Source: a virus (lineage: Duplodnaviria; Heunggongvirae; Uroviricota; Caudoviricetes). Taken from it: a stretch of 64,000 nucleotides of DNA. The stretch is taken from positions 30,376 through 94,375 of the IMG/VR virus record IMGVR_UViG_3300044613_002694; one strand, 5' to 3'. A model generated the notes under the pieces. It saw only the letters and a list, made by a program, of their open reading frames with translations. It did no database searches and was not told the DNA's origin. Each line of letters begins with the position of its first letter. Positions within the stretch are counted from its first letter, which is position 1. Below, piece after piece: positions 1 to 64,000 of the stretch. Position numbers and translations under genes: made by a program.

Positions 1-97
1 CCAATTGCTTTTACTCCTTCATTACCTACCCCAAATTTATTAACAACTGATTTTTTAAATCAACAATTATTAACAAACAATATCGAAGAGAACTCTA

Positions 98-355
98 ATG
101 ACTAATTGGTTATACATATACGAAGGTAAAGTTGTTCATATTATTGATCAAGAAGAAACCCCATCGTCAAATGATTATGCAGACGGTATTCATGATACCG
201 TTGCCCAAGATGATTCTAAAACTTTTAAAGTTGGTGATGATTTTACTGCTGAGTTACAGTTACAATATAATAAAGATCTATGGATTGAAAAAGGGTGGAT
301 TGATATTCAACCAACTGATATTCAAACCTTACAAGATGGACAAACAACTGAATAG
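98..355 (+). CDS. hypothetical acidic protein
   Basis: 85-aa ORF from track; no recognisable motif. Confidence 0.35.
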   Translation: MTNWLYIYEGKVVHIIDQEETPSSNDYADGIHDTVAQDDSKTFKVGDDFTAELQLQYNKDLWIEKGWIDIQPTDIQTLQDGQTTE

Positions 356-398
356 TGATGTAGCATTCGTCAATTTTTAATAACTGTTATGGATTTCT

Positions 399-434
399 AA
401 AAATTAACCCCAGATAGATTAGGCTATACTGGGG
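399..434 (-). terminator. putative rho-independent terminator (minus strand)
   Basis: CCCCAG...CTGGGG stem followed on the minus strand by a T-rich run; downstream of the small minus-strand ORF. Confidence 0.3.
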
Positions 435-443
435 TAGTTTCAA

Positions 444-575
444 TTAAAACGAATTCCACCAAACTGGTTGCATAGGTACAAAATACCCAATGGTCAACAT
501 AAAGACCAATCCAATAAATACCGATACACTGATAATAGCAGTGATGTTTTCTTGCGTAAATAATTTTTCTAACAT
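444..575 (-). CDS. small hydrophobic membrane peptide (43 aa)
   Basis: Manual translation MLEKLFTQENITAIISVSVFIGLVFMLTIGYFVPMQPVWWNSF; SD-like AAGGAGAA upstream. Confidence 0.3.
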   Translation of the reverse strand: MLEKLFTQENITAIISVSVFIGLVFMLTIGYFVPMQPVWWNSF

Positions 576-993
576 AGTGTGTTCTCCTTTGTGTGTTTAA
601 ACTATAACTTTATTTAGATTTTAGTATAACACAAAATGTATAAAAATCAAGCATTTAGGCGCTCCTCTCATGAAAATTATTATCAACAAATAAGAAACAA
701 TCAGTAAGAAGAGGCGGTATTGTATATGGAAAAGATACTATTAATAATGATGCTAACTTCGCCTGTTGAACGACCAGATTCGGCTAAAGAAAAAGCTGAA
801 CAACGTAAATCAATTCAACCACCCCCTATTGAACGTCGTGAATTTTCCAGGATATGCAGTAAGAATGAAAAGCCTATAGATTGTAGACCGCTTACACAAG
901 CTGAAATCTCATCGGGTGCAGTTAGGGGTAATAAAGAATATGTTGACAATCCACAGCCATAATGGTAAGATATATACAACATTAGGAGGAATC

Positions 994-1488
994 ATGTCTG
1001 AAAAAGCTAAACTATTCGCAACACAAAAACATTCAGGTCAATACAGAAAAGTGTCAGGTGAACCTTATGTCAATCATGTACTGCATGTTGGTGAATTGGT
1101 ATCTACCTTTAAAATATCAAAGAAGTTGCCACAATTAGTTGAAGCAGGTATCTTACATGATACCCTCGAAGATACTGATACTACCTTTGTCGAACTGGCA
1201 TCAGAATTTAGTCCATTAGTGGCTAGTCTAGTATTGGAATTGACTAGTGATCCAAAATTGGTTCAACAATTAAGTAAGAAAGAATATCTCAAACGAAAAA
1301 TGCTAGGGATGAGTAGCTATGGATTATTCATCAAACTATGTGATAGATTAAGCAATGTTATGGATCATCCAACCGACAAAGCTATTATCTCCACAAGAGA
1401 AATAATTGAATTTCTACGTGAAAACCGTAAGTTGTCCCAATCACATCTATCAGTGATTCACGAAATTGAAAAATACATCGGAGTGTAA
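994..1488 (+). CDS. HD-domain (p)ppGpp pyrophosphohydrolase (SpoT/MESH1-like hydrolase domain)
   Basis: AGGAGG RBS 7 nt upstream of ATG at 994; motifs HVLHV...GILHDTLEDTDTT typical of the RelA/SpoT HD hydrolase domain; track ORF 916-1488 trimmed to the internal start. Confidence 0.7.
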   Translation: MSEKAKLFATQKHSGQYRKVSGEPYVNHVLHVGELVSTFKISKKLPQLVEAGILHDTLEDTDTTFVELASEFSPLVASLVLELTSDPKLVQQLSKKEYLKRKMLGMSSYGLFIKLCDRLSNVMDHPTDKAIISTREIIEFLRENRKLSQSHLSVIHEIEKYIGV

Positions 1489-1593
1489 TATGAAAACACC
1501 AAATAACCCAGTGGCTAAACATTGCCACAAATTCAATCGACCGAACGTCGAAGAAGATAAGAAAAAAACGTATCAACGTAAATCAAAACACAA

Positions 1594-1617
1594 GGGCCAA
1601 GATTTTGGCCCTTTTTC
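1594..1617 (+). terminator. rho-independent terminator
   Basis: GGGCCAAgattTTGGCCC hairpin followed by TTTTTCT. Confidence 0.6.
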
Positions 1618-1620
1618 TAT

Positions 1621-1872
1621 TTGACACCTATGAATAACACTGATATAATGTACTTTGCAACAGTTAAATATACCGACACCCATCAAGCGATTTCATGGTG
1701 TCAAGATGTATTTGGTTATGATGAATTAGCTATTACTCATGAAATAAAGATTAAAGTATCAAAGAAAACTGATAGGTGGAATTTCGTGGGTCGATCATTA
1801 TTATCAGATGAATACTCATTTGTGTTTTGTAATGAATCCGATCGTAACTGGTTTTTATTAAGATGGACATGA
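1621..1872 (+). CDS. family A small paralog (C-terminal ...SDRNWFLLRWT)
   Basis: Track ORF; conserved C-terminal WFxLRW motif; stop overlaps next start. Confidence 0.55.
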   Translation: MTPMNNTDIMYFATVKYTDTHQAISWCQDVFGYDELAITHEIKIKVSKKTDRWNFVGRSLLSDEYSFVFCNESDRNWFLLRWT

Positions 1873-2066
1873 TCAAACTGGATATTAGAAAATATCAAAA
1901 ATTTAGACAAGAATGCTATAATAATTCTAAATTTGATAACGCATATACTTGGGTTGAAGCACTTCGAATTGCTGGATTTAAAACAGCAATATCATATGAT
2001 GGTTCATCTACTGGTATCCACCTCAGTGAAGAAGAATATACCTGGTTTGTAATAAGATGGAGTTAA
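1863..2066 (+). CDS. family A small paralog (...EEEYTWFVIRWS)
   Basis: Track ORF; motif; overlapping coupling. Confidence 0.55.
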   Translation: MDMIKLDIRKYQKFRQECYNNSKFDNAYTWVEALRIAGFKTAISYDGSSTGIHLSEEEYTWFVIRWS

Positions 2067-2067
2067 A

Positions 2068-2304
2068 ATGAAACACACACTAAACTCAGATAATCGCGAT
2101 AAGATATGGAGGCAATGGAATATAGAGAATGGATCTCCGCGATTCTACCATTCATATAACCGAGTCACCCGTGCATATACCGGTAAAAAATTTGAGGATT
2201 GGTTATTTGATAAAGGTGGTGTAATCAAACAACACTCCAGAAAACGTTATATCGAATTTATGACGGGTGAACAAGCAAATTGGTTCATACTAAAATACTT
2301 ATGA
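2068..2304 (+). CDS. family A small paralog (...EQANWFILKYL)
   Basis: Track ORF; motif. Confidence 0.5.
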   Translation: MKHTLNSDNRDKIWRQWNIENGSPRFYHSYNRVTRAYTGKKFEDWLFDKGGVIKQHSRKRYIEFMTGEQANWFILKYL

Positions 2305-2540
2305 AATTTAAATCATTTACAGCTACCAGAAAACGATACTTTAAACATGCGGTGGAAATACAACTTTCAACAATCAATTCCTATTCAATGTTTTATGAAT
2401 ACTCATGTTGGTGCATTGAAAATATGGGAAAATATAAGGGACGATGGTATTGGAAAAGTGGTGATGTATCAAAATGCCGAACTTATTATTTTAGAAATGA
2501 AGCCGACCGAACATGGTTTTTAATGAGATTTGCACAATGA
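2280..2540 (+). CDS. family A small paralog (...ADRTWFLMRFAQ)
   Basis: Track ORF; motif. Confidence 0.5.
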   Translation: MVHTKILMKFKSFTATRKRYFKHAVEIQLSTINSYSMFYEYSCWCIENMGKYKGRWYWKSGDVSKCRTYYFRNEADRTWFLMRFAQ

Positions 2541-2740
2541 AAGAATTTAAACTAGACGATTATCCAAAGTTTTACGCCATATTAAAACAAAAATATAGAG
2601 AAACTGGAAAACTGTATGTAGAAACATTTGCCGAGTATGGCTTTAAATCAGCATCCTATCATGAAAACATCAATGGCACTGGATGGAAATGGACATTGGA
2701 TGATTCCGAGTTTACATGGTTTACAATACAATGGACCTAA
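2513..2740 (+). CDS. family A small paralog (...SEFTWFTIQWT)
   Basis: Track ORF; motif. Confidence 0.5.
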   Translation: MVFNEICTMKEFKLDDYPKFYAILKQKYRETGKLYVETFAEYGFKSASYHENINGTGWKWTLDDSEFTWFTIQWT

Positions 2741-2988
2741 TTATGACAAAACGAATAATATTATCACCTAATAACAGCTTCGATCTAACTCCCACGTGGT
2801 GGAAAAATTTAGTCTATAATACTAATGGATCTTATGGTATTTCCGATAGGGACAATATCATGAACGAATATCACGCCAAAATAGTACGAGATTCGAACAA
2901 TATCATACAGTTCATTGAATTTGAAAAAGAACAATACTATACTTGGTTCCTTCTTAATATTAATTCTGACCCACACTTTCTATCATGA
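2716..2988 (+). CDS. family A-like small protein (divergent, ...YYTWFLLNINS)
   Basis: Track ORF; partial motif. Confidence 0.45.
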   Translation: MVYNTMDLIMTKRIILSPNNSFDLTPTWWKNLVYNTNGSYGISDRDNIMNEYHAKIVRDSNNIIQFIEFEKEQYYTWFLLNINSDPHFLS

Positions 2989-3413
2989 TTCAAGTAGTTG
3001 TATTAGAAGCATCGGATATAGTCCTAGCAACCGATTATTGCCGACCATTATCTTTATCATCCGGGTATGATGATGGGTATTCATTCACCAGTATGTATAG
3101 TGGTAGACCCATCAACAATGTTAAATGGACTCGGGTAGAACAAGTATTCGGACCAGTATGGTTTAACAAATCGGTTGAAACACTTAATGAAGCATTGGGG
3201 CTACATGAATTCATTCGTGGCAAATTACCAGAAACACATTTATATGGTAAGACCAAGGAAGAACAAGCAGCAGAGTATGATGAATATCTAAAATCAAATG
3301 TGTTCCCTTATGGTAAACATAAAGAACTAACATTCTATGAAGTTAGATATAAATTTCCTGACTATTTCAATTGGGCAGTTACCAAAGGAATTATTAAAGA
3401 TGAAATATATTAA
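2985..3413 (+). CDS. hypothetical protein (142 aa)
   Basis: Track ORF in the same operon; no motif recognised. Confidence 0.4.
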   Translation: MIQVVVLEASDIVLATDYCRPLSLSSGYDDGYSFTSMYSGRPINNVKWTRVEQVFGPVWFNKSVETLNEALGLHEFIRGKLPETHLYGKTKEEQAAEYDEYLKSNVFPYGKHKELTFYEVRYKFPDYFNWAVTKGIIKDEIY

Positions 3414-3636
3414 ACGACATATCAAAACATCAAAATTCCCATATGCAATTGAATTCATGTTTGATTCATCTGACCAAATAACCGAATCGGATGTATACCA
3501 ATGGTGTACAGAAAACTTTGGTGTGCCATCACCAGATGGTGATGAGATGGGATATAAATGGATCAAAAGCTTATTTGGATTACGATTCAAAGATGAAGCA
3601 CATTTAAATTGGTGTATTATGAGATTTTCATCATGA
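3400..3636 (+). CDS. family A small paralog (...AHLNWCIMRFSS)
   Basis: Internal ATG (MKYIKRH) overlapping the upstream stop; motif. Confidence 0.45.
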   Translation: MKYIKRHIKTSKFPYAIEFMFDSSDQITESDVYQWCTENFGVPSPDGDEMGYKWIKSLFGLRFKDEAHLNWCIMRFSS

Positions 3637-3818
3637 CTGTACTAGATATTCGAAACTTCCCGAAATTTGCAGACTATTGCCTCAGCAAATACACACCATA
3701 CGTAACATGGGAGATATGTATCAAATATGAAGGATTTGATGTAATTAGGGTTCGTGATTATCATTACGAGTTTCAAGATGTCGATGCAACCTGGTTCATT
3801 CTTAAATGGAGTAGTTGA
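3609..3818 (+). CDS. family A small paralog (...DATWFILKWSS)
   Basis: Track ORF; motif. Confidence 0.5.
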   Translation: MVYYEIFIMTVLDIRNFPKFADYCLSKYTPYVTWEICIKYEGFDVIRVRDYHYEFQDVDATWFILKWSS

Positions 3819-3863
3819 CACTACTTCCAACCTATGTTATACTTTTTATTTTAAGGAACAATT

Positions 3864-4385
3864 ATGCCAAACACCCAACACATTTTTTTCTGGACTGGTC
3901 CATTTTCTCAATGGTATCATTCTAATTTTGTATTAGATGGTATCAAATACAATACTGCCGAACAGTATATGATGTATCATAAAGCACGATTATTTTCTAA
4001 TCCATTCAATGATGCAATTGCAGAACAAATTTTAGCATCAACCAATCCAAAAGAACAAAAAGCATTAGGCCGTAAAGTTCGTGATTTTGATATGGTCTGG
4101 TGGAATGAGAATGCAATTCAAATCGCATTTCGTGGTAATCATGGCAAGTTCTCACAAAACAAAAATCTGTATAACCGATTAATGAACACCGGTAATTCAT
4201 TATTAGTAGAGGCATCGCCATTTGACAGTATATGGGGAGTCGGGTTAAATGAAGAAGATGCAAAAAAAATTCCGCCAGAGCAATGGCCAGGTAAAAATTG
4301 GTTAGGTATTGTACTAACTGATTTACGTGAACATTTTAAGAACGAAGAACGTATAGCAATGGAGAACAAACATGCGAAAATTTAA
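3864..4385 (+). CDS. NADAR/YbiA-family (DUF1768) N-glycosidase-like protein
   Basis: N-terminal FFWTGPFSQWYHSNF...AEQYMMYHKARLF resembles the YbiA/NADAR signature; sigma70-like promoter upstream. Confidence 0.6.
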   Translation: MPNTQHIFFWTGPFSQWYHSNFVLDGIKYNTAEQYMMYHKARLFSNPFNDAIAEQILASTNPKEQKALGRKVRDFDMVWWNENAIQIAFRGNHGKFSQNKNLYNRLMNTGNSLLVEASPFDSIWGVGLNEEDAKKIPPEQWPGKNWLGIVLTDLREHFKNEERIAMENKHAKI

Positions 4386-4409
4386 AACTTCATCCTCAAC
4401 CGATCATAG

Positions 4410-4438
4410 TTGACAAATTAAAATCATCTTGCTAGACT
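4410..4438 (+). promoter_or_regulatory. sigma70-like promoter (TTGACA-17-TAGACT)
   Basis: Read directly from sequence. Confidence 0.45.
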
Positions 4439-4467
4439 ATTAACTTTCAAACACACATGAGATTATT

Positions 4468-5289
4468 ATGACAATTACAGCTCAAGATTGCAGAACCGCT
4501 ATCAAAAATAGCAAATCAATTAGTCCATTACTCACTTATGCTTCTGATTGGAAACAAGCACGTAAGTATAAAGCCAACAACGGTGATAATGTGCGAATCT
4601 TTAACAGCAGTATTATGAATGAAACTGTTTACGTAATCGAACGTGGGTATGGATTGGAAGTTACTCTCACTAAACCAGATATGCAATGGTCATTCGAAAT
4701 TCAACCCTATGCACAATGGGATGAATATGATACTGTTAAGTTTCGTGTATATGGCAATGAACAATATGAATCTGGTTTTGTAGCCAATCATGTTAAAGGG
4801 TTGCCGCCTGGCTCAACCGAGGTATCAGAAGGTATGTTCAATAATTCAAACTTTACTGAATACAACTTTGTTGAAATGATGGAGTCTGCAAACTTCAATA
4901 ATATGACACCTGATCTTGGTGAGAAACCTGAAAAACCTGAAAAACCTGAAGAAGGGTGTGGCGCAGATGAATGTTGCGGTGGTTCTTGTAGTTCTGGAAT
5001 ATCACTTTCAAGTGATGACGACTCGGATTTAGTTGAAGATTTCTGGTATTATGAAATCATAACAGATGAAGCGGATGGAGAGTATATAAACATTACTTCT
5101 AAAGCATACTGGGAGAAATATGGTTATCTTGATGATAAAATTGCCAGTGATGCATTGAATCAAGCATTGCCACTTGGGTTTTCTGAATTAGCTGAGAGTA
5201 CATTTGACTACAATGGAAATATGGCTGCTGCCAAAACAGCATTGGATGCCACTGGAAATTTTCAAGAGTTTTGTTTTGGATTTTATTGA
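4468..5289 (+). CDS. hypothetical protein with PEKPEKPE repeat and Cys/Gly-rich patch
   Basis: Track ORF 273 aa; GEKPEKPEKPEEGCGADECCGGSCSSG. Confidence 0.45.
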   Translation: MTITAQDCRTAIKNSKSISPLLTYASDWKQARKYKANNGDNVRIFNSSIMNETVYVIERGYGLEVTLTKPDMQWSFEIQPYAQWDEYDTVKFRVYGNEQYESGFVANHVKGLPPGSTEVSEGMFNNSNFTEYNFVEMMESANFNNMTPDLGEKPEKPEKPEEGCGADECCGGSCSSGISLSSDDDSDLVEDFWYYEIITDEADGEYINITSKAYWEKYGYLDDKIASDALNQALPLGFSELAESTFDYNGNMAAAKTALDATGNFQEFCFGFY

Positions 5290-5313
5290 CACACCAGTAA
5301 AATCTGCTATAAT
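5286..5313 (+). promoter_or_regulatory. sigma70-like promoter (TTGACA-16-TATAAT, extended TGCTATAATACA)
   Basis: Read directly. Confidence 0.5.
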
Positions 5314-5341
5314 ACAACCAACTTAAACAAAGAGGACAACA

Positions 5342-5731
5342 ATGAGTATCGCATCTGAACAAGAACAACTGAATTATTTTTATAAACGTGTTGAAACTAT
5401 CAAACAACGTAAGTTATTGATTAAAAATGCATGGAGTACTGAACCACAACATATTGTTATTACACACAAAGATGTGGTTCAAGCATTAATTGATGGTTCT
5501 GCTACACTGCGTAATACAGATAACACTGGGCCTATTTATATTAGTGAGTTAGATTGGCCGGATTTAACAATAAAAGCACAAGAGCGTAAAGAACAAGTTG
5601 CAAAGGCACAAGATGAGTATGATGCATACCATATCGCATTAAGTGAATCTATCTCAAAAATTGTGGATAAGGTGGTATTAGGTAAACTAAAACTATTAGA
5701 AGCAATTGAACAGATTGAACAATTAGCTTAA
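5342..5731 (+). CDS. hypothetical protein
   Basis: Track ORF 129 aa; RBS AAGAGGA. Confidence 0.45.
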   Translation: MSIASEQEQLNYFYKRVETIKQRKLLIKNAWSTEPQHIVITHKDVVQALIDGSATLRNTDNTGPIYISELDWPDLTIKAQERKEQVAKAQDEYDAYHIALSESISKIVDKVVLGKLKLLEAIEQIEQLA

Positions 5732-5752
5732 TTTAACAACAAAGAGTAAACA

Positions 5753-5983
5753 ATGAAAATGAAAGGTTTTACACTAATCGAGATAGTTATTACTATTGCT
5801 ATCATCTGCATTATTGGCGGTATTATACACACCAACAGTAACAATGTATCAGTTGGTATCAATGGTATGGTGGAAACACGATGTATCAATAATTTACAAT
5901 TTGTAATAGGCGAGAAAGGCAGGGTCACACAAGTCCTTGATACCAATGGCCATGGCGTTTCTTGCACCAATTCAAACATTTAA
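5753..5983 (+). CDS. small protein with type IV prepilin-like N-terminus (MKMKG/FTLIEIVITIAII)
   Basis: G-FTLIE hydrophobic segment directly after a short basic leader is the hallmark of the prepilin cleavage/methylation domain. Confidence 0.45.
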   Translation: MKMKGFTLIEIVITIAIICIIGGIIHTNSNNVSVGINGMVETRCINNLQFVIGEKGRVTQVLDTNGHGVSCTNSNI

Positions 5984-5997
5984 CAAAACATAAAAAT

Positions 5998-6666
5998 ATG
6001 ACAACTTATACAGCAACAAAATCAAATGCGATGACACGTGTTTATCGCAATATGGCCTTATCAGTATTCACTACTATGGTAGTAGCGTATATCGTTAGCC
6101 AAAGTCCAACATTAACTGCATTCTTTTTAACTGGCCCAATGAAATGGGTAGTGCTATTAGTACCACTGGCAATGGTTTTTGTTTTCCATGCAGTTTTGCA
6201 ATCAACCGAATCGCCAATTGTAGCTCATGGACTATTACAGATCTTTTCAGCAACATTTGGTATTTCCATGTCGGTGATCTTTCATCAATATAGTGCAGGG
6301 TTGATTACCAGTGCGTTCTTGGGTGCAACGGTATTGTTTACCACTATGGCAATTTACGGGATGACAACTAAACGAGATTTAACATCGATTGGTGCCTTCT
6401 TGATGGTTGGATTGATTTCTTTAATTATTGTTAGTGTTATCAATCTATTCATTGGTAATTCATTATTAGATTTGGCATTATCTGGAATTGGTGTTATCAT
6501 TTTCTTGGGATTTACCGCATATGATGCACAAAACATTCAAGAAATGGTTAGCTATGAAAGTAATACCAATCTTGAAGTAATGGGCGCTTTGTCATTGTAT
6601 CTTGACTTTGTAAATCTATTCCTGGATTTACTGAGATTATTTGGTGCTTTAGCATCCGACGATTAA
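5998..6666 (+). CDS. Bax inhibitor-1/YccA (TMBIM) family membrane protein
   Basis: ~7 predicted TM helices; C-terminal ...GALSLYLDFVNLFLDLLRLFG typical of BI-1/YccA; internal start MTTYTA. Confidence 0.6.
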   Translation: MTTYTATKSNAMTRVYRNMALSVFTTMVVAYIVSQSPTLTAFFLTGPMKWVVLLVPLAMVFVFHAVLQSTESPIVAHGLLQIFSATFGISMSVIFHQYSAGLITSAFLGATVLFTTMAIYGMTTKRDLTSIGAFLMVGLISLIIVSVINLFIGNSLLDLALSGIGVIIFLGFTAYDAQNIQEMVSYESNTNLEVMGALSLYLDFVNLFLDLLRLFGALASDD

Positions 6667-6668
6667 TG

Positions 6669-6709
6669 TTGACAAGAGTGTATTGTAGCAATATAATACA
6701 CTCTTTTTT
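6669..6709 (+). promoter_or_regulatory. overlapping terminator hairpin plus consensus sigma70 promoter (TTGACA-17-TATAAT)
   Basis: AGAGTGTATT...AATACACTCT perfect 10-bp stem followed by TTTTTT; -35/-10 embedded in the same stem. Confidence 0.5.
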
Positions 6710-6739
6710 AGCGTGATTTAAATTAGTAGGTATTAATTC

Positions 6740-6961
6740 ATGTCTTTTAAAGTAAAAATTATTCGAGTCCAATTCAAAACTTGGCGATCATGGAAAAACT
6801 GGGATGCTGGTAGACGGCAATGGGATGGTACTAATAAAAGTTATGGGCAGTATTGTGTTAAACATTATCCTATCTGCTTATCTGCTAACAGTGTATTTGG
6901 TGGAGTAGAATTTACGTTTGAATCAGAAGCACATTATCACTGGTTCTTATTACAACAATGA
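6740..6961 (+). CDS. family A small paralog (...FESEAHYHWFLLQQ)
   Basis: Track ORF; motif; ATGA overlap. Confidence 0.6.
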   Translation: MSFKVKIIRVQFKTWRSWKNWDAGRRQWDGTNKSYGQYCVKHYPICLSANSVFGGVEFTFESEAHYHWFLLQQ

Positions 6962-7194
6962 CTATTGAAATAATTGACAATTTTGGAGCCCCGATATCTA
7001 AATTTCCACTGATAAGTAAAGCTTGGTGCATGAATTATACACATTCTACCGATTTTGCCCAATGGGTTAAAGACACCTTTCCTGAAATTATAGATGTTAA
7101 CAGAATGGGTGGATACTATCTGAAAGATTACCCAGCTTACCGATATACATTTAAATCCGAAGCACATTTCACTTGGTTTTTATTACAACAATGA
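6958..7194 (+). CDS. family A small paralog (...FKSEAHFTWFLLQQ)
   Basis: Track ORF; motif. Confidence 0.6.
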   Translation: MTIEIIDNFGAPISKFPLISKAWCMNYTHSTDFAQWVKDTFPEIIDVNRMGGYYLKDYPAYRYTFKSEAHFTWFLLQQ

Positions 7195-7409
7195 TTTACC
7201 AACTAACAATACATAGCAGAATAGCTGGTAAATGGGCAACCACTAGAATGTACGTCCATGATTTCCAGTTCCAAGGTAAATTACCCAATTGGCTAATGCA
7301 CCACCATGACGAAATCATTCACGCCGAGTATCACCATGGGGATCGAATGTACCTAAACATAACCTTTAATTCAGAAGCACATTATCACTGGTTTTTATTA
7401 CAACAATGA
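7173..7409 (+). CDS. family A small paralog (...FNSEAHYHWFLLQQ)
   Basis: Track ORF; motif. Confidence 0.6.
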   Translation: MVFITTMIYQLTIHSRIAGKWATTRMYVHDFQFQGKLPNWLMHHHDEIIHAEYHHGDRMYLNITFNSEAHYHWFLLQQ

Positions 7410-7663
7410 CATTTCAAATAGAAGATTCTTGGGCAGCACCTTATTCTAGATTCACAGGGTGTTATAAAAAATGGTGTGAAATAGTAGATATCAGTTCCAG
7501 AAACCATCTCGATGCACCTGATTTTTTTACCTGGATTAAAGAAACATTCCCTGAGATAATAAAGATTGAAACAGTTGATGAACATGACTATGAATATTTA
7601 ACTTTTAAATATACATTTAAATCTGAAGCACATTACACTTGGTTTTTATTGAGGTGGTCATGA
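7406..7663 (+). CDS. family A small paralog (...FKSEAHYTWFLLRWS)
   Basis: Track ORF; motif. Confidence 0.6.
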   Translation: MTFQIEDSWAAPYSRFTGCYKKWCEIVDISSRNHLDAPDFFTWIKETFPEIIKIETVDEHDYEYLTFKYTFKSEAHYTWFLLRWS

Positions 7664-7881
7664 ATTACGAAATTATATTACCCAGCAACATATACAGAGC
7701 ATGGGATTCCTTCAAAGAATATACCAATGTAGCTGATATGTTGTCATTCAAAGATTTTATTATGGAAAACTACCAAGAATGCGTATCAGTAGCATATACG
7801 ATACCATCACCGAGGTTACTGGATATGACTTTTACATTTAAATCTGAAGCGCATTACACTTGGTTTTTATTAAAACAATGA
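7639..7881 (+). CDS. family A small paralog (...FKSEAHYTWFLLKQ)
   Basis: Track ORF; motif. Confidence 0.6.
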   Translation: MVFIEVVMNYEIILPSNIYRAWDSFKEYTNVADMLSFKDFIMENYQECVSVAYTIPSPRLLDMTFTFKSEAHYTWFLLKQ

Positions 7882-8078
7882 GTTATACAATCGCAGTCCA
7901 AGCTTCCACATTTAATTTTTTTGGTAAATGGCGAGAAGCTGGGTTCGTTGGTACTTTCTCTGATTTTGTATTTACTAGGTACCCTGATATACTGGATTTC
8001 AGGGTATGGGGGCATTCGGAGTATCTACTGACTTTTGAAACAGAAGCGCATTACACTTGGTTCTTACTAAAACAATAA
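7860..8078 (+). CDS. family A small paralog (...FETEAHYTWFLLKQ)
   Basis: Track ORF; motif. Confidence 0.6.
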   Translation: MVFIKTMSYTIAVQASTFNFFGKWREAGFVGTFSDFVFTRYPDILDFRVWGHSEYLLTFETEAHYTWFLLKQ

Positions 8079-8087
8079 GGTTAAATT

Positions 8088-8309
8088 ATGACACAGTATA
8101 GAGTATTAGAAGATACAGCAACTGGTAGTTTTTATCCACAGCGTAAACGTAGTTGGTATTTAGGGTGGGAATATTTTGAAACTAAAAGGCTTGGCCGGAT
8201 GTTTCATCATGACCTTAACAGTGCATATCGGTGGCTTGATAGATTCACAGACAATTCTAAACCAAATTCTATAATTCACGAGTACCCACCAAAGCAGTTT
8301 GACAAGTAG
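8088..8309 (+). CDS. hypothetical protein
   Basis: Track ORF 73 aa. Confidence 0.4.
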   Translation: MTQYRVLEDTATGSFYPQRKRSWYLGWEYFETKRLGRMFHHDLNSAYRWLDRFTDNSKPNSIIHEYPPKQFDK

Positions 8310-8326
8310 TTTTATTTTGTTATAAT
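8299..8326 (+). promoter_or_regulatory. sigma70-like promoter (TTGACA-16-TATAAT gcac)
   Basis: Read directly; followed by an AACACAACACAGAGAGACA leader shared with other genes. Confidence 0.5.
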
Positions 8327-8360
8327 GCACACAACTTAACACAACACAGAGAGACACAAC

Positions 8361-8732
8361 ATGATCGAATACACAGTACGAGTTGACAGAGATAGAACCG
8401 AATGGTATTTAAATGGCGAATTACATCGAGAAGATGGACCAGCTGTTGAATTTGAGAATGGTTACAAAGAATGGTGGTTAAATGGCAAGCGTCATAGAAC
8501 AGACGGACCAGCGGTTGAATGGATAAATGGTTCTAAATTATGGTATCAACATGACAAATTACATCGAGAAGATGGCCCAGCTATTGAACGTGCGGATAGA
8601 TCTAGAGAGTGGTATTTAAATGGTCAAGAATATTCAGAACAAGATTTTAACAAACTGATTAATTGCACAGAATTATCAATAGCTGAAATTGAACAATTAC
8701 TTGGTTATAAAGTTAAAATCGTTGATAAGTAG
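8361..8732 (+). CDS. MORN-variant repeat protein (WYLNGxLHREDGPAVE repeats)
   Basis: Three to four tandem ~23-aa repeats EWYLNGELHREDGPAVEFENGYK... Confidence 0.55.
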   Translation: MIEYTVRVDRDRTEWYLNGELHREDGPAVEFENGYKEWWLNGKRHRTDGPAVEWINGSKLWYQHDKLHREDGPAIERADRSREWYLNGQEYSEQDFNKLINCTELSIAEIEQLLGYKVKIVDK

Positions 8733-8749
8733 TCTTATTCTGCTATAAT
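8722..8749 (+). promoter_or_regulatory. sigma70-like promoter (TTGATA-16-TATAAT acac)
   Basis: Read directly. Confidence 0.45.
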
Positions 8750-8777
8750 ACACCCAATTTAAACACAAGAGATTCTT

Positions 8778-9167
8778 ATGAACATTAAACAAGAAATCAA
8801 ACAAATTTACGAACGCCTTGCAGTTCTAGAAAAACAACTAGACGAAGAACAGTATGACTGGGATAATGCACCTGTCATTTACACATATAATGCAGTTGAA
8901 TACAGAATGGGTCCAAAAGCTGCAAAAGAAATGTCTTGGGAAGATGCAAAAGAATGGTGCAACTCAGTAGGCGGTGAATTGCCAGATATAGAGACAATGT
9001 TGGTTTGTCAAGTATTGAATATGCATAAAACTGGCGAATATTGGACTAACGTTTCAAGGGGCATTGACAACACGGCATGGATTCATAGATTTGAATGGAA
9101 CCAATCTTTTCCTATTGCAGTAGGTTGTCTCAGAAGTGTAATTGCTGTTAGACAGTACCGGTTGTAA
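8778..9167 (+). CDS. hypothetical protein
   Basis: Track ORF 129 aa. Confidence 0.45.
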   Translation: MNIKQEIKQIYERLAVLEKQLDEEQYDWDNAPVIYTYNAVEYRMGPKAAKEMSWEDAKEWCNSVGGELPDIETMLVCQVLNMHKTGEYWTNVSRGIDNTAWIHRFEWNQSFPIAVGCLRSVIAVRQYRL

Positions 9168-9260
9168 TATGTGTGATAACGAATTTGTCCCAGTAATTTT
9201 ATTCATTGTAATAATATATCTTATCTTTAAAAGATCAGCCAAAGATTGGAATAGATTAAA

Positions 9261-9485
9261 ATGACTGAACTTGTAATTGCCTACAAATCTAAACTTGATG
9301 ATAAGTTGTATGAATTATATACACAGCGCGGTTACCGTGGTGATTGCGGTTACCGTGGTGGTTGGTTTGGTTTTATTAGAAGTTTAGATCCAAAAATTAT
9401 AAGTGTATATAAACGTAATTGGGACACACATATTGCATTTGAAGGCGAAGAATATAGAAATTGGTTTATTTTGAGGTGGTCATGA
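9261..9485 (+). CDS. family A small paralog (...EEYRNWFILRWS)
   Basis: Track ORF; motif. Confidence 0.55.
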   Translation: MTELVIAYKSKLDDKLYELYTQRGYRGDCGYRGGWFGFIRSLDPKIISVYKRNWDTHIAFEGEEYRNWFILRWS

Positions 9486-9667
9486 AAAGAATAAAGTTTG
9501 ATACATATGATTTCCCAAAATTCATTGATGCAACGGATGATATTATTGGGTGGCATGAATCTTTTATTTCACAAGGGTATAAGACTTATAAAAATGATTA
9601 TAATAGTTATCCCAGACACAGTTTGAGTGAAGAAGAATATACTTGGTTTGTTTTGAGGTGGAGTTAA
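9461..9667 (+). CDS. family A small paralog (...EEEYTWFVLRWS)
   Basis: Track ORF; motif. Confidence 0.55.
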   Translation: MVYFEVVMKRIKFDTYDFPKFIDATDDIIGWHESFISQGYKTYKNDYNSYPRHSLSEEEYTWFVLRWS

Positions 9668-9954
9668 TGAAAGAATATTCTGTAAAATTTACTGCTTGGG
9701 AAGTTGTACAACCCGATGGTGGTGGCATAGGGGATGAACACCTTGCATACTTTTCATCTAGTTCCGAAGCTAACAAATTCAAAGCACAATACAAAGACCA
9801 TTGGCCTAGACGTGTTAGAAAAGTCGAGATTGACAAACGTTGGGTAGTATGCGATACTGTTGAAGAAATTAACCAAATGGAACTGCTTAATAAAAAAGCA
9901 GCAGCGTTGGCAAAATTAACTGAAGAAGAACGTAAACTATTGGGATTAGAATAA
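9643..9954 (+). CDS. hypothetical protein
   Basis: Track ORF 103 aa. Confidence 0.4.
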   Translation: MVCFEVELMKEYSVKFTAWEVVQPDGGGIGDEHLAYFSSSSEANKFKAQYKDHWPRRVRKVEIDKRWVVCDTVEEINQMELLNKKAAALAKLTEEERKLLGLE

Positions 9955-10178
9955 TGAGAGACGAAATTATTCCTATTTTTGCTATTTCAGCGATTATAGT
10001 AATTGTATGTGTTATGATGTATGACATGGCAGTTAAAGAGCCCAAGTACCAAGAATGGATAGTAAAATGTAGGGAAAATGGTGGTGTTCCATCAAAACAC
10101 CAATTTATGAATGGAAAGTATGTCAATACCGAATACCTATGTATTAAGCCAGAATCAATTATTGAGGTAAAAGAATGA
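9954..10178 (+). CDS. small membrane protein
   Basis: Track ORF; N-terminal hydrophobic helix. Confidence 0.4.
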   Translation: MRDEIIPIFAISAIIVIVCVMMYDMAVKEPKYQEWIVKCRENGGVPSKHQFMNGKYVNTEYLCIKPESIIEVKE

Positions 10179-10660
10179 AAATTTTAATTAGACCATTTAT
10201 TTGGTTTGCAGTATGGTTCCTGATCTTTGAAGAATGGTTATGGGATACCTTAAAATCATATGGTGCAGCACTAGCTAAAGCCCTGCACTTACAACGTGTA
10301 GAATGGTGGCTTGCCAATACTTCACCAACTGTAGCTTTGATCTCATTAGCTATTCCATCATTAATCATTACACCGTTTAACTTGTATGCATTGTTCATGA
10401 TTGCACATGGCATGGTTATTCAAGGCATTATCCTTGAGGTTGTGGCTAAACTAGTTGGTACATTATTGTTATCTAGGATCTTTGCATTAACCAAAACACA
10501 ACTATTGACATTTGGTTGGTTCAATTATTGCTATACTAAAATCATATTGACTTTAGACTGGGCACATGCTAAAATTAAAGCTACTAACACATACAAGGTA
10601 GCAGTTGAATTTAAGCAAACTGTTAAGCAACGAGTTAAACAACTATGGGCAACAATATGA
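10175..10660 (+). CDS. integral membrane protein
   Basis: Track ORF 161 aa; multiple hydrophobic segments. Confidence 0.45.
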   Translation: MKILIRPFIWFAVWFLIFEEWLWDTLKSYGAALAKALHLQRVEWWLANTSPTVALISLAIPSLIITPFNLYALFMIAHGMVIQGIILEVVAKLVGTLLLSRIFALTKTQLLTFGWFNYCYTKIILTLDWAHAKIKATNTYKVAVEFKQTVKQRVKQLWATI

Positions 10661-10896
10661 ACGAGAAAATTAAAGAACTTGCTGAACAGGCTAACATACC
10701 AAAGTATAACTTGGAATATGGTACCGAATTATGCATTGCACCTCATCTTGAAAAATTTGCCGAATCGATTATTAAAGAAACTATCAAAATTATTCAAGCA
10801 ACTGCTGCAGAATCGGTAGACTTGGATAGAACTTTAGTAGAAAATGTATCATGGACCGTAAATGATATCAAGAAAAATTTTGGAATAGAAAAATGA
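10645..10896 (+). CDS. family B small paralog (MNEKIKEL...NFGIEK)
   Basis: Shared N-terminus MNEKIKEL, central KFAExIIKE, C-terminal [HN]FG[IV][EK]; overlapping coupling. Confidence 0.55.
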   Translation: MGNNMNEKIKELAEQANIPKYNLEYGTELCIAPHLEKFAESIIKETIKIIQATAAESVDLDRTLVENVSWTVNDIKKNFGIEK

Positions 10897-11183
10897 ACGA
10901 AAAAATTAAAGAAATCATGTATAAAGTTGATGATATCAACATTTTAAATGAGGTTGGTACTGATGCTGATTTTTTAGCAGATATTGACCCACAGCGCCTA
11001 GAAAAATTTGCTGAGTTGATTATTAAGGAATGCATCGAACAGATAGAAACATGTTTTGCCGGTGGTTCAGTATCAATGGACGATAAACCAATATGGGGAC
11101 CTTCGGTTGATACTTTTAAAGCTTGGAATTGTGGCTTAAAATGCAGCAGAAAACATATCAGCGAAGTGTTTGGAGTAAAATAA
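10893..11183 (+). CDS. family B small paralog
   Basis: MNEKIKEIMYKV...KFAELIIKECIEQ...EVFGVK. Confidence 0.55.
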   Translation: MNEKIKEIMYKVDDINILNEVGTDADFLADIDPQRLEKFAELIIKECIEQIETCFAGGSVSMDDKPIWGPSVDTFKAWNCGLKCSRKHISEVFGVK

Positions 11184-11392
11184 TGAACGAACAACTAAAA
11201 CCCTTTATGGCTGGATTTTCGTTGTCTGGTGAAAGACAACGAAATGGAAAGATCAGACCGCACGTTTATCATGATAAAAATGTATTAGAAATCGATGAAT
11301 GGCCTAAAACTATCGAATTGTTCAACAATACATACGGACTTGAAAACGTAGTTTCGGGGGTTGATGGTTATGAGTGTGCCAATTATTGTTAG
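11183..11392 (+). CDS. hypothetical protein (MNEQLKPF...)
   Basis: Internal start at the taATGAacga junction, similar to the family B junctions. Confidence 0.35.
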   Translation: MNEQLKPFMAGFSLSGERQRNGKIRPHVYHDKNVLEIDEWPKTIELFNNTYGLENVVSGVDGYECANYC

Positions 11393-11402
11393 GAGTTGAA
11401 TA

Positions 11403-11819
11403 ATGAAAGAAATTGTTATAAATGGCCAATCTATTAGAAAGGTATTCTTTTATGATCATGAAGGGTGGCCAATTGAGTTAGAGTTTTCATCACTTGTTAT
11501 TGACGATAATAATTTAATTATAGACCCATACGATGATACAGATGATATAGTTGTTGTCGATGGCGATGAGTTTGTTGACACGATGTGTAATATCGTTGAT
11601 GGCTCTACATCAATTGCTCACGCATATGAATTAACCAGGGAATACTACGATAATGAATATGGTGGTGGAAATTGGGTATCGAGTATGCCATCAGAAGCCA
11701 TATTAGAATCTACTAATAAATGGGCATTAGAAGTGGCTGAAGACACCAAAAGTTTTAAAGGACGCAAAAGGTTTGTATATAAAGACGGTGAGATTTATGA
11801 TTTTTTTAATATAAATTGA
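11403..11819 (+). CDS. hypothetical acidic protein
   Basis: Track ORF 138 aa. Confidence 0.45.
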   Translation: MKEIVINGQSIRKVFFYDHEGWPIELEFSSLVIDDNNLIIDPYDDTDDIVVVDGDEFVDTMCNIVDGSTSIAHAYELTREYYDNEYGGGNWVSSMPSEAILESTNKWALEVAEDTKSFKGRKRFVYKDGEIYDFFNIN

Positions 11820-11873
11820 TTATCGAAAAGTTAACATTTAAGAAATTTTAAAACTACATTTTGGAGTTGAAGA

Positions 11874-12095
11874 ATGATTTTCCATAATAGTAATCCTAAT
11901 TCATTTGTTGTATTTGAAGCAAAACTACTGCGAAAGATTCCTGGTAGTGGAGTAAAAGTGGGTGGCACTATCTATGCATCATTGATGCCAGATAATTATT
12001 ACTACTTGAGTAAGAGTGGTACTGTTGGCAGTCGCATTCTAGGTAGAGTGTTTGAAACCGAAGCAGTCGAAAATGTTGATTTTGTGAGAGTATAA
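11874..12095 (+). CDS. hypothetical protein
   Basis: Track ORF. Confidence 0.4.
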   Translation: MIFHNSNPNSFVVFEAKLLRKIPGSGVKVGGTIYASLMPDNYYYLSKSGTVGSRILGRVFETEAVENVDFVRV

Positions 12096-12322
12096 TGAAC
12101 GAGAAAATTAAAGAATTATTTGAACAAGCTTATGGTGGGGAATGGCCAACTGACATTACAAACATTGCGCCATCAGAATTAGAACGATTTGCCAAGTTGA
12201 TTGTTAATGAATGTGTTCAAATTTGTAGAGATAATATTATGTGCGAGGAAACCGATCTCGATTATAATGATGCCGTAATCGATTGTGCTGTGATGATCGA
12301 ACGACATTTTGGAGTAAAATAA
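12095..12322 (+). CDS. family B small paralog
   Basis: MNEKIKELFEQAY...RFAKLIVNECVQ...RHFGVK. Confidence 0.55.
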   Translation: MNEKIKELFEQAYGGEWPTDITNIAPSELERFAKLIVNECVQICRDNIMCEETDLDYNDAVIDCAVMIERHFGVK

Positions 12323-12516
12323 TGAACGAGAAGATTAAAGAAATTTATAACAGAGCATTTACGGAATACTTCGGTGAAGAATATAAAGATTGCGAGTTAG
12401 ATATTCTCCCCGAGGATCAATATTTTGCAGAATTGCTTATTCGAGAATGTGCCAATTATGCGTTTTCAGATGATCAAGAACGTAATACGATGTTAAGTCA
12501 TTTTGGAGTAGAATAA
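12322..12516 (+). CDS. family B small paralog
   Basis: MNEKIKEIYNRAF...FAELLIRECAN...SHFGVE (internal start of track ORF 12283). Confidence 0.5.
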   Translation: MNEKIKEIYNRAFTEYFGEEYKDCELDILPEDQYFAELLIRECANYAFSDDQERNTMLSHFGVE

Positions 12517-12761
12517 TGCGTAATACCATAGAAGAACTACGAATACAAGCCGGTATTAACAAAACTATTGTACAAGATTTCCAAAATAGCAATACTGAAA
12601 TGATTACATATTCTGCGGATACACAAGCTCTTACTACCTTAATTAATTTGGTGGTAGAAAAAACTTTAGGTCATGTTGAATTTTTAGTTGATATTCAACC
12701 AGACTTTAGTATAATTAGAAAAGAAGTTGCACATGCTTTTGATTTTAATGGAGAAGAATAA
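12516..12761 (+). CDS. hypothetical protein
   Basis: Track ORF. Confidence 0.4.
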   Translation: MRNTIEELRIQAGINKTIVQDFQNSNTEMITYSADTQALTTLINLVVEKTLGHVEFLVDIQPDFSIIRKEVAHAFDFNGEE

Positions 12762-13069
12762 TGAATAATAAACTGGATATATTTTTAGGTATTTTAGGTA
12801 TTGGTATTTTGTTTGGTATGTGGTATATTACTAGTGATGGGTTTTCATATTCTCGATTATCTAATAAAAATATCGAAACTGCTCAATTGTTATATCAATC
12901 AAATGAATTTGACGAAGCATGTCTATATGCTAGAGTTGCAATAACAGAAGCAGCAGAATCTCATAATGTTGATCTTTTAAATACTATTAAATTGGAAAGA
13001 GACCGTATTTGTGGTAAAAAAGATGAACTAGATCAAGCAGCCAAACATAAGGTTGGAATAGAAAAATGA
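12761..13069 (+). CDS. hypothetical membrane-anchored protein
   Basis: N-terminal TM; ends GIEK. Confidence 0.4.
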   Translation: MNNKLDIFLGILGIGILFGMWYITSDGFSYSRLSNKNIETAQLLYQSNEFDEACLYARVAITEAAESHNVDLLNTIKLERDRICGKKDELDQAAKHKVGIEK

Positions 13070-13248
13070 ATAATAGAATTGAAGAATTGAAAAAACAAGC
13101 AATGTATACCGTGTATTCTCATGGTGCATTTGGTGAGCCAGAAAACTACGAACGATTGGATGTAAATAAATTTGCTGAGTTAATTATTAAAGAATGTTCT
13201 GTTATTACTAACAAAGCTGATCTTTTAAAACATTTTGGTATTGAATAA
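13066..13248 (+). CDS. family B small paralog
   Basis: MNNRIEELKKQA...KFAELIIKECSV...KHFGIE. Confidence 0.5.
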   Translation: MNNRIEELKKQAMYTVYSHGAFGEPENYERLDVNKFAELIIKECSVITNKADLLKHFGIE

Positions 13249-13249
13249 T

Positions 13250-13549
13250 ATGAACGAAAAGATTAAACAACTGTATAACCAAGCGATTAATGAAGCATCG
13301 GAAGAGATGCGAGAATGGCATACGCAATGGAATAACAAGCCACCATTGTTTGATTATGAGAAATGTTTATATGGCAAGTTCGGTGAATTGCTTATTAAAG
13401 AAGCAGAATCCAAGTATTTTAGTGAAGGCTATCTTGCCGGTAAAACTGATGGCATTAATGAAGGTATAAAAGATTGTATCAGCCATTTTGAAGAACATGG
13501 TGATATGGTTAGTGCAGGTAATCTACAATCGCATTTTGGTATTGAATAA
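13250..13549 (+). CDS. family B small paralog
   Basis: MNEKIKQLYNQA...QSHFGIE. Confidence 0.5.
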   Translation: MNEKIKQLYNQAINEASEEMREWHTQWNNKPPLFDYEKCLYGKFGELLIKEAESKYFSEGYLAGKTDGINEGIKDCISHFEEHGDMVSAGNLQSHFGIE

Positions 13550-13779
13550 TGAACTATAGTATTGCGAAAGACTTGAATATTATTGCGCGAGCAAATGCTG
13601 GTGCTATAATAGCCGACGCTCATAAAAATGGTCAATCGATTAATGTCGAAGCTGTTAAGATACATGAATTTGCCGAAATTATTATATTGGAATGTATCGA
13701 TGTAATTTTAAGTCATAGTGATCCGTTTGCTGAAAATTCATACATTAAAGTAATCAAAGAACATTTTGGTATCGAATAA
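13549..13779 (+). CDS. family B small paralog
   Basis: ...EFAEIIILECIDV...EHFGIE. Confidence 0.5.
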   Translation: MNYSIAKDLNIIARANAGAIIADAHKNGQSINVEAVKIHEFAEIIILECIDVILSHSDPFAENSYIKVIKEHFGIE

Positions 13780-14000
13780 TGAGCTTGATTACACCACACG
13801 AATATCATATAATGCAAGAGAAGAACAAACAGTTAGTTAATGTGATTGAGTATATTCAATTAATAGCAAAAAACGAACAAAAGAATTTAACGCATGATAT
13901 TGGTATCAGTCTTTACTATAAGAAAGCATTGCACCCATTATTGGTCGAACAAGCCGGATTACAAGCTAGGATCAAACGATATGAGGCAATAGGAAAATAA
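13779..14000 (+). CDS. hypothetical protein
   Basis: Track ORF. Confidence 0.4.
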   Translation: MSLITPHEYHIMQEKNKQLVNVIEYIQLIAKNEQKNLTHDIGISLYYKKALHPLLVEQAGLQARIKRYEAIGK

Positions 14001-14092
14001 CATGAACTCATCAAGAATAAGACACGCATTTCTATATCAGAATAAACGATTATTAGAACATTTCGGGTCTAATGCTATTTCAACATTGATAT

Positions 14093-14332
14093 ATGAAAAG
14101 CGTAAAGACTGGTGCTCATAACATGAACCAGTTTAAAAACTTATGGAATAAATTTAACAATTGGATAGATCCAAAAGTTGGAGTTCATATCTTTTGGATT
14201 GTTCCTGTATTTTGGACATTATTAGTGCTTGACTATTTCAAGGATAACCTTTATAATGCTTTTAAACGTGTTAAGAACTTGTTTCAAAAACGTGATATCA
14301 AAAACCTTAAAAAACTTTCAGGAATTAAATGA
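14093..14332 (+). CDS. small membrane protein
   Basis: Track ORF; one TM. Confidence 0.4.
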   Translation: MKSVKTGAHNMNQFKNLWNKFNNWIDPKVGVHIFWIVPVFWTLLVLDYFKDNLYNAFKRVKNLFQKRDIKNLKKLSGIK

Positions 14333-14523
14333 TGAACGATACCGTACAATATGAAATCACTGTTAAAATCCAAGTATCAATTGGTAAGGCTGAACATCAA
14401 GCCCAACACGATGAAGCTATGTTGATTGCTCAATACTATGCAGATATGGCTATTAAATATAAATCTATCGGAGCAGATAAGATACTTGAAGTTAAAGCGG
14501 AACCAATCTTGATCAATACTTGA
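14329..14523 (+). CDS. hypothetical protein
   Basis: Track ORF. Confidence 0.4.
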   Translation: MMNDTVQYEITVKIQVSIGKAEHQAQHDEAMLIAQYYADMAIKYKSIGADKILEVKAEPILINT

Positions 14524-14526
14524 AAA

Positions 14527-14853
14527 ATGAACGATTCAACTGAAAGTATACACAAAACAATGCTAGAATATTGCGAATCAAGTCGCAATGTATTTGCTAA
14601 AAGACTTACAGATGCCGAAACACTGGACTTTCAAGGCGGTGTAATGGCTGGACCAACAAAAATAAACGAGGCAACCATGATGGCTAAAAAAATTGACACA
14701 CATTTAGAAGAAAAACTTTTCAAACATCTCAATAAACTGAGAAAGAAAATCGATTGGATCGGTGATAAAGAACTTCGTCAAAAACTAGACGAACATGCTA
14801 CCGCAATTCATAACATTATTAAGGAAAATACTGAAAATGAAAATTCAAACTAA
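14527..14853 (+). CDS. hypothetical protein
   Basis: Track ORF. Confidence 0.4.
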   Translation: MNDSTESIHKTMLEYCESSRNVFAKRLTDAETLDFQGGVMAGPTKINEATMMAKKIDTHLEEKLFKHLNKLRKKIDWIGDKELRQKLDEHATAIHNIIKENTENENSN

Positions 14854-14870
14854 ATCTAACAGGGTTTGGC

Positions 14871-15251
14871 ATGGCATTAAGTGATTGCAACCATTGTTGG
14901 GAAACACCTTGTTCTTGTGGTTATGAATACAAATCATGGCCATTAGACAAAAAGTTGAAACTAGCAGCCGCTATTTTAGACGTAACACCAGATAAATTAA
15001 AGAATACAATATTACCGGCAGTTAAATCAGCTGATGGGGTTTCTGGATCATTATGTCGTGGAATTGGTGGCACCTATTTCTTTCGAGTATATCATGACCA
15101 TGAAAAGTTTACTGATTATGAATTACTCCATAGTGATTTAAATATCACAATCGAAGACTCGGATGCATTCTTCTATTCAACTAATGTTTCTGCAGTATTA
15201 GATCATTCACCAGAAACACTTCTTAACAACACACAGAGAGACATGACATGA
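14871..15251 (+). CDS. hypothetical protein (N-terminal CxxC..C.C)
   Basis: Track ORF. Confidence 0.4.
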   Translation: MALSDCNHCWETPCSCGYEYKSWPLDKKLKLAAAILDVTPDKLKNTILPAVKSADGVSGSLCRGIGGTYFFRVYHDHEKFTDYELLHSDLNITIEDSDAFFYSTNVSAVLDHSPETLLNNTQRDMT

Positions 15252-15538
15252 AAGACTATTCTAATTATTGCGGTACTGTTACTACTGAAACTATCGAAGA
15301 AGCTGTTGCTTATTGTAATCAAAAATTTCCCATGCAGGAAGTTCGGTTAGCTGATGACGAAGATTTTGGACAGATATTAGTACAGTCTGCTGAAAACCTT
15401 TCAGGCGTTACAATAACAGTATTTGATACAATGTTACATAAACAGGTAACCATTTGTGTGGATAGAGATTTGTATTACAAATTTTTAGCAAGATCAAAAG
15501 AAGTATTGAAAAAATCAAGAAAAAAGGAAATGGTGTAA
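15248..15538 (+). CDS. hypothetical protein
   Basis: Track ORF; preceded by an ACACAGAGAGACATGACATG leader. Confidence 0.4.
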   Translation: MKDYSNYCGTVTTETIEEAVAYCNQKFPMQEVRLADDEDFGQILVQSAENLSGVTITVFDTMLHKQVTICVDRDLYYKFLARSKEVLKKSRKKEMV

Positions 15539-15617
15539 TTATGTTTTGGCTTTCATTTTTATTTGCAACAATTATTGTAGCAACAGTTAGTTATCAAATT
15601 GAAAAAAGAGTAAAAAA

Positions 15618-16949
15618 ATGACATATATTCAAGAATTAATTGCCTATATCAATTCAATGACATCAGGTAACCAAATGGTTGCTGCTGCAATAAGTGCATG
15701 GATGTTGGCAGTTTTATCGTACATGCTTAAGAATATTCCTCGGACTATTATTAACTTTTTGTATAAGCAGGGTACAACCACATTAGAATTAGATAATGCT
15801 GGTGCTAATTTTCATTTATATTTTTCGTTCCTGGCATGGTCAGGTAAACATATGAATGAACATACCTCAAGAACAATGTTTGTACAGTCTCATAACTGGG
15901 ATGCCACATCATTAGCAATCGGTCCTAGTTACGGTAATCATTTTTTCTTTTTCAAAAAACGGTTATATTGGATGACCATGACTAAAATTGAAAATACAGG
16001 CGAAACGATTAGAAAACAAATCAAGATCACCACTTATGGACGTAGCCACAATGTATTTCATGCTTTGATTGATGAATTCAAACCAGTAAACAAAACAGCC
16101 GATACAATTTACATTCATAACTGGGATGGCAAAGGTTGGGAAAATCGTGTTGAACTTCACAAACGCCCATTATCATCAGTTGTACTGAATAAAACAGTTA
16201 AAAATAACGTAACCGCTGCAATAGAAAAATTTTATGCTGATAAACAATGGTATACTGAAAATGGTATCCCATATAAACTGGGTATCCTGTTACATGGTAA
16301 CCCAGGCTGTGGTAAAACTAGTCTGGTAAAAGCATTGGCTAGTCATTACAATAGATCTATCTACGTTATTAATATCAATGCAATGTCTGATAGAACACTT
16401 GAATCAGCTATTTCCAAATCAGAAAAAGGCTCATTTATTTTGATCGAAGATTTTGATTCATCGAAAGCAGTTACCAAAAGACAACGGGTTCAGGAATCTG
16501 TTGATAAAGCAAATGGTGAAGAAAAATCTGATCCAGGTAAACAAGTGATCATCGATAACCCAATGGGTGAGTATGAGATGTTAAGTTTGACTGGTGTATT
16601 AAATGCAATTGATGGTGTTTCTTCTTTACACGAAAATATTATCATCATGACTACCAATGATGTTGACAAAATCGATCCAGCTGTGTTAAGATCTGGTCGA
16701 TGTGATGTCAGATTGGAATTACCATACTTAACTGATCCTGAAATTCGTGAATACATCAGTATTAAGTTCCCAGATGCAAATTTAGATGATTACACATTTA
16801 AAAATATCGCGGGTTGTGATTTACAAGCAACATTGATAGAACACAAAGATAGCAGTGATGGATTTTTATCATCACTAGAGGTAAAAGGAATTGCGAAGAA
16901 AAAGTTTCATTTCATGGAAATTGAAACAAAAATTCTTGACGTAGCTTAA
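15618..16949 (+). CDS. BCS1-like membrane-anchored AAA+ ATPase
   Basis: N-terminal TM (AAISAWMLAVLSYML); Walker A GILLHGNPGCGKTS; Walker B ILIEDFD; TTNDVDKIDPAVLRSGRCD sensor/arginine-finger region as in BCS1. Confidence 0.7.
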   Translation: MTYIQELIAYINSMTSGNQMVAAAISAWMLAVLSYMLKNIPRTIINFLYKQGTTTLELDNAGANFHLYFSFLAWSGKHMNEHTSRTMFVQSHNWDATSLAIGPSYGNHFFFFKKRLYWMTMTKIENTGETIRKQIKITTYGRSHNVFHALIDEFKPVNKTADTIYIHNWDGKGWENRVELHKRPLSSVVLNKTVKNNVTAAIEKFYADKQWYTENGIPYKLGILLHGNPGCGKTSLVKALASHYNRSIYVININAMSDRTLESAISKSEKGSFILIEDFDSSKAVTKRQRVQESVDKANGEEKSDPGKQVIIDNPMGEYEMLSLTGVLNAIDGVSSLHENIIIMTTNDVDKIDPAVLRSGRCDVRLELPYLTDPEIREYISIKFPDANLDDYTFKNIAGCDLQATLIEHKDSSDGFLSSLEVKGIAKKKFHFMEIETKILDVA

Positions 16950-16963
16950 AAAGCTGATACAAT
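16936..16963 (+). promoter_or_regulatory. sigma70-like promoter (TTGACG-16-TACAAT)
   Basis: Read directly. Confidence 0.4.
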
Positions 16964-16995
16964 ATACATTTTACACAACAACATAAGAGAACTTT

Positions 16996-18063
16996 ATGAC
17001 TTATTATTTGAAATCTGGCAACACATACAAACCAAGTGCAGAAGCATCATTGGATCTTCACTACACACTGCCAGTTGGCAATTACATTATCAAAAAAGAT
17101 CCTTTCGAAAATCTGTATTTCGAAAAAATTGACAATTTCGAATTTTCTGGAAAACGCTATGGTGACAACCAGAAGAATACCGATCGGATTATCGATACCT
17201 TTATGGATCGTGAAGTTTCAACTGGCGTAATGTTGACTGGTGAAAAAGGTTCTGGTAAATCATTGTTAGCAAAATGCTTATCAATGAAAGCAGCAGAATT
17301 AAACATCCCAACTTTAATCATTAACGATCCATGGTGTGGTGACAAATTCAACCGTTTGATCCAAGAAATTCAACAACCTTGTATCGTGTTATTTGACGAG
17401 TTTGAAAAGGTATATGATCGTGATAGCCAGGAATCAATCCTGACATTACTCGACGGCGTGTTCCCAACCAAAAAATTGTTTGTATTAACTTGTAATGACA
17501 AATGGCGCGTTGACCAACATATGCGTAATCGTCCAGGTCGTATTTACTACATGTTGGACTTCAAAGGTTTGAGCATCGAGTTCATTGAAGAATATTGCAA
17601 TGATAACTTGAAAAACAAATCACATATCGATAACATTTGCAAAATTTCATCATTATTTGCACAGTTCAACTTCGATATGCTGAAAGCGCTGGTTGAAGAA
17701 ATGAATCGTTATGATGAATCACCACAAGAAGCATTGGCTATGTTGAATGCAAAACCTGAGTTCGACGAAGGTAACAAATTCAATGTTCAATTACAAATCA
17801 ATGGTGTTACTGTTGATCCAGATGATTACTACAACGGTGACAAATGGAACGGCAATCCATTACATGGCAGATTGCGAGTTGAATATCGTACATACGAAGA
17901 TGATCCAGAAGACGGTGATTGGGTATATGCGAATTTCACACAAACTGATTTGAAAAACGTGGATGCACTTAATGGCAAGTTCGTCTTCATGAATGAAAAA
18001 AATGAAATCATGACCTTGACCAAAGTGAAAGAAACACAATTCAACTTTCACGACGCATTTTAA
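16996..18063 (+). CDS. second AAA+ family ATPase
   Basis: Walker A GEKGSGKS; Walker B CIVLFDEFE; RNRPGR arginine-finger-like segment. Confidence 0.6.
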   Translation: MTYYLKSGNTYKPSAEASLDLHYTLPVGNYIIKKDPFENLYFEKIDNFEFSGKRYGDNQKNTDRIIDTFMDREVSTGVMLTGEKGSGKSLLAKCLSMKAAELNIPTLIINDPWCGDKFNRLIQEIQQPCIVLFDEFEKVYDRDSQESILTLLDGVFPTKKLFVLTCNDKWRVDQHMRNRPGRIYYMLDFKGLSIEFIEEYCNDNLKNKSHIDNICKISSLFAQFNFDMLKALVEEMNRYDESPQEALAMLNAKPEFDEGNKFNVQLQINGVTVDPDDYYNGDKWNGNPLHGRLRVEYRTYEDDPEDGDWVYANFTQTDLKNVDALNGKFVFMNEKNEIMTLTKVKETQFNFHDAF

Positions 18064-18072
18064 ATAACACAG

Positions 18073-18097
18073 TGGCGGGATTATCCCGCCACTTTTC
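18073..18097 (+). terminator. rho-independent terminator
   Basis: GTGGCGGGAttaTCCCGCCAC followed by TTTT. Confidence 0.6.
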
Positions 18098-18109
18098 ATT
18101 GAGAAGATT

Positions 18110-18727
18110 ATGAAACAATTATTAGTATTATCATTATTGCTGATGTCTTTTACCGCTACTGCAGCAGGTTTGGGTTCAAATGCTGCATCAAGTGCCGGAT
18201 TTGATAAATTGACAGAAGCACAGAAAGCCGATGTAATCAAAACCATCGCACAACAAGCTGAATCAAACAAACAAGCAGAATCAAACAAAAATGCGAGTTC
18301 TGAAAGTATTACTGCTAGTATCCCAGATCCAGAAGGTATCGAACGCTGGACTAAACTCGGCACTAGTATTGCATCTGGGTTAGGTGCAGCTGCTAAAGAA
18401 CTTAATGTTGGCGTGAATGAGTTTGCCAAATCACCAGTCGGTCAGTTAACCACTGTTATGATTATCTGGAAAATCATGGGTTCACAAATTGTTCATGTGA
18501 TTGGTGGATTTTTTGTGTGGGTTGTCGGGTTAAGTTCTATTAAAATAGCGGCTAATCGACTATCATCGGGTGACATCCAATACAGCAAAACCGAGAAAAA
18601 CATTTTTGGTAATTATGTGATTGTCAAACGTGAACAAAACCAATTAGATGGTGAGACAGTTGGTGGATTGTTATGTGCAGCAGGATTAGTAATTTTCTCG
18701 GGAATTGTTGTAATGTTTAGTGGTTAG
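18110..18727 (+). CDS. secreted/membrane protein (signal peptide plus C-terminal TM segments)
   Basis: MKQLLVLSLLLMSFTATAAG signal; QAESNKQAESNK repeat; C-terminal hydrophobic helices. Confidence 0.5.
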   Translation: MKQLLVLSLLLMSFTATAAGLGSNAASSAGFDKLTEAQKADVIKTIAQQAESNKQAESNKNASSESITASIPDPEGIERWTKLGTSIASGLGAAAKELNVGVNEFAKSPVGQLTTVMIIWKIMGSQIVHVIGGFFVWVVGLSSIKIAANRLSSGDIQYSKTEKNIFGNYVIVKREQNQLDGETVGGLLCAAGLVIFSGIVVMFSG

Positions 18728-18729
18728 TA

Positions 18730-18757
18730 TTGACAATCATACAACCTATGATATGAT
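18730..18757 (+). promoter_or_regulatory. sigma70-like promoter (TTGACA-16-TATGAT)
   Basis: Read directly. Confidence 0.4.
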
Positions 18758-18786
18758 ACATTTTTTAACATTTAGAGGAATGATTT

Positions 18787-19251
18787 ATGAAATTAATTTT
18801 ACTATTAACGATGGCTACTATGTTGATTGCTTGCTCAGATTCTGAACAAGACCGGTTGCGTAAACAGCAACAGCAATTAGCACAACAACAGCAATCATTG
18901 AATTTGCAACAACAGCAATTGGCACAACAACAAATGGCTCAACAGCAGTATCAACAACCTGCGTATGATCATCAATATCAACAACCACAATACCAACAAC
19001 CTATTGTTGTACAACAACCTGCACAAGCACCCGTTGTTGTACAACAGCCATCAAATGGTGGTTCTCATGTAACTGATATGTTAGTCGGTGGACTTGTGGG
19101 ACATGCTCTAGGTAATGCCATGAGCAATAATAACCGTTCATCATCTGGGTATTACGATAATCGACCACGTAATGTAACCAACGTGACTAAAAACATTACT
19201 ATTAATCGATCAGCCACATCAAGACCAAGTTCAGCAAGGTTACGAAAATGA
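18787..19251 (+). CDS. Q-rich lipoprotein
   Basis: Lipobox LIAC-S; long QQQ low-complexity region; GxxxG-like LVGGLVGHALG segment. Confidence 0.5.
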   Translation: MKLILLLTMATMLIACSDSEQDRLRKQQQQLAQQQQSLNLQQQQLAQQQMAQQQYQQPAYDHQYQQPQYQQPIVVQQPAQAPVVVQQPSNGGSHVTDMLVGGLVGHALGNAMSNNNRSSSGYYDNRPRNVTNVTKNITINRSATSRPSSARLRK

Positions 19252-19395
19252 TTTGGTTTGTTATCGGTAGGATTGTTATATTTGCGGCAATTGGGGTAGT
19301 ACTGGCACAGTTAGGTGTAAATTTTGGTGGAACACTACTAGTACTCCTACTATCTGCAATTGCATGTGTCATTAGTTATTTAGAAGGAGTGGAAA

Positions 19396-19566
19396 GTGCA
19401 AAACGAAACTGAAACAGTTACATTAAACTTACCTGATGAAATGTTATTCAAGTTGATGGTAATGGCACATGAAGAAGATGTTACTTTCAATCAATTTGTT
19501 AATAATATCTTGAAAGAAGAATTGGCAAAAGATGAACCATTTGCATTTCTTAATAAATCTTCTTGA
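19396..19566 (+). CDS. putative ribbon-helix-helix (CopG/Arc-like) DNA-binding protein
   Basis: GTG start after GAAGGAG; TVTLNLPDEMLFKLMVMAHEEDVTFNQFVNNILKEEL matches the RHH pattern. Confidence 0.35.
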   Translation: MQNETETVTLNLPDEMLFKLMVMAHEEDVTFNQFVNNILKEELAKDEPFAFLNKSS

Positions 19567-19590
19567 CAACCAATACAACCCTGATATAAT
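19563..19590 (+). promoter_or_regulatory. sigma70-like promoter (TTGACA-16-TATAAT)
   Basis: Read directly. Confidence 0.5.
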
Positions 19591-19623
19591 ACAATTTTTA
19601 AACACACAATAGAGAGTACTGAA

Positions 19624-19917
19624 ATGAGACCAAGCGTTAAATTCAATAAAAAAGGCCAAGCATTAGTTAAAGTCGCTTACAAACATGGTGAAGTAACTTG
19701 GGCATTAACTGGTATTAGCAATACCGGCAAGTTTGACTGGATCTTGTTTGAAAAACCTGATAACTATAATCCATATCGCGTAACCAATGATCACAAATAC
19801 ATTTTGTCTGGTAAAAAATTACGGGCACAATTGATTTCAACTGCCGCTGCGAGTCATAGCTTCATTGCATTAGATGCATTAAAAAAAGCATTAAAAACAC
19901 AACGTGCCGGAGTCTAA
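19624..19917 (+). CDS. hypothetical protein
   Basis: Track ORF. Confidence 0.45.
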   Translation: MRPSVKFNKKGQALVKVAYKHGEVTWALTGISNTGKFDWILFEKPDNYNPYRVTNDHKYILSGKKLRAQLISTAAASHSFIALDALKKALKTQRAGV

Positions 19918-19921
19918 TACC

Positions 19922-20383
19922 ATGGAATTAGCATTATTGATTTACGGTGTCAGTTTATTACCGCAGCTTTCTGCTTCACTTGGATGGCTTCTTTTTGTAT
20001 TAGTTATACCTATGATTATCTCTGGTGTAACATGGCTAGTTAACACTGATGATAGATACCTATCCGAGTCTGAAAAAGAACGTGCAAAAACTACTGTGGA
20101 TTCAGCACGAACATGGTTTAAACGATCTGTTATATGGTTTTTCATTGCGGGGGCTATGAACACTTTACTACCATCAGAAAAGACTGCATATATGATGGTT
20201 GGCGGATATGTATCGCAAACAATTGTTCAAAGCGATGCAATGGGTAGAGTTGTCAGTGAATCTAGTAAAATTTCTGGTAAAATCTTGGACATTATCAACA
20301 ATAAACTCGATGGCTATGTTGAAGAAACCGTGAAAGGTGCTGAAAAAGCAATTACTAATGACAACACTGCCACCAAGCCATAA
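19922..20383 (+). CDS. membrane protein
   Basis: Internal start MELALLIYG; two or more TM segments. Confidence 0.45.
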   Translation: MELALLIYGVSLLPQLSASLGWLLFVLVIPMIISGVTWLVNTDDRYLSESEKERAKTTVDSARTWFKRSVIWFFIAGAMNTLLPSEKTAYMMVGGYVSQTIVQSDAMGRVVSESSKISGKILDIINNKLDGYVEETVKGAEKAITNDNTATKP

Positions 20384-20393
20384 TTATTAATCA

Positions 20394-20428
20394 CATCATC
20401 CACTATTATAGTGGATGATGACTTTTTT
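20394..20428 (+). terminator. rho-independent terminator
   Basis: CATCATCCACtattataGTGGATGATG perfect hairpin followed by TTTTTT. Confidence 0.65.
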
Positions 20429-20439
20429 AAGGTATCACA

Positions 20440-20691
20440 ATGCTAACATTGTTATTTTTATTTTATGTGGTTCCTCTAACTATTTGTATAACATGCATAT
20501 TAGTAGCAACCAGAAATGAATCATTTGCAAAAGCTATAGACATGAAAGATAATAGCGATTTATCATTTGGATTGGGTATGGCTATTGCACCTTTTATTAA
20601 TATTGCTTTTTCCGGAGTTCTTCTGATAATCTTAATTGAACCGATTCTTAAGAAATCTGGTTTTTACAAACACCGTTATTATAAGGATTAA
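20440..20691 (+). CDS. small membrane protein
   Basis: Track ORF; hydrophobic. Confidence 0.4.
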   Translation: MLTLLFLFYVVPLTICITCILVATRNESFAKAIDMKDNSDLSFGLGMAIAPFINIAFSGVLLIILIEPILKKSGFYKHRYYKD

Positions 20692-20694
20692 CCA

Positions 20695-20910
20695 ATGTGT
20701 TTTTCAGAAATTGTATCACTAGGTTTTTACGCAATTCCTATAATTATTAATTTTACATTTTTTTATTTTATAAGTCGTAATGAACGATTAAAACGAAGGA
20801 TGGGTGATAATCTGGATTGTTCTATGTTCTTTTCATGTATACCAGTGGCGAACATTTGTGTTAGTATACCGTTAATATTTAATTATTTAAATTACAGGTT
20901 ATCTCGATAG
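20695..20910 (+). CDS. small membrane protein
   Basis: Track ORF; hydrophobic. Confidence 0.4.
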   Translation: MCFSEIVSLGFYAIPIIINFTFFYFISRNERLKRRMGDNLDCSMFFSCIPVANICVSIPLIFNYLNYRLSR

Positions 20911-21122
20911 TGAGTTACTCAGTAAACTTACGATTTAAAACGTATCGGCATTGGAATACTTTCAAAGAATGGTGTGAATCTACCTATCATCAACATACGA
21001 ATTATGCTATCTATCTTCAACATATGCATGAAGATTTGATTGAATCGGTTAATATTAATAATTCACCAGAAATAACATTTAAATCAGAAGCACACTACCA
21101 TTGGTTTTTATTACAACAATAG
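20910..21122 (+). CDS. family A small paralog (...FKSEAHYHWFLLQQ)
   Basis: Track ORF; motif. Confidence 0.55.
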   Translation: MSYSVNLRFKTYRHWNTFKEWCESTYHQHTNYAIYLQHMHEDLIESVNINNSPEITFKSEAHYHWFLLQQ

Positions 21123-21131
21123 CGATATAAT

Positions 21132-21491
21132 ATGAAAAAAGAAATTCTAGCTAAAAGCATTGAAGTATATGATCTAATTGAATCTGGTAATACCATAGAA
21201 CATGTTATTTCAAAATTATCTGATTTACAAAATGACTATTATATGTTCACTCGTCTAGCGTTTGAAAAAGAATATCCTGGATATGATGGTGGTTATTGTC
21301 TCAGTTTAAATTGTTATCGCATGGAAACAGATCAAGAAGAACAAGAACGTGAAGAAAGAGAACGTGCAATTATTGAAAAGTCCGAACGAAAAAAACTTGC
21401 ACTATTAGAAAAAAAGTTTGCTAAAAAAGCTGCTGAAGATGCATATGACCGAGCTGAACTTACACGTTTAAAAGCAAAATACGGCGATTAA
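21132..21491 (+). CDS. hypothetical protein (charged coiled-coil C-terminus)
   Basis: Track ORF. Confidence 0.45.
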   Translation: MKKEILAKSIEVYDLIESGNTIEHVISKLSDLQNDYYMFTRLAFEKEYPGYDGGYCLSLNCYRMETDQEEQEREERERAIIEKSERKKLALLEKKFAKKAAEDAYDRAELTRLKAKYGD

Positions 21492-21506
21492 CAATAACTA
21501 AAAAAG

Positions 21507-21788
21507 GTGAATAAAATGTTTATGAGAATAGTAAAATTTAATGATGGTACTTTTGGTATTCGTAAATTGACTTTTTGTGGGTTTGCATTTTGTGATTTTA
21601 GATCTAATTTTGCAGGGCAGTATTGGTGGACTTATGGTTTACCAGGGTCAAAATACTTATATGATGGATCATGTAGAACTACTGAAGAAACTGCTAAAGA
21701 AGTTTTTTGTAGATTATCTAAATTATCTAAACCTAAACCTAACGTGAAAGATAATGGTACAGCAATCAATTATACTTGCCAGGATTAA
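21507..21788 (+). CDS. hypothetical protein
   Basis: Track ORF. Confidence 0.4.
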   Translation: MNKMFMRIVKFNDGTFGIRKLTFCGFAFCDFRSNFAGQYWWTYGLPGSKYLYDGSCRTTEETAKEVFCRLSKLSKPKPNVKDNGTAINYTCQD

Positions 21789-21791
21789 CTA

Positions 21792-22112
21792 ATGAAACAA
21801 TTGTATATAAAGCTTTCAATGTTACTACCGATGAAATGGCAGAAAACATTGCGTAGAATTGAATACGCTATTAAAGATTACGAACGTGCAAATTATGTAA
21901 TATATCGTAAAGATGATGAATATCTGTACAGTAAAGGTAATGGATTTGTTAAACCTGTAATAACCAACTACACTTCATTTGAAGTATACGATAGCCTTGA
22001 ACAAGTCGATGTTGATCAAGCAATGTTAAAACAACAAGGGTATGAAACTGGTGTTTATGCGATAAGTTGTGTTCAAACCAATCAAGCTCACTTTATGATG
22101 TTTTTAGGTTGA
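21792..22112 (+). CDS. hypothetical protein
   Basis: Track ORF. Confidence 0.4.
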   Translation: MKQLYIKLSMLLPMKWQKTLRRIEYAIKDYERANYVIYRKDDEYLYSKGNGFVKPVITNYTSFEVYDSLEQVDVDQAMLKQQGYETGVYAISCVQTNQAHFMMFLG

Positions 22113-22136
22113 CAAATCGGTTTAAACTGATAAGAT
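22109..22136 (+). promoter_or_regulatory. sigma70-like promoter (TTGACA-16-TAAGAT)
   Basis: Read directly; followed by an AACACAACACAGCGAGACA leader. Confidence 0.45.
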
Positions 22137-22171
22137 ACACCCATCTTAAACACAACACAGCGAGACACCTC

Positions 22172-22687
22172 ATGATTAAATATAGAGTACGGGATTACCC
22201 TAAATGGTATTTAAATGACAACGTACATCGAGAAGATGGCCCTGAATGTGCAGAGGGCTATAAAGAATGGTGGTTAAATGGCAAGGCATACACAGAACAA
22301 GAATTTATCCAAATAACCCAAGGTAAAGAGTTATCAGTAGCTGAAATTGAACAATTACTTGGTTATAAAATTAAGGTGGTAAAAATGATCGAATACACAG
22401 TACAAGTTTACGAAGATAGAACTGCATGGTTTTTAAATGGCAAATTACATCGAGAAGATGGACCAGCTGTTGAATGGTCAAATGGTGAAAAACAATGGTA
22501 TTTAAATGGTCAAATTCATCGAGAAGATGGTCCAGCTGTTGAATATCCCAGTGGTAATAAAGCATGGTATTTAAATGGCAAGAAATTTACAGAACAAGAA
22601 TTTAACCAAATGACCCAAAGCAAAGAGCTATCAGTAGCTGATATTGAACAATTACTTGGTTATAAAGTTAAAATTGTTGACAAATAA
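22172..22687 (+). CDS. MORN-variant repeat protein (internally duplicated; paralog of 8361-8732)
   Basis: WYLNGKLHREDGPAVEW repeats; C-terminus LSVAEIEQLLGYKVKIVDK identical to 8361-8732. Confidence 0.55.
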   Translation: MIKYRVRDYPKWYLNDNVHREDGPECAEGYKEWWLNGKAYTEQEFIQITQGKELSVAEIEQLLGYKIKVVKMIEYTVQVYEDRTAWFLNGKLHREDGPAVEWSNGEKQWYLNGQIHREDGPAVEYPSGNKAWYLNGKKFTEQEFNQMTQSKELSVADIEQLLGYKVKIVDK

Positions 22688-22704
22688 CAATAAACTGTTA
22701 TAAT
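22676..22704 (+). promoter_or_regulatory. sigma70-like promoter (TTGACA-17-TATAAT gcac)
   Basis: Read directly. Confidence 0.5.
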
Positions 22705-22752
22705 GCACTAATAAAGATAGACTTTATTAAATTTAACTATAGGAGTTATAGT

Positions 22753-23775
22753 ATGAACAAAAAATATGACAATGCAGTAGTAATCATGCGTGGGCAACCA
22801 CTTCACAACGCTCATTTAGAACTAATCAATAGAGCAGCAGAATTGGCAAAAAATGTCATTATCTTGCTTGGCTCATCAAAACAACCAAGAACATTTAAGA
22901 ATCCATTTACATTCAGTGAACGTTGTGGAATGATCTTACGTTCAATTAAAATCGAACCAGCCGTTCAGGTTTATATCGAACCATTAGTGGATATTCCTTA
23001 TAATGATCAGGTTTGGGTTTTAAACGTTCAGGATATTGTTGCCGAATGTACGCATGGTAATAGTATTTGCTTACTCGGTCATAATAAAGACAGTAGCACT
23101 GGTTATTTAAAAATGTTTCCACAATGGTCATTTGAAGATTTTGACAATGTTGCAAATCAATTAAATGCTACTGATATCCGCGATCTTTACTTTAAGCGTC
23201 CATATAATCAGGATTATATCAAAGGTGTAGTTCCAGATAATGTATTAGAGTTTTTAAATGAATTCCATGATACACCAGATTACAATGATATTCTCGAAGA
23301 AAAAGAATTTATTGAAAAATATAAACAGCAATTTGCTGGATTGCAATATGCACCAGTGTTCGTGACGGTTGATTGTTTGATCATCCAATCTGGGCATGTT
23401 CTCATGATTAAACGAAGATCGAATCCTGGTAAAAATTTAATGGCCCTTCCTGGTGGCTACCTTAATGCCGGGACTGATCGTTCACTATTAGATGCTGCTA
23501 TACGTGAACTCAAAGAAGAAACCGGTATCAAAGTTCCTGAACCTGTATTACGCGGTAGCATTATTCAAAGTAAGGTATTTGATGCAATAGATCGAGATCC
23601 ACGTGGGCGTGTGATCACCCATGCCTTCCATATTGAGCTACCAGCTGGACCGTTGCCGAAAGTAAAAGGAATGGATGATGCGCTAAAAGCAAAATGGGTG
23701 CCGTTGTCTGAAATTACCAGTGAAAACTGTTATAGTGATCATGCAGAAATCATTAAAGTATTAGTTGGTATTTAA
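22753..23775 (+). CDS. natV: bifunctional NMN adenylyltransferase / Nudix hydrolase (NadM-Nudix, phage NatV-like)
   Basis: N-terminal nucleotidyltransferase HxGH-type motif (GQPLHNAHL); C-terminal Nudix box-like REL(K)EETGI. Confidence 0.7.
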   Translation: MNKKYDNAVVIMRGQPLHNAHLELINRAAELAKNVIILLGSSKQPRTFKNPFTFSERCGMILRSIKIEPAVQVYIEPLVDIPYNDQVWVLNVQDIVAECTHGNSICLLGHNKDSSTGYLKMFPQWSFEDFDNVANQLNATDIRDLYFKRPYNQDYIKGVVPDNVLEFLNEFHDTPDYNDILEEKEFIEKYKQQFAGLQYAPVFVTVDCLIIQSGHVLMIKRRSNPGKNLMALPGGYLNAGTDRSLLDAAIRELKEETGIKVPEPVLRGSIIQSKVFDAIDRDPRGRVITHAFHIELPAGPLPKVKGMDDALKAKWVPLSEITSENCYSDHAEIIKVLVGI

Positions 23776-24534
23776 TTAACAAAATTTCTTGCAATTTTCA
23801 CCGTGCCATCTTTTATATAAACCTATGCCCTTGCCTGTTTTACCACAGTAAGGGCATTCCCAAGGTTGCTGAAAATGATGGGTACCGTCCTTTACTTTTT
23901 TTCTACTCGGATTATTATCTCCTTGGAAATTGTGCGTTCCTGCTTTTATACGTCTATGAGTAATTTCACGAGAAATCACACCACCAATAAAATGGTGTAA
24001 TCCATCTTGTACTCGTTTATTAGCTGCAATTCGTGCAATTTCTCCACCTATAAAATGATGTGTACCATTTTCAACACGCTCTTTTTGTTGTTTTCGCTGA
24101 AAATCACCGCCAACCCAGTTATGAGTGCCATTCTTAATTCTTTGTTGATTAGATCTTCTACTGATTTCACCACCGAGAAAGTGGTGTTTTCCTTCAGCTA
24201 CTAATTTACGAGCAATATTTTTAGCATCTTCTGATGTATTGCCATCACTTCCTTTTTTATAATTCATGCAATCTGGGTTTTCAAAATGAATTCCTATATA
24301 ATATTCTTCAAGTCTGCAAAGTTCTTCAATTGAAGATGCTTCTGCTATAATTTCCCTAGATAACACCGATTTATCTTTTATACTTTTAACCCAGTTTCCG
24401 CTACCTAAATAGCCATCATTTATATTTTGTGTTGTATGGCGGCCAATATAAAATTTTCCGTTAACGTGTGATGTTTTATATACTAAATACATTGCTGATG
24501 TCCTCCCAGACGTTAGAGTAGTTAGGAACTCCAA
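23776..24534 (-). CDS. GIY-YIG homing endonuclease (Seg-like) with repeated DNA-binding modules
   Basis: N-terminal YLVYK...GKFYIGRHTT...YLGSG GIY-YIG core; repeated GTHHF(I/Q)GG modules. Confidence 0.65.
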   Translation of the reverse strand: MEFLTTLTSGRTSAMYLVYKTSHVNGKFYIGRHTTQNINDGYLGSGNWVKSIKDKSVLSREIIAEASSIEELCRLEEYYIGIHFENPDCMNYKKGSDGNTSEDAKNIARKLVAEGKHHFLGGEISRRSNQQRIKNGTHNWVGGDFQRKQQKERVENGTHHFIGGEIARIAANKRVQDGLHHFIGGVISREITHRRIKAGTHNFQGDNNPSRKKVKDGTHHFQQPWECPYCGKTGKGIGLYKRWHGENCKKFC

Positions 24535-24632
24535 TTCCGTGAACTACATTCTTATTTATCCATTTCTTCTTGACATTATCATATTCATCTGCTATTATAC
24601 TATTTTAATTCAACATTTTTTAGGAAACTAAT

Positions 24633-24857
24633 ATGCTACGAGCGGATGCTGAAAGAGTATTAACCGCCAATGGTTATAAAATTGAAACATTTCATAATAA
24701 ACGCCATGATAGATGGACTGCTTGTTTAATTTCACCAACTGGGAAATACGATTTACAAACACCTACTGCATCTGGTATTTCAGAACATGCAGCAGTTGTA
24801 AATCTATTCTGTTATTGGACTGGATATACTAAAATCAGAGAGCATTATGCGAATTAA
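24633..24857 (+). CDS. hypothetical protein
   Basis: Track ORF. Confidence 0.4.
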   Translation: MLRADAERVLTANGYKIETFHNKRHDRWTACLISPTGKYDLQTPTASGISEHAAVVNLFCYWTGYTKIREHYAN

Positions 24858-25143
24858 ATTTAAACACACAGTGGTTAATGATAATGGCGATACTATTACT
24901 GAAGGATTTGGGCGTGTTATAGAAATTTCTGACTACGATACTTCAACTATTAGAGTAATGGAGCTAATTCGAAAACAAGCTAAATTGCAGAATTGGGCTG
25001 GAGTTGCTGGTATTAAAGAATTCTGCAAAACTGAATATAATGCTACTATTAATTTTAGCACTAAAACAAACCATTGGACTAGTATAACATTTAAAGATCA
25101 AGAACATTTTAAACAATTTATTGAACAGGTGAACCATGCTTAA
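24847..25143 (+). CDS. family A-like small protein (divergent, ...ITFKDQEHFKQFIEQ)
   Basis: Partial motif. Confidence 0.35.
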   Translation: MRIKFKHTVVNDNGDTITEGFGRVIEISDYDTSTIRVMELIRKQAKLQNWAGVAGIKEFCKTEYNATINFSTKTNHWTSITFKDQEHFKQFIEQVNHA

Positions 25144-25408
25144 AGAAATTGGGTTTGTTCCTAAATCATTTGAACGAAAATATCGTGCAGTTATTACTGA
25201 TGGTGGGAATTTATCAGATATGAAACAATTCTGTAATCGATTTGATAGTGTTGTATACCATCGAACAAGACAAAATTATCATAATAGATTCGCACAACCA
25301 TTTAAGGAAATTAAAAGTTTTGATGTGTTTTATTTTAAAGAAGCCAAATACCAAGAATGGTTTATATTGGCATTTAGCGAATATATTATTCAATGGGAGT
25401 GGGATTAA
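25136..25408 (+). CDS. family A small paralog (...KYQEWFILAFSEYI)
   Basis: Motif. Confidence 0.5.
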   Translation: MLKEIGFVPKSFERKYRAVITDGGNLSDMKQFCNRFDSVVYHRTRQNYHNRFAQPFKEIKSFDVFYFKEAKYQEWFILAFSEYIIQWEWD

Positions 25409-25599
25409 TGGTTAGAGTAATTTCAACACAACCACATCCTAGTGTGGTTAAAGAAATCATTTGCAAACATTGCGGGGCAGTGTTAGAATATGTGCCAGCA
25501 GACATACAAACAAGAAAAGAACAGGATTATACTGGTGGAACAGATACTATACATTTTATTGTGTGTCCTCCTTGTGGACATAAAATTACAGTTAAGTGA
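25393..25599 (+). CDS. small zinc-ribbon protein (CxxC...CxxC)
   Basis: CKHCGAV...CPPCGH. Confidence 0.4.
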   Translation: MGVGLMVRVISTQPHPSVVKEIICKHCGAVLEYVPADIQTRKEQDYTGGTDTIHFIVCPPCGHKITVK

Positions 25600-25972
25600 A
25601 ATGAATTGGACTAGAATCTTTGCTAGAGCATTCGATCATTTAATGGGCGAAACTGACCACGATGAACCAACTGTTCCAATCTTATCACAACGTGAAGCTA
25701 ATATTAGTCTAGTATTAAGGACTTGCTGGGTTATGCTACACGTTATAACTTGTCTATTTGTAATAGCATCTAACATACATCATTGGTAATAACATGAATA
25801 GAGAAAAAATAAACAAAGAAGTAAATGAATGGGACAACATACGCCCTACTAAACAATCATCAGTGACTGAACATGAAAGTAATAAAGATATTACTCATGA
25901 AAAAGTACAAAATTTAATTCAAATGGGTAATGAATTATTAGCTAAAACTCTGAAATATTTGAAGGCCGACTA

Positions 25973-26263
25973 ATGAAAATTGATGAAGTTGTTATTCGGC
26001 CAGAACGAAAAACATGGGAGTTAATGCAGAATGATGCACTTGTCTCACCGATATATAATGCATACAATGAATTTTCAAGAAAGACTGCTAAATTTACTAT
26101 TGGTGCAAATACAATATTTGATGAGTATGCACTCACTGACCTTATTGTGAATTATCAAACTTATAAAAATGCACTACTAGAAGTGTTTAATGAAAAAGAT
26201 CAAGTAATTAAAATAATTGATAGGATTATTAGTTATTTGGAATATGGTGAACTAGATGAGTGA
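25973..26263 (+). CDS. hypothetical protein
   Basis: Track ORF. Confidence 0.4.
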   Translation: MKIDEVVIRPERKTWELMQNDALVSPIYNAYNEFSRKTAKFTIGANTIFDEYALTDLIVNYQTYKNALLEVFNEKDQVIKIIDRIISYLEYGELDE

Positions 26264-26573
26264 ACAACTATCAGTAAATGAAGCATGGGCTTTTTTAAAA
26301 GAAGTCACTAAAAGAGGAACCAATTCTTTATCAAAAGAAGAATTGGTCAAATACCATGAATGTCGTAAAATTACACTTAATGCAAGAAAACCACCATCGG
26401 TTCATACCAGACATCAAGTAGTTGATCATGAAACGTTTGGTGGTACAACTTATAGAATTACCAAGGAATTGGATATCACTATTACCGATATTTGTGATAT
26501 GAGTGACGATGATATCTTGCAACTGATTGATGTAAAATCAACATTGGCTTATATTAGATCTACTTTGATATGA
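26256..26573 (+). CDS. hypothetical protein
   Basis: Track ORF. Confidence 0.4.
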   Translation: MSEQLSVNEAWAFLKEVTKRGTNSLSKEELVKYHECRKITLNARKPPSVHTRHQVVDHETFGGTTYRITKELDITITDICDMSDDDILQLIDVKSTLAYIRSTLI

Positions 26574-26782
26574 TCATAGAAATTTTCGATGCAGGGATTG
26601 CGTTTAAATTTAAATTCGGTGCTGACGTTCTTCGTACTCATGATGAAATACGAAACACAAATCAACAAGAAATGGAGCTATGGTGTAAAGACCAATTTGG
26701 TAGCCAATTTACATCACGGTATAATCATTTTTACTTTGCCAACGAAGAACAACGTAATTGGTTTATTTTGAGGTGGTCATGA
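26570..26782 (+). CDS. family A small paralog (...EEQRNWFILRWS)
   Basis: Motif; ATGA overlap. Confidence 0.55.
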   Translation: MIIEIFDAGIAFKFKFGADVLRTHDEIRNTNQQEMELWCKDQFGSQFTSRYNHFYFANEEQRNWFILRWS

Positions 26783-26982
26783 GTGTTCTATATTTAAAAG
26801 GAGATACAGTAAACAAAAACATTACACAACTGTTTTGTAAAGCCGGTCCTCAACACCTATGGTATGATTTTGTTAAAAGTTTAGATCCAAATATCATTAA
26901 AGTTGAGTGCGTGAAAGGATTCACTCGGATTACCTTTAAGAGTGATGAACATAAGACTTGGTTTATTTTGAGGTGGTCATGA
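26758..26982 (+). CDS. family A small paralog (...SDEHKTWFILRWS)
   Basis: Motif; near-identical tandem duplicate of the next gene. Confidence 0.6.
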   Translation: MVYFEVVMSVLYLKGDTVNKNITQLFCKAGPQHLWYDFVKSLDPNIIKVECVKGFTRITFKSDEHKTWFILRWS

Positions 26983-27185
26983 GTGATCTAGATTTAAAAG
27001 AGGGCAGTACAGTAGGTCATAACATTACACTACTGTATTTGAAAACCGAGACTCACCAACGATGGCTTAATTTTGTTAAAAGTTTAGATCCAAATATCAT
27101 TAAAGTTGAGGGTGTGGATGGCATTACTCGGATTACCTTCAAGAGTGATGAACATAAGACTTGGTTTATTTTGAGGTGGTCATGA
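26958..27185 (+). CDS. family A small paralog (...SDEHKTWFILRWS)
   Basis: Recent duplicate of 26758-26982. Confidence 0.6.
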   Translation: MVYFEVVMSDLDLKEGSTVGHNITLLYLKTETHQRWLNFVKSLDPNIIKVEGVDGITRITFKSDEHKTWFILRWS

Positions 27186-27430
27186 AATTATATTTAGAAT
27201 ACGATGAATTTTTAGAAAGTCAACCAAGCTGGTGGCAGAATTTCATCAAAGATGTTGATACTCGGTTAAAATTAGAACCAGGCAAATTTTCAGAAGGTCG
27301 TTCTATCATCATAAAAAAAGAACTAAAATTAGCAGGTGCTGTTAAGGTGGATGATAAAGAATGCGAAGAATCATATTTAGAATTTTTTGATGATTCAAAA
27401 GCAACCTGGTTTATGTTGAAATACTCATGA
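27161..27430 (+). CDS. family A small paralog (...SKATWFMLKYS)
   Basis: Motif. Confidence 0.5.
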   Translation: MVYFEVVMKLYLEYDEFLESQPSWWQNFIKDVDTRLKLEPGKFSEGRSIIIKKELKLAGAVKVDDKECEESYLEFFDDSKATWFMLKYS

Positions 27431-27666
27431 AATTAACAACTATCAATACCAGTGATTTCGATTTTGTTCATGATTGTCCATATGGCTTGGAATTTATTTT
27501 AGCTGACATTATGACAATATCAGTAATGCGGGTCTGGTGTAAGAAAAATTTCCGTACCTATAATTATTATTGGGAATGGTCCCCTGCTGGAACTGTGAGA
27601 ACGTTTTGCTTTAGTTCAGAAGAAAACCGATCCTGGTTTATACTTAAATTTTCGGAGTACCTATGA
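27427..27666 (+). CDS. family A small paralog (...ENRSWFILKFSEYL)
   Basis: Motif. Confidence 0.55.
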   Translation: MKLTTINTSDFDFVHDCPYGLEFILADIMTISVMRVWCKKNFRTYNYYWEWSPAGTVRTFCFSSEENRSWFILKFSEYL

Positions 27667-27902
27667 ATGCGGTTATTGATAATATATTGGATCATGCACA
27701 TTGTAAATTCCCTGTAAAAATAAAAGACGATTACGGTATATTTTCAGAAATAATTTCAGAAATGACCCAATGGTGCAGAGACCATATTGGTACATATTAC
27801 TTTACGTGGGATTGGGTAGTATATCGTGGTGTAAAAATGTTTTATTTTGAAAAAGAACATCACCGAACCTGGTTTATCATTAGATTTTCGGAGTACTTAT
27901 GA
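27663..27902 (+). CDS. family A small paralog (...HHRTWFIIRFSEYL)
   Basis: Motif. Confidence 0.55.
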   Translation: MNAVIDNILDHAHCKFPVKIKDDYGIFSEIISEMTQWCRDHIGTYYFTWDWVVYRGVKMFYFEKEHHRTWFIIRFSEYL

Positions 27903-28099
27903 GCGATGGTTATAACGATCCATTCCCATGGAAAGTACAGTTTAAGCCAAGCCGATATTTTCCAAAATATTATAATGAAATGGCAGATTTTTGTAATAAA
28001 ATGACAGATCATTGGGGAAGTGTAGAGTATACGTTTATGTTTGCATACGAAGAACATATGAACTGGTTTATACTTAATTTTTCGGAGTACTTGGAATGA
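27899..28099 (+). CDS. family A small paralog (...EHMNWFILNFSEYLE)
   Basis: Motif. Confidence 0.55.
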   Translation: MSDGYNDPFPWKVQFKPSRYFPKYYNEMADFCNKMTDHWGSVEYTFMFAYEEHMNWFILNFSEYLE

Positions 28100-28344
28100 G
28101 TTTTTACATAGCAACCATACCATTTAAAGAATGGATAACTGATCCTATGCAACGCCCAATCGTTTACGTAAGTATGATTGAATGGTGCAAGGAAAATATA
28201 GAACCAAGACATCAACCAGAATCACCACACTACTGGTTCCCTAGAGCATTTCGTGGTAGAACTGGTGTGTATAAATTTCATTTTAGAGATGAACAAGACT
28301 ACAATAACTTTGTTCAACATTTTAAGTTAACAGGTGTGATATGA
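28096..28344 (+). CDS. family A-like small protein (divergent)
   Basis: Position in the array; weak motif. Confidence 0.35.
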   Translation: MSFYIATIPFKEWITDPMQRPIVYVSMIEWCKENIEPRHQPESPHYWFPRAFRGRTGVYKFHFRDEQDYNNFVQHFKLTGVI

Positions 28345-28571
28345 ATAAAATGATTAAATGCATTTATGAATCCGCGAAAACTGATGTTAACAGCGAAGAA
28401 GAACTAATCCAGAAATTTGCTGAAGGAATGCTTATGCAAATTGATGCAGTATTCAGATCACATTGCTATAACATAGATGATTACATGAAACTCAGTGATA
28501 ACGAACAGTTCTACTTGGTAGGAGCTGGTCTTTTACACACAAAAATAAAACGCCAGTTTAGTGAGGACTAA
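28341..28571 (+). CDS. hypothetical protein
   Basis: Track ORF. Confidence 0.4.
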   Translation: MNKMIKCIYESAKTDVNSEEELIQKFAEGMLMQIDAVFRSHCYNIDDYMKLSDNEQFYLVGAGLLHTKIKRQFSED

Positions 28572-28666
28572 ATGAAAGATAAAATTGTTTCATTTGCAAT
28601 TTACCTAGTACTATCATTTTTTGATTGGTTGTACAACGTACAAGCATGGATTAAGGAAAAATTTGA

Positions 28667-28695
28667 TTGACATTTTCTATTAATTGATCTATACT
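28667..28695 (+). promoter_or_regulatory. sigma70-like promoter (TTGACA-17-TATACT)
   Basis: Read directly. Confidence 0.4.
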
Positions 28696-28902
28696 ATGGT
28701 CATCTCAACATTAAAAAGGGTTAACATGACAACTTATGCATTATTTTTATATCTATCAACTGGTATTCTTCAGAACGCAACTGGTGGTCCGGCAGTAGTT
28801 GATGGATTTACAACAATGGAAAAATGCGAAGCAGCTAATCAAGCTGCAAAAGCACAATTGAAACAATATGATTGGGGTAAATGTATGAAGGTAGATAAAT
28901 GA
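28684..28902 (+). CDS. small secreted/membrane protein
   Basis: Hydrophobic N-terminus; Cys pair. Confidence 0.4.
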   Translation: MIYTMVISTLKRVNMTTYALFLYLSTGILQNATGGPAVVDGFTTMEKCEAANQAAKAQLKQYDWGKCMKVDK

Positions 28903-29084
28903 CAAATACACCAACTATTGCAGAACTACTCACCCGCATCGCAAATCTTGAATCACGATTGGAAGAATTACAAATTATGTATGATAACAAATGTGATGCA
29001 CTAGCAGATGTGAAAAAAGAATATGCCGAATATCGATCAGAAGTGGTATGGGGAAATGACAGAAACCAAATGGGGTGTTTTTAA
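28899..29084 (+). CDS. small coiled-coil protein
   Basis: Track ORF. Confidence 0.4.
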   Translation: MTNTPTIAELLTRIANLESRLEELQIMYDNKCDALADVKKEYAEYRSEVVWGNDRNQMGCF

Positions 29085-29085
29085 A

Positions 29086-29400
29086 ATGACATTCATTGAA
29101 CAAGTATTTAAAATTTCTGATTCAGTTAAAAACGACCGAACTGTGCTTGGTGTCCTCGGACATACTATGTCTGAACTGGGTGAACTAGCAGAAGAAGTAA
29201 CCATTGATCAAGGACAAAGTTATAAGAATCCAGGTGATGATGGTGTTATAGGCGAAGCGATCGATACGATTATATGTATTCTAGATTTGATACGAATCAC
29301 ATATCCAAATATAACCGAACAAGATTTGCAACAAATCGCTGAAATTAAATTACAAAAATGGGTTGATAAAACCAACAATAAAGGTGGACAAAATGGGTAG
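29086..29400 (+). CDS. MazG-like nucleoside triphosphate pyrophosphohydrolase
   Basis: LGHTMSELGELAEEV...EAIDTIICILDL all-alpha NTP-PPase (MazG) signature; internal start of track ORF 29023. Confidence 0.6.
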   Translation: MTFIEQVFKISDSVKNDRTVLGVLGHTMSELGELAEEVTIDQGQSYKNPGDDGVIGEAIDTIICILDLIRITYPNITEQDLQQIAEIKLQKWVDKTNNKGGQNG

Positions 29401-30346
29401 TTGGGCAGGTAGTTGTGCTATTAGTAATCTTCATATTAAAGATCAAGACGATGTAGTTGTATTTGCATTACTTAAAAATAAAGATGAACTCAATAATTTT
29501 ATTTACAATAATTCATTGTATTCAGTTTGCCCCCTACCATTTTATGCAACCTACAACGATTACGGAGCATGCATCAATGAGCATGGTGCCGGTTTCGATC
29601 CATTCATGAAATTACTTACTCAACGGATGGTTGAATTTGAAATTGGTGATAATAAGTACCATGATATCGAAGTAAAAAAAGAAGGATTCAATGCAGAAAA
29701 AATGTGGGATGCAAATCATGAAGAAAGATTGTATTTCAAACCATATGGAAAAGATCAACTTAAAGTAGAATTGATTATGGTTCATCGTGCGGTATTTGAT
29801 GCAATCATTGCCGAACGACATCAATACATGGCCAAAAATCAAGATGGTGAATATGTATATTTTTATTACACATTTCAAGATGTTGCTGACTTGGTTCCAG
29901 CATTTGTTGATACACTATATGATGCCATCTCTGAGATCAGTGCATTATCTGATACCATCACAAAGTGCGACGCAATATCTACTCAGCAGCTCATGATGAA
30001 AAAATATATGCTCCCAGTAACTGTATTCAACTATGATGAAAATAATAAATTATCAAGATACCTATCTAATGACTCATATAAATGGGCAATTGTCGATCGG
30101 CTTAAAGATTACATAATTCAATATGCTGAAAAATACAGTAAAGAAGAAACAATTGCATTAATTGTTGAATTATTGAAAGGTATCTTTGTCGATGATTTTG
30201 TTACTGATACCCGTAAATTATGGGTTCCACCAAGTGGCCGTGGTAGTCAATCACAAGCACATAGCCCATATAGAACTTTAATCAAAGCAATGTCTGAAAT
30301 TCTTGATAAAGAAAAAGAAGAATGGGATTCAGATGACGACGATTAA
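29393..30346 (+). CDS. hypothetical protein with acidic tail
   Basis: 318 aa; C-terminal EEWDSDDDD. Confidence 0.45.
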   Translation: MGSWAGSCAISNLHIKDQDDVVVFALLKNKDELNNFIYNNSLYSVCPLPFYATYNDYGACINEHGAGFDPFMKLLTQRMVEFEIGDNKYHDIEVKKEGFNAEKMWDANHEERLYFKPYGKDQLKVELIMVHRAVFDAIIAERHQYMAKNQDGEYVYFYYTFQDVADLVPAFVDTLYDAISEISALSDTITKCDAISTQQLMMKKYMLPVTVFNYDENNKLSRYLSNDSYKWAIVDRLKDYIIQYAEKYSKEETIALIVELLKGIFVDDFVTDTRKLWVPPSGRGSQSQAHSPYRTLIKAMSEILDKEKEEWDSDDDD

Positions 30347-30410
30347 CTCTAATTTCTAGTTGACACATTAAAAGAAAGTAGACATTATATCTACTTTCTT
30401 TGGAGGATTT

Positions 30411-30551
30411 ATGGTATATGTGATTATTATGATCGCCCAGTTAGCAACAGTTCTATTTACTTCATTATTATTTGGACGAGCTGGGTTTCTTGGTGCACTA
30501 ACCGGTGTTATTGTTTATTGGGTATTTCGTCTACTTGGGGTGGATTGGTAA
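30411..30551 (+). CDS. small membrane peptide (46 aa)
   Basis: GGAGG RBS; MVYVIIMIAQLATVLFTSLLFGRAGFLGALTGVIVYWVFRLLGVDW. Confidence 0.35.
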   Translation: MVYVIIMIAQLATVLFTSLLFGRAGFLGALTGVIVYWVFRLLGVDW

Positions 30552-30562
30552 CCAATCCAGCT

Positions 30563-30590
30563 TGACAAATATAAGTAATAGTGTATAATA
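30563..30590 (+). promoter_or_regulatory. sigma70-like promoter (TTGACA-16-TGTATAAT acac)
   Basis: Read directly; extended -10. Confidence 0.5.
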
Positions 30591-30640
30591 CACAATACAT
30601 TGATAGACAATGTATTAATTAATTTTTAAGGAGTTTAAAA

Positions 30641-32104
30641 ATGATAGAACATCTAAAACAACAAAATTTTATCCTACAAGCCGATGCCTACAAAGCTACA
30701 CATTGGAAGCAATTAAAAAGATCAACTAAAAAATCTTATTCGGTTATCGTCCCACGCAAAGTTAGCAAATATTCGGATATCATAGTTGCAATGGGGCAAT
30801 CAATGGTTGCTTCATATTTTGCATCTGTCCGTATCACCGATGAAATGATCGATGAAGCTGAATTGGAAATTACCGAACAAGGCTATGATTTCTACCGAGC
30901 TGGATGGGAATATATTGCACACGAATTAGACGGTAAATTACCATTAGCAATTTTTGGTGTTGAAGAAGGTCGTATCGTACAACCACAAACGCCTATTTTA
31001 GGCATTATTAATACCGATGACCGTTCAGCTTGGTTACCTGCATACTCGGAAACTATTGCACAAGATATTATCTGGACAATGAGTTCAGTAGCAAGTTTAT
31101 CGTTAGCAATTAGAAAAACATTTGCACATTATATCGAAGAAACTGGTGCTCACATGAATCAGTTGAACACCCGTTGTCATTTCTTTGGTGATCGTGGTGG
31201 TAGTTCTCCTGAATCTGCAGTACTTACTGCCATAGCACATGCCGTAATTTTTGATGGCAGTGATTGTTTACAAGCCAATCGTTATATCAAACGTTTGTAT
31301 AACACTTCAAAAGCATATACTTCAAGTATTGATGCAACTGAACACAGTACAATGTGTGATAATTCTGACGCAACTACCAAAGATGATTACGGTGCAGCAG
31401 TAATGGCAGTTGAATTACTGGAACAAGCAGTTGAACGCACTAAAACCCGTGGAATTGGTATTCCAATGATTAGTGCAGTTATTGACACATACGATAGTCG
31501 TAGATTTGTTAGAGATTATGTTGGTGGTCCTGAATTAAAAGAACGTGTTATCAATAGCGGTGGTACATTTGTGTTTCGTCCTGATTCTGGTGATATTACA
31601 GTAGAGCCAGGTATGGTCGGCAATGACATTGAATATGCATTTGGTGTAGAAGTCAATGAAAAAGGCTACAAAGTTATCCCTTGCTATACCGCAGTATTAC
31701 AAGGCGATGGTATTAAATGGAATACTTACGAAAGTGTAATTAAAGGATGGGTTGATGCTGGTTTCAGTATTGATAACTTTGCTATTGGTATGGGCGCTGG
31801 ATTATCAAATGGTACTTCAAGAGACGATTTCAGTTTCAGTATGAAAAGTATTGCAACATTTGATGGGCTGCGTTGGACTCGTAAATTAAAAGAACCAAAA
31901 ACCGATCTTGGTAAAAAATCATTATCAGGATTAGTTAGATGTCGTGAAGATGCCAATGGTAACTTGGAAGTATACGATGCTATACACGAAGGCAACGAGT
32001 ACGGTTTTATGTATCCAGGTGCTGGTTGGAAGTTATGGTTTGAAAATGGCCATAGAAAATATCGTCAATCTTTTGATGAAGTCCGTGAATGGGCTTCAAA
32101 GTAA
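30641..32104 (+). CDS. nadV: nicotinamide phosphoribosyltransferase (NadV/NAMPT)
   Basis: 487 aa; typical NAMPT length; motifs consistent with the NAPRTase family (GxGxP...DTYD... , FGVEEGR); strong RBS AAGGAG. Confidence 0.7.
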   Translation: MIEHLKQQNFILQADAYKATHWKQLKRSTKKSYSVIVPRKVSKYSDIIVAMGQSMVASYFASVRITDEMIDEAELEITEQGYDFYRAGWEYIAHELDGKLPLAIFGVEEGRIVQPQTPILGIINTDDRSAWLPAYSETIAQDIIWTMSSVASLSLAIRKTFAHYIEETGAHMNQLNTRCHFFGDRGGSSPESAVLTAIAHAVIFDGSDCLQANRYIKRLYNTSKAYTSSIDATEHSTMCDNSDATTKDDYGAAVMAVELLEQAVERTKTRGIGIPMISAVIDTYDSRRFVRDYVGGPELKERVINSGGTFVFRPDSGDITVEPGMVGNDIEYAFGVEVNEKGYKVIPCYTAVLQGDGIKWNTYESVIKGWVDAGFSIDNFAIGMGAGLSNGTSRDDFSFSMKSIATFDGLRWTRKLKEPKTDLGKKSLSGLVRCREDANGNLEVYDAIHEGNEYGFMYPGAGWKLWFENGHRKYRQSFDEVREWASK

Positions 32105-32131
32105 CATCTGAAAAACTATAGATGAGGAATT

Positions 32132-32374
32132 ATGTCAACAAAATATAGAATAACATCTGACATGGATGAACGTATGCGTATAAGATTTTCCATAGATCGC
32201 TATGAAAAACACTTCATATTGTTTGGTGAATGGATTAGGGTGAAATCATGGTTGGACTCATTAGAAGACGCTGAATCATATTTAAAACAGTTACTTGCAA
32301 AAGATACTGAAGCCATGATTATAGAAAAAGAAATTTCTAATTATGGTACGAAAGTACATAAGGTGATAGAATGA
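32132..32374 (+). CDS. hypothetical protein (paralog of next)
   Basis: M-KYRI-S-M start and SxEDAE motif shared with 32371-32619. Confidence 0.4.
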   Translation: MSTKYRITSDMDERMRIRFSIDRYEKHFILFGEWIRVKSWLDSLEDAESYLKQLLAKDTEAMIIEKEISNYGTKVHKVIE

Positions 32375-32619
32375 AACGAAAATATCGAATAATATCACGC
32401 ATGACCTATGGTAAAATCACGTACAGAGTAGAAGTGAAAACTTCTTACTTTTACTGGATACTAACCAGTGGTTGGGAATCAGCAACTAATAAATCTTTCG
32501 ATAGTCAAGAAGATGCTGAAAGATGGGTGGTTGATGAAATAACCGAATGGGCAGACTATTATAAAACCAAACTCATGGATGATGAGTATGGTGTTAAAAA
32601 ACACGGGGAATATGAATGA
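32371..32619 (+). CDS. hypothetical protein (paralog of previous)
   Basis: As above. Confidence 0.4.
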   Translation: MKRKYRIISRMTYGKITYRVEVKTSYFYWILTSGWESATNKSFDSQEDAERWVVDEITEWADYYKTKLMDDEYGVKKHGEYE

Positions 32620-32876
32620 GACATATTTATTGGATAGAAGTGATTGAGCGAGTGCCCGGTACACTTGATAGCAAGAAAGTGATCCAATCATATCCATTCC
32701 CAGATGTCCAAATCGATCCATTTGGATTTGATTTGTTAAATTTTAAAAGCCAAATTGAACTGATTGAAGATAAATCGTTGCGCGAATCAACCGCTAGACG
32801 GTATTCATTCATCACGGATATTTGGCATCCAACCCACTTTTTTCAAGTGGTATTGAAACCATGGAAATATGAGTAA
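32616..32876 (+). CDS. hypothetical protein
   Basis: Track ORF. Confidence 0.4.
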   Translation: MRHIYWIEVIERVPGTLDSKKVIQSYPFPDVQIDPFGFDLLNFKSQIELIEDKSLRESTARRYSFITDIWHPTHFFQVVLKPWKYE

Positions 32877-33249
32877 TAATATGGCAGTAATAACACTTGA
32901 CTCTTATCTGGATTTAATCAAATATAAAATCACAGAAGGTACTGACTACAATTGGCAATGTTATGGCAGTTCAGCATATATATTGACCAGATGGGATGAC
33001 CGACAATACGAATTAAACATCATATTTGATACAGTTGATAGAACTGTGTATCAGGTAGATTTTCATGACTATGTGAAGGATAAATCTTACATTTGGATTA
33101 ATCATGAGTTCCGCCAATCATTTATTGATGAATCAAACAGTCGTGGGCTTGATGCATTCAATGCATATGAGGACATGAATTTCATAGATCTATCATCAAA
33201 GACAGATGAACTGATTAATATCATCAGTAATATTGTAGACAGTGAGTAA
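32869..33249 (+). CDS. hypothetical protein
   Basis: Track ORF. Confidence 0.4.
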   Translation: MSNNMAVITLDSYLDLIKYKITEGTDYNWQCYGSSAYILTRWDDRQYELNIIFDTVDRTVYQVDFHDYVKDKSYIWINHEFRQSFIDESNSRGLDAFNAYEDMNFIDLSSKTDELINIISNIVDSE

Positions 33250-33252
33250 ACA

Positions 33253-33429
33253 ATGATTAGACTAATTATAGCTTTTGTAGTATTATATGGTTTTTTTCAT
33301 GTGGGGATTGATTTTTTACGTTTGTTAAATGAACAAGAAAAATTAAGCTTGACAAAGACTGTTGTATACAGTATTATATGCTCTCTCTTGACGGTTATCA
33401 CATTAACCATATTTGTAATTTTATTTTGA
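33253..33429 (+). CDS. small membrane protein (58 aa)
   Basis: Manual translation MIRLIIAFVVLYGFFHVGIDFLRLLNEQEKLSLTKTVVYSIICSLLTVITLTIFVILF. Confidence 0.3.
   Translation: MIRLIIAFVVLYGFFHVGIDFLRLLNEQEKLSLTKTVVYSIICSLLTVITLTIFVILF
33349..33377 (+). promoter_or_regulatory. sigma70-like promoter (TTGACA-17-TATTAT)
   Basis: Read directly. Confidence 0.4.
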
Positions 33430-33436
33430 GGTAAAC

Positions 33437-34228
33437 ATGAAATACACACTAAAATTGACAGCTTTAGCATTAGTCGCAGCCACTTTATCTGGTTGCGTTC
33501 GTGTAGAATCTGGTCACATCGGTATCCGTAGAGATATCAACAAACAAATCGTACCAACTGAACTACAACCCGGTTCATGGAATCAAGTTATTATTGGTGA
33601 TGTTTTAACAGTACCAGTTAAAGATGTTGCTGTGAAAATCGAAGATTTATCACCGGTTGCAAAAGACAATTCAACCATGAAAGATTTTGATTTGGTTGTA
33701 ATTTACAATGTGAATCCTAATTCAGGTGCAGAATTGTACACCACTAAAAACTCAGCATTCCATGCATATGACGGCAGTGATAGTTACTTAATGTATAACT
33801 ACATTGTCAATGTAGCAAGAAATGCGGTATACAAATCTGCTCGGAAATACGAGGCGTTGGAAATGAATGATGCACGACCAGCAATCGAGCAGGAAGTAAA
33901 AGAACTGATTGTTAAATCTCTCGAAGAAGAACATTTAGCAACTGATTTGACCATTAGCCAGGTCATGGTCAAAAGTATCGTTCCAGCTGATTCAATTGTA
34001 CAATCTGCAAATGAGTTGGTTCGTGCTAAAAACTCTTATAAACAAAAAGAGATTGAAGTACAAACTGCTAAACAAGAAGCCGAACGTATCTCAGTATTAA
34101 ATAGCAATTCTGGGGCTATTGAATATATGCGAGCAATGGCAATGATGAATATTTCAGAAGGTATCAAAGAAGGCAAGGTGCAAACAATTGTTGTCCCTTC
34201 CAATTTCACCGCTCTGATGATGAAATAA
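33437..34228 (+). CDS. SPFH/band-7 (prohibitin/HflC-like) lipoprotein
   Basis: Lipobox LSGC; domain architecture and C-terminal coiled-coil AKQEAERI consistent with SPFH. Confidence 0.5.
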   Translation: MKYTLKLTALALVAATLSGCVRVESGHIGIRRDINKQIVPTELQPGSWNQVIIGDVLTVPVKDVAVKIEDLSPVAKDNSTMKDFDLVVIYNVNPNSGAELYTTKNSAFHAYDGSDSYLMYNYIVNVARNAVYKSARKYEALEMNDARPAIEQEVKELIVKSLEEEHLATDLTISQVMVKSIVPADSIVQSANELVRAKNSYKQKEIEVQTAKQEAERISVLNSNSGAIEYMRAMAMMNISEGIKEGKVQTIVVPSNFTALMMK

Positions 34229-34235
34229 CACAACA

Positions 34236-34259
34236 AGGCCACTTCGGTGGCCTTTTTCT
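34236..34259 (+). terminator. rho-independent terminator
   Basis: AGGCCACttcgGTGGCCT followed by TTTTTCT. Confidence 0.65.
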
Positions 34260-34271
34260 ATTGGGGGAAAC

Positions 34272-34598
34272 ATGGAAGTAATAATACCAGAATATGTGGT
34301 TGGCACAAGAAATATTCGAGATTCACGTCAAATTCTCATGAGATTTCCAAATAACTATGGTGCATCGATAATACAAGGTCCATATACTTATGGTGGAGAT
34401 CAAGGATTATATGAAGTTGCTGTTGTACACTTTCCATCATGTGAGGACGAGTATATAATAGACTATGATAATCCAGTTAGTAATGGCGATGTTCTTGGAT
34501 ATCTCAGTATACCAGAAGTTCATGATACATTACGCAGAATTATTAATTTACCTATAATGGTGGAGAAACCAAATGAAACAAAACAGCTGGGATCATGA
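34272..34598 (+). CDS. hypothetical protein
   Basis: Track ORF. Confidence 0.4.
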   Translation: MEVIIPEYVVGTRNIRDSRQILMRFPNNYGASIIQGPYTYGGDQGLYEVAVVHFPSCEDEYIIDYDNPVSNGDVLGYLSIPEVHDTLRRIINLPIMVEKPNETKQLGS

Positions 34599-34827
34599 TG
34601 AAGATCCATATTGCTTAATACCAGTTAACAGTTATATTGATAATGGTAAAACTAAAATAACCGGCTTCTGCAGCCCAGTAGGAAAAAGGATATCTAGGTT
34701 AATGGTCCGAATTGAATATTCGGATGGTAGTACTACAACCCGTAGATATCTAGCTGTTCTTCAACAAACCAATCCAGAATTAGCGTCAAAACTTATAAAA
34801 AGGCTTAATAATGCAACTATCAACTAA
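34573..34827 (+). CDS. hypothetical protein
   Basis: Track ORF. Confidence 0.4.
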   Translation: MKQNSWDHDEDPYCLIPVNSYIDNGKTKITGFCSPVGKRISRLMVRIEYSDGSTTTRRYLAVLQQTNPELASKLIKRLNNATIN

Positions 34828-34999
34828 TGAATTAAACAAAATACAAAAAACCTTGGAAAACTTCCCTGAAGTTTCTACGTTCGTAATCAACAACATACCA
34901 GGACCAATCGGTAATATATTGACCATTTCATTTGAATATTACGTTAATGAAACTGTGTGTAATCTCACAGTTGAAATTACTGGGGTACAGGACTGGTAA
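34811..34999 (+). CDS. hypothetical protein
   Basis: Track ORF. Confidence 0.35.
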   Translation: MQLSTNELNKIQKTLENFPEVSTFVINNIPGPIGNILTISFEYYVNETVCNLTVEITGVQDW

Positions 35000-35182
35000 T
35001 ATGTACATTCTAATCCTGCTGACCTCTTTAAAGGCACAATTTCATCATCAGGTGGAATTACGACCAATACCAGGGTTGAAATCGGAAACACAATGTCTGG
35101 CATTGGGTAGAAGATTGGCATCCGAAATAAAACAAATTAATCCAGATATTGAAGTTAGATCATATTGTGAAGAGGGAAATAA

Positions 35183-35578
35183 ATGAAAATAGGCATAACC
35201 GGTACTCGTTCTGGTATGAACATTGAACAAAAAATGGCCGTGGTTGACTTTCTCGCCAATCACCCAACTGCAGAATTACATCATGGTGATTGTGTTGGAG
35301 TTGATGTTGAAGTTGCAGAGATTGCTGCCGATCTCGGGTTGAAAACAGTGTGTCATCCACCCGTGATTGCATCACTACGAGCATTTCATGAGTCAGATGA
35401 AGTACGTGAACCATTCTCATATTTTGAAAGAAATCGCCATATTGTTCACGAAGCTGATATACTGTTGGTCATCCCATGGGAGGATTCACCTCAGCCAACC
35501 GGTGGAACATGGTACACCCATGATTTTGCAAAGAAAGTTGGTAAAGAATTCAAAGTGATCTATCCAAACCGCCATTAA
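35183..35578 (+). CDS. SLOG/YpsA-like (DUF2493-type) Rossmann-fold protein
   Basis: MKIGITGTRSG...HHGDCVGVD pattern; call tentative. Confidence 0.35.
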   Translation: MKIGITGTRSGMNIEQKMAVVDFLANHPTAELHHGDCVGVDVEVAEIAADLGLKTVCHPPVIASLRAFHESDEVREPFSYFERNRHIVHEADILLVIPWEDSPQPTGGTWYTHDFAKKVGKEFKVIYPNRH

Positions 35579-35580
35579 GA

Positions 35581-35608
35581 AAAAAGCCCACATATGTGGG
35601 CTTTTTTC
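35581..35608. terminator. bidirectional rho-independent terminator between convergent genes
   Basis: AAAAAAGCCCACATATGTGGGCTTTTTT. Confidence 0.65.
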
Positions 35609-35614
35609 TATCTA

Positions 35615-35935
35615 TCATTCCACAAAAAATTTGGTATCAGGGAATCTAACAATAGCCTTCTCCAATGCTTCTTCGATAGTTAACCCTTGCCCAAGGAATT
35701 GCCCAGATTCAGTATTAAATAAATAGGTCAATGTTCCATGATATTCAACCCTGACAATTACATCGGGTTCTTTGGCATTAAATTTGTTTTGATCATTGAT
35801 CTTTTTTATTTCTTTGAGTTCTTCAATCATATCTTGCATTTTTTCTGGATGCTCGATCATATGGTACTTAAACATATAATGATTAGCTAACCAACCACAT
35901 GCGAATATGATTGAATATATTAAAAACTGTCCCAT
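35615..35935 (-). CDS. membrane-anchored protein (paralog of 36707-37054)
   Basis: N-terminal TM; C-terminal GQGLTIEEALEKAIVRFPDTKF shared with 36707-37054 (QGNTIEEVLKYASERFPGTEF). Confidence 0.45.
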   Translation of the reverse strand: MGQFLIYSIIFACGWLANHYMFKYHMIEHPEKMQDMIEELKEIKKINDQNKFNAKEPDVIVRVEYHGTLTYLFNTESGQFLGQGLTIEEALEKAIVRFPDTKFFVE

Positions 35936-35965
35936 GGATATATCCTCCGTTTATAATATTTAGTC

Positions 35966-35991
35966 AAAGAAAAACCCTCCGAAGAGGGTTT
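35966..35991 (-). terminator. rho-independent terminator (minus strand)
   Basis: AACCCTCcgaaGAGGGTT stem with T-run on the minus strand. Confidence 0.55.
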
Positions 35992-35997
35992 TGTAAA

Positions 35998-36273
35998 TTA
36001 CGGATTGGTAAGATCTACACTCAGTAAAGCTAGTGTGATAACTGTTTCATTTTTAACAAAGATCCGACATCGGAGCTTTTTGTTTATATACTTGCTGTCA
36101 CAAGTCCATGGATGATGTATTTTTTGTAGATGAGTATATGGCTCAGGGCCATATTTGGATGACAAAAATCTTGCTATTTTTCCAACAGCAGATTTATAGT
36201 CATCGAATTGGATAGCATGCGTGAATCCAAAGTTGGACATTGTATATCGTTTGTCTAATTTAATTACTTTCAT
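35998..36273 (-). CDS. hypothetical protein
   Basis: Track ORF. Confidence 0.4.
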   Translation of the reverse strand: MKVIKLDKRYTMSNFGFTHAIQFDDYKSAVGKIARFLSSKYGPEPYTHLQKIHHPWTCDSKYINKKLRCRIFVKNETVITLALLSVDLTNP

Positions 36274-36276
36274 TTT

Positions 36277-36498
36277 TCAACTCCATCTGATGATGGCTAA
36301 TGTTATTTTTACTGGATCACCTTGGTAAATTTCAAGATAAGTTTCGTCTGTTTCTGGACTTAATTTTGCATAGGTAACAATCATCCAGTTTGCACCGTCA
36401 TTGTGATAACCGAATTTTTTAGTCATCCATTGATAGACTTCAACATAATTACGTTTGGATATTTTAATTTTAGTCATGACCACTTGATTACAAACCAA
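36277..36498 (-). CDS. family A-like small protein (...VKITLAIIRWS)
   Basis: C-terminal RWS; divergent. Confidence 0.45.
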   Translation of the reverse strand: MVCNQVVMTKIKISKRNYVEVYQWMTKKFGYHNDGANWMIVTYAKLSPETDETYLEIYQGDPVKITLAIIRWS

Positions 36499-36707
36499 TT
36501 CCTGTGCTCTGCTTTTCTGAAGGCGAAAATATCACAATCATCAATCTCTGCATACGAATTGTACCACATTAGTTCACCAAACGTTGTATCACACCATTCA
36601 AACATATCTTGGAACACCTCGTCTTCACCATATCTATCATAAAGCTTTATTCTATCATCATGATAGAGTAAAGCCTGATAAACATATTCTTCTGTATGAA
36701 CTTGCAT
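36474..36707 (-). CDS. family A small paralog (...AEHRNWFVIKWS)
   Basis: Motif. Confidence 0.55.
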   Translation of the reverse strand: MQVHTEEYVYQALLYHDDRIKLYDRYGEDEVFQDMFEWCDTTFGELMWYNSYAEIDDCDIFAFRKAEHRNWFVIKWS

Positions 36708-37054
36708 TATTTTTTAGATTCAGCTAATCGATATGTAAATTCAGTACCAGGAAATCGTTCGCTTGCATATTTTAAAACTTCTTCAATTGTATTACCCTGA
36801 GAAACAAACATATCCGATTCAGCTGCCCATCCAATAAATTTTGCACCATGCTGCTCAATTAAGATTTCAATTGCATTTGCGGTGGGTTTTGCACTGATTG
36901 GGTTTTCATCATCATCTATACTGATCGATTTATCTAAAGCATCAATAACATCTTGTTTATTCATTGAATAAGCTGTCACAGTTAACCAGAAAAAGATATA
37001 TCCACCAATAAGTAACCCAATTACGAATGCAATAATAACTGCAAGTATCATCAT
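36707..37054 (-). CDS. membrane-anchored protein (paralog of 35615-35935)
   Basis: Start MMILAV after a GGAG RBS; overlaps the stop of the upstream gene (ATGA). Confidence 0.45.
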   Translation of the reverse strand: MMILAVIIAFVIGLLIGGYIFFWLTVTAYSMNKQDVIDALDKSISIDDDENPISAKPTANAIEILIEQHGAKFIGWAAESDMFVSQGNTIEEVLKYASERFPGTEFTYRLAESKK

Positions 37055-37509
37055 TTTTGTTTCTCCAATGTAAGTTTTGATAAAAGTTGAAAGTTGTCGT
37101 AGCTGATTTTCACAGCTGGGTTCTCTAACAGTTGAGCAGTTTGTTGTTCTAGATCTTTCATGATGGTCTCTGCTGCTTGGGCTGCACTCGGGTAAGATAT
37201 CATTGAAATATCTTCTTTTTTCATGGTTGCGACAAAAGCATCCCATGCAGCTTGTTGCTCAGTGTTTAATGTTATAGATGGTCTAGCAATAGTGCCTTCT
37301 ACAATAGCGGTGGCTAATTTATCGATAGCATATCTGCCAGCTGCAATCATTGGTGCAAAAGCTGGGTCAACATTGTATTTTGTACTAGTAGAACCAGGCT
37401 TGCAAACAACCAAATGTGCTCCATCTGGGTATGAACTCAGTAGTTTATCATCATACTCGCTGACTGGCTTGTATCTTCTGCCTTGTTTGGTATAAAAGGT
37501 GATTGACAT
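37051..37509 (-). CDS. hypothetical protein
   Basis: GGAG RBS 7 nt upstream of MSITFYTKQ. Confidence 0.45.
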   Translation of the reverse strand: MSITFYTKQGRRYKPVSEYDDKLLSSYPDGAHLVVCKPGSTSTKYNVDPAFAPMIAAGRYAIDKLATAIVEGTIARPSITLNTEQQAAWDAFVATMKKEDISMISYPSAAQAAETIMKDLEQQTAQLLENPAVKISYDNFQLLSKLTLEKQK

Positions 37510-37564
37510 TCTTAACTCCAAAATGATAAAAATTCATTATATCAAATTGAATTAAGAATGTCAA

Positions 37565-37765
37565 TTATGACAATTTGAGTCGGTAGAAAGTTGCATGTTC
37601 AGGGCGTTTAAAATAAAAACATGCTCTTTGTGGATAGGATTTTATTTCAAAATCAAAATCAATGCCTTGAATTAACCCGATATCACGTAATTCCCTGATA
37701 AAGATCATGATTTCTTTTGCGAATGTAAAATGTATGGTTACAATGTTATCGCGTATTTTTTTCAT
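37565..37765 (-). CDS. family A-like small protein (...PEHATFYRLKLS)
   Basis: Divergent motif. Confidence 0.4.
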   Translation of the reverse strand: MKKIRDNIVTIHFTFAKEIMIFIRELRDIGLIQGIDFDFEIKSYPQRACFYFKRPEHATFYRLKLS

Positions 37766-37830
37766 TTTTCACATACTCCACTAGTTCGTTAAACTTGTTC
37801 GCGTGATCTTGTTCTGTGAACTAACTCGCC
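37766..37830 (-). ncRNA. candidate omegaRNA (reRNA) / IS right-end region downstream of tnpB
   Basis: Established knowledge that TnpB guide RNAs derive from the 3' end of tnpB plus the right end; GC-richer segment CTCGCCCTAAAGGACGAG immediately 3' of the stop; boundaries not determinable by eye. Confidence 0.25.
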
Positions 37831-39012
37831 CTAAAGGACGAGGCTTCCTGATTCATTGATACCTAGTAATTGACCAATCATTACTAATTGATCATACCGG
37901 GGATCTCCACAGGCATTAAGTCGGGCAGTTCCTGCCCTATCAATATTAATCGCGGCATTTAAGTCGCGATCTATTACTTCTCCACATGACTTGCAGTCAT
38001 ATGTTCTACTTGATAACTCGATGTCTTGTATACTACCACAGTTTGAACAAGTCTTACTAGACGGGTAATAACGGTCAATTATTACCGTTTTACCACCGTA
38101 TAATTCAGACTTATATTCAATAAACTGTCGAAGCATAGCAAATCCGTTATCTTTGATTATATGACCATTCCATTGTTGTATTGATTTGACATTTAAATCT
38201 TCTAATGAAATGACATCATAATCATCGACAAGCTGACGAGAAAGTTTATGAAAGTAATCTAATCGTTTTAGTTTAACACGATAATTAATTTTAGCTAACT
38301 TCAACTGAGCTTTCAAGTAATTATGACTGCCTTTTTTCTTACGAGATAGCTTTCGTTGTAATTTCTTAATTTTCGCTTGGTTTTCACGAAGAAATTTAGG
38401 AATTAGGTAACGAATGCCATTACTTAACACGTATTCAGATGAATTGATGTCAATACCAACTGAATTAGTAGTAGTAGTTCTCGTAGGTAATTTTGGTTTT
38501 GTACATGTAACTACAACAAACCAATTATGGGCTTCTTGTTTTATTTGACATGTCTTGAAATCACTAGGTAATGCCCTATGATAACGGCATTTAATCCATC
38601 CGATATTAGGTATTTTAAATTTACCTGAATTGAAATCACAGTTTCTATCAGAATTGACCATAGCTAGAGTAAATGATCCGGAAAAGTTTCGTTTCTTTTT
38701 AAACTTTGGAAATCCTTTAGTAGCTTTAGAATTCTTTTTAAAACTAGCTTTCAATGCCACATCAAGATAGCGGATAGTTTGTTGTAAGCTCGTTGATGGT
38801 GAAGATTGCAACCATTCAGTAGCTTTTTTCAAACTGGTTAAATCTGCACTGTTTTTATTGAAAAACCTGAACTTGTTATCGATCTGGTATTGTTGCATTT
38901 CTTGATTTAAGAAATGATTCCAGACATAGCGATTGTTACCAACTACTTGGTTTAATAATTGGATCTGTTCCTGTGATGGGTACAATCGATATTTATATTT
39001 CAGGTTTTGCAT
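37831..39012 (-). CDS. tnpB: TnpB/OrfB RNA-guided-nuclease-like protein (IS605/IS1341 family)
   Basis: N-terminal YKYRLYPSQEQ...; C-terminal RuvC-III plus zinc finger CSNCGS...CKSCGEVIDRDLNAAINI; characteristic of TnpB. Confidence 0.75.
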   Translation of the reverse strand: MQNLKYKYRLYPSQEQIQLLNQVVGNNRYVWNHFLNQEMQQYQIDNKFRFFNKNSADLTSLKKATEWLQSSPSTSLQQTIRYLDVALKASFKKNSKATKGFPKFKKKRNFSGSFTLAMVNSDRNCDFNSGKFKIPNIGWIKCRYHRALPSDFKTCQIKQEAHNWFVVVTCTKPKLPTRTTTTNSVGIDINSSEYVLSNGIRYLIPKFLRENQAKIKKLQRKLSRKKKGSHNYLKAQLKLAKINYRVKLKRLDYFHKLSRQLVDDYDVISLEDLNVKSIQQWNGHIIKDNGFAMLRQFIEYKSELYGGKTVIIDRYYPSSKTCSNCGSIQDIELSSRTYDCKSCGEVIDRDLNAAINIDRAGTARLNACGDPRYDQLVMIGQLLGINESGSLVL

Positions 39013-39095
39013 TAGTTATTTAGTGGTAATTGCTTGACATGATTAAATTTTGGGTATATAATTCGCCTTTCATCCCCGCCTTAAAAGACAGGGTA

Positions 39096-39290
39096 TTACG
39101 GCTCGATTGATAAAATGGGAATTGAAGATTTAGGATTATTCTGTATTGCATATTCCCTGAATACTCTACACCCAATATGTCTTAAAATAGTAGCTAATTT
39201 AACCACCCACTTTAAATCATCTTCGGTTCGTTCAACACAAATGCAATGGACATGATCTGGGTATTTGGTTTTGAATTCATCTTCGGTCAT
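39096..39290 (-). pseudogene. possible truncated IS200-type TnpA remnant (HUH motif only)
   Basis: YPDHVHCICVE resembles the HuH motif (PDHVHLLV) of Y1 transposases, but the ORF is only 64 aa and lacks the N-terminal half. Confidence 0.25.
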
Positions 39291-39334
39291 GATATTCCTC
39301 CTATCATTATTTATTGGTAGGAGGAATTCAATCG

Positions 39335-39604
39335 TTATACTCGTTCTTCAATTGGGATTACTTCATAACTTTCGACTTTTCGGATTGGTACTAATCCCAG
39401 ACCTTGATGTAATGGTAATTTTAATGGTCTACCGTTAATATCCCATTCTAAAGGCATATTATAACAGTCAAAGCACACATACCCAACAATCTTGTCATCG
39501 GTGCATTTTTCATAATCGATAAGAACTGGATAACCAGCTGCTGATTTGAAGCCAAAAGCTTGCATTAGAAAACCGTGATGTAAATGTTTTTGAATAAATG
39601 TCAT
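39335..39604 (-). CDS. hypothetical protein
   Basis: Track ORF. Confidence 0.4.
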   Translation of the reverse strand: MTFIQKHLHHGFLMQAFGFKSAAGYPVLIDYEKCTDDKIVGYVCFDCYNMPLEWDINGRPLKLPLHQGLGLVPIRKVESYEVIPIEERV

Positions 39605-39966
39605 GGTGTGTCCTTGATTGGTGTTTTATTACCGTCTTTATCAATTGCTACAAATGTGATTTCTGTTGTGAATACTAATTCATTATTTCTGTTTAAACAG
39701 AATACATCAATGTTGAAAGTCGCTGATGTCGTGCCTTTTTTTATCAACTTTGTGTCAAATTCAAGGATAGAACCCGCTGGCATACTTTTATGAAATACAA
39801 CCTGGTTCAATCCAACTGTGACAAATTCGTGTCCTGGAAATTCAACATTGACTGCAACATATCCAACGGTATCGATCCACTTTAACATCTCGCCGCCAAA
39901 AAGAAACCCGTAATGGTTTAAATGGCTTTGTAAAACTAATTTGTGTTGTTTCATTGGTCTCCCCAT
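39601..39966 (-). CDS. hotdog-fold acyl-CoA thioesterase (YciA-like)
   Basis: HYGFLFGGEMLKWIDTVGYVAV...TVGLNQVVFHKSMPAGSILEF...KGTTSATFNIDVF. Confidence 0.55.
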   Translation of the reverse strand: MGRPMKQHKLVLQSHLNHYGFLFGGEMLKWIDTVGYVAVNVEFPGHEFVTVGLNQVVFHKSMPAGSILEFDTKLIKKGTTSATFNIDVFCLNRNNELVFTTEITFVAIDKDGNKTPIKDTP

Positions 39967-40157
39967 GTAAGTTGAAGTACGGTATATAATTCTTCATTGA
40001 TAGTATATGAAACCCCGTGATTAGAATGTTCAATATGATACCATAGTCTTTGTGGTTGTTTTACTATCCAGTGTATCAATTTATGATCCTGGACGTCTAT
40101 ACGATACCAATAATCATTCATTAAGCTGTTATAATGCTTATCTACTACTGTGAACAT
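39951..40157 (-). CDS. family A small paralog (...EELYTVLQLTWGDQ)
   Basis: Motif. Confidence 0.45.
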   Translation of the reverse strand: MFTVVDKHYNSLMNDYWYRIDVQDHKLIHWIVKQPQRLWYHIEHSNHGVSYTINEELYTVLQLTWGDQ

Positions 40158-40167
40158 ATAATCCCCA

Positions 40168-40437
40168 TTACTTTCCCCATTTCAATAAAAACCAAGTTTT
40201 GTCAGTTTCCGATAATTCTGCCATTACTTGGTATCTGTTGCAATCAAATGCATAATCGGCGACTCCTAAAACCCTAATTGATTTACTTCGTCGTTTCACC
40301 CATCGCCCAATTTCTGATTCATAGAATTTGTCGAGTATTTCGTTATATGGGTCATAATCTGGACCGTTCATAGTGGCTGGGTACATGTATGAAAGATTGG
40401 ATATTATAAACTCATGTACACACATTATTTCATTCAT
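40168..40437 (-). CDS. family A small paralog (...TDKTWFLLKWGK)
   Basis: Motif. Confidence 0.55.
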   Translation of the reverse strand: MNEIMCVHEFIISNLSYMYPATMNGPDYDPYNEILDKFYESEIGRWVKRRSKSIRVLGVADYAFDCNRYQVMAELSETDKTWFLLKWGK

Positions 40438-40628
40438 TTATCCCCCCACATTAATACATACCATGAAAAATCTGCTTCATTTTTGAAATAGATATAATTA
40501 TTTTTAATGAACCATCTAGTACCAAGATTTCCAAAGTTCTTGGCGCACCAATCATACTTTTCACCGGGTGAATTGCGAATTCGTAATCCATGGTACTCTA
40601 TAAGTTGCTGTGTTTCAATTTTCATCAT
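40434..40628 (-). CDS. family A small paralog (...EADFSWYVLMWGDK)
   Basis: Motif. Confidence 0.55.
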   Translation of the reverse strand: MMKIETQQLIEYHGLRIRNSPGEKYDWCAKNFGNLGTRWFIKNNYIYFKNEADFSWYVLMWGDK

Positions 40629-40899
40629 ATCCAGACCATTTTATATTAACCCAATTATACATTGCCCGAGCTGATTCTTCCGATTCTACCTTCCATGACA
40701 TTGGACCCAATGAATTAACTAACGAATTACATATAAAAAACTCTTTAATATCTGCTATTTCTTTTTCAGATAACCAAACCTTTGCAGTTGGTGTTAATGA
40801 AACCGCCCAATACTCTTTATTTTTAACACAACAATGCAAAAGTGTAAAATTCTTTGATTTTTGTAAAAGGGTATAATGGGTATGCATTATGCTTCCCAT
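40615..40899 (-). CDS. family A small paralog (...MYNWVNIKWSGYDEN)
   Basis: Motif. Confidence 0.5.
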   Translation of the reverse strand: MGSIMHTHYTLLQKSKNFTLLHCCVKNKEYWAVSLTPTAKVWLSEKEIADIKEFFICNSLVNSLGPMSWKVESEESARAMYNWVNIKWSGYDEN

Positions 40900-41126
40900 T
40901 TCAACACAAACATTGTGTATAGTTCTTCTTTAATAGCATAATCAACAATAGTCATGCATTCGGTCCTCTTCCATAATGACACATTACAAGTTTTAACCCA
41001 TCTACGTATTTCTGCTGAATATATGCGTAAATAGTACCATTTGTTATTATTCTTATCGGTTTCAATCTCATACATATTGAATTTCTTATTACTAGCAACA
41101 ATTGGTCTGATTATTTTATTGGTCAT
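40887..41126 (-). CDS. family A small paralog (...EELYTMFVLKWEA)
   Basis: Motif. Confidence 0.5.
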   Translation of the reverse strand: MTNKIIRPIVASNKKFNMYEIETDKNNNKWYYLRIYSAEIRRWVKTCNVSLWKRTECMTIVDYAIKEELYTMFVLKWEA

Positions 41127-41328
41127 GGTATCCCCATTTCAATACAAACCATGTATAATTTTCATCCGTAAATTCGATTTCGTAAAACCCATCAATTTCA
41201 ATGACAGTACATCTGTAAGTAGTTTCAAACTGATCAATGAACTTACCATCGGATAATCCTTTGTGTTCTATGAAATATCGATTCAAAATAGGCCATATAG
41301 TATGATTATTCAATTTAAGTCTAACCAT
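41116..41328 (-). CDS. family A small paralog (...DENYTWFVLKWGYHDQ)
   Basis: Motif. Confidence 0.55.
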   Translation of the reverse strand: MVRLKLNNHTIWPILNRYFIEHKGLSDGKFIDQFETTYRCTVIEIDGFYEIEFTDENYTWFVLKWGYHDQ

Positions 41329-41584
41329 GAGATCCCCATTTTAAAATAAACCAGGTGTAATCCTCATCTTTGAACGTCAATGTCCATTCACCAAATGAAA
41401 TTTCCTCAGTAGTGCATCTAAATGTTTTGTGAAACAATTCCATATATTCGTGAGTGAGGAGATCAGCATTGGCGTAATAAAATTCTTGAATTGAATGTCT
41501 TGCTTTATCTGGCAGTTCATATATCGCTTTAGTAATCATATTATCACACGTGTAACATAAACCAAGTAAACCGTTCTTTAACAT
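41321..41584 (-). CDS. family A small paralog (...DEDYTWFILKWGSHG)
   Basis: Motif. Confidence 0.55.
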   Translation of the reverse strand: MLKNGLLGLCYTCDNMITKAIYELPDKARHSIQEFYYANADLLTHEYMELFHKTFRCTTEEISFGEWTLTFKDEDYTWFILKWGSHG

Positions 41585-41686
41585 AGGCAGTCATTGTCAA
41601 TGACGGCTTTTCATGATCCCGTAGAGATATCAATCGCTCATATTGCGACGTGTTTAATTTAATACTCTTTTTCATAAAATCTCAAT

Positions 41687-41884
41687 TTAAGCTGACCATC
41701 GTATCGCAAATATCGTAAATAAATCTTCTCGGATGTCAAATGATGATATACCAGCAGTATCAACCCATTTTTCTGAAGATTGATTGCGTATCCACCGCCA
41801 TATATCTGAATCAAGGGTATGAATGGCGTACCAAACATACCCGTCATCACATAGACATGAACATAGAATTGTGTATTTCATCAA
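41687..41884 (-). CDS. family A small paralog (...EDLFTIFAIRWSA)
   Basis: Motif. Confidence 0.5.
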   Translation of the reverse strand: MMKYTILCSCLCDDGYVWYAIHTLDSDIWRWIRNQSSEKWVDTAGISSFDIREDLFTIFAIRWSA

Positions 41885-42093
41885 GCTTTTTTATTAATCT
41901 GATCAGTCCATCTCAAAATAAAGAAATCACGATGTCCTTCGTTTTTAAAACTCCAAAGACGATCAGTCATAAAAATACCACATTTTGAACTAACCGACCA
42001 TTCAATCATTTCGTCACGTAATTCGTCTGTCATTTCCTCTTTATCAAAAGATAAACCTGGAAGTTTGAATAAGCCGCACTGTACCATTTTCAT
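41881..42093 (-). CDS. family A small paralog (...GHRDFFILRWTDQ)
   Basis: Motif. Confidence 0.5.
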   Translation of the reverse strand: MKMVQCGLFKLPGLSFDKEEMTDELRDEMIEWSVSSKCGIFMTDRLWSFKNEGHRDFFILRWTDQINKKA

Positions 42094-42237
42094 ATTATAT
42101 TCCTAATTCAAAGATTGTGTTGTAAAGGTTGAATAATTCTTCATCTGATAAATTATACACATCAGTAACCCGTATGTCAAATATTTCTTCCAAGGATTCA
42201 TCCCAGTGGTTAGCAATCCGTTCTAGTATTAAATCTC

Positions 42238-42570
42238 TCATTTTAAAAACTCGCTGTATTTAATCAAGAAAAACGTGCGTTTAGCTTCATCGTAAAAATC
42301 TAATTTGATCATCTTTTTTGCCTCTTTTCTTTGAGGTTCATACAGAAATAATGAACTGAATGAAGACTGTTCAGCTTCCAGGTAACTCTTATATTCCGCT
42401 GCATATTTAGGATTATCAACCCATTCGGTATGTTCACGCGGAGTAAACCCAAGTACACGTTTTGTTTTTTCTCTGAGTGCTAGCACACTTGGAGGATAAT
42501 CGTTGTGTAATTCTAACAACAACTTTTTCCATTGTTCTTTTGTAATTGATATAGGTTTCATGCCATCCAC
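42238..42570 (-). CDS. family A small paralog (...AKRTFFLIKYSEFLK)
   Basis: Motif. Confidence 0.5.
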   Translation of the reverse strand: MDGMKPISITKEQWKKLLLELHNDYPPSVLALREKTKRVLGFTPREHTEWVDNPKYAAEYKSYLEAEQSSFSSLFLYEPQRKEAKKMIKLDFYDEAKRTFFLIKYSEFLK

Positions 42571-42824
42571 CTTAATTTAAACCATGTCATTTGCGCTCTT
42601 TTAACTATTCTGGCATCAAATTTCACATATATATTTTCTTTAATCACATACCCAGTATCATCGTCAAATACAGATTTTAAATATAATTCCCAATTATATC
42701 CTGCACGATACCATGTATTGGACAATTGCAATACTTCTGGACCTACATTTTTAATTAGCCACTCCACAAGTTGATTAGCCTCGTATGAGTGGACATCATC
42801 TAAATTTGTTATTTTTCTACGCAC
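42558..42824 (-). CDS. family A small paralog (...AQMTWFKLRWMA)
   Basis: Motif. Confidence 0.5.
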   Translation of the reverse strand: MRRKITNLDDVHSYEANQLVEWLIKNVGPEVLQLSNTWYRAGYNWELYLKSVFDDDTGYVIKENIYVKFDARIVKRAQMTWFKLRWMA

Positions 42825-43095
42825 TGGTTTTTAAAATGTACATTGTAACATATGGCCCATCAACTATCACTAAATCTTCAGGGTACTTATTGTGAGAGCC
42901 AGTATACCATGTACTAGTTTTCACATTCAACAATTGTACCTTAACCATTTTGGGATTCAATTTGGTGACTCTTGCTATCTTCATATTATTGTGTAAACTG
43001 ACTGCTACAACATCACCAATCTTTAACAAACGTCCCAAAATGTCTCGGTGTTCAATTAGTGGTTTAGGTGTTCTCGTTTTCTTCTCTGTTGTCAT
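42817..43095 (-). CDS. hypothetical protein
   Basis: Track ORF. Confidence 0.4.
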   Translation of the reverse strand: MTTEKKTRTPKPLIEHRDILGRLLKIGDVVAVSLHNNMKIARVTKLNPKMVKVQLLNVKTSTWYTGSHNKYPEDLVIVDGPYVTMYILKTSA

Positions 43096-43384
43096 ATACT
43101 TCCCATGTATTATTTAAATAATCCCAATGTCTACTATCATAGACTGATATTGCAAATTGATATCCTAAAATACCAATCTCTAACTTTGGACCTGCGTGAT
43201 CTTCACCTAACCAACTAATGACCAGGTTAAGTTCAAACAAGTTCCAATCATAATGCATCAGTTGTAATTCCCAATGCTTGTGTGGATTAAATGATCCGCT
43301 TTTGAACCATAAATTCTCAAAATTACTATTTTTGAAAAAAGGATTTTTTATTTGTAAATTAAATTTGATCATGAATGACTCCAA
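43064..43384 (-). CDS. hypothetical protein
   Basis: Track ORF. Confidence 0.4.
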   Translation of the reverse strand: MESFMIKFNLQIKNPFFKNSNFENLWFKSGSFNPHKHWELQLMHYDWNLFELNLVISWLGEDHAGPKLEIGILGYQFAISVYDSRHWDYLNNTWEVYDNREENENT

Positions 43385-43653
43385 CGTAAATTAAACCAAT
43401 TTGCCATTTCTGGTCTTTCAAACCAGAATTCATGTCGCAAAAATTTAATTTCAAAAGTGTTAGGATCGATCACCGGTTTGCCTTGATTAGCATAAAAAAA
43501 TGAATCACTATTTTGCTCACGACACCATGTAATCATGTCATCGTATACTCCAACAGGAACTGATCTATTGATGGTAATTTTGGTCCAAGAATCATGTTGT
43601 TTGATATCTACTGAACGTCTCATAAAACCATTCCTATATATCCAATATAACAC
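43369..43653 (-). CDS. family A small paralog (...EMANWFNLRWSHS)
   Basis: Motif. Confidence 0.5.
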   Translation of the reverse strand: MLYWIYRNGFMRRSVDIKQHDSWTKITINRSVPVGVYDDMITWCREQNSDSFFYANQGKPVIDPNTFEIKFLRHEFWFERPEMANWFNLRWSHS

Positions 43654-43964
43654 AATTGATGCGCCATCTGATCAAGTCCAAGATCTCGCCAAAATTTAGG
43701 ATTCTGGATATCTTGATTACCAAAGTTTCGTTTAGTCCAATCAATATGATAATGAAGAATAAAATCCAACAAACCAATATATGCAGCAAGATATGGGTTG
43801 ATCAATAGAATAATCAGACCAGTGGCAAAGCCATGTTTTAAACTATGCATTATACCAGGTAACTCACCATAATGTCCTTTGCTAATAACTTCAATATTCG
43901 TTTGATTAACAAAATCAATGTACCAATGTTTAAATTGTAACAGTACTAAAATTATAAATCCCAT
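43620..43964 (-). CDS. integral membrane protein
   Basis: Three hydrophobic segments. Confidence 0.45.
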   Translation of the reverse strand: MGFIILVLLQFKHWYIDFVNQTNIEVISKGHYGELPGIMHSLKHGFATGLIILLINPYLAAYIGLLDFILHYHIDWTKRNFGNQDIQNPKFWRDLGLDQMAHQLCYIGYIGMVL

Positions 43965-43967
43965 TTA

Positions 43968-44300
43968 TCACCCATTATTTTTTTCAAGCACTTCTTCAGC
44001 TTTGCATAGTTGCTTAATCATATCATATTGACCTTTGGCACTAGCTAATGCTGGATATTTTTCGATTAAAATTTGTTCTTCTTTTTCTTCAATCATTTTT
44101 TTACATGCCCAATCTAACGCCTGTTCAGCGTTTGACGTTAACCCAACTATCCCATTCTCAGATGCTATTGGTGTCCAACTATAACCAGTATATGCTTCTA
44201 AATGACCATCTTGTATTCGTAATGAACCGGATGTTATTGAAGAACTGCCATTTGAATGACACAATATATGTGAGCTATTACTTTGTATTCCATGTATCAT
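43968..44300 (-). CDS. hypothetical protein
   Basis: Track ORF. Confidence 0.4.
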   Translation of the reverse strand: MIHGIQSNSSHILCHSNGSSSITSGSLRIQDGHLEAYTGYSWTPIASENGIVGLTSNAEQALDWACKKMIEEKEEQILIEKYPALASAKGQYDMIKQLCKAEEVLEKNNG

Positions 44301-44478
44301 GTTTTTTAAGATTCCATTTTAATAATAAAAAAGTTAAATCTGACTCATTAGTTAAGTCAAGATATGTTAATTCTCGTAAATCCCATCGATCATTTAATCC
44401 AGGTGGACCCCAATGAGTACACATCCAAGTGAAAATTTCCATTGGTCGATCAAACTGATTTAAATCTACTGTTTTCAT
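44278..44478 (-). CDS. family A small paralog (...SDLTFLLLKWNL)
   Basis: Motif. Confidence 0.5.
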   Translation of the reverse strand: MKTVDLNQFDRPMEIFTWMCTHWGPPGLNDRWDLRELTYLDLTNESDLTFLLLKWNLKKHDTWNTK

Positions 44479-44774
44479 ATTCCATATTTTATTTTGAACA
44501 AAAAATATTTGTGTTCGTTTACTATTACTGCCGCATCTACATCAACTTGACCTTCACGCATTGGTATGTTCAACCCATAGGTGTCTTTAATATGTGATAG
44601 TAACGAAGTGATACTCCAGTTACTGTTACTATTTGCATAATCATCCCGTATTTCTCGTAATACCACAATCATTCGATTTCTAAAGGTTCGCTGTTTTTCT
44701 AACTCTTTTGCATACTGTTTAGTGTCATCAGCTAATTCTTTAAGTGTTTTTTCTGCTATTTTATTCATGACCAT
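44475..44774 (-). CDS. hypothetical protein
   Basis: Track ORF. Confidence 0.4.
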   Translation of the reverse strand: MVMNKIAEKTLKELADDTKQYAKELEKQRTFRNRMIVVLREIRDDYANSNSNWSITSLLSHIKDTYGLNIPMREGQVDVDAAVIVNEHKYFLFKIKYGI

Positions 44775-45037
44775 CTCAGTAAAAACCAGGTATAATTTGC
44801 ATCGTCCTCAAATTCTGCATATTTTGGCTCATCGTATGACGGCTTAATCTTACATTTATTTTCTTGTTCAAAATGCTTATAAACTAGTTCCATTTGTTTA
44901 GAGAATACCTGATCAAGATTGCCAGTGAATTCAACCATCGGCGAATGTGCAACCGAATATTTACTGGCTTTACGAACAGCGACATCCCTAGTAAGCGATA
45001 ATTTTTTCATCAAGCACCCCATCTTATAATAAACCAA
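44765..45037 (-). CDS. family A small paralog (...DDANYTWFLLRWS)
   Basis: Motif. Confidence 0.55.
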   Translation of the reverse strand: MVYYKMGCLMKKLSLTRDVAVRKASKYSVAHSPMVEFTGNLDQVFSKQMELVYKHFEQENKCKIKPSYDEPKYAEFEDDANYTWFLLRWS

Positions 45038-45366
45038 TTTCTGTCAGCTGCATTTCGGAAAATAAATCGATCATCAGGTACTAATTTCCACCGATCACCT
45101 AGAATTTCTCCGAATACTTCTTCACACCATTTAACGCAGTCTTGAACATGGATCTTACTACTTGGACTAACCCAATATACATAATCTTGGTAATCAGTAT
45201 AATCATCGCCTTGACGCAATGGTCTTGTATCATATCGCGTTCTCAATGAAAATATCTGACCAGCTTGGCTTGTCATTGGTTGAACCCCCACGATATTTTG
45301 TGCAATCAATTCTGGTTGTACTCTGCGTATCATTGACAAAATTGATTGTTTTGATAACTCTTTCAT
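45010..45366 (-). CDS. family A small paralog (...AADRNWFIIRWGA)
   Basis: Motif. Confidence 0.55.
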   Translation of the reverse strand: MKELSKQSILSMIRRVQPELIAQNIVGVQPMTSQAGQIFSLRTRYDTRPLRQGDDYTDYQDYVYWVSPSSKIHVQDCVKWCEEVFGEILGDRWKLVPDDRFIFRNAADRNWFIIRWGA

Positions 45367-45390
45367 AATCCACTCCTTGGATTTTAATAA

Positions 45391-45597
45391 TTATTCTGAT
45401 ATCCATCTTAATGTGAACAAAGTGCAATCCATCTCTCTATACAATGTGAGAATGCCACCTTGCATATTAAACTTCATTTTTCGTTCAGTGAGCCACTCTG
45501 CTACTTCATTCCATTCTCTCGTGTCTAATCCTTTATTGCCATTATCTTTGCTCAATATAAAACTATTGTGCTCAAACGGCATTTTTTTAATTCTCAT
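45391..45597 (-). CDS. family A small paralog (...MDCTLFTLRWISE)
   Basis: Motif. Confidence 0.5.
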   Translation of the reverse strand: MRIKKMPFEHNSFILSKDNGNKGLDTREWNEVAEWLTERKMKFNMQGGILTLYREMDCTLFTLRWISE

Positions 45598-45598
45598 G

Positions 45599-45844
45599 TT
45601 AACTCCATTTTAATAAAAACCAATTCCTATCAATCTCATTTGCGAACCATATATATGAAAATGTATATGACCATCTCTCATTTTGGGTCTCACACCAACC
45701 ATCACCACCAAATTGTTGTGATGCCCATTCAATTATTTCAGGATATTCGTCATAAAAACCATCCCCTAAATAAACTGCATATGGATGCACGTTTGCTGAA
45801 AAAAATTCAGTACTTATCTTATATTGTTTTTTCATCAGCCCCAC
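45599..45844 (-). CDS. family A small paralog (...EIDRNWFLLKWS)
   Basis: Motif. Confidence 0.55.
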   Translation of the reverse strand: MGLMKKQYKISTEFFSANVHPYAVYLGDGFYDEYPEIIEWASQQFGGDGWCETQNERWSYTFSYIWFANEIDRNWFLLKWS

Positions 45845-46146
45845 CGTAATGCAAACCAGTTCTTATCTTCTTCACTTTTTATAAGTATTCTAGCAGGAGT
45901 TCCCTCATATGGACTAGTCCAACACCATCTTTCATTGACTATTGGCTTGTTATGAATCATTAACTCCATGAATTCATTTAATGAGCAACTAGGACCAAAT
46001 GTTTCCCAACACCATTGACGCATTTCACAGAATTTTGCTGTTCGATCACCTTGTTGCCAAGAAGGTTGCCATCTGAAAACCATGCTGTATTTGAAGTATT
46101 GATGACCGGTGTATCGCTTGTCTAACTTTGATATCGCTATATTCAT
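45835..46146 (-). CDS. family A small paralog (...EEDKNWFALRWG)
   Basis: Motif. Confidence 0.55.
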   Translation of the reverse strand: MNIAISKLDKRYTGHQYFKYSMVFRWQPSWQQGDRTAKFCEMRQWCWETFGPSCSLNEFMELMIHNKPIVNERWCWTSPYEGTPARILIKSEEDKNWFALRWG

Positions 46147-46204
46147 GTATGAATTATACTCCTTCTTATGGTGGATGTCAATAAATAATTACAGAGGCAT
46201 ACAA

Positions 46205-47017
46205 ATGAGAATACTAGTCACCGGTGCCAACGGATTTGTTGGACGTAATATGCTCGAATGGCTATCCCAAGAAGAATTCTGGGAAATCGAGACATGGGAA
46301 TGGGATCCTAATAATTTACCTGATGTAAAAAAATATAAATGGGTCATACATCTGGGTGCTGTTACAGATACCAGTGATGCTGACGTTGATACGATTATAC
46401 ATAAGAACTATGAGTTCAGTCAATGGCTTTTTACTGAATGCAATAAGAATAAAGTGCATATGCAATATGCCAGTTCCAGCGCTGTTTATGGAAATAATAA
46501 GAATTTTTCGGAATTTGCTCCTTGTCATCCAGAAACACCATATGCGTGGTCGAAATACTTATTTGATAGATGGGTATTGCAGCAAGAGCATAACATCTAT
46601 GTTCAAGGATTTCGATACTTCAACGTGTATGGAAAATATATGCATACCAAAGGAGAACGAGCTGATATCTTATGTAAGTGGCGAGAAGAGGCCAAAAATG
46701 AAGGAAAGATCACTATTTGGGCAAATGCTGATCGCATCAAACGTGATTGGGTTTGGGTCGGAGACGTATGCAAATTACATATTGATTTCATTAAAACTAT
46801 CAATGGTTCAGGCATCTGGAATGTTGGCTCTGGACTATCACACAGTTATTTAGATTTAGCGGAAGAAATTGCAATTCAAGAAGGGGTACAAATTGAATTT
46901 GCCTCACCAAAACCAACTGAACAATATAATACAAAAGCCGACTTAACCTTATTGAAATCAACTATCGGAAAACGCAAATGGTTATCAGTTTACGAATGGA
47001 TTGATCGTGGATTGTGA
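46205..47017 (+). CDS. NAD-dependent sugar epimerase/dehydratase (short-chain dehydrogenase fold)
   Basis: MRILVTGANGFVGRN Rossmann GxxGxxG; YAWSKYLFD (YxxxK catalytic motif); track ORF 46109 trimmed to the ATG after a GAGG RBS. Confidence 0.6.
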   Translation: MRILVTGANGFVGRNMLEWLSQEEFWEIETWEWDPNNLPDVKKYKWVIHLGAVTDTSDADVDTIIHKNYEFSQWLFTECNKNKVHMQYASSSAVYGNNKNFSEFAPCHPETPYAWSKYLFDRWVLQQEHNIYVQGFRYFNVYGKYMHTKGERADILCKWREEAKNEGKITIWANADRIKRDWVWVGDVCKLHIDFIKTINGSGIWNVGSGLSHSYLDLAEEIAIQEGVQIEFASPKPTEQYNTKADLTLLKSTIGKRKWLSVYEWIDRGL

Positions 47018-47041
47018 TAAATACTTGACAGAGGAAGTAAC

Positions 47042-47401
47042 ATGAGAGCAAGTGAATTTTTAAATGAAGATAATTTTGGAGTAGGAAAAAAACGCCCTGC
47101 ACGACCTGGATCTCGCGAAGACCAAGTTGGTCCACGTGGTCACAAACCAGAAACGCAATATAGTGTGGATGAAGAATTCGAAATTGATGAAGCTGGAAAG
47201 GCTCCTAAAAAGCTGTGTCTTTCTAAAAAAACTGATGGTGAATTAGGTGCAAGCCAATTATCATCATGTCAAGCACAGGGCTTACGTAAAAGAAATACAA
47301 AACGAAAATTTAGAATTGGTAAGAAAGTTCAATCAATTGATGGTAAATATGTGCGTTCGGCTGACTACGGAGGCCCTTTGCCCAAATGGAAAGGTAACTA
47401 A
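47042..47401 (+). CDS. basic small protein with MRASEF N-terminus (candidate packaged internal protein)
   Basis: Lys/Arg-rich; N-terminal motif shared with 55387 and 62917. Confidence 0.45.
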   Translation: MRASEFLNEDNFGVGKKRPARPGSREDQVGPRGHKPETQYSVDEEFEIDEAGKAPKKLCLSKKTDGELGASQLSSCQAQGLRKRNTKRKFRIGKKVQSIDGKYVRSADYGGPLPKWKGN

Positions 47402-48024
47402 TGCGATTTCGTGAATTTTCAAAATTAACAGAATTTGATGCGGGTAGCGCGATATCATCTGCAGGTAATATTATTAGTATGTTATCTAATCCACTCGGTG
47501 CATTAGATAATATTACTGGTACTACTTCTACCGATTCGGCTGGTGCTGGATCATCGACTGCTGATATAGCAACTATTCAAGACCCAGATTTTAACAGAAA
47601 ATTAGAAAAGGTTGCAAATAAGTTAGGTGTTAGAGCTAATGATTTGCTTGCTATTATGAAGCAAGAATCAGGTGTTGATCCATCAAGAGTTAATTCAACA
47701 TCTAACGCAACTGGCCTTATTCAATTCATGCCAGATACTGCTAGAAGACTTGGAACTACTACCGATGCATTAGCTAAAATGTCAGCTGTTGAACAACTAG
47801 ATTATGTTTACTTATATTACAAAAGTGTTAAACTTAAACCTGGGTCCGATGCCGGTGATATGTATGTGGCAACATTTTATCCAGCCGCTGCAGGACAACC
47901 TGATAATTATGTAATCAGTTCACGCGGAAACAAAGTTTATAACCAAAATGCAGGATTAGATAGAAATAAAGATGGAACAATCACTGTGGGAGATGTAAAA
48001 AAATCTGTATCAAGGTTTGTATAG
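47401..48024 (+). CDS. lytic transglycosylase (SLT-domain) protein
   Basis: ESGVDPSRVNSTSNATGLIQFMPDTARRLG resembles the SLT catalytic region (E...GLMQ.MP.TA). Confidence 0.5.
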   Translation: MRFREFSKLTEFDAGSAISSAGNIISMLSNPLGALDNITGTTSTDSAGAGSSTADIATIQDPDFNRKLEKVANKLGVRANDLLAIMKQESGVDPSRVNSTSNATGLIQFMPDTARRLGTTTDALAKMSAVEQLDYVYLYYKSVKLKPGSDAGDMYVATFYPAAAGQPDNYVISSRGNKVYNQNAGLDRNKDGTITVGDVKKSVSRFV

Positions 48025-48036
48025 TTAAATAACTTT

Positions 48037-48585
48037 ATGAATTTAATAGGTAATTTAATTATATCCCCGCCATCAGTAAAAGGCAATTTCTGGTATAAAA
48101 CAGTCGCAATGATTGTTGAACATCATAATCAAGGAAGTATTGGTATAGTTCTTAATAAACGAAGTAACTATACTATAAATGAATTAGGTGATCAACTTGA
48201 TTTAGATTTTGATATACCAGGATATGTCTATATAGGTGGTCCAGTCAATCCGAATAGTATTAGTTTAATTCATTCTAATGAATGGAGTTGCGATAATACA
48301 CTTCGGCTTAATGAAAACTTCTCATTAAGCTCATCAAAAGAAATCATGCGACGATTTTCTAATAATGACTTACCAAAAAAGTGGAGGTTATTTTTTGGAA
48401 TTTGTGGATGGCCACCTGGTAAACTACATAAAGAAATTAATGGCATTGAACCAGAAGATAAGAACACTAGTTGGTGTTTTACCAATAGCGACACAGATTT
48501 AGTGTTTAATCATGACACCAAAGTACAATGGAATAAAGCATTAGAAAAAGCTGCAGAAGAATTTTCACAAAGCATATTATCATAA
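48037..48585 (+). CDS. YqgE/AlgH-family (UPF0301) protein
   Basis: PSVKGNFWYKTVAMIVEHHNQGSIGIVLNKRSN...IGGPVNPNSISLIHS pattern. Confidence 0.5.
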   Translation: MNLIGNLIISPPSVKGNFWYKTVAMIVEHHNQGSIGIVLNKRSNYTINELGDQLDLDFDIPGYVYIGGPVNPNSISLIHSNEWSCDNTLRLNENFSLSSSKEIMRRFSNNDLPKKWRLFFGICGWPPGKLHKEINGIEPEDKNTSWCFTNSDTDLVFNHDTKVQWNKALEKAAEEFSQSILS

Positions 48586-48594
48586 GGATATATA

Positions 48595-49005
48595 ATGAAA
48601 AATTGGTTATGGAAAATATCTGGATTCATATTACTAGGTATTGGGTATCTCGGTATTATAACCCCAGGATTGCCATTCAGTCCATTTATTGTCGGTTCTG
48701 CTATATGTTTTAGCAAAAGTAGTCCAGCTATGCATAAATGGTTATATAATCACAAATTTTTTGGTCCGTTTTTAAGTAATTGGGTCAATAATAAAGTGTT
48801 TCCAACAAAAATGAAATACATGATGTTAGCTGTCATGTCTAGTTCATTAGTTATTTTATGGTTTACTACACACAATTCTACCACAATCGCATATTCTGGT
48901 GGTTTTATGATATTAGTCTCAATATGGGCTTGGAGATTTCCTGGAAGTCTTAATGAATATTATGAAAGAGAATCATCTGGTAAGAAAATAGGCTGGTTCA
49001 AATAA
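48595..49005 (+). CDS. YbaN-like (DUF454) inner membrane protein
   Basis: GLPFSPFIVGSAICFSKSSPAMHKWLYNHKFFGPFLSNW signature and TM helices. Confidence 0.55.
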   Translation: MKNWLWKISGFILLGIGYLGIITPGLPFSPFIVGSAICFSKSSPAMHKWLYNHKFFGPFLSNWVNNKVFPTKMKYMMLAVMSSSLVILWFTTHNSTTIAYSGGFMILVSIWAWRFPGSLNEYYERESSGKKIGWFK

Positions 49006-49239
49006 TGTAAAAAGATAAATATTAGAATTACAAAAATAAGGTAGTCCTAATGAGAAATAATATTTTACCACCCGTAAAACGAGGCGATACTTGGACATTT
49101 ACGTTCTCGTGGAAAAATCAAAAACACACCAATTGACTTGACTGATTGCACTGTATTAATAGAAGCAATTAAAGAACAACAACTGCATATCGATAAATTA
49201 GATAAAGATATTGAACAATTGAAATTAAAAGGATAAATT

Positions 49240-49599
49240 ATGACAATTACATATACATGGGAAGTAACCAGTTTAAAAACTACTACAATTGGATCTACTG
49301 CAAATGTAGTAGTACAAGCCTATTGGAAAAAAATTGGCACTGATGAAAATGGTAATGAAGGCATCTTTAATGGTGCTACTCCATTTACCGCAGATTCTAC
49401 TGATAACTCAGGTCCTTTTATTCCATTTTCAGGATTAACTGAAGAAAATGTACTAGATTGGATTAAATCCACCGTCGTTGGACATTACGAAGAACATGTT
49501 AATGAACAAATTTTAAAGCAAATTATCGATAAGATTAATCCAGTTATAGATACAGCTATGCCATGGGTAACTCCAGAAATTTCTGATCATTTTGTGTAA
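49240..49599 (+). CDS. hypothetical protein
   Basis: Track ORF. Confidence 0.4.
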   Translation: MTITYTWEVTSLKTTTIGSTANVVVQAYWKKIGTDENGNEGIFNGATPFTADSTDNSGPFIPFSGLTEENVLDWIKSTVVGHYEEHVNEQILKQIIDKINPVIDTAMPWVTPEISDHFV

Positions 49600-49634
49600 C
49601 TCCATAAATAAAAATTTAAAACAAAGGATTAAAA

Positions 49635-49811
49635 ATGGATAAAACACTAGTAACAGTAACCCTTGATGTAAACCAAGTAAATTTAATATTTGCAGCATTA
49701 ACCGATCAGCCATATAAAAATGTTGCAAAATTAATTGCTGAATTGGATGAACAACTAAAAACACAGTTGCAACAACACCCATCTGGGCCATTAACCGATA
49801 AATTAGTATAA
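49635..49811 (+). CDS. hypothetical small protein (58 aa)
   Basis: Manual translation MDKTLVTVTLDVNQVNLIFAALTDQPYKNVAKLIAELDEQLKTQLQQHPSGPLTDKLV. Confidence 0.35.
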   Translation: MDKTLVTVTLDVNQVNLIFAALTDQPYKNVAKLIAELDEQLKTQLQQHPSGPLTDKLV

Positions 49812-49827
49812 AAACGGAGTATTATAA

Positions 49828-50643
49828 ATGAAAAAATTATTTGCATTAATCTTATTAATGTCATCAGGAATGGTGCATGCTTGGGAACAAGTTGCCCCAT
49901 ATCCAATTGAAAAATGTCAAGTACAATCACCGTATGGCTTTCCACAAACTTCTAAACAAGGTGTAGCAATATGTCGTGCTGGTTATGTTACATTAAACGA
50001 TACTACTGCAAAATTACCAGTTTGGGTTTCTTATACATTATATCCTGAATATGCGTTAGGATGTGTTCCACGTTCTAATGGCTTTGCCCCCGATCAAAGC
50101 TTACCAAAAGGTAGTAGGGCAGAGCTAATCGATTTTAAAGGCAGCGGCTATGATATTGGTCACGTAGTACCCAATGCAGATCAATCAAGGTTCGATCAAA
50201 CAGAAAAAGAAAGTTTCTTATTAACTAATATGGTGGCTCAATTACCAGGAACTAATAGAGGAATAATTAAATTGACCGAAACTAATATTCGTGGATGGGT
50301 AACACAGAGAAATCATCCATATGTAATTTATTCTGGTCCATTATATGGACCAGGTGATAAAACTATTGGTTTAAACCAAATAGTCGTTCCTCATGCATTT
50401 TATAAAATAGTAATTGACACAACAACTAATGAAGTTGCTGGATTTCTAATACCACATGTCGGAAATCAAGGAAATGACTTGACAAAAGTTAGAGCGCCAA
50501 TTGATCAAATCCAACAATTATCAGGAGTCCAATTTGCATACCCAGCGAATGCGGTTGAATTACCATTAAATTATTTATGGCCTGTTGATTATAAAGCATT
50601 AACCGAAGCGAAAAGAGCTGCATGCAAAGGCAACGCTAACTAA
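49828..50643 (+). CDS. secreted DNA/RNA non-specific endonuclease
   Basis: Signal peptide MKKLFALILLMSSGMVHA; GYDIGHVVPNADQ resembles the DRGH-type active site of NUC-family nucleases. Confidence 0.5.
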   Translation: MKKLFALILLMSSGMVHAWEQVAPYPIEKCQVQSPYGFPQTSKQGVAICRAGYVTLNDTTAKLPVWVSYTLYPEYALGCVPRSNGFAPDQSLPKGSRAELIDFKGSGYDIGHVVPNADQSRFDQTEKESFLLTNMVAQLPGTNRGIIKLTETNIRGWVTQRNHPYVIYSGPLYGPGDKTIGLNQIVVPHAFYKIVIDTTTNEVAGFLIPHVGNQGNDLTKVRAPIDQIQQLSGVQFAYPANAVELPLNYLWPVDYKALTEAKRAACKGNAN

Positions 50644-51611
50644 CCAGGTTTATATTTACAATTATCAAAATGCCAGCGTTTTGCGTTCGATGCATTGCTG
50701 GCATTACCACAATACGGACAAATCAATATTTCCTGTGGTGTTAGTTTTTTGCCCTTTCTTGACAAACTCATTTTCAATTTAGATTCTTCGGTATGTGTTC
50801 TACCGGCCATGGCCCCTACTTTTCCATACATTGGGTTATTTTCACCAGTGTTAGCTTCACTCAGTTTTTCCTTGAGCTCTTTTGCTCGTTCTACCCCGTA
50901 TATTTCATCGAAGGTCTTTCCTTTACGCAATGCAATCGTTTCCGGAGAATGTTTCTTACCCGTAAAAGCACCAGGTTTTCCATATCTATGATTTTTATCA
51001 CCTAACATTTTTATACGTTTTTTCTCAGATATTTCTTTAGCCTTTTCTTCACCGAATATTTCATTATAACTTCTCCCTAACCTAGATGTTTTGTGAATAA
51101 TCTTCATCGGTTTTAATGATTCTTTATAAATCCATGTCTTTTTTAATTTATTGATTTTTTCTAATGCTTTTTCTTCCCCATATAATTCAATATATGTTTT
51201 TCCCTTATTATTTGATAGTTGACCTTTATTTCGTATACTAATCATTTGTTTTTGCTTATCGGTCCATAATCTTCCTAATGTACCATCCCCACCGAGGGTC
51301 ATATTGTATCCAGAATGGTAACTATCATATAAATTGATAAAATATGTCTCCATTGCATTTTTTAAATAATCCCCTTCTAACGATTGATATATTATTTCAA
51401 AGGTAAATTTATCGATGCCATACTTTTTAATAGCATAGTATAAATGCGAATTTAGTTTTCTTGAGTTTCTAGTATGTTCTACGATCCTTCTTTCAAAGTT
51501 ATTTGTAAAACCTATATAAATTTTCTCATTAATTGTATTTGTAATTTTATAAATGGAATAAATATCCATGTTGATACTCCTTTTCAGTATTAAAGTAGAT
51601 GGGAACGCCAA
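50640..51611 (-). CDS. GIY-YIG homing endonuclease with repeated NUMOD-like modules
   Basis: IYSIYKITN...KIYIGFTNNFERRIVEH GIY-YIG core; repeated (E)IYGxE(R/K)AKE modules. Confidence 0.65.
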   Translation of the reverse strand: MAFPSTLILKRSINMDIYSIYKITNTINEKIYIGFTNNFERRIVEHTRNSRKLNSHLYYAIKKYGIDKFTFEIIYQSLEGDYLKNAMETYFINLYDSYHSGYNMTLGGDGTLGRLWTDKQKQMISIRNKGQLSNNKGKTYIELYGEEKALEKINKLKKTWIYKESLKPMKIIHKTSRLGRSYNEIFGEEKAKEISEKKRIKMLGDKNHRYGKPGAFTGKKHSPETIALRKGKTFDEIYGVERAKELKEKLSEANTGENNPMYGKVGAMAGRTHTEESKLKMSLSRKGKKLTPQEILICPYCGNASNASNAKRWHFDNCKYKPG

Positions 51612-51713
51612 TTCCGCGATCTACACCATTATTTATAAATATTACTATGAAAATATTATACTACATTTATTACGTATTGTCAAAATTTGGATGTGGATTA
51701 GAAGGAATCCTGT

Positions 51714-51935
51714 ATGAAGATTAGTGAATTAATAGAGACATCAAACTATCTAGCACAGTTAAAAAGTGATGCGAAAAAACACTATCCAGAAACAGATACT
51801 GAGGATGAATCATTATTACAGTTTTTAGCTAGAAGTGTACTTCATGCAAAAGATGATGATGCTAAACAAAATAATGATATAGCAATTCTAAAATCTAAAA
51901 TAAATAATATTGAAAGAATAATTAACAACAAATAG
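51714..51935 (+). CDS. hypothetical protein
   Basis: Track ORF. Confidence 0.4.
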   Translation: MKISELIETSNYLAQLKSDAKKHYPETDTEDESLLQFLARSVLHAKDDDAKQNNDIAILKSKINNIERIINNK

Positions 51936-51944
51936 GAAAATACA

Positions 51945-52229
51945 ATGGCATTACAAATTAATATTAATACTGAATTCGGTACTGAAGAATCACCAGTATA
52001 TGCTCAATATTGGAATATTGGCGCAGTACAAGAGGATTTCAAAGGAAAGGGCACTGAAATCACTATCTATGGATATGCATCCAAAGAAGCAAGAGATAAT
52101 GAAAAACAACCACTATCTGCCGGAAAATTTCAAATAACTGGTGAAGAATATGTTGCTGGTGCAGATCGTGCAACATTATATGAAATCATCAAGCAACGCC
52201 CAGAATTCACTGGTGCAGAAGACTGCTAA
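51945..52229 (+). CDS. hypothetical protein
   Basis: Track ORF. Confidence 0.4.
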   Translation: MALQININTEFGTEESPVYAQYWNIGAVQEDFKGKGTEITIYGYASKEARDNEKQPLSAGKFQITGEEYVAGADRATLYEIIKQRPEFTGAEDC

Positions 52230-52241
52230 CCAGTCATACTC

Positions 52242-52266
52242 GATATCCCTAATTGTTAGGGATATC
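52242..52266. terminator. bidirectional hairpin between convergent genes
   Basis: GATATCCCTAaattgtTAGGGATATC perfect 10-bp stem; no strong T-run. Confidence 0.4.
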
Positions 52267-52331
52267 ACCTCAATGGTTTTATTAACTGTTCAAAAGAAAC
52301 ATATTATAGTGTTTAAGAAGTACGTAAACAT

Positions 52332-53519
52332 TTACAAAATTGATTTTAATGCATCGATTAAATCTTCAATCATTCCATCATCATGAAACGGAGTTGGTGC
52401 AAATCGCAATCGTTCAGTGCCAACATCTACTGTTGGAGAATTAATTGCTTGTACGTAAATACTATAATCATTTAATAATCTATCACTAATTTCTCTAGCT
52501 CTTTTAGCATCACCAATCAAAACAGGTACGATATGTGTAACTGAATCCATCACTGGTATTCCAGCTTCCTTCATCATTTTTTTTAATTTACTAGCACGTT
52601 CTTGGTGTTTTTCTCTTAATTCATTATGAGCTTTTGAATATTTAACTGCAGCTAATGCGCCAGCGACAATAACTGGGCTCAATGACGTACTAAAGATGAA
52701 TCCATCCGCGATGCTTCGAATAGCATCAATTACTATAGAATCCCCTGCGATATAACCACCTTGTACACCAAATGCTTTGCCAAGCGTACCATTAACAATA
52801 TCAACTCGATCTTGCAAATCCATTTCTTCTAACTCACCAGCACCAGTAAATCCTCTAACTCCTACTGCATGAACTTCATCACAGTATGTAATAGCATTAT
52901 ATTTGTCAGCTAAATCACAAATTTCTTTAATAGGACTAATATCACCTTCCATACTGTATATGCTTTCAAATACAATACAGGGAATATTTTCATTTTGAAC
53001 CGATTTCTTCAAACAATTTTCCAACTCTACTAAATCATTATGCTTGAATATTTGTTTAGATGCACGACTATGAACAATACCCATTATTAGACTATTATGG
53101 TTTTTGCTATCACTTATAAATTCAATATTTGGGATAATTTTAGCCAATGCTATTAAACTTGACGTATTCGCTACATAAGCCGAAGTAAATAATAATGCAC
53201 TCTCTTTTTTATGCAATGATGCCAATTCATGTTCTAATGCAACATGATAATGGGTAGTACCTGATATATTTCTCGTACCACCGGATCCAGCACCTGTCAT
53301 ATCTAATGCTGTTCGCATTGCATCTAGTACTACTTTATGCTGTCCAAGTGATAGATAATCATTACTACACCAATTGACAATATTTTTAATGGCATATGGC
53401 CCATACCAGATTGCATTTGGAAATTTACCTTGTTCTCGTAGTATGTCATTGAAAACTCTATACTTTCCAGTTTCTTTTAAATCATTAATAAGTTTATTGA
53501 ATGGTTCTTTGTTAATCAT
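52332..53519 (-). CDS. hemA: 5-aminolevulinate synthase (alpha-oxoamine synthase family, PLP-dependent)
   Basis: YRVFNDI...NWCSNDYL...[11 protein letters not shown]...[14 protein letters not shown]...CDEVHAVG...GTLGKAFG (PLP lysine)...[26 protein letters not shown] match the ALAS signature closely. Confidence 0.7.
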
Positions 53520-53556
53520 ACCGATATTTAACTAAATATACAAAAGGAAAAAAATT

Positions 53557-53769
53557 ATGGCAGAAAATGGTATTTCAACACACATCCCAAAATCCGAACG
53601 TAGAGATTTAAAATTAGAATTGGCTGAATTAAAACGTCAAGGAAAACTTATTAATACTGATCCAGTTGATATTACTAAAATTGGTTATAGACCATATAAT
53701 GTTTATAATAGCCCAGGAACAGTTAGTCCAGCTACAGGACATCCATGGGAATTAGGTCCAGAGGTTTAA
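53557..53769 (+). CDS. hypothetical small protein
   Basis: Track ORF. Confidence 0.4.
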   Translation: MAENGISTHIPKSERRDLKLELAELKRQGKLINTDPVDITKIGYRPYNVYNSPGTVSPATGHPWELGPEV

Positions 53770-53770
53770 G

Positions 53771-55372
53771 ATGACATATATTCACCCAAACGATAATAAT
53801 TTAAAAAATCTGCATAAAGCTATGCAATATAATGAGTCTGGTGAACCAGTTGTTCGCACACATGTTGATGGAATATCATTACAAGGCGATGTTCTGGTTG
53901 ATAAGGTTAGAATTCAAATCGATACATTAGGGAATGTATGGGATGAAAATCATTCTGCACCAGTATCAATCGGTACTAATGGGCAAGTAACATTAAAAAC
54001 GAGTTCTGCAGTTATAGGAAAAGTTCAGCAAGATGGTGATTGGACTGTTAAACAAGGTACTACCCCATGGGCAATTAGTGATAATGGTGGTTCTATTACA
54101 GTGGATGGCAGTGTTTCAATTAGCAGTTTACCAGAAGTTGAAATAAAAAATGATAGTGGAAATCCTATCCCTATTTCATTTTCAACTGGTGCCCTAGATG
54201 CATTCGGTAGACAAAGAATTTCAGAACCTTTTACTTTAGGTGATTATAAGCACTTATATGGTATCGACCCCGCTTTTATTGATTATGCTGGAAATGGTGG
54301 TGCCATTGAATTTGTAAAAAATAAAGCATGTTGTACATTAACCACTACTTCTAATCCATCTAGTTTTATCATCCATCAAACAAAATTTTATCATCATTAT
54401 ATGCCTGGTAAATCTCAAGTAATTTTTAGTAGTATAAATTTTGGAGCAGCTACACCGAACGTAGTTAAACGAACTGGATACTTTGATGACAACGATGGAA
54501 TTTATTTCGAACAAGCAGGCGATGGGACTTTATCATGGGTAATAAGAAGTTTTGTTTCTGGCGCTCCCATTGAAGTCAGGAAAACTCAATCACAATGGAA
54601 TTTAGATACTGTATCATGGTTGAACATACTTAATACACAATTAGTAGCGATTGATTTCCAGTGGCTGGGCGTTGGTAGAGTTAGGGTTGGATTTGCACAT
54701 GATGGTGGTGTAGTTTATGTTCATGAATTTTTACATAGCAATAATTTACCAACTGTTTACATGAGTAATCCAAATCTTCCCGTTAGATGCGAAATAAGAA
54801 ATATTGGTACAACTACGGGTGGATCTATGGATCAAATATGTTCAACAGTATTCAGTGAAGGTGGCTATGTTGAAGCGGGACAGGATTGGGCTGCTACTAC
54901 ACCTACATTAAAAGTGATAAATGCTGGAATTACTGCGCCAGTTATGGCAATTAGATTAAAAAATACATTTCATACATATTCAAATAGAATGATTGTTCGC
55001 ATGGGTAATTTGAATATATTCAGTGATGGTGTTAATATTAAATGGAGACTGATAAAATTACCAGCACAAGCATTTCTAACAGGTAATTCATGGGTAGATG
55101 TGCATAATGATTCAGGTATTCAATATAATTCTACTGCTACCGCATGGACAGATGGGCAAGAAATGGATAGTGGATTTGTTGGTGCATCTACCCAAGGTAG
55201 TCAAAAAGCAGGAGGCGCACCGGCTAGTAACATCCCATCATCTGCAAAAAAGAATTATATTGTGCAAAACTTTGACAGTACGGATTCCGAGATATTTCTA
55301 GTAGTTGCAACTAATCTTGGCTCACAATCAACTAATGTTGGTGTTAGTATGCAATGGCGTGAAATCTATTAA
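53771..55372 (+). CDS. putative virion structural protein (533 aa)
   Basis: Start of a long co-oriented block with fibre-like proteins. Confidence 0.45.
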   Translation: MTYIHPNDNNLKNLHKAMQYNESGEPVVRTHVDGISLQGDVLVDKVRIQIDTLGNVWDENHSAPVSIGTNGQVTLKTSSAVIGKVQQDGDWTVKQGTTPWAISDNGGSITVDGSVSISSLPEVEIKNDSGNPIPISFSTGALDAFGRQRISEPFTLGDYKHLYGIDPAFIDYAGNGGAIEFVKNKACCTLTTTSNPSSFIIHQTKFYHHYMPGKSQVIFSSINFGAATPNVVKRTGYFDDNDGIYFEQAGDGTLSWVIRSFVSGAPIEVRKTQSQWNLDTVSWLNILNTQLVAIDFQWLGVGRVRVGFAHDGGVVYVHEFLHSNNLPTVYMSNPNLPVRCEIRNIGTTTGGSMDQICSTVFSEGGYVEAGQDWAATTPTLKVINAGITAPVMAIRLKNTFHTYSNRMIVRMGNLNIFSDGVNIKWRLIKLPAQAFLTGNSWVDVHNDSGIQYNSTATAWTDGQEMDSGFVGASTQGSQKAGGAPASNIPSSAKKNYIVQNFDSTDSEIFLVVATNLGSQSTNVGVSMQWREIY

Positions 55373-55386
55373 GGATAAATACATCT

Positions 55387-55593
55387 ATGAGAGCTGCAGA
55401 ATTTATGAGAGCGTTGGCTGATGTAATTGATACATTAGATGGCGACAAAGAAAATAAAAAAGACCCATCTGAATTAGAAGATAATCCAGTTTTTGTTCCA
55501 CCATTACAACAGAAGATCGAATTGATGAAAAAATCATCAGGTATTCAATCTGTCTTTGATCAGGCAGATGATGATGGTCCTTTTGAGGATTAA
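55387..55593 (+). CDS. small acidic protein with MRAAEF N-terminus
   Basis: N-terminus shared with 47042 and 62917; GGATAAATACAT motif before the ATG. Confidence 0.4.
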   Translation: MRAAEFMRALADVIDTLDGDKENKKDPSELEDNPVFVPPLQQKIELMKKSSGIQSVFDQADDDGPFED

Positions 55594-55595
55594 TC

Positions 55596-55946
55596 GTGGC
55601 CTTTACCCAAGATTTTTTTACTAGTTATCGCGGATATGATGACGGGGAAACTCGGATTGGTGATCGCAATCGTCTTTGGTACGATAGTAATACCAATACT
55701 ATACGAATATCGGATGGAGAAACTCCAGGTGGAATTATCATTGGTGGTTCAGGCGGCGGTACTTATATACTACCAACTGCCTCTACTACTATTAAAGGTG
55801 GTGTCAAAATTGATGGAAATACTATTACTATTAATAATGGAGTTATTAGTTCACTTGCACCAACTGATATTAGTCAATTAACAGATAACACAAATGTGTT
55901 ATTATCGCTTGGCAGCAATCAAAATTTAGATGGCGGTCATTATTAA
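55596..55946 (+). CDS. tail-fibre-like protein with LPTASTTIKGGVKIDGNTITINNGVISS motif
   Basis: Motif shared with 57298 and 61064 ORFs; N-terminal RISDGETPGG shared with the collagen-like ORF at 63364. Confidence 0.5.
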   Translation: MAFTQDFFTSYRGYDDGETRIGDRNRLWYDSNTNTIRISDGETPGGIIIGGSGGGTYILPTASTTIKGGVKIDGNTITINNGVISSLAPTDISQLTDNTNVLLSLGSNQNLDGGHY

Positions 55947-55955
55947 GGAATTTAA

Positions 55956-57227
55956 ATGAGTAACATTATTAGAATAAAACGTTCAGAAACATCAGGCAAT
56001 CCATCAACATTAGGTAATGGTGAATTAGCATATTCTGGATTAACAGATAATGGTAGTAATGGTGGTGATCGATTATACATTGGTATGGGTTCAGAAACTA
56101 GTGGAAATGCCGCAACCCATGTTGTTATCGGTGGTAAATTTTTTACCGATAGATTAGATCATACTGCTGGCACATTAACTGCATCGTCTGCTATTGTGGT
56201 AGATTCTAATAAAAAAATCGATGATTTATTAGTTGATAACATTGAATTAAATGGCAACACTATTAGCACTACTGATACTAATGGAAATTTATTATTATCA
56301 CCTAATGGTACTGGAAAAGTTTCTATTGCTGGTGCTTATACATTACCTAGAGTAGATGGTACTGCCAATTATGTTTTAACCACTAATGGAGCTGGTGTTG
56401 TATCTTGGGCCGCAATACCAGTTAGTGGCTCAATAACCATTGGCTCAACATCTATATCATTAGGCGCAACCTCCACTTCATTAGCTGGATTAACCGAACT
56501 AACAATTGATAATTTAAACTTCAATGGCAATATTATTTCATCCACAAATACAAATGGCGATATTTCATTAGACCCAAATGGGTTAGGGAATGTTGATGTC
56601 AATGGTGCGAAAATAACCAATGTTGGTACACCAGAAGTTGGTAGTGATGCTGCTAATAAAGATTATGTTGATAATGCAGTTACTGGGTTAACATGGAAAG
56701 ATGCTGCTAATTTATTAGCAGATTCTAATGTAGAATTAACTGGAACAACTGGGACTTTGGTTATTGATGGTCATGGTGCATTAACTCAAGCACACGGCGA
56801 TGGTTATAGAATTTTATTAAAAAATCAATCAACTGCATCAGAAAATGGTGTATATCTATACAGCGATGATGGTTCTAATTATACATTATCTAGATCAGCT
56901 GACGCAGATACTTATGCTGAATTAAAAGGTGCTTCAATATTCATATTAGAAGGTACCAATTATGGTAAATCTGGTTGGGTACAAGGTAATCATTATTTGA
57001 CCAATTTTTCAGGTCAGCAATGGGTACAATTCAATGGTGGTGGTGCGTATTCAGGCGGTGATGGGTTGACATTATCCGGTTCAACATTTATTGTTAATGT
57101 TGCAACTGATGGTGGTATTGAAATTGCAGCTGATAACCTACAATTAAAATCAACCATTGCTGGTAGTGGGCTATTATATTCATCAGGTGTGTTATCGGTT
57201 GGTGATATAGACGGCGGTACTTACTAA
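55956..57227 (+). CDS. tail fibre-like protein (Gly/Thr/Asn-rich, 423 aa)
   Basis: Low-complexity beta-rich composition; repeated LNGNTIS/FNGNIIS units. Confidence 0.5.
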   Translation: MSNIIRIKRSETSGNPSTLGNGELAYSGLTDNGSNGGDRLYIGMGSETSGNAATHVVIGGKFFTDRLDHTAGTLTASSAIVVDSNKKIDDLLVDNIELNGNTISTTDTNGNLLLSPNGTGKVSIAGAYTLPRVDGTANYVLTTNGAGVVSWAAIPVSGSITIGSTSISLGATSTSLAGLTELTIDNLNFNGNIISSTNTNGDISLDPNGLGNVDVNGAKITNVGTPEVGSDAANKDYVDNAVTGLTWKDAANLLADSNVELTGTTGTLVIDGHGALTQAHGDGYRILLKNQSTASENGVYLYSDDGSNYTLSRSADADTYAELKGASIFILEGTNYGKSGWVQGNHYLTNFSGQQWVQFNGGGAYSGGDGLTLSGSTFIVNVATDGGIEIAADNLQLKSTIAGSGLLYSSGVLSVGDIDGGTY

Positions 57228-57297
57228 ATAAAATATTGGGAAGAATTTCTATTCTACCCTTGCAATTATTGCAGAACTTTCCTCTATAGGATTTAAA

Positions 57298-57906
57298 ATG
57301 GCAAACAAAGTATTACTGAAAAAATCATCAGTAATCGGCAAAATCCCACTCGCTACTGATTTAGATTATGGCGAGATCGCGTTGAATTATGCCGATGAAA
57401 AATTGTATTTTAAAAACACATCTGATCAAGTAACCTTCATTTCGAATTATACATTACCAACTGCTAGTACAACAGTATTAGGTGGTGTAAAAGTTGATGG
57501 AACATCAATTACTATTGATAATGGTGTCATTAGTTCAGCAGGTGGAGGAGGTTCATCTGCGTATAATAGAACTTCATATACAGCACTTCCTGGACAAACA
57601 GTATTTAATGTAATATATACAGTTAATTTTATAAACGTATATATCAACGGAACATTATTAGATCCCGCATCCTATACCGCAACTAATGGGGCTTCAATAA
57701 CACTAAATACTGGTTGTAATGAAGAAGATTTAGTAGATATTTTTGCTTTTTCAAATGTTTCATTACAGTCTATGCCAACCGCTACTACATCAACCTTGGG
57801 CGGGGTTAAAGTAGATGGCACAACTGTTACAATTGATAACGGTGTGATAAGTAGTAATTCTCATATAGGAAAGAGTCTTATTATGACAATTATATTTGGT
57901 GGATGA
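57298..57906 (+). CDS. tail-fibre-like protein with two copies of the LPTASTTVLGGVKVDGTSITIDNGVISS motif
   Basis: Motif read directly (two copies). Confidence 0.5.
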   Translation: MANKVLLKKSSVIGKIPLATDLDYGEIALNYADEKLYFKNTSDQVTFISNYTLPTASTTVLGGVKVDGTSITIDNGVISSAGGGGSSAYNRTSYTALPGQTVFNVIYTVNFINVYINGTLLDPASYTATNGASITLNTGCNEEDLVDIFAFSNVSLQSMPTATTSTLGGVKVDGTTVTIDNGVISSNSHIGKSLIMTIIFGG

Positions 57907-57907
57907 T

Positions 57908-58324
57908 ATGGCTGTTCAAAATTTACTTAAAATGACCGCAATGAGATTAAAAACATCATATCTAACTCCTTCTACCACTGGTAACATTGTATTACTTTCA
58001 AATGGTTCGGATTGTGCAATTAAAATTGAATCAATACTTGCATCTAATATAAGTGAAGGCACCGCAATCTGTAGTGTCTATTTGGGTATTGGAGTTGGAA
58101 TTATAAAAAACCCATTCCCAGGAACTATGGTTGAAATGATGAAAGATATACCAATATATAGCTCATCATCGATGGTCTTTAGCGATAGAGCTACTAGCTT
58201 TTACCTACCAGAAAATAATTGTATAGTGGTATCATCATCAATTGCAAATTCAATAAAGTATACCATAACGTATGAAATAGCCGCTACGAGTATTAAATAT
58301 ATTAATATGGCAGAAAGCATCTGA
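57908..58324 (+). CDS. hypothetical structural protein (paralog of 58352-58747)
   Basis: C-terminal SSSIANSIKYTITYE vs SSIASTLVYVVSYE. Confidence 0.45.
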   Translation: MAVQNLLKMTAMRLKTSYLTPSTTGNIVLLSNGSDCAIKIESILASNISEGTAICSVYLGIGVGIIKNPFPGTMVEMMKDIPIYSSSSMVFSDRATSFYLPENNCIVVSSSIANSIKYTITYEIAATSIKYINMAESI

Positions 58325-58351
58325 GTATTAAAAATAAATTATGGAATAATA

Positions 58352-58747
58352 ATGGCAAATCCAAATATAGCAAATTTATCAACAATTAATGGGGTAACAA
58401 CATATTATAACCCATCAGTAACATCAGCGGTTGTATTAGTTGCAAATCCTGCAAATTCAGGACATGTTTATAAAATCAATGTTATAAACATATCTAATAT
58501 AAATACATCATCAAATATACCAACTTCAATAGCACTTTATACAAATGGTGATGTGTCACAAGGTTCTTCACCATCAGGTGGTGTTGCATATTCATTACTT
58601 TCTACAGTAGTGGTGCCATATAATGCTTCATTGGTTGCAATAGATAAGGCATCTTCATTCTACTTACAAGAAGGCATGTCCATCATTGTTACATCATCAA
58701 TTGCGAGTACATTGGTATATGTTGTTAGTTACGAGGATATGTTTTAA
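58352..58747 (+). CDS. hypothetical structural protein (paralog of 57908-58324)
   Basis: As above. Confidence 0.45.
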   Translation: MANPNIANLSTINGVTTYYNPSVTSAVVLVANPANSGHVYKINVINISNINTSSNIPTSIALYTNGDVSQGSSPSGGVAYSLLSTVVVPYNASLVAIDKASSFYLQEGMSIIVTSSIASTLVYVVSYEDMF

Positions 58748-59655
58748 TGGCTAGATTTGGTGGTAGTTTAATAGGGAAAACTATCACTGTAACTACTGAT
58801 GTAGCAAACGGAATTTGGTCGGTAAAAAATGCATATCAAAACACAAGCTGGCCGTGGTTTGAATTATATAAATTAGTTTTTCCTGTTACATTCGGTACAT
58901 CAAAAAATACTCAATTTGGATATATTCAAACTTCTAATTCATCCTATATACCACCAAATTCGGTCCCGCCAACAAAAGCCGAATTACAAACATATTATGA
59001 TAGTATTGGAACTGGGACAGGTACACTCTCATCAATACTAGCAGATAGTACGAATACATATTTTGAAGTACCATATAATGGGGTTCAAGTATGGACTGTA
59101 CCAAAATCAGGGTTATACACATTTGAAGTAGCCGGTGCCCCCAGCGGTAATGCTTCTGGGGGTAGCACCTTATATGGATATCCAGCAAAAATAACAGCAA
59201 CTTTTAGTTTATTAAAAAATGAGATAATATGGATGTTAATAGGCCATCGTGGAACACAGTCTGGTTATGGGACATCTAACAACGGGGGGTGTGGTGGATT
59301 TACATTAGTCGCCAAAGGTTCTGATATAACTAATATAGCAAATTTAACCGCATGTTTAGTGTGTGCAGGTGCAGGATTATCGTATAGTGATGGCACTGTT
59401 GTAAATGCTAGTTATACTGGACAATCATTGACTGCATATAATGCCGTTAAATCTTCATCCGGCTCATTAAATGGCTCTAGACATTCATATTATTATTCAT
59501 TTTTTTATTATATCAGTGCTGGTGGATTTCCTCTCGGGGGTACCATTAATGGCCCGAAGTATTCTGATTGTTATGTAGATACTACTGCAACAAATGTAAC
59601 CAGAGAATTGATGTCAACCTTGCAGGCTGGATACGTTAAAGTAAGTTATAGTTAA
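58747..59655 (+). CDS. hypothetical structural protein (paralog of 61696-62571)
   Basis: FEVPYNGVQVWTVPKSGLYTFEVAGAPSGNASGG vs FKVPVQGVQAFCIPETGNYKIVARGAPGGDSSYAGG. Confidence 0.45.
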   Translation: MARFGGSLIGKTITVTTDVANGIWSVKNAYQNTSWPWFELYKLVFPVTFGTSKNTQFGYIQTSNSSYIPPNSVPPTKAELQTYYDSIGTGTGTLSSILADSTNTYFEVPYNGVQVWTVPKSGLYTFEVAGAPSGNASGGSTLYGYPAKITATFSLLKNEIIWMLIGHRGTQSGYGTSNNGGCGGFTLVAKGSDITNIANLTACLVCAGAGLSYSDGTVVNASYTGQSLTAYNAVKSSSGSLNGSRHSYYYSFFYYISAGGFPLGGTINGPKYSDCYVDTTATNVTRELMSTLQAGYVKVSYS

Positions 59656-59666
59656 AGGGAAATATC

Positions 59667-61043
59667 ATGGCATCTGTCAATAAGTATTTTGGTAATATTA
59701 TTCGTTCATCTAAAATATCAATAAGTAAATTCAAAACATCAGGGATATTTAATATCAAAGATAACTATATCCAACGATTATCAGATCTATGGCCTAATGA
59801 AGGTGTATGGTGTGCATTTAAATCATCAATAACCACTAGCAGTAATACCTACATGTCAGGTGCAAATACATTGCACGTTTGTTCTGATGGTAGTATTTAT
59901 GCTACCTATACAACTGTTGTAACTGAAAGGGAATCATATATGGTTAAACACTCACCAAGTGGGACCGTATTATGGCAGAAAAAATTCCCTAGCCTTGAAA
60001 AAACAATTGATTCATGCATTGACTCATCCGATAATTGCTATGTTATGTCTGATTTTATTCAATCAGGGTATTATAACTATGTATTTATTTCTAAATATTC
60101 ATCAAATGGTACAATGCTATGGCGGAGATATATTTCTAGTTCATCATCAGCTGTTAATTCTGTTAATTGTTTTATTGGAACTGATGGTTACCTATATGCA
60201 TCTGTTAAAAAATATAGTAATACTACCGGGGTGTGTTACATTATCAATACTGATGGTGGTTTGATTTCTAAAAATAATATACCGTATGGCGGGGTAGTAT
60301 TTCAAAACAACTCTGGGACTTTTTATGTTTCATCATATTGGAACTCAACGCAATCTGTTTATAAATTTGGAAATTCATTATCCGGTCAATACACTTCAGC
60401 AATAGCTATATCAGGCCCATCTGGTGGTTATATTGGGTTGAATAATAAACCAACAGTTGATTCATCTGGGATAATATATCTACATGGTTCATATTGTACA
60501 ACTACCAGTACTACGAAACCATTAGGGGTTACTGTTAGACTCAATTCATCAGTTTCTTGGCTTTCTACAACAACATTTTCTGATCCAGGATCTACTTACA
60601 TTGGAAACGGATGTAGTACAAATAATTCTGTTATTTCTGGAAATTACATTTATACAATCAGCAGTGAATATACTCCATATAGTTATGTGCATTGCTATAA
60701 TATTTCTAATTTTTCAGTGGTATGGGTTATGCGCTTGAGTGGTAATAGTACAAATTTTCCACCGGATCTGTTGGAAAAAGACAATAAAGGCAACATATAT
60801 CTGTATCATGGATATTATGCAATGAAACTTCTTCCTGATCTCTATTTCGTTGGTTCTTATACACTTTACGATAAAACTATATCAATTATTAAAAAAACCG
60901 ATCTATCATATGCAGGACCAAGTATTACTCTGGCGGCTGCTTCATACACAATAACTACCAATACTGATGCGGATCTTTATTTTTATAACGCATCTGCATC
61001 TAGCACTAATAGTAATTTAACATTTTATAATATAATTATATAA
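59667..61043 (+). CDS. Ser/Thr/Tyr/Asn-rich putative receptor-binding/fibre protein (458 aa)
   Basis: Composition; position in the structural block. Confidence 0.4.
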   Translation: MASVNKYFGNIIRSSKISISKFKTSGIFNIKDNYIQRLSDLWPNEGVWCAFKSSITTSSNTYMSGANTLHVCSDGSIYATYTTVVTERESYMVKHSPSGTVLWQKKFPSLEKTIDSCIDSSDNCYVMSDFIQSGYYNYVFISKYSSNGTMLWRRYISSSSSAVNSVNCFIGTDGYLYASVKKYSNTTGVCYIINTDGGLISKNNIPYGGVVFQNNSGTFYVSSYWNSTQSVYKFGNSLSGQYTSAIAISGPSGGYIGLNNKPTVDSSGIIYLHGSYCTTTSTTKPLGVTVRLNSSVSWLSTTTFSDPGSTYIGNGCSTNNSVISGNYIYTISSEYTPYSYVHCYNISNFSVVWVMRLSGNSTNFPPDLLEKDNKGNIYLYHGYYAMKLLPDLYFVGSYTLYDKTISIIKKTDLSYAGPSITLAAASYTITTNTDADLYFYNASASSTNSNLTFYNIII

Positions 61044-61063
61044 AATATTAGGATAAATACATT

Positions 61064-61687
61064 ATGTCAAATAATAGAAATCTTGCTTTTTTTTCATCAT
61101 ATCTAACAAATTCAGGATATATTAATCCTTCTAGTGAGGTGATTCCAGCAGCCACTGCATCAACAATCGGCGGAGTAAAAATAGATGAAACTACTATTTC
61201 TATTAATGCTGGGGTTATTAGTTTAAATACTGCAAATTCTAATACATTCACTAATACACAAATATTTGCTGGTTCTGCAACTGCACTTGCTACAAAATTA
61301 GTTAACGCTAAAGAACGTGTTACTATATCAGCTACAGCAGCAACAGGAACTATAAATTTTGATGTCTCAACGCAATCTATTTTATATTATACATCGAATG
61401 CATCGGCAAACTTTACAATTAATATTAGATCAAATGCAAGTAATACACTTGATTCTGTCATGAATGTTGGTGAATCTGTAACAGTTGTGTTTATGAATAC
61501 AAATGGCGGTACAGCATATTATCCATCGGGAGTTAAAATAGATGCCGCTGCAGTAACTCCTAAATGGCAGGGTGGTTCAGCACCAACATCAGGTAATGCT
61601 AGCGCAATTGATGCTTACACTTATACTATTATTAAAACTGCTTCATTAACATATACCGTTCTTGCATCACAGTCTAAATTTGCATAG
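61064..61687 (+). CDS. tail-fibre-like protein with AATASTIGGVKIDETTISINAGVISL motif
   Basis: Shared motif. Confidence 0.45.
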   Translation: MSNNRNLAFFSSYLTNSGYINPSSEVIPAATASTIGGVKIDETTISINAGVISLNTANSNTFTNTQIFAGSATALATKLVNAKERVTISATAATGTINFDVSTQSILYYTSNASANFTINIRSNASNTLDSVMNVGESVTVVFMNTNGGTAYYPSGVKIDAAAVTPKWQGGSAPTSGNASAIDAYTYTIIKTASLTYTVLASQSKFA

Positions 61688-61695
61688 GAAATATA

Positions 61696-62571
61696 ATGCC
61701 ATTATTATCAACATTTTCAAGTGCAAGTGTGCGGGATTTCGGCAGAGGAAGAGGCGGCGGTGCTGGTCTATTTGATTTTACATCGGGAACTTTTACCAGT
61801 CCTTTATTAGCTGGCACATATGGATCTAATACCGTTAAAACATGGATGTATGGTCCAACAAATGCTCAATTACTGAGTATGTATACTGGAAATTTGTATA
61901 CTCTTTTAAATAACAACGTTTATTTTAAAGTTCCAGTTCAAGGTGTTCAAGCATTTTGTATACCAGAAACCGGAAATTATAAGATCGTTGCAAGAGGAGC
62001 ACCAGGTGGGGATAGTTCATATGCTGGTGGTCTTGGTGCATACATAGAGGCAACATTTGCATTTGAACAATCAGATATTTTATGGATGTCAATTGGCCAA
62101 GCAGGTGCAGCTGGACATACAACCTACAGTGATTATTGTAGTGCAGGAGGTGGTGGTGCAACGTTTGTAGCAAAGGGTACAAAAAATCAATGGCTATTTA
62201 ATCCTACCAATGTTGGAACAAATTTAATATGTGCAGCAGGAGGGCTTGGTGCTAAAGAAAATAGATTTGCAACTACAACCCCATCTAATAGTAGTACCTA
62301 TACAACGACAGCTGGGTCAGGTTGGACATCTTGGATAACACAAAGTATAAATGGTGCTCTTGGAGGGTTTAATGGGCTGTATTCAGCAGGTGGATATGGA
62401 TTAGGTAAGGGAACTGATGATCAATTTGGTGGTGCAGGTGGCAATGGTGGCACATATCAGACAACGCCGGAAAATTATATACATTCTAGTGCAACTAATA
62501 TAACTGTATCTGGGACTACTAGCATTAGTTCTAGAAGTAATCCTGGATATGTTACCTTGATTAAACTGTAA
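61696..62571 (+). CDS. hypothetical structural protein (paralog of 58747-59655)
   Basis: See 58747. Confidence 0.45.
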   Translation: MPLLSTFSSASVRDFGRGRGGGAGLFDFTSGTFTSPLLAGTYGSNTVKTWMYGPTNAQLLSMYTGNLYTLLNNNVYFKVPVQGVQAFCIPETGNYKIVARGAPGGDSSYAGGLGAYIEATFAFEQSDILWMSIGQAGAAGHTTYSDYCSAGGGGATFVAKGTKNQWLFNPTNVGTNLICAAGGLGAKENRFATTTPSNSSTYTTTAGSGWTSWITQSINGALGGFNGLYSAGGYGLGKGTDDQFGGAGGNGGTYQTTPENYIHSSATNITVSGTTSISSRSNPGYVTLIKL

Positions 62572-62580
62572 GGTAAAAAT

Positions 62581-62898
62581 ATGAATTATATCAAAGTATC
62601 AAAATCAAATGAAATAATAAAATATCCATATACATGGAATGATTTGTATAATGAAAATCCATTTTCTTTATATGATGATAGATATACATTATCAAAATGG
62701 TATGAAAAAACTGAAGAAGGAATATCGTCTGAAAACAAAATACTAGAAGTAACTATACAGGATTGTTCATCAATCGATCAAAGTAAATTCATAGTAGCAT
62801 ATGATAATATACCAATTTTTGAAAATGACCATTGGATTTTGAAATTTACAATAGAAGAAATGGATGCAGTTGTTTCAGTTAAACCGGCTGCAATTTAG
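62581..62898 (+). CDS. hypothetical protein
   Basis: Track ORF. Confidence 0.4.
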   Translation: MNYIKVSKSNEIIKYPYTWNDLYNENPFSLYDDRYTLSKWYEKTEEGISSENKILEVTIQDCSSIDQSKFIVAYDNIPIFENDHWILKFTIEEMDAVVSVKPAAI

Positions 62899-62916
62899 AA
62901 AAATAATAAATACATC

Positions 62917-63343
62917 CATGAGAGCTAAAGAATTTTTAATAGAGAACGCCAGCGGCAGCCCGGTGACCATAAACATACCAATTTCTATAACAATCCCATC
63001 GGATGGAGGTGGAATTGTTACGTCAACTAATGATCCTGTTGAAAAAGGTGAATTACCAGAAGTTCCAATTCATGTATTTCCACTACAACAAGAATTTGAA
63101 TTGAAGAAACATCAGGCCGGTGCTTCCAACCCTGTTATCAATCAAATATTGCATGACAAAGGTGCGTTATCTGACAAAACACAGTCAGAAACCGTGCAAC
63201 TTCCACCTACCAGAGATACATTATCTGAAAAAGATGTTTTTACTGATAAAAAAGTAATGGTTGAAAAAGAAAATCAATCATACGATTTTCTCGAAAATTT
63301 TGACTGGCTAGAACAAGAATTCAGAAATTCTAAAAAGCATTAA
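62917..63343 (+). CDS. small protein with MRAKEF N-terminus
   Basis: Internal start of track ORF 62864; N-terminus shared with 47042 and 55387. Confidence 0.4.
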
Positions 63344-63363
63344 TTTACATTTTTGGAAGTTAA

Positions 63364-64000
63364 ATGACAATTCATAAAATCAAATCGGGTCGTGTGACTT
63401 CGCTATCAGCCGACCAATATGTAGGCGAAAAAGGTACAATATTTTATAATGAATCAGTTGGTGATTTACGTATAAGTGATGGAAGAACCCCAGGCGGTAT
63501 CCCATTGAATACTGGTGCTGGTGGCAATGTTGGAGCAACTGGACCTGCTGGTATTGATGGTGCTACTGGACCTGCTGGTGTTGACGGAATTATTGGTGTT
63601 GATGGTGCTACTGGTCCTGCTGGTATTGACGGAATTATTGGTGTTGATGGTGCTACTGGACCTGCTGGTGTTGACGGAATTATTGGTGTAGATGGTGCTA
63701 CTGGACCTGCTGGTATTGATGGTGCTACTGGACCTGCTGGCGTTGACGGAATTATTGGTGTTGATGGTGCTACTGGACCTGCTGGTGTTGATGGTGCTAC
63801 TGGACCTGCTGGTATTGATGGTGCTACTGGTCCTGCTGGTATTGATGGAATTATTGGCGTAGATGGTGCTACTGGTCCTGCTGGCGTTGACGGAATTATT
63901 GGTGTTGATGGTGCTACTGGACCTGCTGGTGTTGATGGTGCTACTGGTCCTGCTGGTATTGACGGAATTATTGGTGTAGATGGTGCTACTGGACCTGCTG
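63364..64000 (+). CDS. collagen-like triple-helix repeat fibre protein (partial, runs off window)
   Basis: N-terminus ...GDLRISDGRTPGG then >40 Gly-X-Y triplets (GATGPAGIDGATGPAGVDGIIGVDG...) with no stop before the window end. Confidence 0.6.
   Translation, partial: MTIHKIKSGRVTSLSADQYVGEKGTIFYNESVGDLRISDGRTPGGIPLNTGAGGNVGATGPAGIDGATGPAGVDGIIGVDGATGPAGIDGIIGVDGATGPAGVDGIIGVDGATGPAGIDGATGPAGVDGIIGVDGATGPAGVDGATGPAGIDGATGPAGIDGIIGVDGATGPAGVDGIIGVDGATGPAGVDGATGPAGIDGIIGVDGATGPA

Follow-up and report, generated by a model that had tools for sequence, protein, structure and literature searches.

A large family of small single-domain proteins in overlapping gene arrays of an uncultured jumbo phage, with a possible role in host targeting

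Why would a phage devote a sizeable part of its genome to dozens of copies of one small-protein gene? The window analysed here, a stretch of 64,000 nt, is part of the ~367-kb genome of an uncultured jumbo phage with several T4-type genes, and hidden Markov model (HMM) searches and tail matches place 41 to ~50 paralogues of a single family in it (Table 1). Specifically, a regular expression for the C-terminal motif finds 33 clear members, an HMM iterated within the window recovers 36 open reading frames (ORFs) at E<1e-3, and one iterated over the window and related loci recovers 41 at the same threshold. About nine additional ORFs carry the same tail (...AIIRWS, ...FVLKWEA, ...FAIRWSA, ...FLIKYSEFLK) with marginal HMM scores or BLASTP links only. 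The ~45-50 paralogues counted in the sequence-only reading are thus borne out by the 41 HMM members together with these tail-bearing ORFs, and the array coordinates are likewise correct on both the plus strand (1630-3818, 6740-8078, 9261-9667, 20910-21122 with a GTG start, and 24847-28344) and the minus strand (36277-37765 and 39951-46146). Together, 47 family ORFs occupy 11,160 nt (17.4% of the window), within the 15-20% first estimated. The proteins span 60-118 aa, with net charges of -10 to +9 and pI values of 4.4-9.9, and the accessory genes interleaved with the arrays include NADAR, NAMPT and an NMNAT-Nudix fusion.

Table 1 Family members and predicted promoters in the window. E-values are from the HMM iterated over the window and related loci, unless 'window HMM' is stated.
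Feature	Position	Strand	Evidence
Terminator-like stem-loop (1592-1613), then perfect TTGACA-17-TATAAT promoter (1621-1649); PeSL-like composite heading array 1	1592..1649	+	
Member; start uncertain because ORF overlaps promoter 1621-1649	1630..1872	+	E 3.5e-10
Member; alternative ATG at 1869 gives ATGA overlap	1863..2066	+	E 2.1e-7
Member	2068..2304	+	E 9.2e-5
Member	2301..2540	+	E 3.1e-12
Member	2537..2740	+	E 7.4e-4
Member; short C-terminal extension	2743..2988	+	E 2.6e-6
Member; ORF open from 3337	3400..3636	+	E 1.5e-11
Member; array 1 final gene	3633..3818	+	E 1.1e-7
Perfect σ70-consensus promoter, 43 nt upstream of array 2	6669..6697	+	
Member; ...SEAHYxWFLLQQ subfamily	6740..6961	+	E 4.5e-6
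Member	6958..7194	+	E 1.4e-10
Member; His-rich (10 His)	7191..7409	+	E 3.3e-7
Member; AF2 model pLDDT 86	7406..7663	+	E 1.4e-13
Member	7660..7881	+	E 8.1e-13
Member; array 2 final gene	7878..8078	+	E 4.4e-7
Member; internal 18-nt tandem duplication at 9329-9364	9261..9485	+	E 1.4e-7
Member; protein 95% identical to copy in divergent contig L027	9482..9667	+	E 1.8e-11
Isolated member; GTG start, ...WFLLQQ subfamily	20910..21122	+	E 3.7e-8
Possible divergent member; tail ...ITFKDQEHFKQFIEQ	24847..25143	+	window HMM marginal, E 1.2
Member	25136..25408	+	E 6.3e-6
Member	26570..26782	+	E 3.8e-15
Member; recent tandem pair, copy 1	26779..26982	+	E 1.1e-11
Member; recent tandem pair, copy 2; other allele in strain L007	26979..27185	+	E 9.8e-12
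Member	27182..27430	+	E 2.5e-6
Member; ...FSEYL tail	27427..27666	+	E 2e-14
Member; ...FSEYL tail	27663..27902	+	E 3e-14
Member	27899..28099	+	E 1.9e-8
Member; degenerate tail	28096..28344	+	E 2.9e-8
Member	36277..36477	-	E 1.2e-8
Member; AF2 model pLDDT 93	36474..36707	-	E 4.3e-12
Perfect σ70-consensus promoter	37536..37564	-	
Divergent member	37565..37765	-	window HMM E 0.25; iterated HMM E<1e-2
Divergent member	39951..40157	-	window HMM E 0.075; BLASTP link to 40887-41126
Member	40168..40437	-	E 4.8e-5
Member	40434..40628	-	E 5.3e-12
Possible divergent member	40615..40899	-	window HMM E 0.048
Divergent member	40887..41126	-	iterated HMM E<1e-2; BLASTP link to 39951-40157
Member	41116..41328	-	E 8.1e-6
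Member	41321..41584	-	E 3.4e-8
Short member (43 aa), possibly truncated	41544..41675	-	window HMM E 0.25
Divergent member; tail ...FAIRWSA	41687..41881	-	
Member	41881..42093	-	E 2.4e-11
Perfect σ70-consensus promoter inside minus-strand array	42152..42180	-	
Divergent member; tail ...FFLIKYSEFLK	42238..42561	-	window HMM E 0.01; family-flagged in related-loci comparison
Member; GTG start	42558..42824	-	E 9.6e-7
Member	43369..43623	-	E 1.7e-11
Member	44278..44478	-	E 7.9e-8
Possible divergent member	44475..44774	-	window HMM E 0.088
Member	44765..45022	-	E 1.6e-8
Member; Gp23 fragment (T4-type major capsid protein) as first ~45 residues	45010..45366	-	E 3e-15
Member	45391..45597	-	E 2.1e-5
Member	45599..45835	-	E 2e-14
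Member; minus-strand array gene 1	45835..46146	-	E 1.1e-12
Perfect σ70-consensus promoter heading minus-strand array	46153..46181	-	

HMM results and junction counts support the view of one large paralogous family in polycistronic arrays. By eye, 38 of 49 stops overlap the start of the next gene (27 by ATGA, 5 by a single base in TAATG or TGATG and 6 by 8-14 nt), and the final codons (AGG TGG TCA TGA, or TCG GAG TAC) double as a Shine-Dalgarno-like sequence for the following gene, with GAGGTGG or GGAG inside the terminal codons. Perfect TTGACA-N16-18-TATAAT sites number 12 against 0.15 expected, and several directly head arrays, in keeping with the early-type promoters proposed before several of them; these promoters are predicted purely by match to the σ70 consensus. 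Early transcription of the arrays would then fall to the host's RNA polymerase and translation would be coupled, the terminal codons of one gene often providing the ribosome-binding site for its successor.

Such junctions raise the question of whether a nucleotide repeat, or the Shine-Dalgarno and junction sequence itself, merely produces look-alike ORF ends, the more so as the junction TTTATTTTGAGGTGGTCATGA is present in exactly four identical copies. This explanation, extremely improbable in our assessment, is refuted on several counts. Codons in the conserved tail vary at synonymous sites (TTT/TTC, TCA/TCC/TCT, AGA/AGG/CGT/CGG/AAA), the motif is retained in array-end members and in the isolated member, a second conserved block lies upstream of the tail, AlphaFold2 (AF2) models are confident, and distant homologues such as that of Sinorhizobium phage Phosso have different DNA. 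Moreover, every family copy is under purifying selection, about twice as relaxed as in neighbouring genes (strain-level pN/pS of 0.21-0.39 versus 0.11-0.17). The motif-bearing ORFs are therefore alike beyond chance and, as pN/pS between strains and AF2 confidence indicate, genuine genes.

What kind of protein do they encode? The sequence-only reading had envisaged a conserved C-terminal module for partner binding or targeting, attached to a separate hypervariable N-terminal part. This division is not supported: AF2 models of two divergent subfamilies fold the whole 76-85 aa as one compact β-α-α-β-β-α domain (pLDDT 93 and 86), with a predicted layout, β1-α1-α2-β2-β3-α3, that is ferredoxin-like minus the last strand. 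Since AF2 gives a single domain, the C-terminal motif corresponds to the β3-α3 core and the 'hypervariable N-terminus' to the remainder of this one fold, not to a module of its own. Nor is conservation confined to the C-terminus, because the block h-x-x-W-C-x-x-x-F-G recurs ~35 residues upstream of the tail, giving the signature h-x-x-W-C-x-x-x-F-G ... W ... F-x-F-x-x-E-x-D-x-x-W-F-x-L-[RK]-W-[SG], in which W, C, W, F and W are nearly invariant in two alignments. Judging from predicted secondary-structure positions, β3 and α3 appear to contribute the conserved W, F, L and W to the core, and [SN]-E-x-[DH] resembles a helix N-cap. The conserved aromatics would then form the fold core and the remainder a variable surface.

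The β-α-β-β-α order is shared with ferredoxin-like α/β domains (EF-G domains III/V, RRM, KH and ACT), as is an aromatic-rich β3 leading into a helix with an acidic start. The family could accordingly comprise small RRM-, KH- or ACT-like binders of RNA, ribosome or DNA that act in early infection, for example by modulating translation or mRNA stability. The predicted similarity of the fold to the ferredoxin-like domains of EF-G, RRM, KH and uL10 points in this direction, as do a very high aromatic content (18% of residues) and the F-x-F strand and E-x-D helix, which presumably resemble the RNP1-to-α2 region of RRMs; we regard this role as unlikely.

The family does not correspond to a known domain family, as searches of Pfam, PHROGs, NCBIfam and PDB sequences returned no match, and no solved structure specifically matching it was found. 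Metagenomic relatives form 678 representative clusters at E<=1e-3, and one member is encoded by a cultured phage, Phosso. The motif DRNWFxL[RK]W was found in 34 IMG/VR stretches, as against 2 doubtful hits among 185,579 prokaryotic genomes, so that, on sequence evidence, the family is apparently phage-specific and virtually missing from cellular genomes. Its expansion had been called unusual for a phage: the copy number is indeed exceptional, but same-family arrays are also present in numerous related viral contigs from metagenomes, reaching 19-22 copies. Homology searches found nothing tying any member to a host target, defence system or known activity.

Comparison of closely related strains supports the proposed ongoing turnover, with allele replacement in both L007 and L016. 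All full-length genes with less than 94% DNA identity in these two strains are HMM-flagged family members; just one more gene falls under 95% (41690-41881, at 94.8%), a divergent member without an HMM flag, and no non-family gene matching at full length drops below 97.7%. In L016, a strain otherwise 99-100% identical, DNA identity falls to 78.6% for 41116..41328 and to 84.8% for 45391..45597. A tandem pair (26779-26982 and 26979-27185) had been described as near-identical; it is indeed recent, but the proteins are just 72% identical and near-identity is limited to the 3' 60%, since DNA identity is 71% in the first 84 alignment columns and 91% in the last 123. The diverged 5' part has a pN/pS of 1.7, a value from small counts (26 substitutions in a single gene pair), the conserved 3' part 0.23, and both slots carry different alleles in L007. 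Growth and turnover of the family may thus proceed by tandem duplication and recombination between the conserved 3' ends.

Copy swapping between near-identical strains is as expected for proteins in conflict with the host. Divergent alleles could also stem from recombination with co-circulating phages, without selection for diversity, and syntenic orthologues of some members at 70-75% protein identity in related phages suggest that part of the family has stable housekeeping-like roles and is not in an arms race; for 41881..42093, protein identity to the syntenic orthologues of related phages is 69-75%, and the allele nonetheless varies among close strains. Alternatively, the genes might be largely selfish or neutral cargo, small cassettes that spread and persist through easily recombining conserved 3' ends and junctions with little benefit per copy, much as small ORFs are shuffled in the hyperplastic regions of T4. 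A contig in which the genes alongside reach 38-57% identity carries one copy at 94-95%, alleles and slot order differ between strains, homing-endonuclease and TnpB insertions inside the arrays are polymorphic, and gene fragments (Gp23, YmdB) are fused to members. Such a passive origin is nevertheless doubtful, as it sits poorly with the pN/pS range across copies, a fold kept across at least 678 clusters, stable syntenic orthologues for several members and proteins without nuclease or transposase features.

In T4-type phages, hyperplastic regions hold small ORFs of obscure function between conserved genes, with early σ70-type promoters, and close relatives differ by ORF insertion, deletion or replacement there (PMC2839356, PMC4122927). 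Small-ORF clusters, early-type promoters and strain replacement are common to both systems, whereas the shuffled T4-type ORFs are mostly mutually unrelated and recombine at intergenic promoter-early stem-loops (PeSLs), in contrast to ~45-50 paralogues of one fold and a repeat formed by the coding 3' end and junction here. A PeSL-like stem-loop and promoter composite (1592-1649) does head array 1, but most junctions, unlike those of PeSL regions, lack intergenic space.

The T-even internal-protein (IP) locus also consists of a polymorphic set of variable small genes sharing a short conserved segment and differing in the remainder, and is associated with counter-defence (IPI* against GmrSD). There, the common signal is an N-terminal capsid-targeting peptide cleaved off by the prohead protease. 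By analogy, the family might be packaged and injected with the DNA, the shared motif acting as an assembly or targeting signal, and one conserved subfamily, comprising six of 97 database relatives and 45010-45366 (Pfam Gp23 positions 5-48, E 5.6e-13), begins with the T4-type capsid protein's best-conserved N-terminal segment. A virion location is, however, improbable: the arrays lie behind predicted σ70-type early promoters rather than late ones, no motif common to the N-termini was found in the family alignment, and the conserved block is modelled as part of the fold core, not a peptide signal. The copy number is also about tenfold higher than at the IP locus.

Host-takeover modules, such as Bacillus phage SPO1 gp37-60 and the T4 early 'monkey-wrench' proteins, are a further parallel, in which dozens of small early genes in operon-like clusters with strong host-type promoters yield products thought to disable host proteins by binding them; such genes mostly share no sequence relationship, whereas here a single fold family has expanded. 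In the multigene-family expansions and 'genomic accordions' of large eukaryotic DNA viruses (poxvirus K3L amplification and ASFV MGF families), recombination under pressure from the host enlarges and diversifies tandem paralogue arrays, and copy content varies between strains as it does here; viruses, hosts and proteins are unrelated. We give an even chance to the reading that the family comprises diversified, early-expressed binders that target the host, in takeover or anti-defence, on one shared scaffold. Each member would then present a different surface on this minimal scaffold and would target a different host or defence protein.

The sequence-only reading had proposed a strongly expanded family of small proteins, and our survey confirms it: 41 ORFs were recovered at E<1e-3 by an HMM iterated on the window and related loci, and ~9 further ORFs carry recognisable tails (AIIRWS, FVLKWEA, FAIRWSA, FLIKYSEFLK and others) with a marginal HMM score or a BLASTP tie to the family. 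Within the window, 33 clear ORFs were picked by a regular expression for the C-terminal motif, and an HMM built from these and iterated on all stop-to-stop ORFs reached 36 at E<1e-3. Together, 47 family ORFs sum to 11,160 nt (17.4% of the window), and the arrays lie where that reading had placed them (see the table). Neighbouring genes are tightly packed: at 49 stops inspected by eye, the next start is joined by an ATGA overlap in 27 cases, by a one-base overlap in 5 and by an overlap of 8–14 nt in 6.

A sequence artefact, such as a nucleotide repeat, is effectively excluded. Codons vary synonymously inside the conserved block, with arginine and lysine written as AGA, AGG, CGT, CGG or AAA, and pooled pN/pS across strains 97–99.9% identical is 0.21–0.39 for family genes versus 0.11–0.17 for neighbouring genes. 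Selection on the family is thus purifying, yet more relaxed than on its neighbours, and together with the synonymous variation identifies genes rather than a DNA repeat. Two minus-strand ORFs ending in ...CCNKNQ (6940-7167 and 7388-7585) were rejected as genes, being antisense shadows (the reverse complement) of the conserved ...WFLLQQ-stop block. Only 20 members are linked by direct pairwise BLASTP and most pairs are 15–30% identical in the alignment of the 36 window members (A1), which indicates an old and diverse family without a recent burst.

The interpretation accompanying the initial observation holds in part: the expanded paralogous family in overlapping arrays stands, whereas the model of a separate C-terminal module does not. 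Alignment A1 and a second one of 97 database relatives (A2) reveal another conserved block, h-x-x-W-C-x-x-x-F-G, ~35 residues ahead of the tail, giving the overall signature WCxxxFG ... W ... FxFxxExDRNWFxLRWS. AlphaFold2 models of member 36474-36707 (pLDDT 93) and of the divergent member 7406-7663 (pLDDT 86) have a common topology, β1-α1-α2-β2-β3-α3, indicating that the family proteins are single-domain. What had been taken for a C-terminal module corresponds to β3 and α3 of this predicted fold, and the ‘hypervariable N-terminus’ to β1-α1(-α2) of the same fold. Judged by their place in the predicted elements, the conserved aromatic and aliphatic residues look like core residues. The members span net charges of -10 to +9 and pI values of 4.4 to 9.9, which suggests very different surfaces among them. 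Nucleic-acid binding is a rival account of what these proteins do. RRM/ferredoxin-like (βαββαβ) proteins have a four-stranded antiparallel sheet in β1α1β2β3α2β4 order, and the modelled topology may be a version of this layout that lacks the last strand.

No curated HMM matched the conserved domain among the window members scanned against Pfam-A (20 members), PHROGs v4 (10) and NCBIfam (36), nor did the 97 relatives match it in Pfam or PHROGs, where the only matches fell on fused fragments (Gp23 and, in one relative, YmdB). A profile search of PDB sequences gave a best E of 0.3, and the weak forkhead matches at that value were dismissed as chance. Foldseek found no PDB match at E<=1e-3, BFVD returned only uncharacterised proteins of uncultured phages, and literature searches turned up no relevant account of such an expanded family of small proteins in jumbo phages. 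Scans of the window against Rfam and for tRNA genes gave no hits.

The real breadth of the family is visible only by exhaustive profile search, which retrieved 678 representative clusters at E<=1e-3 from 1.84 billion representatives; two word-indexed protein searches gave close orthologues only. The inspected profile-search matches are short proteins with the domain at the C terminus, and one relative (P0039) has two family domains in tandem. Several metagenomic contigs are 99.8–99.98% identical to the window, a 367,267-bp JGI contig is ~99.5% identical, and further IMG/VR contigs, some of 372–400 kb, also carry family arrays. Related loci reach 19–20 members in 13 kb (L027) and 19–22 in 20 kb (L007 and L008). 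Against 50,697 phage records, neither tblastn with two individual members, even at E<=1, nor megablast with window positions 1-12000 returned anything. The cultured 469-kb Sinorhizobium phage Phosso encodes at least one member (a hypothetical protein in its annotation), which was reached only with a consensus-like tblastn query (E 0.06) and then confirmed by HMM. Searched as two degenerate DNA patterns, the motif DRNWFxL[RK]W turned up in 34 stretches of IMG/VR and, across 185,579 prokaryotic species genomes, in only 2 doubtful places, both in metagenome-assembled genomes; going by this motif, the family appears to be specific to phages. We conclude that the expanded family is real, single-domain and apparently phage-specific, and that it is organised in operon-like arrays of overlapping genes.

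The tail is likely dual-coded, serving also as the ribosome-binding site of the next gene: its final codons (AGG TGG TCA TGA, AAA TGG GGA, TCG GAG TAC) put GAGGTGG or GGAG just 5' of the following ATG. The LLQQ-stop subfamily is devoid of these sequences and has the ATGA overlap alone. Within member 9261-9485, an 18-nt direct tandem duplication at 9329-9364 (CGGTTACCGTGGTGATTG / CGGTTACCGTGGTGGTTG, encoding GYRGDCGYRGGW) was called a hairpin by the terminator scan.

A consensus scan detected 12 perfect TTGACA-N16-18-TATAAT sites in the window, against 0.15 expected by shuffling, and those checked against adjacent genes have the orientation of the genes downstream, which implies that the host σ70 holoenzyme is used heavily. 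At the head of the first array, a terminator-like hairpin precedes the promoter, forming a stem-loop-plus-promoter composite (1592-1649); no counterpart was seen ahead of the other arrays or between the overlapping members. The composite resembles the promoter-early stem-loop cassettes of T4-type hyperplastic regions (PMC2839356, PMC4122927). Like those regions, several of the window arrays consist of small non-core ORFs behind early σ70-type promoters, as far as a consensus scan identifies them, and the window and its strains likewise differ by insertion, deletion and replacement, as close relatives do there. Features of this kind are already known, both as small early genes clustered in the plastic regions of large phages and as expansions of multigene families in viruses; new are the expansion of a single fold to 45–50 copies, the probable dual use of the coding junction and the absence from all curated libraries.

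Family arrays, perfect σ70-type promoter sites and other features by window position
Feature	Position	Strand	Remark
Family array	1630-3818	+	
Family array	6740-8078	+	
Family array	9261-9667	+	
Family array	20910-21122	+	
Family array	24847-28344	+	
Family array	36277-37765	-	
Family array	39951-46146	-	
Perfect σ70 site	1621	+	directly heads array
Perfect σ70 site	6669	+	directly heads array
Perfect σ70 site	46181	-	directly heads array
Perfect σ70 site	42180	-	within minus-strand array
Perfect σ70 site	37564	-	starts immediately downstream of member 37565-37765
Perfect σ70 site	39034	+	adjoins TnpB gene
NADAR-domain gene	3864-4385		interleaved with family arrays
Fused NMNAT-Nudix gene	22753-23775		interleaved with family arrays
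NAMPT gene	30641-32104		interleaved with family arrays
IS605-type OrfB/TnpB insert	37825-39122		in minus-strand array
TnpB ORF	37831-39012	-	
Homing-endonuclease-like gene	50640-51611	-	GIY-YIG/SegE-like with NUMOD3
Second small paralogous family	10645-13546		at least 6 tandem ORFs, 60-99 aa
Repeat protein	8361-8732		MORN-like by eye
Repeat protein	22172-22687		MORN-like by eye

The surrounding genes are of accessory type (among them HD-domain, NADAR, Bax-inhibitor-like, NAMPT, NMNAT-Nudix fusion, thioesterase and band-7 protein). NAMPT, NMNAT-Nudix and NADAR make up a toolkit for NAD+ salvage and ADP-ribose; toolkits of this type are reported to act against defences that deplete NAD+. Other small proteins are also repeated in the window. 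Members of the second paralogous family start with MNEKIKE..., contain FAELIIKEC and end in HFG[VI][EK]. The two repeat proteins carry a W-Y/W-L-N-G-x-x-H-R-E-D-G-P-A motif and have a near-identical C terminus, [IV]A[ED]IEQLLGYKVKIVDK; an expansion of related repeats is present in the related locus L030.

Allele replacement between strains is concentrated in the family genes. In strains L007 and L016, all full-length genes below 94% DNA identity to the window are HMM-flagged family members, namely 41119-41328 (78.6%), 45394-45597 (84.8%) and 41884-42093 (87.1%) in L016 and 26979-27182 (87.3%) in L007. Just one further gene falls below 95% (41690-41881, 94.8%), and it is a divergent member left unflagged by the HMM; among non-family genes with a full-length match, identity is never below 97.7%. 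The tandem pair 26779-26982 / 26979-27185, 72% identical as protein, is 71% identical in DNA over its 5' 84 columns and 91% over its 3' 123 columns, with a pN/pS of 1.7 in the N-terminal part (3.5 synonymous versus 22.5 non-synonymous changes) and of 0.23 in the tail. In L007, 98.6% identical overall, the slots of this pair are occupied by a third allele and, after it, a copy of the first gene of the window pair. Member 9482-9667 shares 94% DNA identity and 95% protein identity with 9303-9515 of L027, where flanking genes are only 38–57% identical in protein; this contrast points to lateral exchange and suggests that a single cassette was recently transferred. Selfish cassettes, spreading for their own sake, are a rival reading of such mobility. 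Members 41881-42093, 45391-45597 and 44278-44478 have syntenic orthologues in more distant relatives (47–75% protein identity), so that the family mixes stable and fast-changing members.

Recognisable mobile genes are polymorphic as well. The TnpB gene (domains HTH_OrfB_IS605, OrfB_IS605 and Cas12f1-like TNB) occurs in the window, L002, L003, L005 and L006 but is missing from the otherwise ~99.5% identical L001, L004, L007 and L016. Homing-endonuclease-like genes vary among strains, one lying at 8117-9088 of L001; L001, L004 and L007 have an insert at the site corresponding to window 41983-42093, annotated as a homing-endonuclease gene in L001 and L004.

In one subfamily, the proteins open with the N-terminal segment that is most conserved in the T4-type major capsid protein, Gp23. 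The first 44 residues of member 45010-45366 match Pfam Gp23 (PF07068) at positions 5–48 (E 5.6e-13); a match across the capsid fold was not found, only these of the 376 profile positions being covered and the remainder being the family domain. The architecture recurs in 6 of the 97 relatives and in L008 (127-243), L022 (9761-9862) and L027 (11425-11541), and is thus conserved. The 44 residues are 49% identical to what we take to be roughly residues 88–132 of T4 gp23, presumably the part of the protein that carries the Gol peptide, which the Lit protease senses. The fragment may be a decoy, an assembly signal or a recombination relic. For two relatives (P0091 and P0100), fusion to a GRQTGKS-like Walker-A fragment of a terminase was considered and rejected for want of Pfam support. 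That the family proteins are packaged internal proteins is a further rival; T-even internal proteins have an N-terminal capsid-targeting sequence, whereas the family is without one, only Met1 being invariant N-terminally in alignment A1.

We infer that the family comprises diversified host-targeting binders, for takeover or anti-defence, on a common scaffold. The arrays would be transcribed early by the host polymerase, overlapping genes would be translationally coupled, and recombination would take place at the conserved 3' ends. An elaboration that we regard as improbable would have the arrays act as a recombination-driven repertoire, in which the conserved coding 3' end and junction would form part of the fold core, provide the ribosome-binding site for the next gene and supply the homology through which cassettes are exchanged, with phage populations continually reshuffling and replacing scaffolded binders to counter host defences and some members acting as decoys that display fragments of defence-sensed phage proteins, such as the capsid segment of 45010-45366.

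Small ORFs without assigned function make up most genes of large phages, and here one uncurated fold family accounts for 17% of 64 kb. The family is widespread in metagenomes, apparently restricted to phages, and marks loci that differ among otherwise identical strains. Its one scaffold exists in many natural versions, an HMM is at hand and the structure models are confident, making it a defined and tractable target for studying how jumbo phages diversify early host-interaction proteins and for annotating hundreds of blank phage proteins. Should its members turn out to act in takeover or anti-defence, the arrays would be rich in new inhibitors and would provide a phage case of repertoire evolution through tandem paralogy.

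Follow-up and report, generated by a model that had tools for sequence, protein, structure and literature searches.

Gene content and transcription signals of the locus

The window, a stretch of 64,000 nucleotides from the genome of a large caudoviricete (positions 30,376 to 94,375 of IMG/VR record IMGVR_UViG_3300044613_002694), contains four neighboring ORFs that encode proteins of 443, 355, 205, and 154 amino acids (genes 1, 2, 3, and 4, respectively). The ORFs occupy exactly the coordinates given in an earlier note made from the sequence alone, and the motifs, terminator, signal peptide, and lipobox quoted there were likewise recovered in place. The genes and the signals around them are as follows:

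15618..16949, + strand: gene 1, Bcs1-family AAA+ ATPase, phrog_7485 (Pfam, PHROG, PDB, AF2/Foldseek)
16936..16963, + strand: weak sigma-70-like promoter match upstream of gene 2 (TTGACG-16-TACAAT, 10/12 with TG, consensus match only)
16996..18063, + strand: gene 2, soluble classical-clade AAA+ ATPase, phrog_2376 (Pfam AAA, PHROG, AF2)
18071..18093, + strand: intrinsic-terminator-like hairpin after gene 2 and before gene 3 (10-bp stem with 7 GC pairs, 3-nt loop, T-run)
18110..18727, + strand: gene 3, signal-peptide protein with two C-terminal hydrophobic segments, phrog_19575, variable cassette (hydropathy, PHROG)
18730..18757, + strand: sigma-70-like promoter match upstream of gene 4 (TTGACA-16-TATGAT, 11/12 with TG)
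18787..19251, + strand: gene 4, Q-rich predicted lipoprotein, phrog_13808 (lipobox, PHROG)
19563..19590, + strand: perfect sigma-70-like promoter match opening the next gene group (TTGACA-16-TATAAT, 12/12 with TG)

Terminators and promoters were called by consensus scans only, and hydrophobic segments in all four proteins were scored by hydropathy (Kyte–Doolittle) alone. Genes 1 and 2 are encoded on the same strand and are probably co-transcribed in this phage, because the 46-nt gap between them contains no terminator. The hairpin at 18071–18093 is palindromic and therefore scores on both strands. Between positions 8001 and 28000, all eight promoter matches of at least 11/12 fall on the coding strand. 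The strong terminator-like hairpin and the promoter-like sites likely split the region into several transcription units.

Gene 1 encodes a phage homolog of Bcs1

Three parts of the gene 1 product can be delimited:

15672..15728, + strand: predicted N-terminal membrane anchor, residues 19–37 (hydropathy, position conserved in homologs)
15729..16181, + strand: Bcs1-specific middle domain, residues 38–188 (PF08740; aligned, with the first part of the AAA domain included, to residues 76–330 of yeast Bcs1)
16284..16727, + strand: AAA domain, residues 223–370 (PF00004, invariant residues)

The protein matches the Pfam family BCS1_N (PF08740) with 49.7 bits (cut-off of 28.1) across profile positions 9–182 of 182, and the AAA family (PF00004) with 67.6 bits across profile positions 1–131. 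It aligns over its full length with the phrog_7485 profile (E = 2e-119). It also matches yeast Bcs1 (PDB 6sh3; E = 3e-36), in an alignment that includes the Bcs1-specific domain. When its AF2 model (pLDDT 84.9) was compared to the PDB using Foldseek, the top seventeen matches were all Bcs1, the best being 8tp1_A (E = 5e-30; TMq 0.71 and TMt 0.74 over 449 columns). The motifs GNPGCGKTS, ILIEDFD, and TTNDVDKIDPAVLRSGRCD are located at residues 227, 274, and 345, respectively, and the catalytic motifs of a classical AAA domain are intact: GxxGxGK[T] (G227–K233), ED (277–278), N347, R358, and R361. Among 37 sequences, G227, G230, K233, E277, D278, N347, R358, and R361 are invariant.

The only hydrophobic segment of the protein spans residues 19–37 (Kyte–Doolittle score of 1.67 over 19 residues), and its position is kept across 36 homologs. 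It is followed by K38, R42, and K50, and these positive charges fit an N-out/C-in orientation. The earlier note's description of a BCS1-type ATPase with an N-terminal transmembrane helix thus agrees with a BCS1_N score above the cut-off, a Bcs1 fold match, and a membrane anchor predicted from hydropathy. As judged from these profile and model comparisons, gene 1 is a true phage homolog of the mitochondrial Bcs1 ATPase.

Mitochondrial Bcs1 (BCS1L) forms a heptamer that translocates the folded Rieske Fe–S protein (PDB 6sh3, 6uko, and 8tp1), and it is the sole AAA protein known to carry a folded protein across a membrane. It shares with gene 1 the N-terminal membrane helix, the PF08740 domain, and an AAA domain with Walker A, Walker B, sensor-1, and arginines. 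Gene 1 differs in being phage-encoded, in being only 22–25 per cent identical, and in an extra insertion, modeled as disordered, at residues 304–318. The orthologs in phiKZ (gp286), Salmonella phage Munch (gp468), and Pectobacterium phage phiTE (gp021) are closer, with 33–39 per cent identity over about 80–95 per cent of the length. They have the same domains and the same N-terminal hydrophobic helix, and, like gene 1, they are stand-alone genes with variable neighbors; unlike gene 1, none adjoins a phrog_2376 ATPase.

Bcs1-like genes were found in 173 of 50,697 phage records, in keeping with the earlier note's remark that they are uncommon in phages, and are concentrated in large and jumbo phages. 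Orthologs across all three jumbo-phage groups have already been described (Iyer et al. 2021; PMC7824862). In the same 50,697 records, a near-identity DNA search (megablast level, roughly 85 per cent identity or more) returned no match, so that this collection has no close relative with an annotation. Full-length Bcs1-like matches in bacterial genomes come mostly from metagenome-bin contigs, together with a few Rhodospirillales isolates.

We also considered membership in a defense system. PADLOC gave partial IetA and TRIP13 matches, which are confined to the surroundings of Walker A. The IetA ATPase of the IetAS system is matched by PADLOC and NCBIfam over ~70 residues there, the NCBIfam score (37.7 bits) is far below the cut-off of 510, and an adjacent IetS protease partner is absent. 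We therefore rejected this assignment.

Gene 2 encodes a soluble AAA+ ATPase of a separate family

In the gene 2 product, Walker A (GEKGSGKS, residue 82), Walker B (VLFDEFE, 131), sensor-1 (LTCND, 164), and an RNRPGR motif (177) are present, the only Pfam match is to the AAA domain, and the hydropathy scan detected no hydrophobic segment. Residues 4–337 align with positions 3–321 of the 363-position phrog_2376 profile (E = 7e-90). The protein has 4,556 relatives at E ≤ 1e-10, and 28 diverse phrog_2376 members show a mean column identity of 63 per cent. In its AF2 model (pLDDT 79.3), an AAA core is flanked by a small beta domain at the N-terminus and another beta domain at the C-terminus. The AAA core is structurally nearest to the AAA domains of Bcs1 and YjoB, and fold matches in the PDB span this core only, leaving the C-terminal beta domain unmatched. 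The full-length fold is common only to uncharacterized phage ATPases, among them the orphan phrog_2376 proteins of phi92 (gene 190 product), Microbacterium phage Pumpernickel (gp160), and Acinetobacter phage ME3. Gene 2 is an ordinary member of this family (56 per cent identical to the Pumpernickel protein).

These profile matches and the predicted structure identify gene 2 as a soluble, classical-clade AAA+ protein of a very large and highly conserved phage family. The HMM searches and structure predictions that the earlier note had proposed for the two ATPases thus place gene 1 with Bcs1 and bear out its view of gene 2 as a second, distinct AAA+ protein. The note had named a better match to clamp-loader, terminase, or DnaA-type ATPases, or the lack of an N-terminal transmembrane helix in gene 1, as grounds for abandoning its assignments. 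For neither protein is the best alignment to any of these three families: the clamp-loader PHROG matches (E = 2.7e-9 for gene 1 and 1.9e-6 for gene 2) are far behind those to the proteins' own PHROGs, and the PDB and fold matches belong to the classical AAA clade. Bacillus subtilis YjoB (a soluble AAA protein; PDB 7w42) ranks directly behind Bcs1 in the structural comparison of gene 1, and for gene 2 it is one of the three best PDB matches. Its TM scores are much weaker (about 0.5), and in sequence it is closely related to neither gene.

Genes 3 and 4 encode predicted envelope proteins

The gene 3 product (E = 3e-17 to phrog_19575) has an N-terminal signal-like segment at residues 4–22 and C-terminal hydrophobic segments at about 122–148 and 184–202. 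In the related contig L004, gene 3 is only 66 per cent identical, while its flanking genes are 93–99 per cent identical. The QAESNK motif reported earlier as repeats is present, but in merely two copies (residues 49–60). The gene 4 product (E = 2e-11 to phrog_13808) carries the lipobox LIAC with Cys16. It is indeed a Q-rich predicted lipoprotein (31 Q in 66 residues), but the 'long polyglutamine tract' attributed to it comes down to a longest Q run of 4. A tblastn search with gene 4 against the phage records gave no match, probably through low-complexity filtering.

A two-component spanin pairs a type-II inner-membrane protein that has one N-terminal membrane segment with an outer-membrane lipoprotein, in a lysis cassette. 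Gene 4 has the lipobox, but gene 3 has two extra hydrophobic segments at its C-terminus. Moreover, the flanking ORFs contain no endolysin or holin domain, and contig L068 has gene 4 without gene 3. We rejected a spanin pair and a lysis cassette on these grounds.

The four genes separate in other phages

The earlier note interpreted the locus as a tandem ATPase and envelope-protein module acting in membrane remodeling, translocation, or superinfection exclusion. The genes are adjacent and on the same strand, all products but that of gene 2 are predicted envelope proteins, and the order Bcs1-like gene, gene 2, membrane protein, and lipoprotein is kept in the window, L004, and L062, as well as in L066 with an insertion. 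Because these four genomes are near-identical, they count as about one observation. The insertion in L066 is itself a reverse-strand SegE-like homing endonuclease gene between the two ATPases.

Every more distant comparison splits the set: in L005, L061, L068, and L151, some of the four genes are missing or their order is rearranged. In L005, where the Bcs1-like protein is 96 per cent identical, the match to the window stops near the Bcs1-like stop codon (at 16912 in DNA and 16949 in translated comparison) and resumes at window position 28726. In the L005/L151 contig, the membrane-protein gene is at a rearrangement junction in a different block, some 14 kb away from the Bcs1-like gene. L068 (gene 2 73 per cent and NadR 99 per cent identical) keeps the lipoprotein gene and has neither the membrane-protein gene nor, in the 6 kb read upstream, a Bcs1-like gene.

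The two ATPase genes are no better linked. Across 54 viral contigs with gene 2 relatives, no Bcs1-like gene lies closer than 8 kb to the relative; 14 of the 54 have NadR instead. NadR is the only recurrent neighbor of gene 2, to the exclusion of the other genes of the four-gene set, and phrog_2376 genes in other phages are found among nucleotide-metabolism, tRNA, or NAD-salvage genes. Conversely, an adjacent second AAA gene is absent at the Bcs1-like loci of Munch, phiTE, phiKZ, and relatives with 59 and 43 per cent identity. Clustering of ORFs within 5 kb of 20 Bcs1-like genes (the window and 19 others, including phiKZ gp286, Munch, and phiTE) identified no common neighboring family; nothing recurred except 'families' of antisense ORFs within the Bcs1-like gene itself. 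In the 50,697 phage records, the top-10 genus lists of the two ATPase families do not overlap. Co-occurrence of the pair, which the earlier note had suggested checking, is therefore seen in near-identical genomes and not in the 54 gene 2 contigs or at the 19 other Bcs1-like loci. Given, in addition, the terminator and promoter-like sites inside the set, and a gene 2 product that has no membrane segment and is present in thousands of phages with no Bcs1-like neighbor, the notion of one envelope-associated system is largely refuted by the genomic comparisons, and we regard it as extremely improbable.

A narrower possibility is that the Bcs1-like ATPase exports or inserts the adjoining membrane protein, the lipoprotein, or both, with gene 2 as an unrelated insertion. 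Consistent with this, L061 (Bcs1-like protein 59 per cent identical) has homologs of the membrane protein (47 per cent) and the lipoprotein (48 per cent) about 1 kb downstream of its Bcs1-like gene and no gene 2, and L068 is missing the membrane protein as well as any Bcs1-like gene in the 6 kb read upstream. However, both proposed cargoes bear ordinary Sec-type or lipoprotein signals and would not need a folded-protein translocase. The lipoprotein of L068 and the distant membrane-protein gene of L005/L151 also speak against such a partnership, as do 38 Vibrio phage records with the membrane-protein family compared to only 6 with the Bcs1-like family. No substrate candidate for gene 1 was found, the 20 Bcs1-like loci having no conserved neighbor, and neither envelope gene accompanies the distant ones. 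We consider this arrangement highly improbable, although, given the few independent genomes, the Bcs1-like gene, the membrane protein, and the lipoprotein may conceivably be loosely associated.

Since related phages carry these genes separately, their proximity points to a chance neighborhood and not to a new envelope machine. We consider it probable that independent accessory genes simply follow one another here, in a mosaic and probably early-transcribed part of a large phage genome, and that they do not make up a dedicated multi-gene system. The probable co-transcription of genes 1 and 2 and the likeness of the gene 2 AAA core to the AAA domains of Bcs1 and YjoB weigh against this view. Among these accessory genes, the Bcs1-like protein would act alone: its N-terminal helix would anchor it in the inner membrane of the host, leaving the Bcs1-specific domain and a putative ATPase ring on the cytoplasmic side. 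Powered by ATP, it would remodel, insert, or translocate a folded protein at the membrane. The gene 2 product may be a soluble remodeling ATPase of a separate, far larger, and slowly evolving family, with a substrate different from that of gene 1. Genes 3 and 4 would be part of a series of genes for small envelope proteins, each of which is acquired, lost, or relocated as a cassette of its own.

Possible roles of Bcs1 homologs in phages

A role of the Bcs1-like protein in virion assembly was hypothesized in 2021 (PMC7824862), and the concentration of the family in large and jumbo phages is compatible with it. Yet gene 1 is located among small genes preceded by sigma-70-like promoter matches rather than within a structural module, and no structural-gene neighbor is conserved across the 20 Bcs1-like loci. 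Furthermore, the phiKZ gp286 data consist of ribosome co-fractionation and ribosomal-stalk cross-links and do not involve virion proteins (PMC10449902). Virion assembly is, in our assessment, unlikely.

The same phiKZ interaction proteomics, the only experimental literature on phage Bcs1 homologs that we found, suggests by analogy a ribosome-associated factor that would modulate translation or co-translational targeting. PHIKZ286 has the same BCS1_N and AAA architecture and a hydrophobic N-terminus, is predicted to co-elute with 70S ribosomes, and cross-links to rplL, rplK, and rplJ, described there as the L1 stalk (PMC10449902). However, this is a single high-throughput data set on a homolog only about 37 per cent identical to gene 1, and an AAA ring, being large, might elute together with ribosomes merely because of its size. 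Cross-links to the ribosomal stalk have limited specificity, given its abundance and flexibility. We view such a ribosomal role as very unlikely.

By analogy with mitochondria, a ring of the phage Bcs1 homolog in the bacterial inner membrane might export a folded protein, of phage or host origin, from the cytoplasm, maybe serving a nearby envelope protein in this lineage. We hold this idea to be doubtful; if true, bacteria would have a virus-encoded counterpart of mitochondrial Bcs1, through which folded proteins could pass independently of Sec and Tat.

The wider interest of the locus rests on the Bcs1 homolog alone, the adjacency of the genes being incidental. The idea of a phage translocase or chaperone is already in the literature, and the window adds one more divergent member to the family. 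In large and jumbo phages, including phiKZ, Bcs1-like genes encode the full Bcs1 architecture. With a tractable homolog, one could learn whether phages equip the host with a folded-protein translocase or membrane chaperone of their own.

Phage origin and close relatives of the window

The window is AT-rich (GC content of ~34 per cent) and is phage DNA, as indicated by its virion-protein PHROG families, NAD-salvage genes, TnpB gene, and GIY-YIG homing endonuclease gene. A megablast search against 50,697 phage records, sensitive to matches of roughly 85 per cent identity or more, returned none. Near-identical DNA was found in the metagenomic contigs L004/L006 (one and the same contig), L062, L063, and L066. 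ORF calling recovered the four ORFs of an earlier note (genes 1–4) exactly as described there.

Features of the window
8299–8326, coding strand: perfect TTGACA-16-TATAAT with extended −10 TG
15618–16949: gene 1, Bcs1-like ATPase (phrog_7485)
16936–16963: weaker sigma-70-like match (10/12), ahead of gene 2
16996–18063: gene 2, second AAA+ ATPase (phrog_2376)
18071–18093: strong terminator-like hairpin, directly after gene 2
18110–18727: gene 3, membrane protein with signal-like N-terminus (phrog_19575)
18730–18757: sigma-70-like match (11/12)
18787–19251: gene 4, Q-rich predicted lipoprotein (phrog_13808)
19563–19590, coding strand: sigma-70-like match (12/12; TTGACA-16-TATAAT with extended −10 TG), just upstream of the ORF start at 19624
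22677–22704, coding strand: perfect TTGACA-16-TATAAT with extended −10 TG, just upstream of the ORF start at 22753
22753–23775: NadR-like adenylyltransferase with Nudix domain (NAD salvage, paired with NAMPT)
30641–32104: NAMPT (NAD salvage, paired with the NadR-like gene)
37831–39012, (−) strand: TnpB/IS605 OrfB-type gene, 393 aa (HTH_OrfB_IS605, OrfB_IS605, and Cas12f1-like TNB domains)
50640–51611, (−) strand: GIY-YIG/NUMOD3 gene, the window's own copy

The related loci L068–L070 carry a TnpB-type gene that matches this one in length and domain content (L068 3204–4385), located 1.6 kb upstream of their gene 2 homolog; this suggests that a mobile TnpB-type element is moving among these phages. 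Two repetitive regions also stand out. At 12095–13779, five or more small paralogous ORFs (60–104 aa) lie in tandem; they have similar N-termini (MNEKIKELF, MNEKIKEIY, MNNRIEELK, and MNEKIKQLY) and a common C-terminal HFG[IV][EK], suggestive of a gene family that has been amplified locally. At 22067–22687, a 206-aa ORF without a Pfam match is made of W(Y/F)LNGK.HREDGPA.E-type repeats; related repeat DNA occurs near 8300–8750, and the array is expanded in the related locus L151.

Gene 1 encodes a Bcs1-family ATPase

The product of gene 1 is a true Bcs1-family protein. It matches the Pfam BCS1_N domain with 49.7 bits (cut-off of 28.1) and the AAA domain with 67.6 bits, and the top phmmer matches in the PDB are yeast Bcs1 (E = 3e-36) and mouse Bcs1 (E = 1e-35), with the alignment extending through the Bcs1-specific domain. 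In a Foldseek search of the PDB with an AlphaFold2 model built from 37 homologs (mean pLDDT of 84.9), the top 17 matches were all Bcs1, the best being 8tp1_A (E = 5e-30; TM-scores of 0.71/0.74 over the full length). Gene 1 thus has the Bcs1-specific domain, the AAA domain, and the full-length predicted fold in common with Bcs1, and its catalytic residues are invariant throughout the family. The single hydrophobic helix (residues 19–37) keeps its position in homologs, including those of phages Munch and phiTE and gp286 of phiKZ; basic residues come after this helix, consistent with a predicted N-out/C-in orientation like that of Bcs1. The earlier description of a BCS1-type AAA protein holds, with the N-terminal transmembrane helix as a prediction.

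Near-full-length Bcs1-like genes of 24–27 per cent identity are also present in isolate genomes of Azospirillum and Magnetospirillum-group alphaproteobacteria (L165, L168, L172, and L180), where the matches span query residues from about 18–67 to about 363–420. The remaining bacterial matches are mostly on metagenome-bin contigs and could be phage DNA.

Gene 2 encodes a different, soluble AAA+ protein

Gene 2 encodes an AAA+ protein of a different kind. Its product has no hydrophobic segment, carries only a generic AAA domain in Pfam, and matches phrog_2376 ('ATPase'; E = 7e-90), a very large family (4,556 relatives at E ≤ 1e-10) that is highly conserved (mean column identity of 63 per cent over 28 diverse members). 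In the predicted structure (pLDDT of 79.3), a classical AAA core is flanked by two beta domains, a small one at the N-terminus and another at the C-terminus. PDB fold matches, among them Bcs1, YjoB, FtsH, and proteasome ATPases, are limited to the AAA core, and the full-length fold was found elsewhere only in uncharacterised phage ATPases. This PHROG assignment and domain layout bear out the view of gene 2 as a second, distinct ATPase, and it is a new divergent member of a family already catalogued. Its product is a widespread soluble AAA protein that would act as a remodeller. Clamp loader, terminase, and DnaA, which the earlier note had named as identities that would refute its reading, were rejected: at the protein level, neither ATPase aligns best with any of these.

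Homologs of gene 2 in other phages lie amid nucleotide-metabolism, tRNA, or NAD-salvage genes. A 56-aa ORF at 19396–19566, with a borderline CopG-antitoxin/ribbon-helix-helix match (27.9 bits; cut-off of 28), has a conserved counterpart downstream of the gene 2 homolog of L068, and in Microbacterium phage Pumpernickel a ribbon-helix-helix gene follows the gene 2 homolog, with two tRNA genes between them.

The four genes do not travel together

In this phage, genes 1 and 2 are probably transcribed together, whereas gene 3, gene 4, and the genes that follow look like separate transcription units; the strong terminator reported after gene 2 was recovered as the hairpin at 18071–18093. Within positions 8001–28000, all eight promoter matches of at least 11/12, three of them perfect, are on the coding (+) strand. 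The perfect matches fit host-sigma-70 early promoters, but this strand pattern is only suggestive, since the total number of promoter-like matches is not above that in shuffled sequence.

The earlier note had interpreted the four genes as one envelope-associated module. The genes were correctly observed, but their interpretation as a system is unsupported, and comparative evidence argues against it. A Bcs1-like gene lies within 8 kb in none of 54 viral contigs carrying gene 2 relatives (50–65 per cent identity); 14 of these contigs have a NadR-like gene. Conversely, no second AAA gene adjoins the Bcs1-like gene in Munch, phiTE, phiKZ, or the relatives with 59 and 43 per cent identity, and clustering of ORFs within 5 kb of 20 Bcs1-like loci revealed no neighboring gene family common to them. 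The two ATPase families have none of their ten commonest host genera in common.

Individual loci show the same separation. In L005, whose Bcs1-like gene is 96 per cent identical, similarity stops at window position 16912 in DNA and at 16949 in translation, and picks up again at 28726; everything from gene 2 through NadR is absent at that point. In L066, a reverse-strand SegE-like GIY-YIG/NUMOD3 homing endonuclease gene (L066 1393–2274) separates the two ATPase genes, and gene 2 is 88.7 per cent identical to that of the window, compared to 98.6–100 per cent for the genes on both sides; this lowered identity may mark a co-conversion tract. L068–L070 have a gene 2 of 73 per cent and a NadR of 99 per cent identity, which within one contig (L068) represents sharp recombinational mosaicism. 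These loci keep a lipoprotein homolog (58 per cent) and lack the membrane protein, and the upstream 6 kb that were read contain no Bcs1-like gene. In L061 (Bcs1-like gene of 59 per cent identity), homologs of the membrane protein (47 per cent) and lipoprotein (48 per cent) lie ~1 kb downstream, without gene 2. On the L005/L151 contig, the membrane-protein homolog is ~14 kb from the Bcs1-like gene, where rearranged blocks join. Among cultured phages, the membrane-protein family occurs in 38 Vibrio phage records and the Bcs1-like family in only 6. The four-gene order is kept only in genomes near-identical to the window, which therefore count as about one observation.

Genes 3 and 4 encode predicted envelope proteins

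Genes 3 and 4 encode ordinary Sec-type and lipoprotein-pathway envelope proteins and are counted as part of a string of small membrane proteins found from 19248 to 20910. They are possible candidates for a role in superinfection exclusion. Gene 3 diverges much faster than its surroundings in L004 (66 per cent identity vs. 93–99 per cent for flanking genes) and is 99.5 per cent identical to the window in L066; its homolog in L151 sits exactly where rearranged blocks meet, flanked by window 28672 and by window 5732. The (−) strand at 17860–18429 contains a 189-aa ORF that overlaps the end of gene 2, the terminator, and the beginning of gene 3; this antisense ORF is in all likelihood spurious.

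Function of phage Bcs1 homologs

Gene 1 is a new divergent member of a family that is already catalogued as a PHROG and discussed in print, and interest here is limited to the function of phage Bcs1 homologs. Bcs1 orthologs have been noted in all three jumbo-phage groups, with the proposal that they translocate folded virion proteins membrane-proximally (Iyer et al. 2021; PMC7824862). Interaction proteomics of phiKZ-infected cells placed gp286, a gene 1 homolog of identical domain architecture, with 70S ribosomes, and gp286 cross-linked to the ribosomal proteins rplL, rplK, and rplJ (termed the L1 stalk in that paper; PMC10449902). With Bcs1 as the mechanistic model, the gene 1 protein probably acts alone, as a putative membrane-anchored AAA ring, on a client at the inner membrane. 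The alphaproteobacterial Bcs1-like genes may bear on where mitochondrial Bcs1 came from.

What the first reader, a model, noticed from the sequence alone, without database searches (positions are those of the whole stretch)
22753..32104. NAD+ reconstitution gene pair (NadV/NAMPT plus bifunctional NMNAT-Nudix NatV), NARP2-like, split by a homing endonuclease and a paralog array
30641-32104 encodes a nicotinamide phosphoribosyltransferase-like protein and 22753-23775 a NadM-type NMN adenylyltransferase fused to a Nudix domain. Together they can rebuild NAD+ from nicotinamide and ADP-ribose-derived products. This is the logic of the phage NAD+ reconstitution pathway 2 that counters NAD+-depleting immunity (Thoeris, DSR, SIR2-type systems). 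Here the two genes are ~7 kb apart, separated by a GIY-YIG HEG (23776-24534), a family A array and a MazG gene. This suggests the locus has been a hotspot for insertions.
Basis: partly seen in the sequence, partly recalled or inferred. Interest (0 to 1): 0.6.

Follow-up and report, generated by a model that had tools for sequence, protein, structure and literature searches.

The report
Phage NAD+ salvage gene pair (NARP2-type)
An uncultured aquatic T4-like phage carries the two already-known enzymes that rebuild NAD+ from nicotinamide (the NARP2 pathway, thought to defeat NAD+-depleting bacterial immunity); this is an ordinary new example, with the twist that a selfish homing endonuclease has landed next to one gene and swapped half of it.

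Summary
22753-23775 encodes a NadM-type NMN adenylyltransferase fused to a Nudix hydrolase (NatV). 30641-32104 encodes a nicotinamide phosphoribosyltransferase (NadV). Both match the proteins of Vibrio phage KVP40, the NARP2 prototype (37% and 32% identity). NadV keeps every key NAMPT catalytic residue, including the nicotinamide-specifying Asp. It lacks the aromatic "selectivity clamp" that defines the NARP1 enzyme Namat, and no Adps/Prs gene is in the window.

The 6.9-kb split is not unusual. In KVP40 the genes lie 42.7 kb apart, and in other phages 0.1-4.6 kb apart, always with natV upstream on the same strand. Each gene here has its own perfect sigma-70 consensus promoter.

The "insertion hotspot" idea is supported by strain variants:
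- One sister strain lacks the endonuclease.
- Another has an unrelated HNH endonuclease at the same junction.
- Two strains lack two paralog copies.

natV is a mosaic whose endonuclease-proximal Nudix part comes from another lineage that carries the same endonuclease.

Verdict: a new member of a known kind. The anti-defence role is inferred, not shown.

The parts
22677..22704 (+). Perfect sigma-70 consensus promoter (TTGACA-16-TATAAT), 49 bp upstream of the natV start codon
   Evidence: There are 12 such perfect sites in the window against 0.16 expected by chance. A strong ribosome-binding site (TAGGAG) follows.
22753..23775 (+). natV: bifunctional NadM-type NMN adenylyltransferase plus Nudix hydrolase (340 aa). 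It is a mosaic allele.
   Evidence: for identity. for the mosaic structure and purifying selection (dN/dS about 0.15).
23776..24534 (-). Freestanding homing endonuclease (Seg-like, probably GIY-YIG, with a C-terminal zinc finger). It is convergent with natV and abuts its stop codon. The likely true start is the ATG at 24492 (238 aa).
   Evidence: PHROG 314 and 12324. hhalign to the GIY-YIG domain, 70% probability. Absent in sister strain L007. Orthologs at 70% and 67% identity sit downstream of natV in L018 and L019.
24570..24598 (+). Near-consensus promoter (11/12) that restarts rightward transcription after the endonuclease
24633..25408 (+). Three small ORFs (74, 98 and 90 aa) whose presence varies between strains. 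Two are weak family A members.
   Evidence: Present or absent in different combinations in L007, L021 and L023.
25393..26573 (+). Zinc-ribbon ORF (25393-25599) and further small ORFs of unknown function
   Evidence: In L007 the zinc-ribbon ORF starts 3 bp after natV.
26570..28344 (+). Tandem array of 7-8 family A paralogs (66-89 aa, C-terminal ...SExHxxWF[LI]L[RK]WS motif)
   Evidence: L002 and L003 lack 27661-28062, which is two copies.
28341..29084 (+). Small ORFs of unknown function, with an 11/12 promoter at 28667-28695
29023..29400 (+). MazG-like nucleotide pyrophosphohydrolase candidate. Gene callers on the source contigs start it at 29086 in some strains (104 aa) and at 29023 in others (125 aa).
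   Evidence: phrog_1247, E=6e-22. No Pfam or PDB match.
29363..30346 (+). 327-aa protein of unknown function (phrog_5960), conserved in all strain variants
   Evidence: No Pfam or PDB match.
30411..30551 (+). 46-aa hydrophobic peptide ORF in the gap upstream of nadV
   Evidence: Sequence. Called as a gene in the source contigs.
30562..30589 (+). Perfect sigma-70 consensus promoter (TTGACA-16-TATAAT), 52 bp upstream of the nadV start codon
   Evidence: The ribosome-binding site is TAAGGAG.
30641..32104 (+). nadV: nicotinamide phosphoribosyltransferase (Nampt), 487 aa
   Evidence: It is 99% identical, with dN/dS about 0.07, against strain L007.

Best explanation
The locus is a NARP2-type NAD+ salvage module of an uncultured aquatic T4-like phage.

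Proposed pathway:
1. NadV condenses nicotinamide with PRPP to give NMN.
2. The N-terminal NadM domain of NatV adenylylates NMN with ATP to give NAD+.
3. The C-terminal Nudix domain of NatV probably hydrolyses ADP-ribose (and NAD(H)) to AMP plus ribose-5-phosphate. The host PRPP synthetase could then return that ribose-5-phosphate to PRPP.

Each gene has its own perfect host-type (sigma-70) promoter. Both are therefore probably transcribed early by the unmodified host polymerase, independently of the 6.9 kb between them.

The net effect is to raise or restore NAD+ during infection. In KVP40-derived constructs this overcomes Thoeris and DSR2.

The spacer is accessory DNA that turns over quickly. 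A freestanding homing endonuclease sits at the natV 3' end, and it has brought in a foreign Nudix-coding segment by co-conversion. A lineage-specific small-protein family expands and contracts by recombination between copies.

Shown here: gene identities, motif conservation, promoter sites, strain polymorphism, the mosaic structure of natV, and purifying selection.

Inferred: enzyme activities, early timing of expression, the anti-defence role, and the endonuclease's target.

The confidence of 0.7 is a blend: about 0.85 for the enzyme identities and the NMN route, and about 0.5-0.6 for counter-defence being the selected function.
For: Enzyme identity:
- Domain and family matches.
- Human NAMPT residues Y18, F193, R196, D219, E246/H247, S275, D279, R311, D313, G353/D354, G383, R392, S398, K400, K415 and K423 are all conserved in NadV.
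- Homology to KVP40: NadV 32% identity, E=6e-55; NatV 37% identity, E=4e-66, full length.
- NatV invariant motif residues H21, T140, R143 and R251-E252..E255-E256.

NARP2 rather than NARP1:
- NARP2 is defined as Nampt plus Nmnat in the same genome. The KVP40 pair was tested against Thoeris and DSR2.
- The Namat signature GS-X-phi-X-phi-X-phi-TRD, with aromatic residues, is absent. The window reads GAGLSNGTSRD. Adps-linked enzymes of Staphylococcus phage K, Bacillus phage Tomato and Aeromonas phage BUCT695 read GSFSYQFNTRD, GSYTYAYNTRD and GSFTYQYVTRD.
- Bit scores are 176-194 against Nampt structures and 134 against Namat 9W5X.

Gene order and expression:
- The order natV then nadV, on the same strand, is conserved with spacers from 95 bp to 42.7 kb.
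- Perfect promoters lie 49 and 52 bp upstream of the two genes. There are 12 such sites in the window against 0.16 expected.

Selection:
- natV dN/dS is about 0.15 in both its conserved and divergent parts. nadV dN/dS is about 0.07.

Endonuclease and mosaic:
- L007 lacks 23776 to about 25405.
- Window-to-L007 identity across natV falls from 95% at the 5' end to 56-62% next to the endonuclease, while the flanks are 97-98.5% identical.
- Residues 221-340 are 72-88% identical to the P0023/P0024 alleles, against 52-68% for the sister alleles.
- Both P0023 and P0024 are followed by orthologous endonucleases.
- L023 has an unrelated HNH endonuclease at the same junction.
Against: - No activity was measured.
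- The NatV nucleotidyltransferase motif is degenerate at two consensus positions (MRGQPLHNAH against GRFQPxHxGH). The first Glu of the Nudix box (GX5E) is replaced in this allele class.
- Both proteins fall below NCBIfam's curated equivalog cut-offs: 350.7 against 397 bits, and 362.9 against 405 bits.
- NadV belongs to a subclade (with L008, Xanthomonas phage XaC1 and Vibrio phage 2.275.O) that separates from both canonical Nampt and Namat in a small neighbour-joining tree. Its clamp-equivalent helix differs from the canonical GGxLLQ. As far as I found, no member of that subclade has been assayed.
- Only 64 kb of the genome is visible, so an Adps gene elsewhere cannot be excluded.
- Related contigs L021 and L022 carry natV with no nadV within 9 kb downstream.
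- The host, and whether it has NAD+-depleting defences, is unknown.
Confidence: 0.7

Rival explanations
1. The pair is a general auxiliary metabolic module. It boosts NAD+ supply for phage replication (redox metabolism, NAD+-using phage enzymes) whatever the host's immunity, rather than acting as a dedicated counter-defence device.
For: NARP2 raises NAD+ even in cells without a defence system, because it starts from PRPP. The pathway is described as an auxiliary metabolic gene or 'NAD-salvage island' in jumbo phages. The window also encodes an NAD-dependent epimerase-family enzyme. Both genes have early-type promoters, like nucleotide-metabolism genes.
Against: This does not exclude the best explanation. 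The same enzymes from KVP40 overcome Thoeris and DSR2 when expressed. The neighbourhood and window also hold other candidate counter-defence genes, namely NADAR and a MazG-like ORF.
Confidence: 0.3
2. The 487-aa protein is a Namat-type enzyme (NARP1 logic). It would join nicotinamide directly to ADPR-pyrophosphate, with NatV playing another role.
For: Namat and Nampt belong to the same superfamily and share the catalytic core. KVP40 Nampt can make some NAD+ from ADPR-PP in vitro. The window's loop equivalent to the Namat selectivity loop begins 'PRK', a little like Namat's 'PRSNK'.
Against: There are no aromatic residues at clamp positions 3, 5 and 7. No Adps/Prs-like gene was found among the scanned ORFs of the window, whereas 97% of adps genes have a Namat homolog in their immediate vicinity. 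A NatV partner is present and is conserved upstream in all relatives. The protein scores lower against Namat 9W5X than against Nampt structures.
Confidence: 0.03
3. The endonuclease-driven chimerism has inactivated natV, so the module is a decaying remnant.
For: The 3' two-thirds of natV is foreign relative to sister strains. The Nudix box deviates at GX5E, and the nucleotidyltransferase motif is non-canonical.
Against: The reading frame is intact. dN/dS is about 0.15 in both the conserved and the imported parts. The same Nudix-box variant (GGY[LV]NAxTD[KR]S...RELxEETxIKVP) is shared by the sampled alleles of the 57-61% identity group (P0023 to P0082). The MR[GA]QPLHNAH variant is shared by the sister alleles P0014 to P0022. 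The gene has a perfect promoter and ribosome-binding site.
Confidence: 0.05

Closest known systems
NARP2 of Vibrio phage KVP40 (NadV/Nampt KVP40.0264 plus NatV/Nmnat-Nudix KVP40.0162)
   Same: Same two protein families and domain architectures. Full-length homology: 32% and 37% identity. natV is upstream of nadV on the same strand and the two are not adjacent, being 42.7 kb apart in KVP40. Both phages are T4-like myoviruses.
   Different: The sequences are only distantly related. The window's NadV is in a different subclade, with a roughly 17-residue insertion after the catalytic His and a different clamp-equivalent helix. KVP40 also has NadR-like and PnuC genes, and none was found in this window. 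Here an endonuclease abuts natV.
[quoted passage not shown]
   Same: NAMPT and an NMNAT-Nudix gene lie near each other but not always adjacent, inside a cluster of up to about 10 kb. In cultured jumbo phages natV precedes nadV with spacers of 0.1-4.6 kb. The closest cultured NadV is 44% identical.
   Different: Apart from the two genes, the spacer content is unrelated. I could not compare sequences with FTs-1 or FKo-1, which were not in the collections I searched.
Bacterial NadM-Nudix bifunctional enzymes (Synechocystis slr0787, PDB 2qjo; Francisella, PDB 2qjt)
   Same: Full-length collinear alignment, E=3e-80 and 7e-61. Same NMNAT plus ADP-ribose pyrophosphatase architecture.
   Different: This is a phage copy with variant motifs (HNAH in place of HxGH, and a two-residue insertion in the Nudix box). 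It is a mosaic of two lineages.
NARP1 (Adps plus Namat)
   Same: Namat has the same fold and catalytic core as NadV, and the goal of restoring NAD+ is the same.
   Different: No Adps partner. No aromatic selectivity clamp. NARP2 needs PRPP and a separate adenylyltransferase step.
Freestanding homing endonucleases of T4-like phages (Seg and Mob proteins)
   Same: An intergenic, separately transcribed endonuclease gene lies next to a conserved gene. It is present in some strains and absent in others. Flanking sequence divergence is greatest next to the insertion. Different endonuclease families occupy the same site in related phages. The comparison with the Seg and Mob literature rests on my own knowledge.
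   Different: The neighbouring gene is natV, an accessory NAD+ gene, rather than a core replication or nucleotide-metabolism gene. Cleavage specificity is untested.

Membership tests
NARP2 (Osterman et al., bioRxiv 10.1101/2024.02.11.579819) | Encodes a homolog of KVP40 Nampt (NadV) | tested here: met
   BLASTP against KVP40.0264: 32% identity over 433 aa, E=6e-55. Pfam NAMPT_N plus NAPRTase.
NARP2 (Osterman et al., bioRxiv 10.1101/2024.02.11.579819) | The same genome encodes a homolog of KVP40 Nmnat (NatV). Adjacency is not required. | tested here: met
   BLASTP against KVP40.0162: 37% identity, full length, E=4e-66. The criterion is stated in the paper's methods.
NARP2 (Osterman et al., bioRxiv 10.1101/2024.02.11.579819) | No Adps (PRPS-like) gene in the genome, since NARP1 and NARP2 were never found together | tested here: inconclusive
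   No Prs-like domain in any scanned ORF of 110 aa or more in the 64-kb window. The rest of the genome is not available.
NARP2 (Osterman et al., bioRxiv 10.1101/2024.02.11.579819) | Restores NAD+ and overcomes NAD+-depleting defence | not testable with these tools
   Needs infection assays and NAD+ measurements.
Nicotinamide phosphoribosyltransferase (Nampt/NadV) | Catalytic and substrate residues, in human numbering: Y18, F193, R196, D219 (nicotinamide specificity), H247 (autophosphorylation), R311, D313, G353/D354, R392, S398, K400 | tested here: met
   All are conserved in the alignment to 3dgr, and most are invariant across five phage NadV proteins. The residue roles come from my knowledge of the NAMPT structural literature and from PMC12774641.
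Nicotinamide phosphoribosyltransferase (Nampt/NadV) | Reaches the curated NCBIfam score for PRK09198 | tested here: not met
   362.9 bits against a cut-off of 405. The match covers the full length, so the shortfall reflects divergence.
Namat (NARP1 ligase) | Selectivity-clamp helix motif GS-X-phi-X-phi-X-phi-TRD, with aromatic residues at X | tested here: not met
   The window reads GAGLSNGTSRD. Three Adps-linked Namats show GS[FY]x[Y]x[FY]xTRD in the same alignment.
Namat (NARP1 ligase) | An adps gene in the immediate vicinity | tested here: not met
   None within the window. In Staphylococcus phage K, Bacillus phage Tomato and Aeromonas phage BUCT695 it lies directly upstream.
NadM-Nudix bifunctional NMNAT (NatV) | N-terminal nucleotidyltransferase with (H/T)xxH and SxTxxR-type motifs | tested here: met
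   H18-N-A-H21 and N-A-T140-D-I-R143. H21, T140 and R143 are invariant across five phage NatV proteins. The preceding GxFxP is degenerate (MRGQP).
NadM-Nudix bifunctional NMNAT (NatV) | C-terminal Nudix box GX5EX7REUXEEXGU | tested here: inconclusive
   The REUXEEXGU core is intact (RELKEETGI). The GX5E glutamate is displaced by a two-residue insertion (GYLNAGTD). The sampled alleles of the 57-61% identity group (P0023 to P0082) share this variant.
NadM-Nudix bifunctional NMNAT (NatV) | Reaches the curated NCBIfam equivalog score (PRK05379 models) | tested here: not met
   Best score 350.7 bits against a cut-off of 397, although the match covers the full length.
GIY-YIG homing endonuclease | GIY-YIG catalytic domain | tested here: inconclusive
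   Pfam PF01541 is not significant. hhalign to a Pfam-verified GIY-YIG domain gives 70% probability, E=4e-5, with YxxYK...YIG and the downstream Glu and Asn aligned. PHROG homing-endonuclease families match.
GIY-YIG homing endonuclease | Behaves as a mobile insertion: present in some strains and absent in others, at a fixed site | tested here: met
   Absent in L007, L021 and L022. Orthologs occupy the same position in L018 and L019. A different endonuclease occupies that position in L023.
NARP3 (PnuC plus NadR) | PnuC transporter and NadR-type kinase/adenylyltransferase | tested here: not met
   Neither domain was found in the window ORFs scanned.

The most novel reading that the evidence does not exclude
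natV may be a dedicated homing site for at least two unrelated freestanding endonucleases. Their co-conversion tracts would then move whole Nudix domains of a counter-defence enzyme between distantly related phages. This shuffling, together with the non-canonical NadV subclade found here, could diversify substrate range. For example, the Nudix domain might act on ADP-ribose-derived immune signals, or NadV might accept a phosphoribosyl donor other than PRPP. In that reading the natV-nadV interval, including the orphan family A array, is a fast-evolving counter-defence island and not neutral filler.
Probability: 0.12. Interest if true: 0.55.

Novelty: new member of a known kind. Interest (0 to 1): 0.3.

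Why it matters
The finding adds a divergent, uncultured freshwater example to the NARP2 family: at most 46% identity to any cultured phage protein, and 32-37% to the KVP40 prototype. It shows that gene adjacency should not be used to detect NARP2, because the prototype's genes are themselves 42.7 kb apart. What links the two genes here is a conserved order and matching promoters, not an operon.

The strain comparison gives a clean natural example of a homing endonuclease remodelling an accessory NAD+ gene. That is useful for anyone studying how counter-defence genes move between phages. None of this changes current understanding of the pathway.

Tried and rejected
- Near-identity DNA search of the locus against 50,697 phage records found nothing.
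- I first took KVP40.0211 (annotated nadR) for NatV. It is a NadR-type NMNAT plus AAA_28 kinase with no similarity to the window protein. The true natV is KVP40.0162.
- I looked for a conserved third gene between natV and nadV in relatives. L008 has NADAR and nucleoside-deoxyribosyltransferase-like genes there. No spacer protein is shared among L008, XaC1, Vibrio phage 2.275.O and the window, apart from a NADAR homolog that lies 18 kb away in the window.
- Rfam scans of the window (gathering threshold) and of the locus (E up to 0.1) found no riboswitch or other known RNA.
- PDB sequence searches for the 327-aa protein and the MazG-like ORF found nothing.
- The endonuclease gave no significant PDB sequence match.
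- Family A has no Pfam or PHROG match and only 13 metagenomic relatives. Its confident model (pLDDT 86) is a small ferredoxin-like fold with no significant structural neighbour, best E about 0.05.
- The primary KVP40 biochemistry paper (PMC5388814) is not held. NatV's Nudix substrates are therefore cited from memory and from secondary sources.

Full report
**1. What is at the coordinates**

The ORF list confirms a 340-aa ORF at 22753-23775 and a 487-aa ORF at 30641-32104, both on the + strand.

[quoted passage not shown] It aligns end to end with NCBIfam models for 'bifunctional nicotinamide-nucleotide adenylyltransferase/Nudix hydrolase' (E=9e-105). It also aligns with the solved NadM-Nudix enzymes of Synechocystis (2qjo, E=3e-80) and Francisella (2qjt).

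The 487-aa protein has the NAMPT-specific N-terminal domain plus the NAPRTase catalytic domain. It matches phrog_448 'nicotinamide phosphoribosyl transferase' (E=2e-108). It also matches human, rodent and Xanthomonas NAMPT structures (E=1e-50 to 4e-56).

Both proteins fall below NCBIfam's curated cut-offs, so they are divergent members.
- a minus-strand endonuclease gene that abuts natV;
- small ORFs;
- a tandem paralog array;
- a MazG-like ORF, supported by PHROG only;
- a 327-aa protein of unknown function.

**2. Nampt, not nicotinate PRTase and not Namat**

The alignment to human NAMPT (3dgr, native numbering) shows these residues conserved: Y18, F193, R196, D219, E246/H247, S275, D279, R311, D313, G353/D354, G383, R392, S398, K400, K415 and K423. 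D219 is the determinant of nicotinamide over nicotinate. H247 is the autophosphorylated histidine. These roles come from established NAMPT structural work and are restated in PMC12774641.

NARP1's Namat shares this catalytic core, so I tested the feature that separates the two. Namat has a 'selectivity clamp' helix with the consensus GS-X-phi-X-phi-X-phi-TRD, in which the X positions are aromatic and stack on adenine.

I aligned the window protein with three Adps-linked enzymes that I fetched:

| Group | Source | Clamp-equivalent sequence |
|---|---|---|
| Adps-linked Namat | Staphylococcus phage K | GSFSYQFNTRD |
| Adps-linked Namat | Bacillus phage Tomato | GSYTYAYNTRD |
| Adps-linked Namat | Aeromonas phage BUCT695 | GSFTYQYVTRD |
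| Canonical Nampt | KVP40, phiEap-3, human, Xanthomonas | GGxLLQ..RD |
| Window | this locus | GAGLSNGTSRD |

The window protein has no aromatic residue at any clamp position. It also scores 176-194 bits against Nampt structures but 134 bits against the SpbetaL1 Namat structure 9W5X. No Prs/Adps-like domain was found in any scanned ORF of the window.

One nuance remains. In a small neighbour-joining tree the window protein groups with L008 (55% identity), Xanthomonas phage XaC1 and Vibrio phage 2.275.O (41-44%). That clade is separate from both canonical Nampt and Namat. Every member of the clade lies downstream of a natV, which argues for NMN as the product. I found no biochemical test of any member.

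**3. Comparison with the NARP2 prototype**

NARP2 was defined from KVP40 as Nampt plus Nmnat. The partner was scored as present anywhere in the same genome, and 94% of phages with a KVP40-type Nampt also encode Nmnat. I fetched KVP40:
- natV is KVP40.0162, at 94,507-95,532;
- nadV is KVP40.0264, at 138,214-139,707;
- they are 42.7 kb apart on the same strand.

The window proteins are 37% (NatV, E=4e-66) and 32% (NadV, E=6e-55) identical to them.

Wherever I could read both positions in other phages, natV lies upstream of nadV on the same strand. This holds in every case listed below.

| Phage or contig | Spacer between natV and nadV |
|---|---|
| K64-1 and phiKp_21 | about 0.1 kb |
| GAP32-like phages and XaC1 | about 0.6 kb |
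| L008 | 2.8 kb |
| 375-kb metagenomic contig L020 | 3.3 kb |
| Vibrio phage 2.275.O | 4.2 kb |
| RsoM2USA | 4.6 kb |

A 2026 paper already describes roughly 10-kb 'NAD-salvage islands' with both genes in freshwater Flavobacterium jumbophages. The 6.9-kb separation is therefore within the known range and is not a new architecture.

**4. Expression signals**

The pattern TTGACA-N16-18-TATAAT occurs 12 times in the window, against 0.16 expected by chance. Within the 12.5 kb around the locus, the only two perfect sites lie 49 bp upstream of natV and 52 bp upstream of nadV. Each is followed by a strong ribosome-binding site. This suggests that both genes are transcribed independently and early by the host polymerase. 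The timing is an inference from T4-type biology. No known riboswitch or other Rfam family is present.

**5. The spacer as a hotspot: population evidence**

The exact NadV protein occurs on at least 16 metagenomic contigs. Aligning the related contigs to the window gave three results.

(a) L002 and L003 are identical to the window, except that 27661-28062 is missing. That segment is two family A copies.

(b) L007 is 97-98.5% identical in the flanks but lacks 23776 to about 25405, which holds the endonuclease and three small ORFs. There, natV is followed after 3 bp by the zinc-ribbon ORF.

(c) Across natV, window-to-L007 identity falls from 95% in the first 200 bp, to about 70% mid-gene, to 56-62% next to the endonuclease.
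- Synonymous differences rise from pS=0.21 in codons 1-100 to 0.72-0.80 in the rest of the gene.
- dN/dS is about 0.15 in codons 1-100, in codons 201-340 and over the whole gene. It could not be computed for codons 101-200 because synonymous sites are saturated.
- For comparison, nadV is 99% identical with pS=0.035.

**6. natV is a mosaic tied to the endonuclease**

A search of 5.8 billion proteins returned a series of natV alleles. Identity by segment shows two patterns:
- Residues 1-100 of the window protein match the sister-phage alleles P0015 and P0016 at 88-100%.
- Residues 221-340 (Nudix core to the C-terminus) match P0023 and P0024 at 72-88%, against only 52-68% for the sister alleles.

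I predicted that P0023- and P0024-type genes would carry the same endonuclease. They do. On contigs L018 and L019, natV is followed immediately by a convergent 251-aa or 261-aa ORF that is 70% or 67% identical to the window endonuclease.

The phage-lineage alleles on L021 and L022 have no endonuclease after natV. L023 has a different one: a 392-aa HNH-type homing endonuclease (phrog_559, E=6e-75) at the same junction. It is followed by the 74-aa and 98-aa ORFs, which are 96% identical to the window's.

The junction therefore has at least four states in close relatives:

| Contig | What follows natV |
|---|---|
| L007 | zinc-ribbon ORF directly, no insert |
| L021 | 90-aa ORF only |
| L023 | HNH endonuclease, then the 74-aa and 98-aa ORFs |
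| Window | Seg-like endonuclease, then the 74-aa, 98-aa and 90-aa ORFs |

This is the pattern expected of freestanding homing endonucleases with co-conversion of flanking markers, as known from T4-like phages (my knowledge). Cleavage of natV itself is inferred, not shown. The three endonuclease-bearing lineages are only about 70% identical at DNA level, so the actual donor has not been sampled.

**7. Mechanism**

The best-supported mechanism has three steps.
1. NadV makes NMN from nicotinamide and PRPP.
2. NatV's NadM domain makes NAD+ from NMN and ATP.
3. NatV's Nudix domain can cleave ADP-ribose to AMP and ribose-5-phosphate.

Returning that ribose-5-phosphate to PRPP needs the host's Prs, because NARP2 starts from PRPP and not from ADP-ribose.

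The counter-defence role rests on the KVP40 experiments. A general NAD+-boosting role is equally compatible with the sequence data, and the two roles do not exclude each other.

**8. Context and verdict**

The window is an accessory (probably early) region plus virion genes of an uncultured aquatic T4-like myovirus:
- A virion protein is 51% identical to that of cyanophage S-RIM32.
- A Gp23 fragment is present.
- GC content is about 34%.
- There is no near-identical DNA match in cultured phages.

The finding is real and correctly interpreted, but it is a new member of a known kind. The most interesting addition is the endonuclease-linked Nudix swap in natV.

Noticed in passing
window 1621-3818, 6740-8078, 9261-9667, 20910-21122, 24847-25408, 26570-28344 (+); 36474-36707, 40168-46146 (-): Family A is a lineage-specific family of 66-118-aa proteins with the C-terminal motif F-x-F-[KE]-[SN]-E-x-[HD]-x-x-W-F-[LI]-L-[RK]-[WF]-S. 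BLAST clustering finds 21 copies, and a family HMM finds 36 ORFs in 64 kb. It has no Pfam or PHROG match and only 13 metagenomic relatives in 5.8 billion proteins. The AlphaFold model (pLDDT 86) is a small ferredoxin-like beta-alpha-alpha-beta-beta-alpha fold with no significant PDB neighbour. Copy number varies between strains.
   Followed up: partly
window 45010-45366 (-): One family A member (118 aa) has an N-terminus (residues 6-49) that matches the N-terminal region of the T4 major capsid protein Gp23 (Pfam PF07068, E=5.6e-13). It looks like a fusion of a capsid-gene fragment to the family A domain.
   Followed up: no
window 37825-39122 (TnpB ORF 37831-39012, -): A TnpB / IS605 OrfB-type gene (Pfam HTH_OrfB_IS605, OrfB_IS605, Cas12f1-like_TNB) sits on a 1.3-kb segment. 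The segment is present in the window, L001 and L005 but cleanly absent from sister strain L007. It is therefore a recently mobile element inside a lytic-type phage genome.
   Followed up: partly
window 3864-4385 (+): A NADAR-domain protein (Pfam E=2e-47), which is another NAD/ADP-ribose-linked gene. In relative L008 its homolog (41% identity) lies immediately upstream of nadV, next to a nucleoside 2-deoxyribosyltransferase-like gene. L023 also has one.
   Followed up: partly
window 50640-51611 (-): A second freestanding homing endonuclease, this one with clear GIY-YIG and NUMOD3 domains. It shares the C-terminal CPYCG...RWH..NCK zinc finger with the natV-adjacent endonuclease.
   Followed up: no
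window 1621, 5286, 6669, 8299, 19563, 22677, 30562, 39034 (+); 37564, 42180, 46181, 51683 (-): Twelve perfect TTGACA-N16-18-TATAAT sites occur, against 0.16 expected by chance. They form a distinct class of consensus host-type promoters, probably early promoters, and their orientation mostly follows the local gene orientation.
   Followed up: partly
window 22067-22687 (+) and 8361-8732 (+); L007 2111-3700: Repeat proteins built of 'W-[YW]-LNG-x-HREDGPA-[IV]-E' units lie just upstream of natV. The number of repeats, and the number of such genes, differs between strains: one gene in the window against three or four in L007. This is another recombination-prone spot.
   Followed up: no
L020 (JGI 3300071517 Ga0620987_00187, 375-kb contig), 8001-13693: A jumbo-phage-sized contig has natV, then 12 small ORFs (3.3 kb), then nadV. 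It also encodes a ribosomal protein S21 homolog and a ClpX-like ATPase. Its NatV is 59% identical to the window's, closer than any cultured phage.
   Followed up: no
L021 15082-15995: In a related phage contig with natV but no nadV within 9 kb downstream, an ADP-ribosylglycohydrolase (PF03747) is called as two adjacent ORFs of 178 and 137 aa. It may be split or frameshifted.
   Followed up: no
window 5962-6666, 15618-18063, 33437-34228, 916-1488: Other accessory genes: a Bax1-inhibitor-like membrane protein, a BCS1-like AAA ATPase followed by a second AAA ATPase, an SPFH/Band-7 protein, and an HD_4 (RelA/SpoT-type HD) hydrolase. Their functions in this phage are unknown.
   Followed up: no
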